Source: Chiloscyllium plagiosum
Taxonomy: Eukaryota
Direction of reading: 5' to 3'
Length of the DNA stretch: 64,000 nt
Assembly: GCF_004010195.1 (NCBI RefSeq)
Contig: NC_057752.1
Coordinates: forward strand, 10,790,865-10,854,864
Below the pieces are notes generated by a model. It was not told the origin of the DNA. It was given only the letters and a program-made list of their open reading frames with translations, and searched no databases. The position numbers and the translations under genes were made by a program. Of this stretch, positions 1 through 64,000 are shown piece after piece. Within the stretch, counting starts at the first letter, position 1. Each line of letters starts with the position of its first letter.

Positions 1-337
1 ATGGAAGAGTTTACTGTTACATCCATCTTCCTGCTTCAAATTGATCACAACCTTTCCTTACTCTTCCTTAATTAGATTGTTCTATTTATTGTCTCATGTT
101 TTGGGCTCATTTATATGATCTTGCCATTAAAAGTGAATTCTCCAACCACTTAAGTATGCAGGTATGGGCTCCAAGTGATCTGTGGCACTGGTCCCTTACA
201 CTGTAGACTGCTGGTTGTGGCAGATTGTTGTGTCAGTTCATGTTTTTTTTAAACACTTGCTTTTCATCATATCTTCCACTTTTTCACCACTGTCCATTTG
301 AAACTGGAACAAAAAGCAGAAAATTATTTAATAACAA

Positions 338-785
338 TGTCAGCACGACTCAATCAGCAGCATTTTTGTCTCTGAGCCAGAAGGTTATGGTTTCACATCC
401 CACTCCAGAGACTTAAGCATAAAAGTCAAGGCTGATATTCCAGTGCAGTAATGAGGGAGTGCTACACTGTTGGAGATGCTGCCAATTGGGTAAGCCCTAT
501 TTTCCCTCTTAGATGTACATACAAGATCTCATTGCACCATTTCAAAGAAGAACAGGGATCTATCCCTAATATCCGAGCCAATATTTATCCCTCAGTCAAC
601 ATCTCAAAAAAAAACAAGATTATCTGGTCTTTATTACATTGTTGTGGAAGCTCGATGTGCAGAGATTGGCAGCCGCTCTTCCTACACTGTAACACGACAA
701 AATATATTTCATTAGCTTTAAAGCACTTTGGGATGTCCTGAGGTTAGCAACGGCACAATGGGAGTGAAGGTCTTTATTCATAATA
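338..785 (+). mobile_element. DeuSINE (SacSINE1/AmnSINE-like), diverged
   Basis: Degenerate tRNA-like head followed by Deu-domain-like core GCTGATATTCCAGTGCAGTAATGAGGGAGTGCTACACTG...CCAATATTTATCCCTCAGTCAAC; related copy at 5810. Confidence 0.7.
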
Positions 786-929
786 TTAGTAAAGATGTAA
801 ATGACAGGAAATTGAATTACTGAGTGCAATAGTTTGTGTAAACAAAAATCTGTACAATGTAACGAATCCAAGGTGTTTCATTAATTTTGTCATTTCAACT
901 ATGCATTTTAATCAGCTTCCTGTGCTCAT

Positions 930-2700
930 TAGTCTAAGTCCCAGAGGATTGGCAATCTCCCAATATGATACCTTTATTTAAAAGGGGAAAGAGACAAAAA
1001 AAAACATGTAACTACAGGCCAGTTAGCTTAACATGTGTTACTGGGAAATGTTAGAGTCTATTATAAAAGGATGAAACAGCAGACATTTAGAAATACATAA
1101 AATGATTAAGCATAAAAGGGAAACCACACCTGGTAATTTACTAGAATTTGTTGAGGAGGTAACAAGCAGCTTAGATAAAGAGGAACAGTGGATGTAATGT
1201 ATTTGGATATTTAAAAGGCATTTGATAAGATTCCACACATTAGGTTACTTATTAAGAGTTCATGGGGTTGGAGGCAGTATATGAGCACAGATAGAGGATT
1301 GGCTACTAACAGAAGACTAGGAAATTTGGATAAGGGGATGGCAACCGAAATTAGCGAGGTGCCACAGGGATCAATGCTGGGTTCATGATTATTTACAATA
1401 TATACTAATGACTTGAATGAGGAAAGCGAATGAATTATAACAATATTTGCAGATGACACAAATAGGTGGAAAGGCAAGGATGACTCAATGAATCTGCTGA
1501 GAGATAACAGATAGATGAAGCAAATGGGCAAAAACTTGACAAACAATGTAATCTGGGAAATTAAGAAGTTTGGCAGGAAGAACAGAGGACCTGATTATTA
1601 TTAAAAATGGAGAAAGATTGTAGAAAGGTACAGAACAGAGGGATTTGGAAGTCCTTGTGCGTGAGTCACAAAAAGCTAACATCCAAGTTCAGTAGGTAAA
1701 AAGGAAGGCAAATGTATTGTTGGCCTTCATTTCAAAGAACAAGGAGTATAAAAGTAGGGACAGTTTGTCAAAACTATGCAAAGCACTAGTCAGGCCACAG
1801 TTTGAATACTGAAAACAGTTTGGGCCCCTTATCTAAGGAAAAATATACACTGGAGACAGTTCACAGAAAGAACACTAAGCTGATACCAGGTACAGAGGGG
1901 CGGTCTTATGGAAGAGACGTTGAGCAGGTTGGGCATATACTTGTTGGAACATAGAAAAATTACAGGCAATCTTATTGAGATGCAAGGTTTTTTTTTAAAA
2001 AGAGGACCTAACCAGGCTTTTAATTTTTAGAAATTCACTCATCGAACGAGGGCGTCGCTGAATAGGGCCAGCATTTATTGCCCAGAGGGCAATTAAGAGT
2101 CAACCATATTGCTGTGAGTCTGGCGTCACATGTAGGCCAGACCAGGTAAGGATAACAGTTTCCTTCCCTAGAAGGACATTAGTGAAGCGGATGGGTTTTT
2201 CAGACAATGGATTCATGGTGATCATTAGACTCTTCATTCCATATTTTTATTGAACTCAAGTTCCACCATCTGCTGTGACAGAATTCGAACCCAGATCCCC
2301 AGAACATTACCTGGGTCACTGGATTAACAGTCCAAGGTGAATACCACTAGGCCGTCACCTCCCCTAAAGGTATATGTGGAGAAGTTGTTTCCACTTGTGG
2401 GAGAACCTAGGACCAGAAGAGACAGATAATCTCAGAAGAAGGGGTTCTGCATTTAAAACAGAAATGAGGAGGAATTTCTTCTCTCAGAGAGGAGTAAATC
2501 TGTGGAATTCTTTACCACAGAGGGCTGTCGAGGCTGGGTTATTAAGTATATTCAAGGTTGAGATAGACAGTCAAGGAGTCAAAGGTAAGGTAAGAAAGTG
2601 CAGTTGAGGATGATCAGATCAGCCATGATCTCATTGAATGGTAGAGCAGGCTCAATGGGCTGAATGGCCTATTTCTACTCCTATGAATCATGGTCTTAGA
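930..2700 (+). mobile_element. Old CR1-type LINE, RT to 3' end, many stops; interrupted by SINE at 2030-2365
   Basis: Degenerate RT motifs (NYRPVSLT, DI*KAFDKIPH, VPQGSMLG, FADDT) and CR1 C-terminus MRRNFFSQRGVNLWNSLPQRAVEA. Confidence 0.85.
2030..2365 (-). mobile_element. tRNA-derived SINE whose 3' tail matches the L2/CR1-group LINE
   Basis: Minus strand starts GGGGAGGTGACGGCCTAGTGGTA (A box), has B box GGGTTCGAATTC, and ends GGGCAATAAATGCTGGCCC; same family as 42335-43090. Confidence 0.85.
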
Positions 2701-2850
2701 GTTTCCCCAGTAACGTCACAAGTCTTCACGAGCTTTATTTTCCTAAATGTTTCTGCTGTCTATACTAAGTTACTCAAAAATTAAAAGCTTTAATTATTAA
2801 ATGAGATATGTTTGTGAGAACTTATTGTATTTTGCATATCAACAATAGAA

Positions 2851-3162
2851 AGATTAGATTAGATTACATTACAGTGTGGAAACAGACCCTTCGGCCCAAC
2901 AAGTCCACACCGACCCGCCGAAGCGTAACCCACCCATACCCCTACATTTACCCCTTACCTAACACTACGGGCAATTTAGCATGGCCAGTTCATCTAACCT
3001 GCACATCTTTGGACTGTGGGAGGAAACCGGAGCACCTGGAGGAAACCCACGCAGACACAGGGAGAACGTGCAAACTCCACAGTCAGTCGCCTGAGGCGGG
3101 AATTGAACCCGGATCTCTGGCGCTGAGGCAGCAGTGCTAACCACTGTGTCACCGTGCCGCCC
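2851..3162 (-). mobile_element. HE1-type V-SINE, near full length
   Basis: GGGCGGCACGGTGACACAGTGGTTAGCACTGCTGCCTCA head, V-domain GTGGAGTTTGCACGTTCTCCC, HER1-like tail, (AATCT)n end. Confidence 0.95.
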
Positions 3163-4393
3163 TCAAAGAATGAGGAATATACAACTTTATAAAGTTCCAA
3201 AGCTCAGCAAGAAGAATTAACTAAAAAAGTAAATTCTTGGATTAAAAAAAATTGAATTTTGCATTAATCTGAATTAAACAATGCAAGTAACACAGTAAAG
3301 TGAGAATTTACTGCTAAATAAAATGAAACTGTCAGCTAATTAGATTTAAGGTGCTTTGAATTAAGAGCAGTAGACTGTAGGTAAACCATTCTCTCCCCCC
3401 CCACCACCAAAGTGCCTCAACTGGAACCTAAAAGGAGCAAACCAGTTTTAGCAGCTAAACACCACCACCATGCTGCCAACCTACCAGAGAAAACCACTGC
3501 TAGAGAGCGGTTTGTATTAATACATACACGTAGATCTTGTATCTGGAACAGTCATACTTCAGCAGGCATTTTTGTGCAGAGCCAAATTTCTCTTAAGTGT
3601 ACTAATTGGCTTGAGTTTTGAATCTGCAATAAATCAAAACCAAAACAGGGATGGTAGATTCCAAAGAAAAGGGGGAGCAAAAGTATGAATCAGAAATCAG
3701 TCAGCAAAATGCTTCTTGTACAATTAGCAAGGGCAGGCAGCAAAAATGCACAAAAATCCATTCGGCAGCTAACTTGCTCCTTTAGCAACGGGAAAATAAT
3801 AAACATGTTCAGAAAACAGACTCCCACAAGAAAATCACACAAGTTAAACATACATTTGTCTTGATGTGATCTACTAAGGATTCTATTCTCCCAGAAGTGC
3901 AACTATCTTTCAAGTCAATGGACGTTTTTACATCACTGCCATAATAAAGTGCCTGAATGAACTATATCTTCCAGAACTCACCAATGTCCCTCTTTTGGTA
4001 AAATTCCCATTATTGCAGCTTAACTCTACTCTTAAGATATGGTATCATTCACTAGATTCTAAGGGAAGGTAGAGAACGGGAACAGAGCACACCAGCATTT
4101 TAAAAGACTGACTGACATCAATACTGGGTCATTTAGAGTCGGACAGACCTTAGCAGCCATCTGCACCCAGTTCAAAACATAATCACAGACTCTCCATAAA
4201 CTACTCCACTGAAGATAATTAGATATGGTATTCACTACGACCCATTGTAGCTCATCCATCCAGAGTAGTCCTAGCATCCCCACTGTAGTTTCAAATTGAT
4301 TCTTAAATTTTAGTGTTTTCTGCTTTACTATTCTGTCTTGAAGTCAAATCCATGTACACCTTGCAAAAAGAAATTCCTGGTATCAGTCCTATT

Positions 4394-4591
4394 CAGTCAT
4401 TCCTCTCTGTCCACGAGGGCTCCGTTCCTGAGAACCCCTGTGAATGGTGAAATTCACATATGTGAAGCTTGTTAAAAACAGATTAAGATGGTGAAAAATA
4501 TCGCAGATGCGTGATTTTTGCTGTTACTTATTTTTTGGCATGGATTGGCAAATTCGCGATGTGTGATGTTGCAGATACACAGGATTTACTG
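4394..4591. mobile_element. Degenerate Tigger/pogo-like MITE
   Basis: Imperfect terminal inverted repeats CAGTCATTCCT...AGGATTTACTG; TA target duplication not preserved. Confidence 0.45.
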
Positions 4592-4744
4592 TTGACCGAT
4601 TTGAACATGTAGTACCCTCCTCTTACTCTTGCAATTTAAAGTTTCCTTACAGATTTACTTAGAAAATACTCCAAACTGCTTATTATTTCATATACAACTA
4701 TTACTTCATTTCTCATTGTGGCAGTTCAACACTGAACGTCTCTC

Positions 4745-5080
4745 TAGTTGTTTACCTTACAGAGCCTGTTGCTACCTATAAATCTTAACATACTTTCCTC
4801 ATTGTCTCCAAAGTTTGAATGTTTCTCTTTGTTCTTTAGGGACGAGAAATGTACAGAGTATTCAAGGATGAGTTTGACTAGACCAGAGCAATATGATTGC
4901 AACTTCCTATGACTTGTATTTACTGTTTTGGATATGTAATTCAGCATTCTTTTGTCTGATGTATTGTTCAAATATGCTGAGCACTTGATATAAAAGACTT
5001 CCCAGGTAGTTTCTGACTTCACATGTAACTACTTCCACAACAATCACGGAGTGTGGATTGCCCATTTTTCTTCCTATGTG
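4745..5080 (-). mobile_element. Very old CR1 ORF2 C-terminal fragment
   Basis: YCSGLVKLILEYSVHFSS resembles CR1 LYxxLVRPxLEYCVQFWSP. Confidence 0.6.
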
Positions 5081-5809
5081 CCTCTTAAATTACTTCAAAA
5101 TAGCTTCAAGTTGAAACAGATGGATCAAATATTCCAATACAAGTCAATAATACCTTTCCTTCTCATGAGGAGAAACTAATCCCAATTTTAATTAACACAA
5201 AATTAAAAATGGTGACATTGTGGAACATCTAAAAGGAACATTAGACAAATCTATGGAAGAGGTTTACATGTCTTTACCTGCACAGGAGCTGCAAGAAAAT
5301 ACATAACTTCTATGCAAACCAAGTCAGTTCAGAAAATCTTTAAACTCTTACCAGGAGCTGCAGCCTGTAGCAATTTTGTTCTAAACCCGTATCACATTAA
5401 AAGCAAATGTATCTTTTGTAGTGAAAGAAGTGGTGCCTCAATGGAACTGGACTTGCTCAGTGCCTTCAAATATGCACCTCATGTTGCTGATAGCTGTGAA
5501 GTTCTCTAGATCGAGTACAGTATGTCTGTGGTCAAAGCATGCCGCTATATGTCCTGAGTTCCCTGTGGATATATAGGAAAAAAAACAAGCCTTTAGTGAA
5601 TATAAATTTTATTTTTAATGGATCCTAGCAATCAAAGTTTTTCCATAAACAATGGCTGTTCTGATAGTTTTTGCTTTTAGCACTACACGTTCATGAGAGA
5701 ACAAAGTGACCATAATGCCTTTAATCAAACCTACAGGTGAATAAGAGGATTGAGAATCCACTCAGTCACAATTCAAAGTACTTTAAAAATGCACACCAAC
5801 ATCATCAAC

Positions 5810-6155
5810 CAGGGCTCAGTCGGTACAGCTCTCTCACCCCTAGGTCAGAAAGTTGAGAACACAAAAATCTAGGCTGACAGTCACAGTGCAGTACAGTACT
5901 GAGGGAGTACTGCACTACCAGAGATGTTATCTTTCAGATGAGACTTGAACAAAGCTCCAGATGCCAAAAATCAGGTAGACACCAAAGTCCACATGGCACT
6001 ACTGAAGAACAACTGGAGGAATAGCCCTGGTATACCAACCAATATTTAGCACTCATTATGTTACAGCAGCAACTACACTTCAGAAATACTCAATTAGCTT
6101 TGAAGTACATTTGGTGTCCTGTAGTCACAAATGACACAATGCTAAATGAAGGTCT
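5810..6155 (+). mobile_element. DeuSINE copy
   Basis: CTAGGCTGAC...AGTGCAGTAC...GAGGGAGTACTGCACT...CTTTCAGATGAGAC; similar to 338-785. Confidence 0.7.
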
Positions 6156-7322
6156 TTTTTAAAATAAAAACAAATATATATTTTAGGATTAAGTTTTGCC
6201 ATTTCCTAAATGAGCACTGGTAGTATTGAATGTGTATTGAGTTACAAAATGGTAATATGCATGTAGACAGGGCAAAACAATCACTTAAATGCACAATGGA
6301 GGGGCTTGGACATTACACAGAGGTCTCACCTCCATGTAAAATAAAAAGCTGAGCACAAAAGTAGAATTCACTCTCGATCTACAAGCTTTTGCAGTTGAAG
6401 TAACTGAATTTTCAAAAACAGAATGGGATCAGTACAAGTGGCTGTAGTAAAGGAACTTGCGAGCATCAGAAAATGAATTTTAGTGCAAACACCTCCCTTC
6501 GATATCCCTTTCCAAACACACGCCTCTCCACTCCAACATATTCTATTTTATTGTTATAGCATTATTTGTTTCTTTTCTCCTCTAAAAAGAGCTTGGGATT
6601 TCAAAGTTTGAAAGAGATTTGTTTTGTGTGTTTGACATTATTATTAACCTAAAGTTCTCAATGGTTTAGGAGTTTTGAGTGAAGAATCGAGAATTGCTAA
6701 AATGCAGGAGAGATAGGTTAAGTCAAGTTCTATATAATAAAAATGCTTTCCTTAAATATGAAGTAAAGAAATAAAGCCAAGGAGCCATTAGTGAACTCAA
6801 TGAAGGAGCCTGGTCAAGTTCAGCAATTTTGATGTCTGGTTCATGTCAAACTCCAGATGTGACAGAAGAACACCAGTTTTGCCGAGCAATGTCATTCTGA
6901 ATTATGACCTGGAGCCAAAAATCTAAAGCAATTCACTGACTTAATAAATGCTAAAATTTAGATGTACTTACTTACATCTTTCATGTTTATCACAGGCATC
7001 TAACATGCAAATAGAGCTAACCATTTTCAATTACCTGAAGAATCATTCATTATATTACTAATAGCCAGCTGATGAAGCATCCCAAGTCGGCACTGACTTA
7101 GAATAGATTTATTCAGAGAAGGAAATATTACATTGCCAGACTCCCCTTAATTCATGTCAGTAAATGTCACTTTATTTATATTATTCACTTTTTTTGGAAT
7201 AAAATATCTGAACAGGTTATGAAACACCTCCATGGCCACATGATCCACGCGTTCAAGCAACTGTCCGATCAATGCTCTCCACCTGTGTACATAACCGCAA
7301 TTGATACAATTAACATCAAAAT

Positions 7323-7430
7323 GGCTTTGTGACACAGTGATAGCGTCCCTGCCTCTGGTCCAAGAGGCTTGGGTTCAAGTCCTACCTGCCCCGAAAGTGC
7401 ATCATAACACCCCCGAATAGTTCATTAATA
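7323..7430 (+). mobile_element. Short (~110 bp) tRNA-derived SINE
   Basis: A-box-like TGACACAGTGATAG and B box GGTTCAAGTCC; related copies at 26347, 27548, 38559 and 50228. Confidence 0.6.
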
Positions 7431-8254
7431 TAACTGCAAGTAACATCAATTACAAGTGGGTCGTGTATGACACATTAACTGCAGTGGCTATTTCAGGTCA
7501 TTCAATAGAGCTCTTCACACATTTATACACAAATATGATCACAATCTGTCCAAGCATCATTTCTTGTCTATTTTGAGCTTACAATCGCTCTCACTGTTAG
7601 CAATCATCTATTCTGAACTGAAATCCTGCACACTGATTACCAGTAATTCCGCCAAGATACAAGATAAAGAGGTTATCAGTTGTTAATTATTCAGTGATTT
7701 GGTAACACTGGAAAAATTTTAGAATGAAATGGCATACAAACAAGCTGTTGCTTCAGTTCTACAGATCGAACAGGAGTTCAGTTACTGCTGGTTTCTGTCT
7801 CTTTACTTGTTCTCTCGGTGTTTTTCAGAGGAAATAATTCAACCAAATCTTTTTGCAGACTTATCATGCTTGCTGCAAACATGGAAACTAGACTTGGAAT
7901 TCCCACAAATAATACAAAACCTGTTCCTTCGAGGCCACAACTTAACAATTAAATATCACAGCCATATCCCACATCCACATGCCGAACGTGGAGATCAGCT
8001 GCTTGCAGTAAATTCTGAAGATGAAAAGTCAGTCTTCACAAACACAGAATACGTTTCACTCCATAATAATTTGATGATAAAAAGGGGCTAATTATAATTA
8101 TAAGTCTTGAAATTACTGAAATGATTAAGGTGCATCATCATTAGCATCACAAAAGTACAAACAGTTCTTTATTGGTGCTTCATGCCCCATTTTGATATAT
8201 GGTAACTTCTTAATATTATTGTTTTGCAAGAGGAATCAGGGATAAAAGAATTAT

Positions 8255-8710
8255 AAGACCAGAAGACTAAGATATCGGAGATAAATAAGGCCAATTCAGC
8301 CCATTGAGTCTACTGCAGCATTCAAATCATGGACGATACGTTTCTCAACCCCATTCTTTTGCCTTCTCTCTGTAACCTTTGGTCCCCTTGATCAAGAACC
8401 TAATTACTTCTGTCTTAAATCCACAATGACCTGGTCTCCACAGCCTTCTGCAGCAAAGTGTTCCACAGATTCACCATCCTCTGGCTAAAGAAATTCCTCA
8501 TCTTGCTTCTAACGAGTCATCTCTTCACTGAGGCTATGCCCTTCGGTCCTAGTCTCTCGAGGAAACACCTTCTCCACATCCGCTCTATCCAGGCCTCTCA
8601 GTATTCTGTTAGTTTTAATGAGACACGCCCTTATCCTTCTCAACTCCAAGTATATAGACCCAGAATCCTCAAGTGCTCCTCATATGACAAGCCCTAAATT
8701 CTTGGGATCC
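8255..8710 (-). mobile_element. CR1-type LINE 3' fragment
   Basis: Reverse complement of RRNFFSQRMVNLWN region and CR1 3'UTR. Confidence 0.8.
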
Positions 8711-8714
8711 TTTA

Positions 8715-8970
8715 GAACTGAGGAGGAGGAGGAATTTCTTCAGCCAGAGGGTAGCAAATCTGTAGAACTCATCGCTGCAGAGGATTGTGGAGACCAAGTC
8801 ATTGAGTGCATTTAAGACAAAGATATATACGATTCTTGAATGGTAAGGGGATCAAGGAATCCATGCAGAAGGCAGGAGAATGGAGTTGAGAAACATATCA
8901 GCCATGATCGAAGGGTGGAGCAGACTCAATAGACTGAACGGCCCAAATTGCCCATGTCTTGTGGTCTAAA
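8715..8970 (+). mobile_element. CR1-type LINE 3' fragment, opposite orientation to its neighbour
   Basis: GAGGAATTTCTTCAGCCAGAGGG...CAGCCATGATCGAA...GGAGCAGACTCAA 3' end. Confidence 0.8.
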
Positions 8971-10346
8971 TCTTTTATATGTGGTATCTATATTCAATTA
9001 CAGTCTTCATGAAGAAATTAAAAAGATTTATTCAGTCAACTCAATAGTTAAAAATGAACGTAAATGACACATCTTGATAGCATATTGCAAATAAATAAAA
9101 TCTGATTTACACCAAATTTATACACAACGTACATGAAGTTGATCTCATGAATGAATGTGAATATTTCCTCAGATACTGTGCTGCCAAAGGGGGAAAGGTT
9201 GCTATGGAAACCAAGATGACGACGACAGTTATTCAGAACGAAAAACTGGAATTAGCATTCTGGAAACTGCTGGTAGTCAAAGCCTCCATTTAAGGCTTTT
9301 AACATACAAGAAAAAGGTCATTCTTGAAGACACGTCCTATCATTTTGGTCAAGTGTCTTGTAGCCACTTCAAACACCATTAATGATATAAACAACATTCG
9401 AACAACAACAGGATGAGTAGTTGCTTTCAAGTTTGAGAATAGTCACTGATTGCAACAATAACCTTGTTACAGTTTTAATTTTTCACTTAGCTTGATAGGG
9501 TGAACGGTCTTCAGCACTGATAATAATGTGAATGGATTCAATGCAATTCTGTTGGAAAATAAAATCAAACTACTATTATATCTCCTATTTCAGGTCACTA
9601 GACCACACCAGGATAGAGATTTCACTGATGTTAATTCAATACATGGTAATTCAACACCTCAGATGAGGGGGCCCTTGAGCAATAAACAAACAGAACACGT
9701 GCAGCACTACTTGACTACATTGCTGACTACACAAGATAGGGAAACAATACCACTGGAGTATCGGACCGTTGTCCAGGCATGATAGGCTGGAACAAAACAG
9801 AGGCTATTTTTAAGAAAGTAAATTATCAAGTAAGGTGGAAACCATTGGCAACTTCCAACAGATGCAATACTTATCCAAGGAAATGAAGAGAAAAAATTTG
9901 CAGGACGAGGGAGTGCGACTAAGTGAGTTGCTTTTGGTCAGAAAGGCCTATGTGCTGCAACCATTCAATGATTTATGATACACAGTGTCACAACGTGCTC
10001 AATTATAGAAGCAATACTACTGCTATAGCTTTAGTGCAGCATGGAGGTAGGAAGATGACATGTTCATACCATGGACAGTACACAATTAAAGATTTTGACT
10101 TTCTAAACTTGGACTATGCCTGCAGAGATCATTTTGAGCCACATAAACATGAGGAGGAAGTACTCAGGAGATATTAAAATGAAGAATCAAGAATTATCAC
10201 ACGAGCTGCACACAAATTTATGATCTCCATTTATTTTTACTGCAAAGCACACCAATAAGCTAAGTAAACCACTTGACAATGAAGCGAAAGATATTAGTCT
10301 TCAACATGTCCTGAAAACTTTGCCAGTAGAAGTTGCAGTTTTCTTT

Positions 10347-10770
10347 TGATTAGATTCCCTACACACAGTGTGAAAACAGGCCATTTGGCCCAACAAGTCC
10401 ACACCGACCCTCTGAAGAGTAACTCATTCAGAATCTGCAGATTTTGCACTTTGAAATGTTGTTTTCCAGAGCAGAATGGTGGCACACTGCTGCTTCACAG
10501 TGCCAGGATCCTGGGTTCAATTCCAGCTTTGGGTGACTATCAACATGGAGTTTGCACAATTCTCCACATCTGCATGGGTTTCTTCCCACAGTCCAAAGAG
10601 GTGCTGGTTAGGTAGGTTGGCCATGTTGAAATTGTCCATGGTGTTTAGGGATGTGTAGGCTAGGTAAGCTAGCCACAGGAAATGTGGGATTACAGGATAC
10701 GGTAGGGGGCTTGGTCTAGGTGGGCTTGACAGGCCAAATGGCCTCCTTCCACACAGAGAATCCTATGATC
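10347..10770. mobile_element. HE1 SINE tail fragment (-, 10347-10428) and older HE1-like SINE (+, 10476-10770)
   Basis: GATTAGATTCCCTAC...CCAACAAGTCCACACCGACC; GGTTCAATTCC B box followed by GGAGTTTGCAC V-domain. Confidence 0.8.
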
Positions 10771-11431
10771 ATCAGGTGACCAATATATTCCCGTGATATT
10801 ACACTTTAATTTCTCTCACTAACAATAGCCTTACCATTTATTTATCCATTTTCTCCCCAGCTCCAAGCAACCTGAATTGGTAAACCCAAATGTTGACTAG
10901 TTATAGCTACAATATATTAATATTGCATGTAATTGGGAGTTAATTGATGAATTAATTGACTGGGTAGATATAAAGGTGTGATTGGATCCTTAAAACGGAA
11001 TAATTAATAAATTCTCTCCAAAAAGGTCTCGTGTTTTCGGTCTTGCTCACTGGCTTGGATCCAGATTGCCATTCAGGAATTATCCTCTCTGCTACAGCAT
11101 CAAAGATGAAGACTGGAAATCAAGAGTTCTTTTCAGGCAGAAGCTTTTAATTGCAGTGTTGGGATATAACTTCCCAATGATGTTCTGTGAAGCTAAACCT
11201 TACAATCAATGGAAAACTGAAGTAGATATGTAGACACTGGCCACATCCTTTCCAGGAAAAAAGATAAGGTGTGACCTTGGTACTGTCATTCCTGATGAAG
11301 AACAAGATCACTTATGAAGTGCACTCTAAGCTAAAGGCTCAACATTTAGACACTGAGAAGGGCTTAGAAACTTTATTTAAATTTACAGACTGAATATTTA
11401 GGGAAGATGACATGATATGGGACATGATCAG

Positions 11432-11620
11432 ACTTTGAGTCTTGCGTATATTTAAGGCTGAGATAGAGATAGATTCTTATCAGTGGGGAAAATCAATGGG
11501 CTGGGGAGTGGGCAGGAAAGTGGACCTGAGCAATGTCAGATCAGACATGATCCTACTGAATGGTGGACCAGGCTCAAGAGGCCGAATGGCCTACTCCTGT
11601 TCCTATTTCCTATGGTTTTA
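11432..11620 (+). mobile_element. CR1 3' end fragment
   Basis: IFKAEI..., GAATGGTGGACCAGGCTCAAGAGGCCGAATGGCCTACTCCTG tail. Confidence 0.75.
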
Positions 11621-14532
11621 TATTAGAGATGATTGCCCTACTGAGGGAGAAATCTTGAAGATCATCTTAGCTGTTTCTGCTGGGAATGTAAGCCAATCAA
11701 TATAAAAGCTGCATCTCGGAGGCTAAAAACTTTCAAAGGCAAGTATTGTTGCAACCACCTAAAGAAAGTGATGCATGAATAGGAAGGGTTTGGACGAGTT
11801 GGACCGAAGGGTCTGTTTCTGTGCTGTACATCTCTATGACAAGGGAAGTTATGGAAATTAAACAAACATCTTTATGGGTAGAATGATGCTGCGAGGACAC
11901 AGCATTTCTCAGTTAAGTCCATCCTGCTGAAAGTAGGTTACATTCAACTGGAAGCAGCCTCAGTAATGTTCTACTGGTATCACAGAGAGAGGTGGCAGGT
12001 ATCTTTAGGATGATTGTTTTCTCTAGGGAAGGTGTACTGAATTTTAACAAAGTGCAACAGATAAAATTGAAGGAGTTTAAGATTGGAGGTCAGACTTCAG
12101 GAGCTTTTAAATGTACAGGGTTAAACATTAAGGGGAATAAGGAAGGAATGGCTTTGGATCAACAGTTTAGGAAAGTCTTAATTACATTCCGGAAAGTCAG
12201 GCCAGGTCCTCGTGTGATTATGCATTCAGAAAAGCAGACCAGTTAAGAAAGCTGATTTGAAGTTAAATTGGTTATGCACTCAGGCTGCATCTCTTCACTG
12301 GTTTGGCATATTGGAATGACTTACTATGATGGAACATGCTACCGTTAAGTCTTGAGAGCATCAGAAAAATGCTTGGATCCAGTGCTTCACGTGCTAAACT
12401 TGAGTCGGCTATTATATTACAAAGTTCATCATATTCTTTGTGGGAAAAAATAATAAATGTTGCCAGTTGGGCCTGGGAAGCTAAGCCAATAAAAAGGCTA
12501 TGCAAAAGTGCCTTAGCTGCTGAAACATAGATACTAGCAGATGCTATAGATACACAGGATTATCCTGATCCAATATTCTGCAGGAAATCCAATACAAGGG
12601 GCAACATGTGGAAGGTTCACCTCTAGAACGTTTTGTGGATAACGTTTTGGGACAATGAATATTCAACAAAGATGTTGCTGAGGTTTGACCTTTGTTTGCA
12701 TAAAAGAAATGTTAGAAAGGAAATAGATTTCCAAATTAAAGCGAGTTGATGCAAGTCACCATTTATCAAATATTTCACAAGAGGTGATTGCTTCAAGAAA
12801 TTATTGGAGATCCGCAAAGAGGAGCACCTGGTGGTATGAAGCACTTGCTGTTTTATTTAAATTTTTTTTTGCTAAAGAAAAAGGGGGAAGAATAGGAAAT
12901 ATAATATGAAAAAGTAATTGTGCCTGATTGGTTAAGTTCTCAACTGCGATATAGGAAAAGGCATAATTGTTCATTTTCATCAAGCCATACAAACAATCCT
13001 TAAACAAGGCTTTGCTTTAAAAATTTAGTAAGCAATTAAATAGGTGATTTGCATTTATTGATGAATTAATTGACTACATAGATATAAAGGTGGAACAGGT
13101 GTGAAGTAGTTGTGGGACTGAATAGTTAAGCTCTATCCACAAAGGAAGGCATCTTGGTTTTTGTATCACCAACTGGTTTTGACCCAAGTTGACATCAAAA
13201 ACTAGAAAACAGAAGAGCTATGATTAAAATTCAGAAGCACCTTTAAAATTTCCTAGTGTTACAATATAAGGCACTGCTGTTCCAAGTAAAGTCACCACAG
13301 TGACATGGGATGGCATACAGCAGGGATTATTCCACGTATAAAGTAATCAACACACAATACTAAATAATTAAACACCAAACAGTAAACACTGAATAATCTA
13401 GTAAGTGTAATTTCAGATTCACATTTCCCAGCTCGGATGTTGATTTTCACAAAAGTTTTTCAGAGATGACTATGGATTATCCCCTGACATCACATGTTTT
13501 GATCGTGAGATCAGAATCCATGAAACACAAACAGAATACATTAGTATAATTCAGGAAGAGAGGACAGTTTACATGTAATAAAAAACCAGGTCCACAGAAA
13601 GTGGAAAATTGCTGAATAACAGTCTGAAATTTCCTTGGAAAGCAAAAGTTCAATCAATATGGCCTTTGTTTAAGAGCAGTACGTTCATTAGGTGCTGGAA
13701 GCAGAATTACACCACCAAAGGAGAAAACATACAAATGCTACCGATCTTGGAAAAATGCACACTATATCCTGTATGCAATTTCATCTGGTGTCTCCCATCT
13801 CTAATTTCAGAATTTAATGAAAACCTAATCAAGAAGAAAAAAACAGTTCTGAATGAGTCATTTGTGCTGCATATGTCTTGTGGGGGGTGGTTGGCTTAAG
13901 TATCTTGAAGAATTGCAGAGAGAATAAAGCTTTCATTTTGAAAGTGCTAAGGGAAGCTATTTCAGTGTGAGATGTGATCCTCCTACTGAGAGTCTGAGGA
14001 TTTCATTCACACCCACACACAGATTCTGTAACAATTGACGTAGATGGTGGATGAAGAGCTGAAATTCATGAATTACTGCAGTGGAGTTCCCATCAACCAG
14101 TGCAACTGCCTGCAATACACGTGTTGAAACCAGATCAAGGAAGTTTTCTGCTATTGGTAAAACTATTTTATGAAAAACTAGGTCACAGTTTCAGAACAAT
14201 TTTGTTTGAAACTATACAGAAAATATGACAGAATGAGAGCTAAGAATTTACTCCATCAGGTAGCTGTATGGTTTACTGTAAACCTCTGCACGGCTCATTA
14301 TAAGCTTCTGTACATTAATGCAGTATTTCACCAGTATGAGACGGTGGTATTTGAGAGCAGGGCAGGCTACACTGGTGAAGGGGCATTCAGCTGCAAACTG
14401 CTGATGCACCTAATAATCCAAAAAACTGGAACAGCCTTTCATGCATTTGAAAGATATAGTTTACATAACATTCCAGACGAGATCCCGAATCCATGCTAAC
14501 TACATTCACCCAAGCCAGAGGCACACAAATCA

Positions 14533-14706
14533 GAATCGAGCGTGGGGTGCTGGAAACGCACAGCAGGTCAGGCAGCAGCTGAGAAGCAGGAGAATCGACG
14601 TTTCGGGCATAAGCCCTTCATCCTGATGTGCTGCCTGGCCTGCTATGCTTTTCTAGCACCACACTCTCGACTCTGATTTTCAGCATCTGTAGTGCTCACT
14701 TTCTTC
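14533..14706. mobile_element. Penelope pLTR-derived hairpin insertion (family A), truncated hammerhead
   Basis: Inverted arms of the CAGCAGGTCAGGCAGCA motif; TSD CACACAAATCA at 14522-14532 and 14707-14717. Confidence 0.85.
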
Positions 14707-15159
14707 CACACAAATCAAATGCCAGCCATCACATAGATTACGGTTACAAAATGGTATCCAGTGGATAAAATAGCAACATTATTCAGTGATTATGTGCAAG
14801 CCTTGTGCTTTAAGGGCTAAACTCAATCAAACTGAATAAATCTTCAAAAGCCTGATGAATTTTGTAGATGAGATTAAATGCAATAATGTTCACAAATGTT
14901 AATGTTGACACAAATCCTGGTTGAACAAAAACAGGCTCCTTTCCTGCTTGATACAAGGTGCACTGAACCTTCCCACTATCCCAATAAGCAGCATGTCTGC
15001 AAAAGCTGAAATGAAGGAATGAGCTGGGAGGCACAGAGAATGCAGTTAATGATCATTTACACTCTTTTTGCCATTTTACGTTTGACCACAATTGTACTAA
15101 GATTTGACTTTGACTTTCTTTCCAAAATTGCTTTCTTCATTATAGATGGATACCACCAC

Positions 15160-15800
15160 CAAAGGTATGACATCACTGAATCCCCCATTATCAACATTCT
15201 AGGGGTGACATTGTGCAGAAACTCAAAATGGACTTGCCACATAAACACAGTTGCTACAAGAGTAGGTCATAGGCTAGGAACACTGTGGCAAATAACACAC
15301 CTTCTCACTTCCCAAAACCTGTCCGCCATCTACAAGGCACAAGTTAGGAGTGTGATGGGGCAGCTCCAACAACACTCGAGAAGCTTGGCACTATCGAGGA
15401 CGAAGCAGCCCGTTTGACTGGCACCACATCCACTCCTTCTACCACCGATGCTCAGTAGCAGCAGTGCATACCATCCAGAAATTCAAAGACCCCCAGACAG
15501 CACCTTCCAAACCCACAACCACTTCCATCGAGAAGGACAAGGGCAACAGGAACATGGGAACACCACCACTTCCAGGTCGCTCATCATCCTGAGACTTGGA
15601 AATATATTACCAACATTCCTTGAGTATCGCTGGGTCAAAATCCTGGAATCCCCTCCAAGGCTATTGTGGGTCAACCTTCGGCATATGGATTGCAGCGGTT
15701 CAAAGCAGCAGCTCATCACTAACTTCAAAGAGGAACTAGGACAGACAATAAATACTGGCCCAGCCAGCGATATCCAGGCCACACATGAAGGTAGAAAAGA
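15160..15800 (+). mobile_element. L2/CR1-group LINE 3' fragment
   Basis: NILGVT...WTCHINTVA...LSAIYKAQVRSVM; tail ATAAATACTGGCCCAGCCAGCGA. Confidence 0.8.
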
Positions 15801-15965
15801 TTGTTTTTTGGGTGGGGGCTGGGGGGTGTGACAGTAAAGTTGAGCAAAATTGTTCTCACCTCCTACACAAATACCATCCTGCAATCCCAATTCCTCCGCC
15901 TCTGCCCCCAGGAGGACCAGTTCCACCACAGAACACACCAGATGGCCTCCTTCTTTAGAGATCAC

Positions 15966-17640
15966 AGGGTAACTAGGGAGAGAATAGGGCCCCTCAAAGA
16001 TCAGCAAGGTGGCCTTTGTGTGGAGCCACAGAAAATGGGGGAGATACTAAATGAATATTTTGCATCAGTATTTACTGTGGAAAAGGATATGGAAGATATA
16101 GACTGTAGGGAAATAGATGGTGACATCTTGAAAAATGTCCAGATTACAGAGGAGGAAGTGCTGGATTTCTTGAAACAGTTAAAGGTGGATAAATCCCCAG
16201 GACCTGATCAGGTGTACCCAAAAACTCTGAGAAGCGAGAGAAGTGATTACTGGGCCTCTTGCTGAGATATTTGTATCACCGATAGTCACAGGTGAGGTGC
16301 CGGAAGACTGGAGGTTGGCTAGCGTGGTGCCACTGTTTAAGAAGGGCGGTAAAGACAAGCCAGGGAACTATAGACTGGTGAGCCTGATGTCGATGGTGGG
16401 CAAGTTGTTGGAGGGAATCCTGAGGGACAGGATGTACATGTATATGGAAAGGCAAGGACTGATTNNNNNNNNNNNNNNNNNNNNNNNNNNNNNNNNNNNN
16501 NNNNNNNNNNNNNNNNNNNNNNNNNNNNNNNNNNNNNNNNNNNNNNNNNNNNNNNNNNNNNNNNNNNNNNNNNNNNNNNNNNNNNNNNNNNNNNNNNNNN
16601 NNNNNNNNNNNNNNNNNNNNNNNNNNNNNNNNNNNNNNNNNNNNNNNNNNNNNNNNNNNNNNNNNNNNNNNNNNNNNNNNNNNNNNNNNNNNNNNNNNNN
16701 NNNNNNNNNNNNNNNNNNNNNNNNNNNNNNNNNNNNNNNNNNNNNNNNNNNNNNNNNNNNNNNNNNNACACCAAAATTGGAGGTGTAGTGGACAGCGAAG
16801 AGGGTTACCTCAGATTACAACAGGATCTGGATCAGATGGGCCAATGGTTTGAGAAGTGGCAGATGGAGTTTAATTCAGATAAATGCGAGGTGCTGCATTT
16901 TGGGAAAGCAAATCTTAGCAGGACTTATGCACTTAATGGTGAGGTCCAAGGGAGTGTTGCTGAACAAAGAGACCTTGGAGTGCAGGTTCATAGCTCCTTG
17001 AAAGTGGAGTCGCAGGTAGATAGGACATTGAAGAAGGCGTTTGGTATGCTTTCCTTTATTGGTCAGAGTATTGAGTACAGGAGTTGGGAGGTCATGTTGC
17101 GGCTGTACAGGACGTTGGTTAGGCCACTGTTGGAGTATTGCGTGCAACTGCGGTCTCCTTCCTATTGGAAAGATGTTGTGAAACTTGAAAGGGTTCAGAA
17201 AGGATTTACAAGGACGTTGCCAGGGTTGGAGGATTTGAGCTACAGGGAGAGGCTGAACAGGCTGGAGTTGTTTTCCCTGGAGTGTCGGAGGCTGAGGGGT
17301 GACCTTATAGAGGTTTACAAAATTAGGAGGGGCGTGGATAGGATAAATAGACAAAGTCTTTTCCCTGGGGGTCGGGGAGTCCAGTACTAGAGGGCATAGG
17401 TTTAGGGTGAGAGTGGAAAGATATAAAAGAGACCNNNNNNNNNNNNNNNNNNNNNNNNNNNNNNNNNNNNNNNNNNNNNNNNNNNNNNNNNNNNNNNNNN
17501 NNNNNNNNNNNNNNNNNNNNNNNNNNNNNNNNNNNNCCAGGTGCTGGCAGGTGGGACTAGATTGGGTTGGGTTATCTGGTCGGCATGGACGGGTCGGACC
17601 GAAGGGTCTGTTTCCATGCTGTACATACCTATGACTCTAT
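15966..17640 (+). mobile_element. HER1/CR1 LINE, 5'-truncated ORF2 (RT) to 3' end, with two N-gaps
   Basis: KSPGPDQVYP, WRLASVVPLFKKG..PGNYRLVSL, LYRTLVRPLLEYCVQ; tail CTATGACTCTATG. Confidence 0.95.
16465..16767. other. Assembly gap (other gaps at 17435-17536 and 23429-23671), all inside young LINEs
   Basis: Runs of N. Confidence 1.
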
Positions 17641-17969
17641 GGTTGAAGATGCCCTCCAATGCATCTCGTCCACATCCCGCACCTCCACCCTCAGACCCTA
17701 CCCCTCCAACCGTAACAAGGACAGAACCCCCCAGTTCTCACTTTCCACCCTACCAACCTTCGCAATAACCATATCATCTGCCGACATTTCCGCCACCTCC
17801 AAACAGACCCCACCACCAGGGATATATTTCTTTCCCCACAGACCCCACCACCAGGGATATATTTCTTTCCCCACCCATTTCCGCCTTCCGCAAAGACCGT
17901 TCCCTCCGTGACTACCTTGTCAGGTCCACACCCCCAACAAACCACACCCCCAACAAACCACCCTCCCGT

Positions 17970-18395
17970 CCCGGCACCTTCCCCTGCCACTGCAGGAATT
18001 GCAAAACCTGCGCCCACACCTCCTCCCTCACCACCATCTAAGGCCCCAAAGGAGCCATCCACATCCATCAACGTTTTACCTGCACATCCACTAATATCAT
18101 TTATTGTAGCCGTTGCTCCCGATGCTGTCTCCTCTACATTGGGGAGTCTGGATGCCTCCTCACAGAGCGCTTCAGGGAACATCTTCGAGACACCCGCACC
18201 AATCAACCCCACCACCCCGTGACCGAACGTTTCAACTCCCCCTCCCACTCTGCCGAGGACATGGAGGTCCTGGGCCTCCTCCACCGCCGTTCCCTTACCA
18301 CCCGACACCTGGAGGAAGAACGCCTCATCTTACGCCTCGGAACACTTCAACCCGAGGACATCAATGTGGTCTTCACCAGTTTCCTCTTTTCCCCT
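17970..18395 (+). pseudogene. Penelope GIY-YIG endonuclease region (premature stop ~18040)
   Basis: Manual translation FTCTSTNIIYCSRCSRCCLLYIGESGCLLTERFREHL...LEEERLILRLGTLQPEDINVVF. Confidence 0.85.
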
Positions 18396-18607
18396 CCCCC
18401 ACCTTACCTCAGATCCAAACTTCCAGCTCAGCACTGTCCTCATGACCTGTTCTACCTGCCTATCTCCCTTTCCACCTATCCACTCCACCCTCCCCTCTGA
18501 CCTATCACCTCCAACCCCACCCCCATTCACCTACTGTACTCTTTGCTACCTTCTCCCCAGCAACCCCCCACCATTTATCTCTCCACCCTGGAGGCTTCCT
18601 GCCTCTA

Positions 18608-18642
18608 TTCCTGATGACGGGCCTTTGCCCGAAACGTGGATT
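18608..18642 (+). ncRNA. Minimal hammerhead motif (family A) in the Penelope 3' pLTR; G at cleavage position, probably inactive
   Basis: TTC-CTGATGA-C-GGGC-CTTT-GCCC-GAA-ACGT-G-GATT. Confidence 0.75.
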
Positions 18643-19254
18643 TTCCTGATCCTCGGATGCTGTCTGACCTGCTGTGCTTTTCCAGCACCACTCTAATCTA
18701 AACTCTATTCTCATTAAATGTCTGGTGATGTGTCAACGTTGCCTCAGCCCTGGAACTATAAAAGCAATCCTCCAAAGATCAACAGCTTTGAATGAGTTTA
18801 AGCCCTAGAGTATCAGGATTCAGCAAATTCATCTTTCCACTTGCTCTTTTAATAATAGATCCAGCTTTAAAAAAAAGGTTGTTTTACGGTGCAATTGGAT
18901 ATCCTATAATCAATGCACATGTTAAAGGATATCACTCACTCACATGTGACTTTTACGTAATAGACATGGGTCCTATGGTGCATGTCTGTGGCTTTGAGGT
19001 TTCACCCTTCATACGATAACATTCCACCATGCACATTACTGTGTTTTTGCTAGCTTTCTGTACTCTCACTGTAGACATAGACTTGCAAGGCAAGTGAATC
19101 CAGAACAGCAACAGTTGAAATGAAGTTGCACTCGTTTGGAATGAGGTTTTCTTGCCTGAAGTAGGAACTAACAGCATGCCAATCTCTCATGACATTGTTT
19201 ATGTGCAGTCTGGCATTTGGAGTTTGGTTACGGTGTTTCGTATAGTTTCAAAAA

Positions 19255-21120
19255 ACACACGAAATAGGAGGAATCAGCCATCCAGCTCCTCAAGCCTGTT
19301 CTGCCAGTAAAATCATGCCTGATCCTCTACCTCAACACCATTTCCCTGCATCCCTTGATGTTTTTAAATATGGAGAAACCCATCAATCTCAGTCTTGAAC
19401 ACACTCAATGACTGAACCTCCACATCCCCTGAAGTAGAGAATTCCAAAGACTTACCTCCCTCTGAAGAAGGAATTTACCATCTCAGTCCTAAATTACCTA
19501 CCCTCAACCTGAGACTGCGTCCTGTGATTCTCAAATCCTCCATACCCCCATGCCCTTAACCTGAGACTGCGTCCTGTGATTCTCAAATCCTCCATACCCC
19601 CATGGGGGAGGGACAGACACTTCCTTACTGCGTTACCTTGTTGATTCCCCTAAGAAGCTTGTATGTTTTAATAAGGTCATCTCTAATTCTGCTTAACTAA
19701 TGAATATAGGCCCAACCTCCTCAACCTCTCCTCAAAATAATTACTCCACATACCCAGGATCAAACTAGTGAAACCTTCTCTGGTCTGTCTCCAATGGTAG
19801 TATATCTTTCCTTCAATAAGGGACCAAACATGTTCACAAAACTCCAGTTGTGGTAAGACTAGTGCCCTGTATAGTTTGAGCAATATCTCCCTACTTTTAT
19901 ACACCACTCCCTTTAAAATAAAGGCATTCCATTTTTCCGTTCCCTTATACCCACAGAAATTGGATGCTCGCCTTTTGTGATTTATGCACGAAGACTTCCA
20001 AATCCCTCTGTGCTCTAGCTTTCTGCAGTCTTTCTCCATTTTAATAATATTCAGACACTCTATTCCTCCTAACAAAGTGCATAACCTTATTTTCCCACAT
20101 TATATTTTATCGACCAAGTCTTTTGTCCACTCACTTCATCTATCTATATCCCTCTGCAGACACGTCATCCTCATCACTTGCCTTTCCATCTATTTTTGTG
20201 TCATCTTTAAACTTGCCTATAATACACTCACTTTCCTCATCCAAGTCATTCATCTATATTGTAAGTAATTGCGACCTCAGCACTGATCCCTATGGCACTC
20301 CACTACTTACAGGCTGCCCTCCCAAAAATGCCCCCCTTCCCCAACTCTCATTAATAGCCATATCTCTTTACATACCAAAATCCTAGAAGCAGCCTAATAC
20401 GTGGTACCTTGTGAAATACCTTCTGAAAATCCAAATATTGCTTTCCTTTTGTCTACCCTGCCTATTATGTCAAAGGATTCTAATAAATTTGTCAGGCATG
20501 ATTTCCACTTCATGAAGCCATGCTGACTCTGCTTGATCACATGTTGTTCCTGGAAGTGCTCATTTATAATAGATATTAACATTTTCCCAATAACAGACAT
20601 TAACTAACTGGATGCAAGTTACCTATTTTTGTCTCTTTCCTTTTTAAATAAGTGTGTTACGTCAGACGCTTCCAAACTTCTGGGACTTTTTCAGAATCTA
20701 CAGATTCTTGAAAGATTACTCAGTGCATCCACCATCTTAGTAGCTATTTTTTCAATATTCTAGGATGGATCCCATCAGGTCCAAGGGACATATCAGTCTT
20801 TAGCCCCATTAATTTCCCTAGTATTTTTTCTCTATGATAGTTATTGTAATTATTCTGTCCTCAATTTGCCTCTTGATTATTCAGAATTCTTTGAATGAAT
20901 TGAAAGTCTTCTACTGTGAAGACTGATTTATTTCTTCAATTCCTCTGCCCTTTCCTGCTTTCCCATTATTTATTTCGCCAGTCTCTTTCTCTCAGGGGCC
21001 TCTGAAACAATTAGCCTGTCTTCCTTTTCACATATTCAAAGACGTTCTTGCTGTCTGTATTGATATTACTGGCAAGTTTACCCTCAAAGTTTATCTTCTC
21101 GCTTTCTTAGGTATTTTTAA
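19255..21120 (-). mobile_element. Old CR1-type LINE ORF2 fragment
   Basis: LYRALVLPQLEFCEHVWS; IKQSQHGFMKWKSCLTNLLESF. Confidence 0.85.
19501..19604 (+). repeat. 52-bp tandem duplication
   Basis: CCCT(C/T)AACCTGAGACTGCG...ATACCCCCATG x2, one mismatch. Confidence 0.95.
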
Positions 21121-21137
21121 AAAAATATTTCCCCATA

Positions 21138-21265
21138 GGTTAGGTTAGGTGAATTGGCCATGCTAAATTGCCCATCATGTTAGGTGCATTAGTCAAAGGG
21201 AAATGGGTCTGGGTGGGTTACTCTTTGGAGGGTCAGTGTGGACTGTAGCAAATCTAATCTAAATC
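21138..21265 (+). mobile_element. HE1 SINE 3' half
   Basis: GTTAGGTGAATTGGCCATGCTAAATTGCCC...AATCTAATCTAAA. Confidence 0.8.
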
Positions 21266-24029
21266 TTCTGGTTTGATCACAAGCTTACTTTGAGTCTTAA
21301 AAATACAACGAATATGAAAAGAGAGGCTAATACGTCCTGTGAAACTTGTTTGCCATTCAATATGATCATGGCTGATTTCTGCCCCAACCCCACTTTCATA
21401 GAGTCATAGAGATGTACAGCATGGAAACAGACCCTATGGTCCAACCAGTCCACGCCGACCAGATATCCCAACTCAATCTAGTCCAACCTGCCAGCACCCG
21501 GCCCATATCCCTCCAAACCCTTCCTATTCATATACCCATCCAAATGCCCGACCCCCAGGGAAAAGACTTTGTCTATTTATCCTATCCATGCCCCTCCTAA
21601 TTTTGTAAACCTCTATAAGGTCACCCCTTAGCTTCAGGAAAAACAGCCCCAGCCTGTCCAGCCTTTCCCTATAACACAAATCCTCCAACCCAGGCAACAT
21701 CCTTGTAAATCTTTTCTGAACCCTTTCAGGTTTCACAACATCTTTCCAATAGGAAGGAGACCAGAACTGCAACCAATATTCCAACAGTGGCCTAACCAAT
21801 GTCCTGTACAGCCGCAACATGACCTCCCAACTCCTGTACTCAATACTCTGACCAATAAAGGAAAGCATACCAAATGCCTTCTTCACTATCCTATCAACCT
21901 GCAACTCCACTTTCAAGGAGCTATGAACCCAGCACCGATCCTTGTGGCACTCCACTGGTCACAGGCCTCCAGCCTGAAAAGCAACCCTCCATCACCACCC
22001 TCTGGTCTTTTACCTTTGAGCCAGTTCTATATCCAAATGGCTAGTTCTCCCTGTATTCCATGAGATCTAACCTTGCTAATCAATGTCCCATGGGGAACCT
22101 TGTCGAACACCTTACTGAAGTCCATATAGATCACATCTACTGCTCTGCCCTCATTAATCTTCTTTGTTATTTCTTCAAAAAACTCAATCAAGTTTGTGAG
22201 ACATGATTTCTCATGCACAAAGCCATGTTGACTATCGCGAATCAGACCTTGCCTTTCCAAATACATGTACATCCTGTCCCTCAGGATTCCCTCCAACAAC
22301 TAGGCTCACCGGTCTATAGTTCCCTGGCTTGTCTTTACCGCCCTTCTAAAACAGTGGCACCACGTTAGCCAATCTCCAGTCTTCCGGCACCTGACCTGTG
22401 ACCATCGATGATACAAATATCTCAGCAAGAGGCCCAGCAATCACTTCCCTAGCTTCCCACAGCGTTCTCGGGTACACCTGATCAGGTCCTGGGGATTTAT
22501 CCACTTTTAACAGTTTCAAGACATCCAGCACTTCCTCCTCTGTAATCTGGACATTTTGCAAGATGTCACCATCTATTTCCCTATAGTCTATATTTTCCAT
22601 ATGCTTTTTCACAGTAAATACTGATGCAAAATATTTATTTAGTATCTCCACAATTTTTTGTGGCTCCACACAAAGGTCGCCTTGATGATCTTTAAGGGGC
22701 CCTATTCTCTCCCGAGTTGCCCTTTTGTCCTTAATGTATTTGTAAAAATTCTTTGGATTCTCCTTAATTGTATTTGCCAAAGCGATCTCCTGTCCCCGTT
22801 TTGCCCTCCTGATTTCCCTCTTAAGTATACTCCTACTGCCTTTATACTCTAAGGATTCACTCGATCTATCCTGTCTGTACCTGATATATGCTTCCTTCTT
22901 TTTCTTAACCAAACCCTCAATTTCTTTAGTCATCCAGCATTCCCTATACCTACCAGCCTTCCCTTTCACCCGGACAGGATTATACTTTCTCTGGATTCTT
23001 GTTATCTCATTTCTGAAGGCTTCCCATTTTCCAGCCGTCCCTTTACCTGCGAACATCTGCCTCTGATCAGCTTTTGAAAGTTCTTGCCTAATACCGTTAC
23101 AATTGGCCTTCCTCCAATTTAGAACTTCAACTTTGAGATCTGGTCTATCCTTTTCCATCACTATTTTAAAACAAATAGAATTATGGTCACTGGCCCCAAA
23201 GTGCTCCCCCACTGACACCTCAGTCACCTGCCCCAAGATTAGGTCAAGTTTTGCACCTTCTCCAGTAGGTACATCCACATACTGAATCAGAAAATTGTCT
23301 TGTACACACTTAACAAATTCCTCTCCATCTATACCTTTAACACTATGGCAGTCCCAGTCGATGTTTAGAAAGTTAAAATCCCCTACCATAACCACCCTAT
23401 TATTCTTACAGATAGCTGAGATCTCCTTNNNNNNNNNNNNNNNNNNNNNNNNNNNNNNNNNNNNNNNNNNNNNNNNNNNNNNNNNNNNNNNNNNNNNNNN
23501 NNNNNNNNNNNNNNNNNNNNNNNNNNNNNNNNNNNNNNNNNNNNNNNNNNNNNNNNNNNNNNNNNNNNNNNNNNNNNNNNNNNNNNNNNNNNNNNNNNNN
23601 NNNNNNNNNNNNNNNNNNNNNNNNNNNNNNNNNNNNNNNNNNNNNNNNNNNNNNNNNNNNNNNNNNNNNNNTTGCATTGAAATAAATGCAGTTTAATTTA
23701 TTAGTCCTACCTTGTCCCTACCTGCCCTGATTGTTTGACTCACTTCTGTTCTCAGCTGTACCGGTCTCAGATCGATCTCTTTCCTCACTATCTCCCTGCA
23801 CCACCCCCCCCCACCTTACTAGTTTAAATCCTCCCAAGCAGTTCTAGCAAATTTCCCTGCCAGTATATTAGTCCCCTTCCAATTTAGGTGCAATCCGCCC
23901 TTGTACAGGTCACTTCTACCCCAGAAGAGATTCCAATGATCTAAAAATGTGAATCCTTCTCCCGTACACCAGCTCCTCAGCCATGCATTCATCTGCTCTA
24001 TCCTCCTATAGCCCTCACTAGCTCGTAGC

Positions 24030-24122
24030 TGAAAAATGTGTTGCTGGAAAAGCGCAGCAGGTCAGGCAGCATCCAAGGAACAGGAGAATCGACGTTTCGG
24101 GCATAAGCCCTTCTTCAGGAAT
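24030..24122 (-). mobile_element. 93-bp Penelope pLTR fragment (family A) inserted in HER1 ORF1
   Basis: 17-bp direct repeat CCTCACTAGCTCGTAGC at 24013-24029 and 24123-24139. Confidence 0.92.
24086..24122 (-). ncRNA. Minimal hammerhead motif (family A), core intact
   Basis: ATTC-CTGAAGA-A-GGGC-TTAT-GCCC-GAA-ACGT-C-GATTC. Confidence 0.8.
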
Positions 24123-24879
24123 CCTCACTAGCTCGTAGCACTGGGAGTAATCCAGATATTACTACCCTTGAGGACCTCCTTTTTAAATTTCTGCCTAACT
24201 CTCTGTAATCTCCCTTCAGAGTCTCAACCTTTTCCCTTCCTATGTCGTTGGTTCCAATGTGGACAATGACCTCCTGTTGGGCCCTCTCCCCTGTGAGAAC
24301 ATTCTGTACCCTCTCTGAGACATCCTTGATCCTGGCACCAGGGAAGCAACACACCATTCTGCTTGTTCTCTGCTGGCCACAGAAACGTCTGTCTGTACCT
24401 CGGACTACAGAATCCCCCAACACAATTGATCTCTTGGAAGCCGAAGTACCCCTCGTTGCATTAGAGCCAGTCTCAATACCAGAAACTCCCTTATCCCGAG
24501 TCTGTGCCAGTGTTCTGGATCGCCCAGCCTGAAGGAAACAACTGCTCAGCATTGACCCTGTCAAGCCCTCTCAGAATCTTTCATTTTTTAATAACATCAC
24601 TTCTTGTACTACCAAATTCCAATGAGTATTGGCCCAACTTGCTGAACCTTTCCCCATAGAACAACCACTTAATCTCAGGTACCATGAGAAACAAAAACTG
24701 TTTGAACATCTAAAAGCCATGGCAGAATTGTGCTGCAACTATGGAAGGGCTTGTGGTGATAACCCTTGGATACCAATAAGCCAAACATCAACACACTCAA
24801 CTGAAAACTTTCTCCTTGAAAGGCACATTGCAAAGAATCTACAGCACAAACAGGCCATTGATCCCACAGTTCAAAGTCA

Positions 24880-25345
24880 GTTGATGTGCCACACAACGTT
24901 CCTCCTATCCTATGTGATCTAACCAGAGAAACATGGTCTTCTATTCCTTTTTCTTTTATGATTACCAAGTTTCCCTTAAAATGCATTTGTACCGTTCATC
25001 TCAAACATACTCAGTGATAGCAAGTTCCACACGCTCATCACTCCTAGCAATTCATACTGGATTTATTAATGACTATCCTAAATTTATATAGTTTCCTCCA
25101 CAAGTGGAAATGTATCCTATGTCTATGCTATTTTGATGGTCTTTATCAGGTCTGCCCACAATCTTCTCTTCTCTTGGAAGAAAAAGTCTGTTTATTTATT
25201 TTTAAGGAAAGGCATAACCTCTCAGTTCTAATATTACCCTTGTAAATTATTTTTGCTCTTTATCCCCACAATATCTTGACATCTTTTTATAACACTGAAA
25301 CCACAACAAGACACAGTACTGCAAGCGTGGCCTAACCAAGGTCCA
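24880..25345 (-). mobile_element. Very old CR1 3' fragment
   Basis: CACAGTACTGCAAGCGTGGCCTAACCAAGG (LVRPRLQYCV on minus strand) and CR1 3' motifs. Confidence 0.6.
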
Positions 25346-25592
25346 AATCAAGCCATACCTGATAAAGTTTCAGTTGCATCCCTGGATTATAATATGGAAG
25401 GAGGCACCTTTTATAGATATCACCACAAGGTAATCCATTGGATATGCTCTCTAAATAACTCTAGTGCTATATCTTCAGCCTCTCACGTTTGCGTAAACTG
25501 CTCAAGATAGAATTGCAACACTGACCTTGATATTTAAGGGGAGACAGAAAGAATGTGGGACAAGATGAAAACGGCCAGAGAATGTATCGAGG

Positions 25593-25809
25593 TCAAGATT
25601 AGAGTGGTGCTGAAAAAGCACAGCAGGTCAGGCAGCATCGAAGGAGCAGGAAAATTGACGTTTTGGGCAAAGGCTCTTCATCAGGAGCTTTTGCCCAAAA
25701 CGTCAATTTTCCTGCTCCTCGGATGCTGCCTGACCTGCTGTGCTTTTTCAGCACCACTCTAATCTTGACTCTGATCTCCAGCACCTGCAGTACTCACCTT
25801 TCGCCTCGG
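25593..25809. mobile_element. Penelope pLTR hairpin (family A), near-perfect ~90-bp arms
   Basis: Mirror ORFs KIRVVLKKHSRSGSI on both strands; TSD GAATGTATC(G/A)AGG at 25580-25592 and 25810-25822. Confidence 0.92.
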
Positions 25810-26346
25810 GAATGTATCAAGGCTAGGAAAATCCAGCACAGGCAGGCACAGCCAGAGATCAGTGGGTTTGTTCCCAGCAAATAGGGGGTGGGGGGAGGCA
25901 TTGGTATTGTGACAGGCTAGTAAAGCTACATTTCTTTTCCGGCTGGGTTTCCCCAAAGTTGCTGTACAGCAACTGTTAAACAAATAAAACTCCTATTGTA
26001 CTACGGGAGCTTGATTTAAGTATAGCAATGGTGACCTTCCAACATGACACACATACACAAGACCAATCATCGTAAGAATAGATTAAGTTGCATTTTTCAA
26101 AGTGATCTCCTCACCTGCCCACTGGTCTTCACAATCTGTCACTGGGAAGGAGACAATACCAAGGCTAACCTGTCTTTTGGGGTACGATGAAATATCTGGT
26201 ATGGAAGCAAGTCTATTTTCATCTTCGAACGATAAACTCGTTAAATCGTGCCTAATGTGAGCAACAAGTCAATCTCAGTAGACACTTCCATTACGGTCAT
26301 GGGGCCCATAAATGACTTCTTCAGCTCCCCACAAAGTTCAGGTGTA

Positions 26347-26460
26347 GGGCTCTTGTGGTGCAATGGTAGTGTCCCTACTTCCAAGCCAGAAGGCCTGTGT
26401 TCACTTCCCACTTGCTCCAAATGTATAACATACCTGAACAGGCTGTTTGGAAATATCTTC
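26347..26460 (+). mobile_element. Short tRNA-derived SINE
   Basis: GGGCTCTTGTGGTGCAATGGTAGTGTCCCTAC...CCTGAACAGGCTG. Confidence 0.65.
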
Positions 26461-28256
26461 AACCTTAGATGTGGCCGTCAAATGAAGCAGGTAAACCTCA
26501 CTGACAGCGTCCAAGATTCACGGATTTCATTGCAAATTTCCATAAGAGGGAGTTATGTCAGGATTCCTGCACTTGATCATTACCCTGCATACATAAGGAA
26601 CTTCAGGTGATAACTGGATCAAGTATTGCTGCCTTGTTCGCAAATGGTCCCATTGACCAACTCTGCTCACCCAGGAAGAATGCTCGCAGATGTTTGGGGG
26701 TCAGTACGAAAGGAGCTTCAGAGGGTAGTGGTGGGGGGGGGGGGGGGGAATAGAAACAGGAAATTAAAATAAAAACTATTTTAGTGGATGCAAATATAAT
26801 GGTCTTTCCTCGATCAACAGATCAAATCTCTCTGCTCTTCCTTTATCTCTACTTCTGACCCTATAATAGATCTCATAACTGTGGCACAACATCACTATTT
26901 AAACTGTGAATAAAAGAGGCCAAATCAAACTGGACAGGGTGAATGGAAAAAATATATTTAATATAAACATTAAAAATCAATAGATCAAAGTATTAGGGGA
27001 AAAAGCTATTACAACACAAAAGCAACATCGAAATTGTTAGATTACTGACAATGAACACAAAATTTCAAATAATGCACTTCTCCATTCTCTTTTTCAGCCT
27101 AGATTTAAATGTGTAGTGGGAATTGATTAAAGGAATAAAGACACATCAGCACTATTTTCTGCCTTACTTAAAGGATTATTAAATTTTGTTGAAGATTCTT
27201 ACTCTACTGGGGCAACTAGCTGACCTACAATGTGCAGCAATTAAAACATTTGCTCTTCAACTCTGCCTCTTGTTAGGCTGCTTCAGTGTATATGGACCCC
27301 TCTTACCTAAGAAAGTGTTTTGTGCTGAAAACAAGTATAGTGTTCCCACGGCCTGTCCCACCAATGGCATCCTTGTCACAGTGCTGTTTTTGAAAGGAAG
27401 AAATGGCTTGCCCCAAAGATTAATTGGCTCTTCATTCTGTGTCCTGTGTGTCAGTCTTTAACTTCAATTTGGCTATCACACAAAATTGCGTCTGATTGGC
27501 TACTCATTGGTACTTTCATTTAGAAAGGCCATAAAATGATTGCTTTAGGGTTCTTGGGGCACCGTGGTAATGTCTCTATCTCTGAGCCATGACATCTCTG
27601 AACAGGTTAGAAAATATTTGTACAATGGTTGCAACTAGCCATGGACTATTACTAGACCAATGCAAAAGGAGACACTGTTCTAATGTTTGGATAATTTCAA
27701 ATTGTTGAAGGCACAACACAACAACTGTAATGGATAGTTGTGTTATACTCAGTTGGATAAACTGAAAGCATAACCCCCCCCAACAAAATGTGCCTCATCA
27801 AAACTGACTCAAAATTTCAGCTTGGTTAACTAATAATCAACCACACTCCCAAATCTAAACTAGTTTGCTCTTATCCTATTGTTAGATTGATATTATACAG
27901 TTTTGTTCAACAGATTCCTTCCACCTTCCTGAGCAAGAAGCAGTAGAAGGCTGACACAGGATGCACCACATCTTGACTCATCTCACATTGTGACTAAGAC
28001 AGAACTGCAACACAACTGCAGTAATACAAATTTCTATTACACATCCAATTTCAGAAATTCTCATTAATTCACTCATTTTCTGTCTTAATTTAATTCTAGG
28101 TCATTTGGCAATTCACTGACTTGACCTTTTCATAATAGTCCGAATGATTTTTTGGAGGAAGCTACTCCCCAGTGTTCAACTGCCTGGGGCTCACTCACAC
28201 AGGCAACGTTATGAACTGACTGTTGCAGCATCCATTTGCTCTAGGTACTTAGTAGT

Positions 28257-28446
28257 GGGCGGCACGGTGGCACAGTGGTTAGCACTGCTGCCTCACAGCG
28301 CCAGAGACCTGGGTTCAATTCCCACCTCAGGCAACTTACTGTGTGGAGTTTGCACATTCTCCCCGTGTCTGCGTGGGTTTCCTCCGGGTGCTCCGGTTTC
28401 CTCCCACAGTCCAAAGATGTGCAGGTCATAATCTAATCTAATCTAA
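28257..28446 (+). mobile_element. HE1 SINE lacking its LINE-derived body but keeping the (AATCT)n tail
   Basis: Full head and V-domain, then GTGCAGGTCA joined directly to TAATCTAATCTAATCTA. Confidence 0.9.
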
Positions 28447-28812
28447 AAAACCAATGTGTGTGGTACAGATTTAAACACAAATAAAATCAACTCCAAGTCT
28501 ACTGGTCAGGAGGTGGTCAGACTAATGCCAGAAAACTTTGCTTACTTGATGGGGCACTGTCTCAGCTCAGCGCTACTGCAGCATAAGATTATTGATTATG
28601 AAATGGACTTGCTAGATACAGACCAATTCAATGGATTTTTGGATTTTACATAATGGAGCTACAGATTTGACCAATATGACTATTAGTTGAGGAGAAAGTT
28701 GCTGTATCACAGCAGGTCCTTAACTCATATAGACCAAAGAGTCTAAGTGCCATATTCCAGTAAACAAATTCGTGTTAAATTAAATACAGGTTGAACAAAT
28801 AGTGCTGTATGT

Positions 28813-30365
28813 CAGAGTCATGGACGGTCCAACCCATCCATGCCAACCAGATATCCCAACCCAATCTAGTCCCACTTGCCGGCACTTGGCCCATATCCCT
28901 CCAAACCCTTCCTATTCATATACCCATCCAAATGCCTCTTAAATGTTGCAATTGTACCAGCCTCCACCACTTCTTCTGGCAGCTCATTCCATACACGTAC
29001 CACCTTCTGTGTGAAAAAGTTGCCCCTTAGGTCTCTTTTATATCTTTCCCCTCTCACCCTAAACCTATGCCCTCTAGTTCTGGACTCCCCCACCCCAGGG
29101 AAAAGACTTTGTCTATTTATCCTATCCATGCCCCTCAATTTTGTAAACTTCTGTAAGGTCACCCCTCAGCCTCCAGGGAAAACAGCCCCAGCCTGTCCAG
29201 CCTCTCTCTATAGCTGAAACCCTCCAACGCTGGCAACATCCTTGTAAATCTTTTCTGAACTCTTTCAAGTTTCACAACATCTTTCCGATAGGAAGGAGAC
29301 CAGAATTGCACGCAAAATTCCTACAGTGGCCTAACCAATGTCCTGTACAGCCGCAACATGACCTCCCAACTCCTGTACTCAATGCTCTGACCAATAAAGG
29401 AAAGCATACCAAACACCTTCTTCACTATCCTATCTACCTGCGACTCCACTTTCAAGGAGCTGTGAACCTGCACTCCAAGGTCTCTTTGTTCAGCAACACT
29501 CCCTTGGACCTTACCATTAAGTGTATAAGTCCTGCTAAGATTTGCTTTCCCAAAGTGCAGCACCTCGCATTTATCTGAATTAAACTCCATCTACCACGTC
29601 TCAGCCCATTGGCCCATCTGGTCAAGAACCTGTTGTAATCTGGGGTAACCCTCTTCGCTGTCCACTACATCTCCAATTTTGGTGTCATGTGCAAACTTAC
29701 TAACTATACCTCTTATGATCGCATCCAAATCATTTATGTAAATGACAAAAAGTAGTGGACCCAGCACCGATCCTTGTGGCACTCCACTGGTCACAGGCCT
29801 CCAGTCTGAAAAACAACCCACCACCACCCTGTGTCTCCTACCTTTGAGCCAGTTCTGTATCCAAATGGCTAGTTCTCCCTGTATTCCGTGAGATCTAACC
29901 TTGCTAATCAGTCTCCCATGGGGAACCTTGTTAAACGCCTTGCTGAAGTCCATATAGATCACATCTACTGCTCTGCCCTCATCAATCCTCTTTGTTACTT
30001 CTTCAAAAAAGTCAATCAAGTTTGTGAGACATGATTTCCCATGCACAAAGCCATGTTGACTATCCCTAATCAGTCCTTGCCTTTCCAAATACATGTACAT
30101 CCTGTCCCTCAGGATTCCCTCCAACAACTTGCCCACCACCGAGGTCAGGCTCATTGGTCTATAGTTTCCTGGTTTGTCCTTACCACCGTTCTTAAACAGT
30201 GGCACCACGTTTGCCAACCTCTAGTCTTCCGGCACCTCACCTGTGTCTATCGATGATACAAATATCTCAGCAAGAGGCGCAGCAATCACTTCTCTAGCTT
30301 CCCACAGAGTTCTAGGGTACACCTGATCAGGTCCTGGGGATTTATCCACTTTTATGCATTTCACA
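28813..30365 (-). mobile_element. HER1/CR1 LINE, 5'-truncated RT to 3' end
   Basis: NYRPMSLTSVVGKLLE, DFSKAFNKVPH, GVPQGSVLGPLLF, FAHDTK. Confidence 0.95.
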
Positions 30366-30494
30366 CATCTTGGCACCTAACTTGTTAGCATGGCTAATGG
30401 TCACTCAACAGCACTACTCCATTTGGCTAGCTTGATTACACTAGTTTCCAGACCGACACGAAGTGCCATTGTGTTTATACATGTTCCACCATGC

Positions 30495-30828
30495 TGGGGA
30501 TGACGGCTCAGTGGTTAGCACTGGTGCCTCTCAGCACCAGGGACCCAGGTTCGATTCTAGCTTTGGGTAATATTCACCGTGAAGTTTGTATGTTCTCCCA
30601 TGTCTGCGTAGGTTTCCACTGGGTGCACCAGTTTTCCTCCCTCAGTCTAAAAATGTGCAGATTGGCCAAGCTAAATTGCCCAGAGTCCAGGGATATACAG
30701 GCAAGCAGGTGAATTAGCCTGGAAATACAGGGTTCTGGGAGGGGATCTGAATGGGATGCTCTCCAGAGGTTCAGTATGGACACGATGGGCTGAATGGCCT
30801 CTTGCCATACTGTAGGGATTCTATGATC
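30495..30828 (+). mobile_element. Older HE1-like V-SINE
   Basis: GGCTCAGTGGTTAGCAC, GGTTCGATTC, tail GTAGGGATTCTATGA. Confidence 0.8.
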
Positions 30829-31384
30829 ATGCACGTCTGCAGTGATTGAGATAGCTTAAACATGCATATTCATATCCAGTACGCTCTTTCCAACACCCAT
30901 TCTTTCTATCTATTGGTGCACAGATTATTAAAAGTTTCATGCTGATGCTCTGTAGCTAAACATCTGTTTCAATATAAAATCTGATACGATTTACATCAGT
31001 TTAAAATGTTTGGCTCTCTTGCATATTGTAGTCACAATGTTACTGCATCAAGCTACAGACTCTCTCAGGTAGGTCTCAGTACAAATAATACAAAGTTCAG
31101 AATTAGCAGCTCTGCACCAGGATTTGGAATGGGAGTTATCCTATGCATGAAGATAGCTGTACATTCTTTTTTAAGAATGAATTCTTTGAATGTGGGCAAC
31201 AGGTACCACTTATTGGAGATGCCCATTTGCTCCGAACATATTGAAATTCAGTTGCATTGTGTAGGACTAGACTGACGTGTCAGCCACGTTCATTTCCCTT
31301 TAAGGATTTTGTGAACAAGTTGAGTTTTCTTTGAGCATATCATGATCCAACTTAAATAGACGTACATTTGATATGGAACACTTG

Positions 31385-31640
31385 GGTGTCAACTATGGCT
31401 TAGTGGGGAGTACTCTCACTTCTGGGCCACATCCTACACCAGAAGTCTGTGCACCTAATTTAAGCTGACACAAGGGCTGATTGAGAATACTGCATGCAAT
31501 TAGAGTTGCAATCTTTTTGAATAAGACATTAAACTAAAGTTCAATCCGCCCTCTTAGGTCTCATGCCACTACTTCAAGGGGAACTCCTGTATCGTTCTCC
31601 ATGGCTTTGTTAACTGTCACTCTTCAAATCAACATAACTG
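31385..31640 (+). mobile_element. Highly diverged DeuSINE
   Basis: GTCAACTATGGCTTAGTGG head; GAATAAGACATTAAACTAAAG...CCGCCCTCTTAGG Deu-like segment. Confidence 0.5.
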
Positions 31641-32067
31641 AAGCAAATTATTTGGCCTGTATCTGGTTTTTATTTCTTGTGTCATGCACAAATTTTCCAT
31701 GCCCTTTCCTGCATTGTGACAGTGACTACATTGCAGAAAGTAATTTAAGCACTGTGTGGTGGCTTCTATCACATAAATGCGAGCTAACTTTTGGCTTTCA
31801 TATTGGCCCCCAAATCCTCTCCATAATGTTAAGGAACTGTGGAAGAAAACTTTCCATGCAAAAATGTACAAACTCCCAACAGTGTAAATATTGGTTGAAA
31901 ACGTGAGAAAGTAAAAGTAGCACCCAAAAACTATTCATCTTAAGAGCAAAATACCTTGTTGAGTGTGGCAGGAACAAAAAGAGCACAACTTGACTCTTTG
32001 CATCATACTTGAATGCATTCCTTATTTTAGTCAATACCTCCATCTGGGAATTTTTCTCTTCACCCAC

Positions 32068-32389
32068 GGTGGCACGGTGGCACAGTGGTTAGCACTGCTG
32101 CCTCACAGCGCCAGAGACCCGGGTTCAATTCCCGCCTCAGGCGACTGACTGTGTGGAGTTTGCACATTCTCCCCGTGACTGCGTGGGTTTCCTCCGGGTG
32201 CTCCGGTTTCCTCCCACAATCCAAAAATGTGCAGGTTAGGTGAATTGGCCACGCTAAATTGCCCGTAGTGTTAGGTAAGGGGTAAATGTAGGAGAATGGG
32301 TCTGGGTGGGTTACGCTTCGGCGGGTCGGTGTGGACTTGTTGGGCCGAAGGGCCTGATCCACACTGTAGGTAATCTAAATCTAAATCTA
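32068..32389 (+). mobile_element. HE1 V-SINE, full length
   Basis: Near-identical to 2851-3162 and 63617-63952. Confidence 0.95.
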
Positions 32390-32649
32390 AAACAAGTACA
32401 TAATGCTGCTTTTCAGTATTGTGGTAGTCATGCACTTTGGCCTGTCTTTTTATCAAGGGGTATTATCCAAGCATTCCAAGGCACTTTATAGAGGTGTTAC
32501 TCAACTCAGGAAACGCTGCCTCTATGATATTGATTTTAAGTCAGGTATTAAGACAAGAGAAAGAGGTCAAGATACCAAGGTGTCTATGGAGAAAATTGGG
32601 TAATAATTGTGGTTTGAGGTGAATGTGAGGTGGCAATTGCTGAAGCAAG

Positions 32650-33545
32650 TTTAGCATTTGCCGGTTTACACACCGGATTGTGGAGGAAACACAGTATCAA
32701 AGCTACAACAAAAACTGCTGTGGTAATACCTGATCTCTTACATGCCTGTGAGACATAGGCTACCTACTCCAGACACATTAAACAGTGTCACATGTTCTAA
32801 ATGCATCTTGTGTGGAGCCTAACAGTTATAAAATGAGAGGGGTAGGTGCTCAACACTGAAGCACTTCCAAGAGCAGAAATAACTGGAATTGAAGTATGGC
32901 GAAAGTGAGGACTGCAGATGCTGGAGATTAGAGCCAAGAGTGTGGTGCTGGAAAGCCACAGCAGGTCAGGCAGCATCTGAGGAGCAGGAAAATCAACATT
33001 TCGGGCATAAGCCCTTCAACAGGTAGGGCTTTTGCCCAAAACATTGATTTTCCTGGTCCACGGATGCTGCCTGACCTGCTGTGTTTTTCCAGCACCACAC
33101 TCTTGGCTGAATTGAAGTATTCCCACCATCAGCTCAAATGGAGTGAATATGCAGTATATATGGCTGACAATAAAAACTCTGAAGGCAGTCACGACTTAAA
33201 CTTGAACACTGCGTGAGGTGAGCCAAGAAGAAGATACAAAGACTCCTTGAGGTGAACCTCAGAAAACTTACTGGGAGAAAAATGCACAGGAAAGATCTGC
33301 CTGAAGAACAATCTTAAGTAATGGTGTTCCTTCCTTCAAACAGCAAATACAGGCAGCTAAGCACAAAAGACAAGCTACAAAGATGGTAGTCCCACCAGAA
33401 TCAGACAATTCATTCTTGACCACGATGTGGAAAGCCACGCAGGTCTGTAATTGGGCTCCACAGCCCACATCAGAACACACAACAGATGACTCGATGCATA
33501 TAATCAGTCATCTTCAGGAACGAAGGGACACTGAGGATGACAACA
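32650..33545 (+). mobile_element. Decayed RTE-type LINE 3' fragment
   Basis: AVVIPDLLHACET*ATYSRHIKQ resembles RTE VVLTTLLYGCETW; QLKWSEYAV; KRRYKDSL. Confidence 0.6.
32898..33108. mobile_element. Penelope pLTR hairpin (family A) inside the RTE fragment
   Basis: Perfect 12-bp TSD GAATTGAAGTAT at 32886-32897 and 33109-33120; inverted arms. Confidence 0.92.
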
Positions 33546-36301
33546 GAATGTCAGACAGAAATGGGTAAATAAACAAATTTTAACTTACTTCAAATTCAAA
33601 AAAATATTCACACGCTGCAACTCTGAAATCAAATATCACACAAGTAGTAGGCACATACTGAGACTGCTGCAAGAACATCCAGGCCCATTAAACAGTCTGC
33701 AATTGCACACATCTGTTTGTGTCAATATGATAGACATTTTTATCACAAGTTTATATGTATAACATAGACCAATACATGCAAATGGTGTGACATGACTCAA
33801 AACTGCACATAACAATTGTTCTAAGACATGGAATCTATTTGCAATATATGACTCTACGACTCTATTTCACGGAGTTGTGCAAGTAGGATTTGCATCCCTT
33901 TGAAAACCAGCATAGGTGACGCCATTCATCTTTGATGTCTCATTTCCTACTTGCATTTCCTTCCCATTTTTGTGGTCATCTGGCTCTCTTTCCCTTCACT
34001 CAGGCCTGGCTCTTGCGTTCATTAAGATTTCAGGTGAAAGGAAATGCAAGCAATAGAAGGACAAATCAGCAGCAGTCCCACAGGGCAGCGTGGGATGCTT
34101 CAGCTCACGGCAGAAAGGCTGCTGATGTGATGTGGTTGGACAATAAGGGAGTCGGCAAGGTGATATTTCAAAGCCACCCTCCATAACAACATTCCATCTC
34201 CAGAAAACAGCAATTAATTAATCAGAAAACTGATCGGGAAGGTGACCAAATCATCTAAATATTAAAGCTTTTAACCAGCCTATAAAATTAAGATAGTCTT
34301 TCATTACACAATTTGTCCAAAATGCATTTGCTGTGTAGCTATAATAAGTGATGTGATTTTAAGAAATACATAACACTTCAGAATACTCCACCATTCATAA
34401 CATTTGATGAATAAACTTAAAATTTCAAGAAGATATTTCTGCTTTTTACACAGAAATGCTGCAGCAATCCTTGCAGGGCTCATTGAGAAGAATATTAAAA
34501 TTTCTAAGATGCAAGAGCTCACAGTTAGGAGGTGCTTCCCTGAAAACAATACGCCATCACTTTCTAAAAATAACAATGGATTTAGACAGGGGTTTCACTG
34601 CAATTCTCCACTAGGTAGCTCCCTGCTCATTGGCGTTTGGCATTGGCCAATCATACTCTCGTCTTTACAGCAACGCAAGGCAGTTAAATTAACTAGTTGA
34701 GGGGATTCTTCCTGTTGCGATATTTCACAAGATCAGAGAGAATCAAATGTCACTGTCTCTATTATACTCAATAAGGACTCCAGAAGGTACTTGTGAAAAA
34801 AAAAGTAAAATCTGAATCTATTAATTAATTATTCAGTGTGTCAGAACACATTCCTCAAAGCCACTAATAAAAGTGAAGTGAAATATTCAAACAAATAGGG
34901 TCACCAAGAACATTATTCGATACTGAGCCTCACAGGAGGTCATAATTTAAGCTAATAGCTGGAATTTTCCCTCACTAGTATTCATTTGTTGAAATCCCTG
35001 TAACACATGAATAAATAATTCTTCCACTCATTTTGTTCATTCAGTTGCCTGCCTTGCTGTGACCTACTTATAGAGACCCTTACTCCATACAGTATCAAGA
35101 CAAACCAGGACTGCAGAACAAGTCAGCTGCATTCATACTAAACAGAACACTTATTTTTGGAAACAAAGATTAACCATACAGTTTTAATTTGTTTTAACAA
35201 AATGGTACAGAATTTTACTGCAGATGGCTATGGACAAAATGTCAATTCCCGTGCACTTAAATCTAACAGCATTGCTCTCTTATTTCTTAAAAGGCCAAAA
35301 TAACAACTTAAATTACCAAAGTCCTGCAGTCCAGTGTTAAACATTGCAAAGATTGAGCAGAACTGTGAAAATATATCTAGAAAATACTAATTCATCCAGA
35401 AGCTTCAGTGCTACTGACAAAGGTATTACAAAGCCAAACTGACATGGCATCCGACCAATATACAGTAATGGCCTTTCAGCTGCTCAGGCCCCAGGATGCC
35501 AAACAATAGAGAAATCACAAAACTCTCCATGGTCACAGGACTACATGCCACAATCGTTTAGTAACTTTAAATCAACAGCATTAAACACCACAGTCTTTTA
35601 AGTATACAATGAACACTTATGGATTATTACTGAAAGGGGACCATATTTGTCAATGAAAAACTCAGCCTGACTGAACCACACTTTGGATTGCTTAAGCAAT
35701 TAAGAATTGCAAACTCTACTTTTACTGTACCTCAGTATATTAACATCATCCTTTTTTTACAGCTTTGCATTCACTTGCAAGTGAGAAACACTGAAAAGTG
35801 TTTGAGACACAGGACTGATAATCCCATAGTACTGCAACTGCAGTCACACTGTTATACTCCACTACTGCATTTTAAAGAAGAAAACAACAGGGCTGATTGC
35901 ATCCTCAAACATTTCTATTATGGAGGAGACTTTTACAATATGGGCATCTTACAAATGATATGTATGCTTGTGCCACATTTGTAAAGAAAGATGTTGGATT
36001 TGTATACCTTACCAATGTACTTAAAACACTTTTTAAATGCAAAAAGCAATTTTAATTCTAGCTGTAAATACACAATAGATACAAAATACAGTCACCTATT
36101 TTTGATGCATCAGCACATAAATAAATGACAATTAACCTCCTTTGCACAAATGCTACTGGGAAGTTCCCATTATTTTAAATTAACAACAACCCTAAGACAA
36201 AGCAGGCCTTTTTCGGTTCCAATTATAGAACATGATTTTCCTTATGCACTAACAGATGCTGATCATGTATCACTGGGAAGTGAGAGATGCTGGACACTTA
36301 C

Positions 36302-36311
36302 TTTACTCCAC
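36302..36311 (-). other. Candidate 10-nt micro-exon of an unidentified host gene
   Basis: Minus strand: acttttctttctatttcag|GTGGAGTAAA|gtaagt. Confidence 0.45.
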
Positions 36312-38419
36312 CTGAAATAGAAAGAAAAGTATGGAATATAATGGCTGCAAGTTTCACATGGATGTCCTTTAACAAGGCTTAAATGGTACTCAGTAACATT
36401 ACAAAAACACATAACCGAGCAGCTTTAAAAGTCAGTCAGCATTTGGTACTGGTACACATCTGGCATTTCATTAAAAACGAATACGCACTGAGGAAAGTAT
36501 TGTCACAACGTCCAGATAATCAAGCTTGCAACTTGGGGAGAAAGGTGAATGAGAGAAGGGAAGAGAAAAGTGAACCAGGGAAAGAGACAATCCTACAACA
36601 ATATATAAAACAATACAGCAATGTGCAATATCTTAACACCAGGTGCCTCTCATATAACATTCACTGCGATACATGTCATTTTGTGGATTTCAGGCATGCC
36701 ACATTTTAAAATGTTAATCAAATTTCTACTGTGGATGACACAGAAAAATATGTCTCAACAGCTTGCTCCAACATTCAAGGATAAAAAAGGATCTATATTT
36801 CACACTGCCTTAATATACTGCATCTAAAATTTCGAAAACAAACCAGTGTCAGCTGCATTATCAAACAACTAGAAGAGCTTCTAAAAATTTAAATCAACTC
36901 ACCACAGCATTATGTGAAGCCTTATATTGAAGGGACATTGTGCTTACAAAAAAGGGAGTCTTCCTTATTCAAATCAGTTGCATCATTACATGCTAAGCAT
37001 CCAGCTCACCAAACCCTCCACTCTGAGAATGCCCCCATTAGCACTATGACAAGACAATTGTTCTTTCGAGGAGCTCAGAAACAGACTTCGTCCAGCTGCT
37101 GAATGAGAGGTCACCGGGAGCCGTGCCAAAATTGAACACTTCACAGATACAGATACACTACGTTCCTTTTTGTCAGAGCGTCACAGTGCACAGCTATTCC
37201 TTCCTGTGCTTATTTTAGTCCACACGAGATGATTTGCCGAAAATCAATGCAGAGCCTTCTCTGTGCACTTAAAAAATGTTTCATTCAAACTGACACAGCA
37301 GCTGCTGTTAGCACTGTTCACAGACTTTCCCATTTGTGGAAAGCAACAGCTTCCCATTAGATGTTCTTCTGCCTTAATAACTCCTAACTACAAAATTGTT
37401 ACCATTCCAAAGTATGTCAAATGGCTTGAATATGGCAACCTCTCAAGAGCAGGACTGGAACAGTGAGAATGTAAAAAGGTGCAAAGAAACACCAACTGGA
37501 TGAGCTCCTCCCATATTATATCTACGAATCAGCCTGCACCTGAACATCTTCGGACACAACTTTTCTCCTATCAAACAGGAGCGAGCACAGAGCAACACAA
37601 AAATCCGTGCCCTCTTTTAACATGCCATAAAATCTTCAAACCAAAAAAAAACCTCAGTGCCGCAAGACAGTAACGTCAGATTTGGGGGGCTTGGACATAA
37701 AAATACTTCACTATGGAATTTATCTGGAGGGTCTACAGAAGCTCCTTGGTTCTTTGTAAAACTTGCAGGTAAAAAGCACTTCAAATTCAACAAACATTAA
37801 ATCATTGATCTGAGTGTGGCAAGAATGACAAACCAATAGCAGTCAAGGGGAAATCTAGAGAAATAGGAGGGTGAAGGAACTAGAATTAGCTGACAGGAGA
37901 CTTGCCTGCATGCATGAAAGGGAGTTATGAAATGGTTGGGCCAAATGGCCTGCTTTGTGTATTTCTTTATTCAGATAAAACCATTGGTTATACAGAAAAT
38001 AAAGCCTCCTCTCAAAGACAATATTGTGTGACACAGGCCTGACCAACAAGCTAAGCTTTTGACATATTTTACATTTTAGACAATTAACAGTGGAGTTATG
38101 GGCACTTTCAGATACCAAGGAAGCATTTACACCCAAAGAATATTGTTTTTAATATCACACACAGTTGGTCAAAAGTATAGCAAATGAGACTGACCTCATG
38201 TCAAGGTCAGCCAGGGCCAACTTCTCGTCTATGCTTTCTCTATGTTCCCAAAGGATGCTTTTCTCCAGCAAGTCTGCTTCAGTCTTTACTAATGGGATTC
38301 CCCCTCCCCAAATGCATCAGTAGAATATGTTCATAAGACTGGCCAGCAGTTGAGGGCCAGGAAGGTTTCAGTTTAATAAATGAGAATTAATATACATATC
38401 TCAATGGTAAAGTATGATG

Positions 38420-39330
38420 ATCTCCAAATTTAACAATCTCCCCTTGACATTCAACAGTATTACCATCACTTAATCCCTCACTATCAACATACCATCAACC
38501 AGAAACTGAATTGGACCAGCCACATAAATACAGATGGACTCGTGGTTATTGATTTTTGAGGGCTCTTGTGGCGCAGTACGCTTCTGGGCAAGAAGACCTA
38601 GATTTGAGTCCCACCTGCTTCAGAGATGTGTCACAACAAGTTGATTAAAAATATAAGTGAGCACGGATACAATTGCAGTTCAGAGCCAGGAAATCCTGCG
38701 GCAAGTAACTCCCCTCCTGATTCCCCAAAAGCCTGTCCACCAAGAACAAGGCACAGGTTAGGAGTGTGATGGAATACTCCCGACTTGCCTGGATGAGTGT
38801 AGGAGAAAGTGAGGACTGCAGATGCTGGAGATCAGAGCTGAAAATGTGTTGCTGGAAAAGCGCAGCAGGTCAGGCAGCATCCAAAGAGCAGGAGAATCGA
38901 CGTTTCGGGCATGAGCTCTTCTTCAGGAAGGATGAGCGTAGCCCCAACACAAGCAGCTCAACACCATCCAAGACAAAAAGCCTGCTTGATTGACATCCTC
39001 TCCATCACTAGCATACCATTGTACTCACCACAGCAATCTACAAGATGTAATACAGCAGTTCAGAAGACTCCTTCAGTAGCACCTTCCAAACCCATGGCCT
39101 CAGGGGAAGCAAGTGCACAAGAACACCACCACCTGCAAGTCACTGACCATCCTGACAAGAAAACATATTACCATTACCTGCAGTGGCACTGGGTCAAAAT
39201 GTAGAACTCCCTATGTATCGATGCATCATTAACATATGGACAGCAGCTTCTCACACCTCCTCAAGAAGTATTAGGAAGGGGCAACAAATATGGGCCTTGT
39301 CAATGACACTCATGCTATGAATGAATATTT
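38420..39330 (+). mobile_element. L2/CR1-group LINE 3' fragment with two nested inserts (short SINE 38559-38655; pLTR 38803-38929)
   Basis: KAQVRSVMEYSRLAWMS; same family as 15160-15800. Confidence 0.8.
38803..38929 (-). mobile_element. Solo Penelope pLTR (family A) with near-intact hammerhead at 38894-38929
   Basis: TSD GGATGAG(T/C)GTAG at 38791-38802 and 38930-38941; TTC-CTGAAGA-A-GAGC-TCAT-GCCC-GAA-ACGT-C-GATTC. Confidence 0.9.
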
Positions 39331-40147
39331 TTTTCAAAACTCCCCATGATTAGACAAAATATTAGAGAACAAAGTGTTGCCACAAAGAGGGATGACCATG
39401 AGAAATCAGGTGCACCAGCAAACTTGAGTAATAGTATCAAATTTGTCCACTAGTTACAAGTGTTGTGCTGGAACAGAGAAGGGTCTGGGCTTTACATCAA
39501 TGTTCCAAATCAAACCAAGCCTTTTTGAAAATCTCTGCAAATCTTCCTCTATTTACAAAAAGGCTGCAGTAACCTAATGGAGTTCGAACTCCGAGTCGAT
39601 ATACCTGAAAAGAATCAGGGTTAGCCTCCCAATCAGCACTTTGGGGAAACTAAATCCAGATCTTTATCTAGAAATAAACGAGTGATATGTTGCGCAAAAC
39701 CTAGTCCCTCATCGCCATAAGCTGTAGCATGATCAAGACTGACATCAAGTTCCTTATTTAATTCTCATTCTCCAAGAGAAGTTTACAATATAGCAAAGAC
39801 AAGAAAGGTAACCCTAAATATATTCACATGGCAAGAGGGGCACCACTGGCCAACACCACCAATCGTTATTGGTTGAAAATGATTTGAAGGTGATCCAATG
39901 AAATATGATGCACCACTCCTGCATGGGAGAAGTGGGCAAGATCAGATCCCAAGGATCTTTCCAAAGTCATTTTTCAACTGACTGTGGAGAGATACATATC
40001 CACGGTCTAACAATTTCGCCCCAGCTGAGACAGAAACGGTCTCTGCTCTCTTGCCTTTGTATAAGGGAGATCACGCATTCTGTGTGCGCAATACTATCAG
40101 TGCACCACCCTCCCATTCTTAGAAGGATGCCCACAGTTTTGTTTTTA

Positions 40148-40925
40148 AAGAATGATGAGACAGAATACAGGAAGGAGATAGAATGCTTGGTGTTGTGATG
40201 CAAAGTTAACAATCTCTCAATGTCAGCAAAACAAAAGAATTGATCATTGACATCGGTAAGAAAGGAGGAGGACGACATCAGCAGAGCTGAGGTGGAGAGG
40301 GTCGAGAGTGTTGATAACCAACTATCTATCCTGGATCACTTCTGTGGATGCGATGGTCAAGGCAGCACAACAACGCTTCTTCCTTAGGACACTAAGGAAA
40401 TTCGGCATGTCCATAAGGACCCTCACTCACTTTTAAAGATGCACCATACAAAGCATTCTATCCGGGTGCATCACTCTGCCCAAGACCGTAAGAAACTACA
40501 GAGAGTTGTGAACACAGCCCAAGTCCATTATGCAAGCCAACTTGCCATCCACTGACTCCATCTACACGTCCTGCTGCCATGGAAAACCAGCCTACATCAA
40601 AGACTCTTCCCACCCCGATTATGATCTCTTCCAACCTCTCCAGTCAGGCAGAAGACACAAAGGCTTAAACACATGCACCAACAGGTTCTGGAACAGCTTC
40701 TTCCCTGCTGTTGAGACTGCTGAATTGACCTTTCAAATCTAATGCAGATTTTGCTTTTGTACACCTCCTGTAAACCATAACATTGTATGCCTTGCACTGT
40801 TCACCCTATGGTCTGATTGAACTTGTTTACTATGATCTGCCTGTACTGCTCACAAAACAAAACTTTTCACTCTACTTGGATACATGCAACAACAATAATC
40901 AAAAGTAAAAATCAAATCAAAATAA
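40148..40925 (+). mobile_element. Rex/Babar-type LINE 3' fragment
   Basis: NDETEYRKEIECLV...NNLS...KTKELIID; TNRFWNSFFPAV; (ATCAA)n tail. Confidence 0.75.
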
Positions 40926-42334
40926 ATTCTGAACTTCAAAGCCTCAAGCATACAATCTGGTTTCTGTGACTAATAGGTTAACATTTACTAGTATCACAGG
41001 AAAGAAGTAGGAATAGTAATGAACACAGCAAAAAAACGCTCTTCCAGAACATCTTTTAAATTAGTTTCAGCTCATGATTTAAGCAACAGAAAAAAAAAAA
41101 TCATGGTCCTTCAAGGTTCAGTAGTTCAATATTGTTAATTATTAATAAAGCCAAAAAATAAACAGGAGTCATCTCACTTTCACAGAGCATGCTCACAATG
41201 GAGCTAGCAACTGTCTTCAACTACATTCATTTGGTGGCTGGCTGCAGTTTGCAAGGAACCAGTTCTGTCAGAACCTAATGCAGAGTTCAACAAGCCGAGA
41301 CAAAGCAAAATCTAATTCAACTAAATATTTAGCATGAATTACTTAACGTGTGAACTGATGCAATGTTCAACTCAACAATCCGATCCAATCAAGATCGTGC
41401 TCTTCGAATTCAAAAATGTCAACACTTCTCTGTGCTGATTGTGCTACATCAGAATCTAATGTTAATATATACCAAAATGTTGAGAACATTCAAAAGCAAC
41501 AAAATCAAATACTTTAACAGAAGTTAAATTGTTTGACAGTGCAGTACAAAGGCCATAACACTTGCAAAGGAGCAACAATGACTTGTTGGGCCGAAGAGCC
41601 CGTTTCCATACTGTCGGGAATCTAATCTAATCTAATCTAAAAACAATGACCATTATTCTGTTCACACTTTGTTTAGATGGTTAAAAAGCGAGCATGTCGT
41701 GGTCAGTATGATTTCCTATCAACACACAAGAAAGTCTTGAAGTAACTGTTTTGGTTCAAATTACCATCACACATTTGGAGAAGACTATAATCAGCATTTA
41801 ATAAATGACCTGCTCGCTAGTGCTAAGTTTGGATTCCGCAAGAACCACTCAGTTACTGACCTCATTAGGAGCCGTGATTCAAACATGGACAAAAGAGCAG
41901 AATTCCAGAAATGAGGTGAGAGTGACTGTCCATGATATCAGGGCCACATTCGTCAGAGTGTGGCATCAAGGAGCCCTAGCAAAACTAAAGTCAATGGAAA
42001 CAGGGGAAAACTTTGGTGGTTGAAGTGTAACTGTTACAAAAGACAATGATTGTGGTTGTTTCAAGTGAGTCATCTCAAATTCCAGGGTATCACTGAAAGA
42101 GTTCTTCACTGTGGTGTCCTAGACCCAAACATCAGTTGCTTCGCCAATGACCTTCCCTCCATCATAAGATCAGAAGTAGGAATATTCGCAGATGATTGCA
42201 CAACGTTCAGCACTGAAGCAGTTTGTATCCATTCACATCACGACCAGAACAACAGTCAAGAGAGTCATACATAAACAGATCCTTCAGTCGAACCTCGCCA
42301 AGCCGAACAAGTTTCCCAAACTAAACTAGCCCAA

Positions 42335-43090
42335 TGGGGAGGTGAGGGCTTAGTGGTATTATCACTACACTATGAATCCACAAACCTCAGTAATATTCTG
42401 GGAACCCGAGTTCTGGATGTAGGGTTGCTTGCTGAACTGGAAGGTTTGTTTTCAGACGTCTCATCACCATACTAGGTAACATCATCAGTGACCCTCCAGA
42501 TGAAGCACTGGTGGCAATGGCGGCAATGGCCTGTTTTCTGTGTGCGTTTAGGCTCCCTTGGGTTGCTGATGTCATTTCCTGTTCTTTTTTCTCCCACCCT
42601 TAAGGAAAAAGAACAGGAAATGACATCACCAACCCAAGGAAACCTAAACACAAAGAGAAAGCGAGCAACACCTTCGGTGCGTCATCTGGAGGCTAACTGA
42701 TGATGTTACCTCGTGTGGTGATGAGACGTCTGAAAACAAATCTTCCGGCTCAGTTAGCAAGCCTATATCTAGAACCTCAACCTGAGCTACAAATCTTCTC
42801 AGATCTCTCTCACCGGAGTTCAAATTCTGCCATGACAGGTGGTGGAATTCAAATTTAATGAATATATGGAATTAGAAGTCTAATGATGACAACAAAACCA
42901 CTGTCGATTGTCAGGAAAAGCCCATCGCATTCACTAATGCCCTCTTGAGAAGGAAACTGCCATCCCTAACTGGTCTGACCTACATGTGACTCCAGATCCA
43001 CAGCAATGTGGTTGACTCTTAACGCAATTAGGGAAGGGTAATAAATGCTGGCCTAGTCAGTGATACTACATTCTGTGAATAAATTTTTAA
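42335..43090 (+). mobile_element. tRNA-derived SINE split at its B box by a Penelope hairpin
   Basis: GGGGAGGTGAGGGCTTAGTGGTATT head; resumes GAGTTCAAATTCTGCC at ~42816; tail TAATAAATGCTGGCCTAG. Confidence 0.85.
42414..42811. mobile_element. Penelope-type pLTR hairpin (family C), ~180-bp arms, two hammerhead-like motifs (42453-42490 -, 42695-42732 +)
   Basis: TSD ACC(C/G)GAGTTC at 42404-42413 and 42812-42821; CTGATGA-T-GTTACC-N6-GGTGAT-GAG-ACGT-C-TG. Confidence 0.85.
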
Positions 43091-43719
43091 AAATGCCCTT
43101 GCCTTGAAACCTTTCCTATTCATGTGCCTGTCTAAATGTCATTTAAATATGAGAACTGTATCTGCATCCACCACTTCCTTTGGCTGCTCATACCACATAC
43201 GAATCATTGTGTGTGAAAACATTGCCCTTCAGGTCCCTTTTAAAATCTTTCCCCTCTCACCTTAAAAGGTATGCCCCCTAGTTCTGAACTCCCCTATCCT
43301 CGGAAAAAGACCTTTGCTATTTATCTTATCTATGCTCATGATTTTATAAATCTCTGCAAAGGTCACCCTCGGCCTCCTATGCTCCACTGAATGCATGACT
43401 GGGCTAATAAGTGGCAAGAATAGACAAGTGTTTGGATGAAGAGTAGGAGAATAGGTTTGGAGAGGTGTGGGGGGGCATTGGGTGTTGGGTCTGGAGGGAG
43501 AGGGACATGGAATGGGTCAAATGGAAGAGAATGAGGGCAGGGGTGTCTGGAGGGAGTGGGAACCAATGGATCTGAACAGGTTGATCAGAAAATATCCTAC
43601 AATGAGCTCACTGTCAAAAAGGAAAGCCCAATTCAACTGTGCTCGGAATTTGAAGGTACCATGGTGCTGAATCCTTTGGCTCAGGAGGTCCTTGCCTGAG
43701 TAGTTTGCACCGGGGAAAA

Positions 43720-45750
43720 TCCTAAAGTCCATGATGAAAGATTTAATAGAGTACTTGGAAAACAGGATCAGAAAGAGTCAGCATGAATTTTTCATAGATT
43801 TAACGAGTCGAACGAGAAGGGGCAGCCAGTGGATGCGGGAGACTTGGACTTTCAGAAAGCTTTTGATAAGGTCCCTCCTAAGAGAGTGTGTAAAATTTAA
43901 ACACATGGGATTGAGGTAGTGTCTTTTCCCTAGGATGGGGGTTTAAAGACTAGGGGGCACACTTTTAAGGTGAGAGGAGAAAGATTTAAAAAAGACATGA
44001 GGCATTTTTCTTTTACAGAGGGTGGTTCACGTGCGGAATGAGCTTCCTGGGAAAGTGGTGGATGTGGGTACAATTACAACATTTAAAAGACATTTGGATA
44101 GATACATAAATAGGAAAGGTTTGGTGGGACATGGGCCAGAAGCAGGCAGGTGGAACTAGTTTAATTAGGAATTATGATCAGCATGGACTAGTTGGACCAA
44201 AAGATCTGTTTCCGTACTGTACGACTCAATGACAACCCAAGGCCCGACTTTTAATTGCGATAAGTCCTGCCCTTGTTTGTTTTACCAAAATGCAAAACTT
44301 CGCATTTATCCAAATTAAACTCCATCTGCCACTCCTCACCCAATTGATCAAGATCTCTTTGTAAACCTTAGATAACCACCTTCACTATCCACTATTCCAT
44401 CCATTTTGGTGTCACTCACAAACATATTGACCATGCCTTCTATATTCTCATCTAAACCATGTAAATCACAAACAAAAAAGTGGACCCCAGCACTAATCCC
44501 TGTGGAACAGCACTGGTAACAGGCCTCCAGTCCAAAAATCATCACTCCCTGTCACTTGCCGTTAAACCAATTTTGTATCTAATTGGCAAGCTCACCCTGA
44601 ATCCCATGTGATCCGATTTACTAATTAATCTGCCATGTGGAACCTTGTCAAAGGCTTTACTGAAGTCCCAAGTAAACAATCCACCACTGTGCCTTCATCA
44701 ATCTTCTTGGTTACTTCCTCAAAACAAAACTCAATCAAATTTGTGAGACACTATTTCCCTCGCACAAAACCATGTTGACTATTCCTAATCATTCCTTGCG
44801 TCTCCAAATGCATATAGAGTCTAATCGTTCATAATCACCTCCACCAACTGACCCAAAGTCAGACTCACGGGTCTATAGTTTCCAAGCTTCTCCTTACATC
44901 CCTTTTAAATGAAGGCACATTAGCCACTCTCCAGTCATCCGGCACCTCGCCTGTAGTTATCGATAATACAAATATTTCTACATAGGGCCCTGCAATGTCC
45001 TCCCTAACTTCCCACAATTCCCTGGGATACAATTAATCAGGTCCCAGAGATTTATCCACTTATATTTTTTAAGAACTCCAGCACCTCCTCTTCTGTAATG
45101 TGAACCATTTTCAAAACATCAATATTTATTTCCCTGAGTTGTCTAGCCTCCATTTCTTACAGGAAAAAAAATGACAAATATTTATTTACTATCTCTCATC
45201 TGAGGTTCAATACAAAGATGACCTCTTTGACCTTTAAGGGGCCCATCTCTCTCTAGTTGCTCTCAATAGATTTGTAGAACCTCTTTGGATTATCCTTAGC
45301 CTTATTTACCAAGGCTATCTCATGTCCCCTCTTTGCCTTTCTGATCTCCCTCTTAAGAATGCCACTACACTCTTTATACTGTTCAAGAAATCATTTGAAC
45401 ACTTCCTATACCTAATACATGATTCTTTTTTATTCCTGACTAGAACTGCAATATCTTTATTCATCCACTGTTCTCTAATCATACCAGCCTTACCTTTCAC
45501 TCTAACAGGAACATAATGACTGAACTCTCATTATCACACTTTTGAATGCCTCCCACTTATCAGATGTCCCTTTACCTGCAAACAGTCTACTCCAATCAAC
45601 TTTTGAAAGTTCTTGTCTCATACCACTAAAATTTGCCTTACTCCAATTAAAAACTTATGTTTATCCTTTTCCATTACTATTTTAAAACAAATGTAATTAT
45701 GATCACTAGACCCAAAGTGTTCCCCCTATTGTCATTTCAGTCACTTGCCC
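43720..45750. mobile_element. CR1/HER1-like fragments: + strand pieces 43720-44232 and - strand body 44240-45750
   Basis: RT and 3' end on +; degenerate APE-RT on -. Confidence 0.85.
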
Positions 45751-45924
45751 TTCAAATAGACTGTTAAAAAAAACTGCCTTCTAATTGTACAGCTTTTTTT
45801 TCACAAAAAAACTTGAGCCATCCATATGCCAGCCTCTCCAAAAACTCTGTTAATTTAACTCATTTGCAAAAAATTCACACTAGTTTTGTTTTTTGCCTTT
45901 TTTTGCATTTTTGTCTATAAAAGT

Positions 45925-46140
45925 GAGCCTCTGGAATTCTCTACCACAAAGTGGTTGAGGCTAAAACATTGAATGTTTTCAAGGAGTTTAAATATAGGAG
46001 TTAGGACGAAAAGGATCAAAGATTATGGGGAGAAAGCGGGAATAGGGCACTGAGTTGGATGATCAACCATGACCAAACTGAATGGCAAAGCAGGCTCGAA
46101 GGGCAGAATGGCCAACTTCGCCTCCTATTTTTATGTTGTG
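45925..46140 (+). mobile_element. CR1 3' end fragment
   Basis: TGGAATTCTCTACCACA...GCAGGCTCGAAGGGCAGAATGGCC. Confidence 0.75.
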
Positions 46141-46659
46141 TGCGACAGATGAAACACCTTTTGATACTGACCCAGTGTTAACAGACACTATGATACAAGC
46201 TGTGTCCATAGGGTTCCTGAAGAAAATTGCAAAATTTGCTTGAGAGTTAACATCAGAATGTTTGCCATCGATACATAGCAAGCAGCAAATTAAGGTCAAA
46301 AGAGGAAGCCCAGAAACTAAAGAGTGCATAGTGGCTGGAAGTTGCAGATTCCTCCATCACACTCCCTGGCTATATTTATTGACATTACATGGAGTGCATC
46401 AAATTAGCTGAAGACTGGCATCTGTGATTTTGGGAGGCAGCCAAGATGGTCAACCACTCAGCTGAAGGATGCTGCATAGTCTTCTGATATGGCAGCCCTC
46501 TCCATAAAAGGGAGGATGGGGATATCTGTGGAGCAACCAGTGAGTTACGCATTATTTTACAGAACGGAAATAGGTCATTTGTGTTAAGTTGTCTACCACC
46601 ATTAACAACAGAATGTCACAGGACTGTTGAGCTTAGGTCTGATCTGTTGGTTGTGGAAT

Positions 46660-47785
46660 CTACCAGACCATAAGAAGTAGGCTGTTCAAATTATAGAGTT
46701 TGCTCCAGCATTCAATGCGATCATGGCTAAGCTGATAATCCTCAACTCCACTTTCATACCTTTTCCCCATAGCCTTGAATCCCTTATTGTTTAAAAATCT
46801 ATACATCTCAGCCTTAAATACACTTAACGACCCAGCCTCTACAACCCTCTGCAGTAAAGAGTTCTACAGGTTCACTACCCTCAGAGACAGAAATGAGGTG
46901 GAATTTCTTCTCTGTCCTCACAAAGGGAAACAGCATTTCCATATCCACCCTGTCAAGTCTCCAAGATGATTAGACATTTCAATACGATCACTTTGCATTC
47001 TTCTAAATTCCAACAATTACAGGCCCAACCTACACAACCTCCCCTCATAAGACAATCCCTCCATACCTGATATCAGCCGAGTGAGCCTTCTGTGGACTGC
47101 CTCCAATGCAAGTAGATCATTCCTAAGATAGGGAGCCCAAAACTGTTCACAGTATTCCAGCTATGGACTAACTAGAGCCTTGTGTAGCTTTAGCAAGACC
47201 ACCCTGCTTTTACATTGATTCCCTGTGAAGTCAAGGCCAACATTACATTTGCCTTCCCCATTACCGCCTGAAATTGGATGCTAGCTTTTTGTGATTAATG
47301 CGCAAGAACCCCTAAATCTGTGCTGTAGCTTTCTGCAGTCTTTCTCCATTTTTATAATATCCTGCTCCTCTATTCTTCCTGCCAAAGCGCATAGCCTCAC
47401 ATCCCCACACTATATTCCATGAGCCAAGTTTTTGCTCATGCACTCACCCTGTCTATACTTTACAAACTCTAAGTCATCCTCAGCACATGGTCTTCTCACT
47501 TGTATTGATGTCAACCACAAACTAGGCAACAGTACATCCACTTCCAAGTCATTCATCTAGATTTTAAATAATTGCGATCCCAGCGGCATCGATCCCTGTG
47601 GCACCCCACTATTTACAGGTTGCCATCCAGAAAAAGTCACCCTTCTTCCACCTCGGTCTTCTATTAGTTAGCCAATTTTCTACCCATGCTAATATTCGAC
47701 CTCCAACACCATGGACTCTTATCTTAAGTAGCCTAACATGTGGTACCTTATGAAACACTTATGAAAATCCAAATACATCACATCC
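46660..47785 (-). mobile_element. Old CR1-type LINE RT/3' fragment
   Basis: Same family as 930-2700 and 19255-21120 (GATCCCTGTGGCACCCCACT = VPQGS). Confidence 0.85.
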
Positions 47786-47804
47786 TCTTTATCTCGAAGT
47801 TCAA

Positions 47805-48305
47805 AACACAAGTCAGGAGTGTGATAGATACTGCCTACTTGCCTGGCTGAGTGCAGCTCCAACAACACTCAAGAAGCTCATCATCATCTTGGCCAAAGCA
47901 GTCCACTTGATCGACACCCCTTCCATCATGTTTAATATTCTCTTCTACCATTGGTGCACCGCATGTGCAATATGTGCCATTTACAAAGGTGCATTGTATA
48001 AAATCCCCAAGCATCTCTTTGACAGCACCTCCCAACCATTCCTTCCCGTCCCGACAACCTCCTCCACTGAGGTGGTCAAGGGCAACAAATACATGGAAAC
48101 CGACTGGTTCCCCTCCAAGCCATGCACTTCCCTGGGATGGAACTATATTAGCGTTCTTTCATAAGCGCAAAGTCACAGTCGCCCTTTTACACACTATGGA
48201 TGTACCATGGACCTCTGCAGTTCAAGAAACTAACTCACCATCACCTTAAAGGACAATAAATACTGGCCTTTTCAGTGACACTCACATCCCATGAACTAAT
48301 TAAAA
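47805..48305 (+). mobile_element. L2/CR1-group LINE 3' fragment
   Basis: CACAAGTCAGGAGTGTGAT...GCAGCTCCAACAACACTCAAGAAG; tail CAATAAATACTGGCC. Confidence 0.75.
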
Positions 48306-50227
48306 ATGCCAAGAAAGGATCCGAAATCCAACCATGCTGGTCACAGACATCATCACCAAGAGTCATACCCTCTCAAAGGTTAATTGAAGTGAGCATGAGA
48401 TATAAACCACATCTTTCCAAAGCGGTGTGTACTGATCAGTAAGAGAAGGGCAACATCAAGCAATGCAAAATTCACCTCAGTTGTTGTCAAGGGATTTACA
48501 TCCTATGCCAGGAATCAATACAGAAATGGAGACATAAGAAGGTTAGAATATAGTACGCTTGGTAATTCAACCAAGATATTCTGTAGAACTCATCAACAAA
48601 TGATATGTTCAAGCTAGTTGTGAATATTGTAATCAGCAAAATCCTACAAACCGCATTTCCAAGCCTAGCAAAATAAAATCATCATGCCAAATTTCCACTT
48701 AAACAATCCAAATTTTATAGCAGCATAGGCAACTCACTTCTCATCTCACTTCCTCTTAAAATATTAACCTCATCTAATCTAGATCGCATGTATCACCCAA
48801 ACAGAACAACCAGCTAGTGTTTACCCCTTTTAAAACATTGGAGACATGCCCTACTTTTCAAGTGCAGGTACGCAGTCTTTTAAAACTAACACTTTAGAAA
48901 ATAGGCAACACTATAGGAGCTTTTAGGTTTTTTTTAAAATGTGTACTGGCACTATCATTTTTTTTGACACAAAATACATAAAAAGATTTATTGGTGCTTA
49001 AGGTCCTGCTGCAATGTCACATTATGGTTGACATTCCAAAATTGCTGAACCACAAACAAACATCACTGCATCAGTCCAATCAAATATATTCTTTTCTACA
49101 ATGTTATGCCATTTCCAACTTGGAAGGTAAGTAGGCTTTTGCACTACTTATTCCAAGCTAACCTAGATGTGCAGGTACAGCCTACAAAAAAACAATCCTC
49201 TAATGAATGGGACACATCATGTTCCTCTCTACACCCTTTCCCAATGAGCTACCATTTCAAAACACACAGTCAAAGCTGAACAATATCAGAGCTCAGCATT
49301 GAGTGCTTTAGACCATGGTATTTTCTGTAATATTGACAAATCTTATAACAGTATTTACCTTAAGAAAAGCACCTGACAACATTTAGGGAGATTTAAAATC
49401 CAAGTCCGAATGTAGTTCAAATGCTCTGCATCACAATTTATACTACAAAACATAACCAAACTTGCCAAGGCAACTTGTGGCATTGCAAATGAACTATCCT
49501 GTTTGAATTTAAACTTTAAGCATACACTATGATGAGGGGCATTGGATTATAGCCTTACCAGGAAAATGAACAAATCATAGAATGTGACTCTGAGCAAAAA
49601 AAAAGTTAATTTGCTCGACTGACCTGCAAGAAATTGAATGTCCCAGGGGTACGGTAGTGTGTCTTTGTCTTATAGGTGGAATGTGGGAGGTGTACATGTC
49701 AATTTCCTTACCATTCAGGAATGATTTACATTTTCATCCAGAAATCAATAAGAACATTACAGTTGGAATTTGACTACTCTCCTATAGTTACAAAAAACGA
49801 TTTGCAACAGATTTGACCATTCAGGGATGAATTGCAGTATATATTTTCTGGAGGTGGGGTGGTCACTGCATGTGACTATGAGGGGATGGCTGGGGTTGTC
49901 TTGTGGGCATTGCCAACTGTGATGTAAAGATTTTTGTATAAAGAAAAGACTGTTTCCTTTGTTCAAGGAGAGCTTTTGCCACTGGCCCGTAAGTCCTCCG
50001 AAATGTTAAAGGTTTGTCCAAAGCTTGTACTGTGCGCCTAATAAATTTTGCTTATTCACACAAGTTGGCGTTTGCAATTGCATCAAGTGTGTAAGAATCT
50101 CAAAGAGTAAAAGAAAAGAACTTAACAACCCTAAAATGTCAGAGAACACTGACAACCCACTGCTCCAAAAATACAATTTGCCATTCAATCACTGAAGAGG
50201 ATTACAACCATCAAATTGGAGTTAATT

Positions 50228-50345
50228 GGGAGTCCTTGTAGTGCAGTGGTATTATCCCTACCTCTGGCCAGAAAGTCTGGGTTCGATTCCCACCTACCCC
50301 AGATGTGTCACAACAGCCTGAACATGTTGATGAAAAAAAAATCTG
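50228..50345 (+). mobile_element. Short tRNA-derived SINE
   Basis: TAGTGCAGTGGTA A box, GGTTCGATTCC B box, A-rich end. Confidence 0.7.
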
Positions 50346-51431
50346 AGCCATATGGATAACAAAATTCAGTTCATTATTAATATTGAACTTTCAAGTACAT
50401 CACTAAGAATTCAGTTTGAGTAAAGACAGTCGAGTTATCCGAAATGCTTTGTATTTAATACATACTTTTTTATAACAGGAAGAAAAAAAATGCTACACCA
50501 CCTCTTAAAATGAGATTCAGCAGCGATGACTCATAGGAGTGAGCTGCAGCCACCTACACACATCTGTCAACAGAATTCTCTTTGTCTGAGGTTTCTTTAC
50601 ATGATAGTGATGCCTTTGCATTAAAAAATAAATTGACACCATTTAAGATATTGCTGACTTCAGGGTACAGGTGATTGAAAACCAGTGGGAAATAAAAACT
50701 TGTGCAACACAGAAATCCAAATGTACTCTCTCTCAGTGTGAGAGAAAATATTTTTAAAAATAGCTAAAGTGCCAAGATAACAGGATGAGTCACCTTGGGC
50801 CACTCTTGTGTACCCTCTGATAGTTCATAACAATACTATAAAAGTCCTAAAGAAGATGCTCTGACATTGCTTCCAGGGAATGGTGTGGGAGAGTCTTCAA
50901 GCAGTTGCATGGGTACAACATTAAGTCAATGAGACAAGCCCATTAATAAAATTCATTTTTCCATGAACTAGAAGGGTCCGAAAGAGAAATCGTGTGGAAT
51001 GACATGGTCCTAAAAGTTACAACACACTTCCAAATCCTGACATGCTTGTATCCAAATTATTTTCAGACTCAATCTTGTTTAGTTATAGTGCAGCCAATCC
51101 TATTATTAGCAAGCCTGGTTGCCAACCTATTACACAGAGAAAGATTCCACCATTCCAATCAAAGCTGCCTCACTGCAAAAACAAAATCCCCCATATATCA
51201 GTAACAGCTGAAAAAAGCTGCTTAAAACACCACTCTTAGTAACACTGATGTGTAGATATTTGCTCTCTTATAAAGCCAAAATGCAATTAGAATTTCATTA
51301 TTTGAACTATTTATGAAACATGTCCTTGCTATGTGACTGAACGTCGTGTTTCATGATACTTCTGCTCCATATACAGATACTTGGCAAAATTAAAGCTAAA
51401 CTAGAGCAAAAGTAAAAAACAACTATCCAAT

Positions 51432-53510
51432 ATTTGATTTCATTTATTATTGTCACATGTACCTAGTTACAATGAAATGTTTTGTTTTGCATGCAACACA
51501 GACAGATCACACTACTCAAAGTGCATTAGGGTAATAGAACAGAGCGAAGAATATAAATGTTACAGCTGCTGAGAAGGTGCACAAAGAGCGAGATCAACAT
51601 TACATTTAAAATTTGAGGCGCCCATTCAGAAGTCTAGTAACAGCAGGGAAGCTGTTCTTGAACCTGTTGGTATGTGCATTTCAGCCTTTAGAGTCATAGA
51701 GATGTACAGCATGGAAACAGACCCTTCAGTCCAACTTGTCCATGCCGACCAGATAGCCTAAATTAATCTAGTCCCATTTGCCAGCATTTGGCCCATATCT
51801 GTCTAAACCCTTCCTATTCATAAACTCATTCAGATAACTTCTAAATGTTGTAACTGTATCAGCCTCCACCACTTCCTCTGGCAGCTCATTCCATACATGT
51901 ACCACCCCCTGGATGAAAACGTTACTCCTTAGGTCCATTTTATATCTTTCCCCTCTCACCTTAAACCTATGCCCTCTACTTCTGGACTCCCTGACCCCAG
52001 GGAAAATACCTTGCCTATTTATCCTATCCATGCCCCTCTTGATTTTATAAACCTCCATAAGGTTACCCCTCAGCTTCCGACGCTCCAGGGAAAACAGCCC
52101 CAGCCTATTTAGCCTCTCCCTATAGCTCAAATCCGCCAACCCTGACAAAACCCCTGTAAATCTTTTCTGAACCTTTTCAAGTTTCACAACATCCTTCCAA
52201 TAGCAGGTATCTTCTGCCCGATGGAAGAGATTGGAAGGGATTAGAACTGGGGTGGGAGGGGTCTTTGATGATGTTGGCTGCCTTCTTGAGGGAGCTAGTG
52301 TAGATGGAGTCAATGGATGGAAGGTGGGTTTGTGTGATGGATTGGGCTATGTTCACAACGCTGTAGTTTCTTACAGTCCTGGGCAGAGTAGTTGCCATAC
52401 CAAGCAGTGATGCTTTCAGATACAATGCTTTCTATAGTGTATCTATAATTTAAAAAGAAAAAAAAAAATTCAAAAAAAATAAATCGCCTTTCTGGACATG
52501 TCAAATTTCCTTAACCCCCTGAGGAAGTAGAGGCATTGCTGAGCTTTCTTGACCAGAGCATCAACGTGGGTAGACCAGGACAGATTATTAGTGACCACCA
52601 CTCCTCACCATCTACCCCTCAGCACTACAGATATGCCCTCCACCTTACTTCCTGAATGACCAGCTCTTTAGTTTTGCTCGCATTGAGGGACAGATTGTTA
52701 TCTTTGCACCACCCACCAAGCATACTCTCTCTTTCCAGTATTTTGACTCGTCATTGTTTGAGATCTGGCCTACAATGGTAGTGTTATCAGGAGACTCGTC
52801 GATAGAATTAGGACAGAATTTGGCCACACTGTCATGAGTGTACAGGGAATATAAACAGGGGCTGAGTCGCCTTGTGGGGCACTGGTGTTGAGGATTATCG
52901 TGGTGGCGTTGTTAGTGCCTCTTCTCACTGATTGCAGAATATGGATCAGGAAGTCAAGGACTCAGTTGCAGAGGGCGGAGCAGCAGTCTAGGCCTCAGTT
53001 TAGAGATTAGTTTGGTTGGAATTATTGACTACAACTCCGCCTTCAACAAGTAGGAGTTGAGGGTTGGTATCCTTGTTATCCAGATGTCCCAGGGAAAAGT
53101 ATCGGGCCAAAGAGATGGCATCTGCCATAGACCTGTTGCAAAGTGCAAGGGATCAAGACAAGCTGAGAGGCTCGATTTGATGCGAGCCATTACTAACTTC
53201 TCAAAGCACTTCATAATTATGGAGGTTAAAGTCACCAGGTGGCAGTCATTGAGGCATATTGCACATGTTTGCGGGATGATGATTGTCTTCTTGAAGCAGC
53301 TGGGGACTTCAGATCATAGTAAGGAGAGGTTAAAGATGTCAGCAAATACTCCCACCAGTTGGTGCAAGCAGAATCTGATTGCATGGCCAGGGACGCTGTC
53401 TGGGCCAGTTGCTTACCATGGGTTCACTCTCAAAAAGGCCGGTCTGAGGTCTGCAACGGTGACCAAGGGAACAGGTGCATCTGAGGCTATTGGGACAGGT
53501 AAAATTCATT
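51432..53510 (-). mobile_element. Rex/Babar-type LINE (RT to 3' end), interrupted by HER1
   Basis: LTSIIMKCFEKLV...LDPLHFA; DNTTIVGQISNNDESKY; YRYTIESI..ITAWYGN. Confidence 0.85.
51690..52207 (-). mobile_element. HER1 3' fragment inserted into Rex/Babar
   Basis: YWKDVVKLEKVQKRFT...YGPNAGKWD; tail TAGAGTCATAGAG. Confidence 0.92.
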
Positions 53511-54124
53511 AAGCGCATCAGAGAAGGATGCTCTTTTGTCCATTATTCTGTTCTGATTCATTTTGTAGCCTATTACATTATGTAATATTAATTAGATCTC
53601 AAAATATGAAACATCTGATAAATACAGTCAATTCTTTGAGAACACAATAGTTGCCTTCCTATGCAACCCCACATTAAAGAAAAATTGTGCTTTAAAAACA
53701 TTGGCGATGTAATCACATTAGAGCCAACACATGTTTTAAAAGTTTGCGCTTTAGAAACAGCATTCCCAATTCGTCAATCACATTACAGCAAATTGGCATT
53801 GACAAAACGCATGTTAGAACAGAACAACCTGGAGTTGAAAAAACTTTCATTCTTCAAATAACATCCATACACGGGCACAGCCTGCCTTCACAGGGAAAGC
53901 ATATGTCCAGTCAAATGAAGAGAGCATCTCCGTGGAGTCCATATCCCTGCCAAACTGTGTTAACTCAATGTCATAACATTTACACAGATCTTCCTTGAGG
54001 CTTCTCCCGCCTGTGTGACGCACTGTGACAATAAGTTCAGCGAAAAATTCTATTAAGAGCTTCTATCTCACAGAGGTGTTTGAGTTCATTCAGATCCAAT
54101 AACCTGTTCTGAAAACTCAAAAAC

Positions 54125-54460
54125 AGCACTTGCTGCCCATCTCTAATTGTCCTTGAAGTGAATGGCTTGTTCGCCCATTTTAGAAAGCAGTTAGGAGTGA
54201 ACCACATGGCTGTGTGTCTGGAGTCAACGCAAGCTCAGCAGACTTCCTTCTCGAAAGGATATTAGTGAAACAGGCGATTTTTGAAAAAAAATTCAATAAA
54301 CTCTGACGGTCACCATTAGCTAGATTAGCTTTCATGTTCAGATTTATTTGCTGAATTTTAGCTCCACCAAAGCAGTGCTAGAATTTGAACCAAAGTCCAC
54401 CAGATCATCAGCCTGGGCCTTTGGATTACTAGCCCAATGAGACTGGCAGAGTGGTAATGT
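54125..54460 (-). mobile_element. Older tRNA-derived SINE related to 2030-2365
   Basis: GCACTTGCTGCCCATCTCTAATTG tail; GGATTACTAGCCCA...GAATTTGAACC head on minus strand. Confidence 0.6.
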
Positions 54461-54575
54461 CTCCCCACAAACTCACTTACCCCAAAGGTGGCAGAAACAA
54501 ATCTGAATATTTTGAAGAATGAGGTGGACGGATTTTTGAAAAAGGGATGAAAGGTTATTGGGTGTAGACAGGAAT

Positions 54576-54915
54576 GCGGCATGGTGGCTAAGTGGTTAGC
54601 ACTGCTGCCTCACAGCGCCAGGGTCCCGAGTTCGATTCCAGCCTCCAGAGTCTATCTCTGTGGAGTTTGCACATTCTCCCAGCATCTGCATGGGTCTCCT
54701 CAGGGTGCTCCGGTTTCCTCCCACAGTCCAAAAGTGTGCAGATTAGGTGAATTAGCCGTGCTAAACTGTCCCATAATGTTCAGGGATGTGTAGGTTAGCT
54801 GCGTTAGTCAGGGGTAAATGTCAGGGAATGGGTCTGAGTGGATTACTCTTTGGGAGGTTTGATGTGGACATTTGAGCCGAATGGCCTGTTTCCAAACTGT
54901 AGAGATTCTACGATA
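54576..54915 (+). mobile_element. HE1-like V-SINE inserted in a CR1 3' fragment (54490-54990)
   Basis: GCGGCATGGTGGCTAAGTGGTTAGCACTGCTGCCTCACAG; V-domain. Confidence 0.9.
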
Positions 54916-55604
54916 ATCCTATCAGCTATGATCTTATTGCATGAAGTAGGTTCAAGTGATTGAGTGGCTTACTCCTGCTTTCAATTCATATATTTCTAAG
55001 AAACCCAACCTGCCTTTTCATTCTTACAGAGCAGGGACGTACCTAACAAAAGAAGATTACACAAAAGGGACTGCTTCACAGAAGTTGCACAGTTGTCAAG
55101 TCTGGTCTGGCATGGAATTGCCATACACTGCAGTTAAAGGTAGACAGTAATATTTTGTATAAGGGTGAGGGGTTCTTCATCTAGTAGCTTTCTATAGGCT
55201 AGCAATGGGAACCCAAGATAAAAACAGCTTTCATTTATATTACACTCCGATCACTATTCTTCAAAACATGCCAACATTGTTCAAAGACACTGAATTTTGT
55301 CAAAATGGAACAGCAATTTTGTGATCAGGAAGGTCCCACAAACAGTAATGAAGTGAACTAACGTATAATTTTCTTTGGGTTGCTTTTGGCTGAGGAAAGA
55401 ATGTTGACCAGGATCTCTAAACAACTCCCTAATCTCCAGTAAATGGCATCACATCAAATGCATGAGCTGTCTCGGGCAAAAGCCCTTCATCAGGAGGAGA
55501 ACTTCTTCAAGGTATGATTTGGAGATGCCGGTGTTGGACTGGGGTGTATAAAGTTAAAAATCACACAACACCAGGTTATAGTCCAACAGGTTTAATTGGA
55601 AGCA

Positions 55605-55639
55605 CACTAGCTTTCGGAGTGTCGCTCCTTCATCAGGTG
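55605..55639 (-). ncRNA. Minimal hammerhead motif (family B), intact
   Basis: CAC-CTGATGA-A-GGAG-CGACA-CTCC-GAA-AGCT-A-GTG. Confidence 0.8.
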
Positions 55640-55859
55640 ATAGTGGAGGGCTCAATCCTAACACACAGAATTTATAGCAAATATTTACAGTGTGATGTAA
55701 TTGAAATTATACATTGAAAAATTGAGTCTGTTAAGCCTTTCATCTGTTAGAATACAGTGATAGTTTTACTTCTTTCATGTGTAAATCACAAAACCTTCTT
55801 TTTAAAACGTTGCATTCTCGGGTTAGCTGTTAACATTACAGCTGACCACCATTGCACTA

Positions 55860-55876
55860 TATATACACACACTCCT

Positions 55877-55907
<31 letters not shown>

Positions 55908-56066
55908 GGCACTCCTATACACACAGACACACTCCCACACTCACACACGCACCCCCTCACAGACTTAAGACACTCTGCACTCACTACACACACTTTCTCA
56001 CACTCACAACCCCCAACCCAGACAGACAGACAGACACACACACAGACAAAAACCCACACGCACACA
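55860..56066 (+). repeat. Compound (CA)n/(CAGA)n low-complexity tract within the family B element
   Basis: Visible repeats. Confidence 0.9.
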
Positions 56067-56477
56067 TATTTTGTGGGGTGAATTTGTACTTGCAGGGTTA
56101 CATTGTACTTTGCTCAAAAACTGCATGCATTCATGTAGAATTCGGAGCTCAAAAACTACATGAATTTATGTACAACTCAGTCATCTCACTTTTTAAGATT
56201 AGAATCAATCTAAACATCATGGCATAGACAGAGAACACAGGGGGCTAACACCTTCAACATATCGTCTAGCTATCACCATTGTTAACAGCTAACCAGAGAA
56301 TGCAACTTCTTAAAAAAAAGATTTTGAGATTTACACATGAAAGAAGTGAAACTATCACTGTATTCTAACAGATGAAAGCCTTAACAGACAATCAATTTTT
56401 CAATGTATAATTTCAGTTACATCACACTGTAAATATTTGCTATAAATTCTGTGTGTTAGGATTGAGCCCTCCACTAC

Positions 56478-56512
56478 CACCTGATGAAGGAGCGACACTC
56501 CGAAAGCTAGTG
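56478..56512 (+). ncRNA. Minimal hammerhead motif (family B), intact
   Basis: CAC-CTGATGA-A-GGAG-CGACA-CTCC-GAA-AGCT-A-GTG; stem I CAC/GTG. Confidence 0.8.
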
Positions 56513-58195
56513 TGCTTCCAATTAAACCTGTTGGACTATAACCTGGTGTTGTGTGATTTTGAACTTTCTTCAAGGTAGGCATCCTTGCAAGGGCTTTTGC
56601 CCGAAACGTCGATTCTGCTGCCCCTTGGATGCTGCCTGACCTGCTGTGCTTTTCCAACACCACTCTAATCTAGACTCTGATCTCCAGCATCTGCAGTCCT
56701 CACTTTCACCTGCATGAACTGTCTGCCTGTTAACAGAAATGCAATAGACATTAAGGCATTATTTCAAGAGAAGGGAGACTCTCCTAGTGTCTTAGTCCAT
56801 CATCCCTCCTTGAACCAATGTCAGCAAATAGAAAAACCACAACTTATCTCAATACTGTTCGTGGGACCTTGTTCCCCATAAACCACATCACAACTTTAGT
56901 GACAATTGTTTCATCGGAAACTTTGAAGTGCAAGAAACCAGTTTCCTTTTGTGGGATTATAAATTGAAATGCAAGTGGGACTGCTAGAAAGCTAAAATAC
57001 TGGGACAGTTTTGCTACTTGAAAATAATGCACTACATATTTTTCAGCTGTGCAATACAATGTCCCTTTTTGAAATAGAGGGAGGGAGAATTCAAGACAGA
57101 GCAGCAACAGGAGTCTTTTGAATTGAGGAAATTCTGCCTAATGACAGCTCTCTGATTGCTGGAGTTGCAGAGTGTTAAAAGCTCTAAATGCCAGGACAGT
57201 ACAGAGAAACAGAGCCTGCAAACTAAAATCAGACATCTCTCTATGCCCCTGTGTGGGGAGAAAAAAGGCTAAAAAAATTCTAAGACCTAGGTTCAAGTGA
57301 TCAACAATTGAATAAAAAAAAACACTCTTACATTCATCATCAGTGCTAAAAAGCAAAAATAAAAAAAATCAACTTAATCCACTTTCTGGACTTGTGATCT
57401 TCAGAATTCTGTTCACCGGATATTCTTTTGCCACATATCATGTCTGTCAAACAGCCTGGCTTTTGTCTCTCTTAATTGTGAACAAGTGTGTAAGGGCTTT
57501 TTGAAGGGTATAGTTTAAAAATTCTTTCTTTACTCTGACTTATGTTAAAGTTATTTGTTATCAGATAAAGTTATTTTTGTTAATGATTGTGAATTACTTT
57601 TGTCCTGAATAGCAGTCAAGCAGGCAAATTGCTCATCTTAGTGATTTGATCGGGCGTTCATACATTTGAGATGGCTTGAGGAGCAACGGGGCACAATTAT
57701 CAGCACACTCTTCTCAGTTAAGTCATCACGAAAGTACTTTATGAGACCGCCTAAAATCATGAAAGGAGACTTTTTTAAAGAAATGTCATGCATTTTAAAA
57801 AAAAAACTTATGCTTGGTATGAACTGAGGAACATTATTTACTTCATCTTCTTCTCAACTTCCCATCCTCGCTGGTGCCCATTCCCCATGAACCTTTGGTC
57901 TCAAGTTATCAGTTAAAGTAAAATCTTCTGTTTACAGAGTAAAATTTCTCCCAGTGCTGAATCTTTGGGCACAATAGGTAAAGTTTACCTATTCAAACTT
58001 ATAACTGCCTTTTTATTATCTGTTTCCATAACGGCTTTCTCCTTAATGTGTCTGAATCGACTGAAGTCGAGTTTCTACCATAAATAAATTACAGTTTAGA
58101 ATGTAAATCCAGTTATTTGACTTGACTTGAATGCATTTCTTATCCGTTGGTTTTTCCACTGAAAATACTGATTTCGGTTTGCTAGCACTAAAGTC

Positions 58196-58224
58196 AAGCA
58201 AACAAACAAACAAACAAACAAACA
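58196..58224 (+). repeat. (AAAC)n microsatellite
   Basis: About 6 units. Confidence 0.9.
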
Positions 58225-59644
58225 ATCTGGTTGTAAACTATTTCTGGTGTTCAAGCAGTGGGAAAATAGTATGGAAGGTGACCACGGAGAGTTCAGAATC
58301 ATCCTGGGAAACTCAACAAATTAAAGATTCATATTCAGATAAACATTCACAATTGGCACCTTACTGTAGGTTGATTGCATGCTGGAATGAATGAAAAGTA
58401 CTGGTGATGTTGCAATGAATTTGGCACAAATGACTGCTGACTTCTATGTCCACATACTCTCTGACTTGTATGAATGGGACATGCATGGAAGAATCCTTAA
58501 TATTGTTTGTTACTATCGATTGTTAAAGGACCATCAACGGACACCAGTTTTCAGGGACTCACGATCAAACCCTCACTTAATAGCTTGCTTTAAATTAAAA
58601 GTCAAACGGAAGAAATTAATTTTAGAGTTCCAGCTACTTGGCTGCCACTAACACAGGCAATATACATGCTGATGTCGCACATGCAAATTGGGTAATTTGT
58701 CAGGCTTCATTTGTAACAAATAACAATAATAAAGTTCACAAACGGTGTGAGAGCAATAAAAAAAGGAACTAATGGGATTTGGGGAAAGAGAACACTAAAA
58801 GGTTCCTGCTTGCTAGCTGAACTGGCTTCGGGGTCAGTGACTCTCCTTCAGACTGGAATATTGAAGAATCTAATATTCTTTCAATCTTGGAAGAACAAGA
58901 GTGGATCTATTTGAAACACAGAATTTGAAATGACAAGATAGACATCAAGAGACTGAGAATTGAGAGTATGGGGCAACAGTTGCAGAATTAGGAATCAACT
59001 ATTTAGGACTGAATTAATGAGGAATATTTTCACTCAAGACGTTATGAATCCTTGAAATTCTTTTCCCGAGAGAGTTGCATATGCTCAATTGAGAGTATAT
59101 CCAGCACTTAAAATGAAAAGAATTTTACTCTAATTTTTTCCCCTGAGTATCTATGAAATTTCATTGGAATCCTTGAATTCTCCATCTTAAATGGATATTT
59201 CCAAAGGGTTCCAAGCGAAAGGCAATCGCCCAGTCGAATATTCAAATTCCCAAGCAATTGCTTCAAAATCTGTTACAAATGGGGATTACCCATGCACAAC
59301 TCCCATCTATGTCAGAATGATGATAGTCTGTCCATCGGAAAATCAAAGCCATTTTGTCCAAATGATCCGTGCAACCATTCTGGTCATCCACAAAGCCCAC
59401 CTAACACAGCTAAAAAGACATGACAAGTTAAATACAATCAAAATTAAACTATTTGGTTTGAGATAAACAAAAACTGACTCATACAGTCAACCACTATGTA
59501 TAGAAATCCCTTCCAAGAATTTTTCTTCAATCATGGGCTGAGTCCCAAGTTCACCCCCCATTCCCTGAAATGATACTTGTCCTGTACCTGCTTGAATGAA
59601 GTTGCACCAAGTAACTCACTACAATTGCTTGAGTGTACCAGTGC

Positions 59645-59960
59645 ATAGAACATAGAACAGTACAGCACAGAACAGGCCCTTCAGCCCATGATGTTGTGCC
59701 GACCACTGATCCTCATGTACGCACCCTCAACTTTCTGTGACCATATGCATGTCCAGTAGTGTCTTAAATGTCCCCAATGACCTTGCTTCCACAACTGCTG
59801 CTGGCAACACATTCCAATCTCTCACAACTCTCTGTGTAAAGAACCCGCCTCTGACATCCCCTCTATACTTTCCTCCAACCAGCTTAAAACTATGACCCCT
59901 CGTGTTAGTCATTTCTGCCCTGGGAAATAGTCTCTGGCTATCGACTCTATCTATGCCTCT
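59645..59960 (-). mobile_element. CR1 3' fragment with (GTTCTAT)n tail
   Basis: TRGHSFKLVGGKYRGDVRGGFFTQRVVRDWNVLP; CATAGAACATAGAACAG. Confidence 0.85.
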
Positions 59961-60269
59961 CTATTAAGCAGTCTAATACTTCCAAATTGCAGCTTAGAGA
60001 TGGTCCACGATACTAATTTTATCAGTTTTACATCACACAGCCAAAACGTTGGAATGGGAAAACAACATTTTCCTGAGTTGCAGCTTTCATGTTAGAAAAA
60101 AAAAACTCCGTTCTTGGACAGATCAGTCCTCACACGTCTACTTCCATTATCCTTTGGGCTCTCTGACAGTCTAGCTCCTTGCTGTACTTCATTTGCTGGC
60201 CCTTGCCCACCAGGTCCGCTTTTTCTTGCATTACAAAGTTTCTGGGGCCCTTGCTGTCTCTGACAGCCC

Positions 60270-61060
60270 AGCTTCCTGGATCCCACTTATGCGTGTCTCT
60301 TTGTGCGCTATGTGGAACATTCCTAGCTTCAGTTCCATTCGAGACCCCTCCCACAATTGTTTCTCTGATATTTTAATGACTATCAGTGCCACTTCCTGCT
60401 TTCATGCAAAAATCAGAAAAATTCATTAATTTTACTTCCAATTTCAAGATTACAGGTGTAACACTTGCCCCTTTACCTCCTCCCACATCCAGGGCTCCAA
60501 ATACAGATAAAGCAGAAAGTTACCTGCCATCTTTCAATTTAGTCTGCTATATTTTCTGCTCACAATACAGTCTCCCTTAGATTGGCGAGACCTACTGCAG
60601 ATTGGGTGAACACTTCTAGTTGCTTTCCATTTTAATGTCTCAATATTTCAATACCATCTTGCTCCCATGCTAACCCGTGCATCCTCGGCCTGCTGCAGTA
60701 TGCTAGTAAAGACCAATGGAAACTGGAAGACACAGCTGGAGTGGAGAGAGCGTGAGAGCGAGAGAGAGCGCACGAGAGCGAGAGACATTTTCTGTAATAA
60801 CACCCACATCAATATCTATTCTTCATGTATATCTCCTCCCTACGACCTTACAGTACTCTTTTTCCTCTGGTTCACCATAATCTGTTCCAAATTCTTCTAA
60901 CGCCTACCTTATTTCAACAGCATATACCCCATCACTTTTTCAGCCCTTTTCAACACAAAGGAAGAGTCGTAACAGACTTGAAACATTAATTCTGTTTCCC
61001 TCCCCATAGATGCTGCCCGACCTGCTGGGTTTCTGCAGCATTTCCTGTTTTCCTTTCAGA
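60270..61060 (+). mobile_element. Decayed Penelope-like element with eroded pLTR (family D)
   Basis: TATGCGTGTCTCTTTGTGCGCTATGTGGAAC (YACLFVRYVEH); NLVCYIFCSQ...*IGET; end GAAGAGTC..GACTTGAAACATTAA...AGATGCTGCCCGACCTGCTG. Confidence 0.65.
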
Positions 61061-61504
61061 CAATGGGAAAGGACAAGAATCAAATGGTAGATTAAAACTT
61101 GCTAACTATGTTGAGGTGTTTCCATTCATAGAAGTGCATTGTTACAGTGACATCGCTGCTTTTCAATATCTCAGCAGCATTATTACTGTTATTGATACAT
61201 GGTCATTTTTAAGTGGCTTCCCCAGGTAAAACAGATTTCCTTGCAGATACTAGTAATCCCTAAGGTCACTGGCAAGGTTGCAAAAACCTCTCCAAATAGC
61301 AGAACGTGGATCACACAAATGCAGCAATACATTATGCAGTTAATTTATTAATGCACTCAAAGACATAAATCACAAGACTGGATGGCTTGGTTTGAATGTT
61401 TGATGTTCACAAATAAACAACATATCCAACCACAAATCTGGAGAAAATGCTCTGCAGGTCCTAATACCTTTTTTAAAGGACCAAAAGAGTCAACCAAACG
61501 AAAC

Positions 61505-62218
61505 AAGTCCCAGCCTGTCCTTATAACTCAAATCCTCCAGTCCTGGAAATGTCCTTGTAAATCTTTTCTGCACCCTCTCCAATTTAATAATATCCTTCCA
61601 ATAACAGAGCAATCAGAACTGGACACTACTCCAGAAGAGCTCTCACCAACATCCTGTACAACTTTAACATGACATCCCAACTCCTGTATTCGATAGTCTA
61701 AGCAATGAAGGCAAGTGTGCAAAATATGCCTTCTTAACTACCCAGTCTACCGGTGATGCAACTTTCAAACGACTATATACCCAAACCCCCAAGGGGTCTC
61801 TATTCGACAACACTGCCCAGGGCCCTACAACAACTGTACAAGTCCTGCCCTTGTTTGATTCACCAAAATGCAATACTTTGCATTTATTCAAATTAAGCTC
61901 CATCTGCCCCTCTTTGACCCACTGGGCCAACTGATCAAGATCCCTCTGTAAGCTTAGAGGGTCTTCTTCACTGTTGACTATCCCACCCATTTTAGTGTTA
62001 TCTGCAAATTTACTTAACCATGCCTCCTAAATTCTCATCCAAACCATTTATATAAATGACAAACAACAATGGACCGATCTTTATGAAACACAGCTGGTCT
62101 CCATTCTGAACAACAACCCTCTCCCACCACCCTCTGTCTCCTACCGTCAAGCCAATTTTATATCCATTTGGCAAGCTGCCTTAATCCCATGAGATCTAAC
62201 TTTACTAATCAGTCGACC
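61505..62218 (-). mobile_element. HER1-like CR1 RT fragment
   Basis: LQRDLDQLAQW..QMELNLNKCKVLHFG. Confidence 0.85.
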
Positions 62219-62599
62219 AAAAGGCTTGACATATATGAAAAGCATTTAAACATAGAATAAAAGAAACAGCATCTTTGATTTTTACAAAAACAGAACTTCT
62301 TCAAATTCTGAACAAGCATAATAGAACAAATTTCATCATTAGAACCTTATTTCCTCTTCCTCTCCCTGCCACCAAGATTACCACTTGTAAAAAACTGTAA
62401 GCCAGTGACATCTAATGGCAAGTCTGCATAGTTGTTAACTAAGAAAGCCCCAGTCCCTGCCAATTAGTACCCAAGCACTCACTTGTGAGATTGGCCACTT
62501 GCACCAAGTACCAGAACGTAGTTGCACTCTTGGGATGAAAGCCCAGCAAAATGCATTACATTTAGGGATGGAGGGAGGAAGCAAAACGATGGCCAAGAT

Positions 62600-62945
62600 A
62601 TCAGGACCACTGTCACCAGCCTCTCCCACCTGGCTGTACTTAATCCCACACTTAACAATTTCTCCTTGATCTGCATTCACGTTTACCAAATCAAATGCGT
62701 TGCTATGGATACTACAAGAGTCCAGACCATGCCAGTCTTTTTACAACAGACATGGACCATTCATATTCTAGCCCTACTCAGGACTCCTTCTTTCTTTGGT
62801 ACACTGATGACTGTATCTGTGCTGGCCCCACTTTCACCCTGAACTGGAAAAAGTCACTGTCTGGGTTTCCAATGTCCAGCGCTCCCTCACCTTCACATAG
62901 TCCACTTCCGACTCTTCACTTTTTTTTACTCAATATCAGAAACTG
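62600..62945 (+). mobile_element. Decayed Penelope RT fragment
   Basis: LSHLAVLNPTLNNFS...YQIKCVAMDT; FFLWYTDDCI (YIDD motif). Confidence 0.65.
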
Positions 62946-62994
62946 AACAGGACTAGCTATATAAATACACAGTGACTTCATGAGCAGGTCAGAG

Positions 62995-64000
62995 GCTAGA
63001 AATCTTGCCGTGAATCCTTAGAAGAGTACAAAGGCAGTAAGAGTATACTTAAAAGGGAAATCAGGAGGGCAAAAGGGGACAGGAGATAGCTTTGGCAAAT
63101 AAAATTTAGGAGAATCCAAAGAGTTTTCACAAATACATTAAGGACAAAAGGGTAACTATGGAGAGAATCGGGCCCCTCAAAGATCAGCAAGGCTGCCTTT
63201 GTGTGGAGTGACAGAAAATGGTGGAGATACTAAACGAGTATTTTGCAGTATATTTACTGTGGAAAAGGACATGGAAGATATAGACGGTAGGGAAATAGAT
63301 GGTGACATCTTGCAAAATGTCCAGATTACAGAGGAGAAAGAGCTGGATGTCTTGAAACACATAAAAGGTGAATAAATCCCCAGGACCTGATCAGGTGTAC
63401 CCTAGAACTCTGTAGGAAGCTAGGGAAGTGATTGCTGGGCCTCTTGCTGAGATATTTGTATCATTGACAGTCACAGGTGAGGTGCCGGAAGACTAGAGGT
63501 TGGCTAATGTGGTGCCACTGTTCAAGAAGGGTGGCAAGGACAAGCCAGGGAACTATAGACCAGTGAGCCTGACCTTGGTGGTGGGCAAGTTGTTGGAGGG
63601 AATCCTGAGGGTCGGGATTAGATTAGATTAATTTACAGTGTGGAAACAGGCCCTTCGGCCCAGCAAGTCCACACCGACCCGCCGAAGCGCAACCCACCCA
63701 GACCCATTCCCCTACATTTACCCCTTCACCTAACACTATGGACCAATTTAGCATGGCCAATTCACCTAACCTGCACATTTTTGGACTGTGGGAAGAAACC
63801 GGAGCACAAACCGGAGCACCCGGAGGAAACCCACGCAGACACGGAGAGAATGTGCAAACTCCACTCAGACAGGCAGTCACCCGAGGGTGGAATTGAACCC
63901 AGGTCTCTGGTGCTGAGGCAGCAATGCTAACCACTGAGCCACCGTGCCGCCCATTACATGTATTTGGAAAGGCAAGGACTGATTAGGGATAGTCAACATA
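62995..64000 (+). mobile_element. HER1/CR1 LINE ORF2 fragment running off the window end
   Basis: Near-identical to 15966-16464 and 22300-22870. Confidence 0.93.
63617..63952 (-). mobile_element. HE1 V-SINE inserted in HER1 ORF2
   Basis: GATTAGATTAGATT tail to CCGTGCCGCCC head; internal duplication of AAACCGGAGCAC. Confidence 0.95.

Follow-up and report, generated by a model that had tools for sequence, protein, structure and literature searches.

The stretch of DNA analysed here (the window) comprises 64,000 nucleotides of the Chiloscyllium plagiosum genome (NC_057752.1, positions 10,790,865 to 10,854,864). We counted 16 hammerhead ribozyme modules of four families in the window, located at the following positions and strands:

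Family A (n = 11): 14622 (-), 14629 (+), 18611 (+), 24118 (-), 25684 (-), 25687 (+), 33022 (-), 33026 (+), 38926 (-), 55493 (-), 56589 (+)
Family B (n = 2): 55636 (-), 56481 (+)
Family C (n = 2): 42488 (-), 42697 (+)
Family D (n = 1): ~60961 (+)

These modules and the sequence of Penelope-like elements (PLEs) near them make up the following features (a dot marks features given without a single strand):

14522..14717 (.): two family A arms head-to-head, the minus one beginning at core position +3 and the plus one, tailed, at +48; 11-bp duplication around it (14522-14532 / 14707-14717); intact ribozyme absent
15858..15961 (+): 5'-most fragment of a family A PLE copy, RT thumb region; 81% to locus L174, tblastn match to P0001
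17640..18400 (+): degenerate end of a PLE ORF with thumb, Cys-rich linker and GIY-YIG endonuclease; frameshifts and stops
18401..18706 (+): 3' UTR/pLTR with hammerhead motif at 18611-18638, without tail
24028..24122 (-): intact family A1 stub of 95 nt, starting at A(-4), core 24118-24091; 17-bp duplication (24013-24029 / 24123-24139); the preceding G may be target-derived
25592..25806 (.): family A head-to-head pair, tail on one arm, G12>A in both arms
32886..33120 (.): family A head-to-head pair, one tailed arm, cores decayed; 12-bp duplication (32886-32897 / 33109-33120)
38798..38929 (-): single tailed stub of family A1 with an intact core and a single mismatch in stem II
42410..42800 (.): head-to-head pair of family C (Poseidon-like) with A14>G in each core (42488 (-), 42697 (+)) and a tail on one arm
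55469..55495 (-): family A remnant with A14>G that has lost its 3' part and forms a pair with the 56589 arm
55503..56577 (.): long-armed head-to-head insertion of family B, only the left arm tailed; 12-bp duplication (55503-55514 / 56566-56577)
55608..55636 (-): intact family B hammerhead motif of the left arm, by the strict descriptor
56441..56473 (+): TATA-like hexamer at 56441-56446, followed by the predicted start of transcription, A(-8) (56473), a placement drawn from the sequence and the genome-wide extra-G test
56481..56509 (+): intact family B hammerhead motif of the right arm, predicted cut after 56509
56589..56711 (+): family A arm from +7, 5' half of the core missing, tailed
60961..61060 (+): family D module in decay, its core lacking the 5' part

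The first-pass annotation had claimed about 15 motifs here. All of the sites that it named exist, but only 3 of the 16 modules (24118-, 55636- and 56481+) pass a strict descriptor in which core, stem II and palindrome must be exact and base H cleavable; the same descriptor found no match in any of 30 dinucleotide shuffles of the window. The 5' part of the core is missing from modules 14622, 14629, 25687, 33026, 56589 and D, the last being the decayed family placed at about 61.0 kb by the annotation. G12>A is found in modules 25684, 25687 and 33026, A6>U in 33022 and a single stem II mismatch in 38926. Module 18611 has G at position 17, and its motif is predicted to be uncleavable. The layout with GAA described as common to all motifs needs two amendments, since both family C copies in the window (and module 55493) read GAG and since an unpaired base that follows A9, ahead of stem II, had been omitted. 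A version of the descriptor without that base missed every motif, and an Rfam scan of the window at the gathering threshold gave no match.

The copy at 18.6 kb was said to be joined to a GIY-YIG Penelope ORF, and this is borne out by the 84% DNA identity of segment 17640..18400 to the RT- and endonuclease-bearing copy at L174 (best protein match, 82%; Pfam GIY-YIG E = 0.093, short of the cut-off). A LINE-like RT insertion, presumably of CR1 type, splits the 15858..15961 fragment from the remainder of this copy. The family B insertion sits within the older family A pair.

Anatomy, abundance and decay of the motifs

Exact-pattern matches in the genome number 54,284 for family A, 19,898 for B and 2,016 for C. 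In a sample of 1.264 Mb, made up of arbitrarily chosen genome blocks and the window, the descriptor found 55 motifs as against none in 5 shuffles. The motifs have the core CUGANGA ... GAAA ... UH with a paired stem II that characterizes the minimal hammerheads (min-HHRs) of metazoan PLEs. In every family a single base is left unpaired after A9 and before stem II, and in all major types stem II begins with G (the G10.1-C11.1 pair). The palindrome at 15.1-16.1 is ACGU in A, C and D and AGCU in B. Helix I is short, with two contiguous pairs in A and three in B and C, the third switching from U-A to C-G between C subfamilies. Covariation of stem II between families, as first proposed, is seen in the compensatory variants GGGC/GCCC, GAGC/GCUC, GGAGC/GCUCC, GUUACC/GGUGAC, GGGUC/GACCY and GAGUC/GACUY, a set not corrected for phylogeny. 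The Penelope origin, the minimal type I anatomy and the membership in an already known class are likewise supported.

The excess conservation of the core among genomic copies, on which the first-pass annotation had staked its proposal, is absent for G12: short copies lose this catalytic base at the rate of CpG decay. Most copies are decaying stubs, and their decay is neutral.

Coding sequence and copy architecture

Families A, B and C each form the end module of ORF-bearing PLEs with GIY-YIG coding ends. For A, RT, endonuclease and pLTR occur together in L174, where the module follows the coding region; in L014, L165 and L190 it lies directly before the ORF start, which is ~35 nt past the tail. 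In B and C the GIY-YIG end is seen upstream of the module. No common sequence was found after the tail in these two families, and their ORF starts are therefore not linked to it; in C an ATG at the start of stem II opens a frame that runs through the tail. A Cys-rich linker precedes the endonuclease in A and was not seen in C. A and B may belong to the Neptune clade and C to the Poseidon clade. For D no ORF link was found. No intact full-length ORF was seen, and 12 loci chosen for long 'open frames' proved to be N gaps.

The copies carry the PLE hallmarks of a tail, an inverted 5' copy and a target duplication, the last found for 24 of 129 singles as against 2 of 383 shuffled pairings. The 3' ends are bimodal in A, B and C, falling at two sites ~35 nt apart, and both arms of the head-to-head pairs end at these putative priming sites; in 56 of 67 pairs one arm is tailed and the other is not (p = 2e-8 against 0.5). 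Among 282 copies, 9 pairs of same-strand neighbours lie within 600 nt of each other, and none of these was demonstrated to form an array; L200 contains one tandem, of 118 nt. Series of two or more tandem units in which every unit has a complete hammerhead, as in non-LTR retrozymes, were not observed among these copies; nor were the fixed 5' end, own promoter and renewed copying as a unit that mark SINE-like elements. The idea that the motifs belong to non-autonomous, self-propagating units finds no support in these data, given the variation of 5' junctions (44 different ones in 47 A pairs), the lack of an upstream TATA-like motif in short copies, the neutral decay of G12 and the rarity of the direct tandems that a dimer would need. 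The promoter-like motifs lie 5' of the copied part.

The 5' ends of the copies and their origin

In A and B, the 5' ends of copies gather immediately upstream of the ribozyme rather than where it cuts. Among 195 A copies, 130 start from -20 to +20, 3 at +27 to +31, and 28 reach more than 30 nt further upstream; the ends spread over about -12 to +25 rather than falling on one base. Genome-wide, 6,977 A1 junctions lie at -4, 448 at the cut site (+29) and 219 at +33. For B, 689 junctions lie at -8 and 389 at -9, a ratio of only 1.8. The -8 position is ~30 nt past the TATA box (the hexamer is at -38/-40) and was predicted from that hexamer ahead of the junction count. A TATA hexamer lies upstream of the inferred start in both B and C, and A has a weak TATA-like motif only. 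In C, 42 of 59 copies extend at least 25 nt further upstream, with a small group near -16 to -19.

The base before the junction was tallied by hand among the first 100 matches listed. In B it is G 92:A 8 before -8 and G 52:A 48 before -9 (Fisher p = 2e-10). In A1, AG:AA is 35:8 at -4, against a background of 0.25:0.34 (p = 2e-7), and 14:35 at +33. A2/A3 show no significant excess of G (G 50:A 50; AG:AA 17:14, p = 0.2). At 34 'single' A1 loci the base before -4 is G in 14, A in 14 and T in 6, a modest excess; among singles with a clean duplication and one extra base it is G in 4 of 4. Many of the Gs at single A1 loci could stem from the target or from the other arm. A fixed target motif at all junctions was considered as the source of the G and rejected, being absent at other junction positions. 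An A1 control at -8 was discarded, being confounded by a subfamily variant in 90 of the 100 matches listed. In full-length L1 insertions an extra G is reported to mark the cap (PMC11702581).

In our preferred reading, to which we assign a probability of roughly 0.6, the motifs are hammerhead modules of several PLEs, and the short A and B copies are dead-end cDNAs run off the capped 5' end of uncleaved RNA. The reverse transcriptase of the element would start at internal tail sites, each target strand priming at a different one of the two, and would run off an RNA beginning 4 to 8 bases before the ribozyme core. The extra G at A(-8) in B and at A(-4) in A1 would be the copied cap and these positions Pol II starts, and long copies would come from priming at the downstream module in read-through RNA.

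The stubs might instead be ordinary 5'-truncated copies primed at the 3' pLTR, with the enzyme stalling or dropping off at a folded or protein-bound hammerhead and microhomology setting the junction. Truncation of this kind is reported to be standard for PLEs (PMC8557442), the junctions show 1-4 nt of microhomology and a broad spread, and the long A copies point to priming at 3' modules. We nevertheless hold stalling to be an unlikely explanation, as the ends fall after the enzyme has passed the entire motif and not at its 3' base, a G excess at a single base 30 nt past a TATA box would not be expected, and family C, with its longer stem II, has no such pile-up. Transcription and re-mobilization of the short units in trans, or templates that are mostly read-out RNA from promoter-bearing truncated copies, would fit the very high copy number and the mobilization in trans by pLTRs reported for a rotifer (PMC3846280). 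Between A arms, CpG changes are shared slightly more often than by chance (14 of 193 sites, reached by 14 of 1000 shuffles; no excess in B), and the rare A14>G is common to both arms of the family C pair in the window, observations that also point this way; arm-to-arm identity was set aside, being distorted by differing references. The stubs lack the upstream promoter-like motif, however, almost no two of their junctions agree, long copies with a linked ORF occur in A, B and C, and, with both arms ending at priming sites, pairs form anew at insertion, so that we regard this account as quite improbable. In a weaker form, with RNA of long truncated copies used in trans, it is compatible with our preferred reading.

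Templates that were circular or had been cut by the ribozyme, the source proposed for retrozymes, we consider very improbable. Junctions at +29 are twice as frequent as at +33, and one chondrichthyan is reported to have retrozymes in tandem (bioRxiv 10.64898/2026.07.22.740005). Cleaved templates would yield copies without a core, yet most copies retain it; direct tandems are rare; and of 20 loci inspected at +29, ~13 were fold-back junctions and one an internal deletion, for which the twofold peak was rejected as a cut-site signal.

Returning to cap run-off from uncleaved RNA, stubs in the genome would not be expected to cut themselves, lying as they do singly or in opposition, and RNA transcribed across a pair would fold into one long hairpin. 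Source elements retain the motif through covariation between lineages, and it therefore likely acts on the RNA of the element, in read-through processing or in removal of the capped leader, and would not be required before copying. A bolder statement, that the hammerhead is the first 30-40 nt of capped shark PLE mRNA and that internal priming with cap run-off left hundreds of thousands of cap-marked stubs, strikes us as slightly better than an even bet. Were it true, the genome would be an in vivo record of capped, uncleaved PLE templates, the two priming sites would be used one per target strand, and the ribozyme, if cutting, would remove the capped leader rather than make the template. If the extra G is the copied cap, the position where the RNA begins can be read to the base from the copy ends, which also show that in vivo the RNA is copied without prior cleavage. 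The junction record would offer a cheap test applicable to any PLE-rich genome, where descriptor counts of hammerheads would represent mostly dead stubs.

Relation to known elements

The shark families join a class that was described in 2014, the min-HHRs of metazoan PLE pLTRs (Cervera & De la Pena, PMC4209133); the clustering of 5' ends upstream of the ribozyme and the extra G at the predicted start are added here. What hammerheads do in PLEs is described as an open question, as is the PLE transposition cycle (PMC8557442, PMC11167929). Shared with the 2014 motifs are the core, the unpaired base after A9, G10.1-C11.1, a 4-nt palindrome replacing helix III and a short helix I, as well as the occurrence of several families per genome, mostly as singles or opposite-strand pairs attributed to truncated PLEs. 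In contrast, stem II of shark A and B has 4-5 bp, and exact matches run to tens of thousands as against ~4,000 in coelacanth and ~9,000 in Xenopus. Self-cleavage, for which a dimer or assistance by protein is envisaged, was reported there to be weak in this class. The portion of that paper covered contains no mapping of 5' ends such as that given here, and the one supplement searched contains no shark terms. A literature search on hammerheads in Penelope elements of sharks, Chondrichthyes or Chiloscyllium returned no shark data, and one on capped template RNA of hammerhead-bearing PLEs returned only PMC11167929. The shark families may already be catalogued in Repbase/Dfam or listed in bioRxiv supplements.

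The anole Poseidon element PAc (Frangieh et al. 2024, PMC11167929) also has two internal priming sites bounding its tail; in vitro it is primed at both and extended on both strands with hammerhead cleavage dispensable, the same as proposed for the shark copies. No strand difference of priming site was reported in vitro, whereas shark pairs carry one of each, and a term search of that paper gave no mention of transcription start or cap. Family C resembles PAc in its ATG where stem II begins and its frame through the tail, unlike family A with its ORF past the tail. Like the endonuclease-bearing PLEs Neptune and Penelope/Poseidon (PMC8557442, PMC3846280), the shark elements have a C-terminal GIY-YIG domain, a pLTR with TATA/Inr-like motifs, an inverted 5'-truncated copy, a 30-40 bp tail at one end and target duplications, but most shark copies are reduced to modules of 90-130 nt beginning at the hammerhead. 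Non-LTR retrozymes (bioRxiv 10.64898/2026.07.22.740005) are similarly PLE-derived non-coding units with type I hammerheads and dispersed monomers; they are tandem repeats with a hammerhead per unit, whereas the shark copies are single or head-to-head. In D. virilis Penelope (PMC2377424) the transcript likewise starts within the pLTR, although from a TATA-less internal promoter and with an intron before the hammerhead, where shark B and C have their TATA hexamer upstream.

Hammerhead modules and copy numbers

The hammerhead motifs reported in the first-pass annotation are real. A descriptor based on CUGANGA, with one unpaired base permitted after it, matched exactly three times in the window and never in 30 shuffles, and similarity searches with natural copies as queries found 16 modules of four families, 13 of which are truncated or carry changes in the core or stem. 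They are additional members of an already known class, mostly dead copies. Cervera & De la Pena 2014 describe this class, with single copies as well as opposite-strand pairs derived from truncated Penelope-like elements (PLEs), and the low in vitro activity of minimal hammerheads. No published account of these shark families was found in literature outside Repbase, Dfam and several supplements. The window also contains other repeats:

15.9–17.6, 21.4–24.6, 28.8–30.4, 44–45, 51.7–52.3 and 61.5–63.6 kb: many LINE-like fragments, with RT, exo/endonuclease and GDSL-like ORF1 matches
10.5, 28.3, 30.5, 32.1 and 54.6 kb: short repeats, tRNA-like by appearance

Exact patterns matched 54,284 (A), 19,898 (B) and 2,016 (C) times in the 3.56-Gb genome, and reversed-pattern controls had no match. 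Copies were sampled in the window and in twelve blocks of 100 kb, placed arbitrarily on ten contigs (1.264 Mb in all). The 244 A, 100 B and 71 C clusters were reduced to 195, 62 and 25 copies by a diagnostic-motif filter that discards D-family and low-complexity matches; extrapolation from the sample gives genome totals of ~550,000 A, ~175,000 B and ~70,000 C copies. Sampled loci outside the window included a fifth type of motif, whose stem II is GGGU/ACCC (L107:7309(-), L108:1020(-)), and a further D-related hammerhead family with U3-A8 core covariation (UUGAYAA; L205:9884(+), L210:3321(+), L233:7014(+), and L263, oriented position 1057, -), which resembles a variant reported from Schistosoma PLEs.

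Arrangement and decay of the copies

Modules of A, B and C have two 3' end sites ~35 nt apart, bounding the PLE tail. Among the filtered copies, 67 head-to-head pairs, 2 tail-to-tail pairs and 9 same-strand neighbours within 600 nt were counted. Exactly one arm carries the tail in 56 of the 67 pairs and 44 of 47 A pairs have distinct junction types, which argues that pairs arise anew with every insertion. Of the 129 singles tested, 24 lie within a target duplication, against 2 of 383 among shuffled pairings. Such tails, inversions and duplications are standard for PLEs. A 2026 preprint describes tandem retrozymes in one chondrichthyan; the shark A, B and C copies lack the tandem organization it requires of retrozymes. 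Of the four window pairs that were folded, three are predicted to form a long single hairpin and the fourth a looser one, which would block a hammerhead dimer.

At 55495–55514 and 56566–56591 in the window, a B insertion interrupts an A pair whose junction holds ~30 nt of post-tail sequence, which suggests a template jump. Both arms of the C pair (42488 and 42697) share a rare A14>G, seen in 1 of 100 C matches listed, pointing to a shared template or arm-to-arm conversion.

Decay was assessed in copies spanning the core (116 A and 37 B). The catalytic G12, which lies within a CpG, is altered in 18% of A and 22% of B, with 24% at other CpG positions, and non-CpG core positions diverge by 3% vs 4–6% downstream, the latter figure inflated by subfamily variation; the genomic copies thus decay about neutrally. 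Among ungapped copies, 32 of 105 A and 16 of 35 B are intact. Covariation appears in comparisons across lineages, which have six types of stem II and two palindromes and differ at position 17 (C, A or U). Constraint resides in the source elements.

5' ends and a proposed model of insertion

Numbered from core base C3 (+1), the 5' ends of 130 of the 195 A copies fall in the interval -20 to +20, most often at -4; 28 copies reach upstream of -30, and 3 begin at the cut site (+27 to +31). Genome-wide, patterns with two element pyrimidines swapped for purines placed 6,977 A1 junctions at -4; the counts for +29 and +33 were 448 and 219, and the A1 control count at -8 was confounded. That the templates were cleaved or circular RNA is highly improbable.

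In B, a TATA hexamer at -38/-40 predicts a start at A(-8), and G precedes that base in 92 of 100 matches vs 52 of 100 at -9 (first 100 listed each, hand tallies; p=2e-10). Among the A1 matches listed, the base before -4 was G in 58, A in 32 and T in 10 (hand tally), and AG:AA was 35:8 at -4 vs 14:35 at +33. The 70 A1 loci inspected comprised 36 fold-backs (27 with G) and 34 classed as singles (G 14, A 14, T 6); in the four singles where a clean duplication left one additional base, that base was always G. The G excess was not significant in A2 and A3, many junction Gs are ambiguous as the target or other arm could be their source, and C copies mostly extend further upstream despite a TATA box near -48. 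An extra G is described as the cap signature of full-length L1 insertions in PMC11702581; no published account of cap marks at PLE junctions was found in literature outside several supplements. The junction record suggests a capped, uncleaved template. Stalling at the hammerhead is a doubtful source of these ends given the preceding G.

The earlier proposal of non-autonomous units mobilised in trans is not supported, since copies decay about neutrally, pairs are formed anew and stubs have no upstream promoter-like motif; despite the abundance of the modules, self-propagating or trans-mobilised stubs are distinctly unlikely, and stubs are likely dead ends. We favor, with a probability of roughly 0.6, a model in which Pol II RNA would begin 4–8 nt ahead of the core and PLE protein would prime at the tail sites, 90–125 nt downstream. 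The cDNA would run off the cap and be joined by microhomology to the target or a second cDNA, and long copies would come from priming at a downstream module within read-through RNA. For an anole PLE in vitro, PMC11167929 reports priming from two internal sites, extension of both strands, and hammerhead cleavage that is protein-assisted and dispensable for insertion.

Source elements

The 18.6-kb A copy is continuous upstream with a disrupted ORF (thumb, linker, GIY-YIG) that shares 84% identity with a related locus (L174), which carries RT as well; among named proteins, the closest come from Chiloscyllium and Stegostoma. GIY-YIG ends also precede B and C modules at other loci, and no ORF link was found for D. 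At three loci the A module continues beyond its tail into a methionine-led frame; following a GIY-YIG end and preceding this frame, the module stands at both element ends, the pLTR arrangement. No intact full-length ORF was seen among the candidate loci because their interiors are N gaps. Young long A elements (L191–L202) are collapsed to 1.6–3 kb N gaps, often with inverted pLTRs on either side, and full-length copies are therefore under-represented in the assembly. The A tail is closed by a pyrimidine tract and AG, resembling a 3' splice site, ~35 nt ahead of the first ATG (sampled loci L014:1100-1300 and L165:7600-8000).
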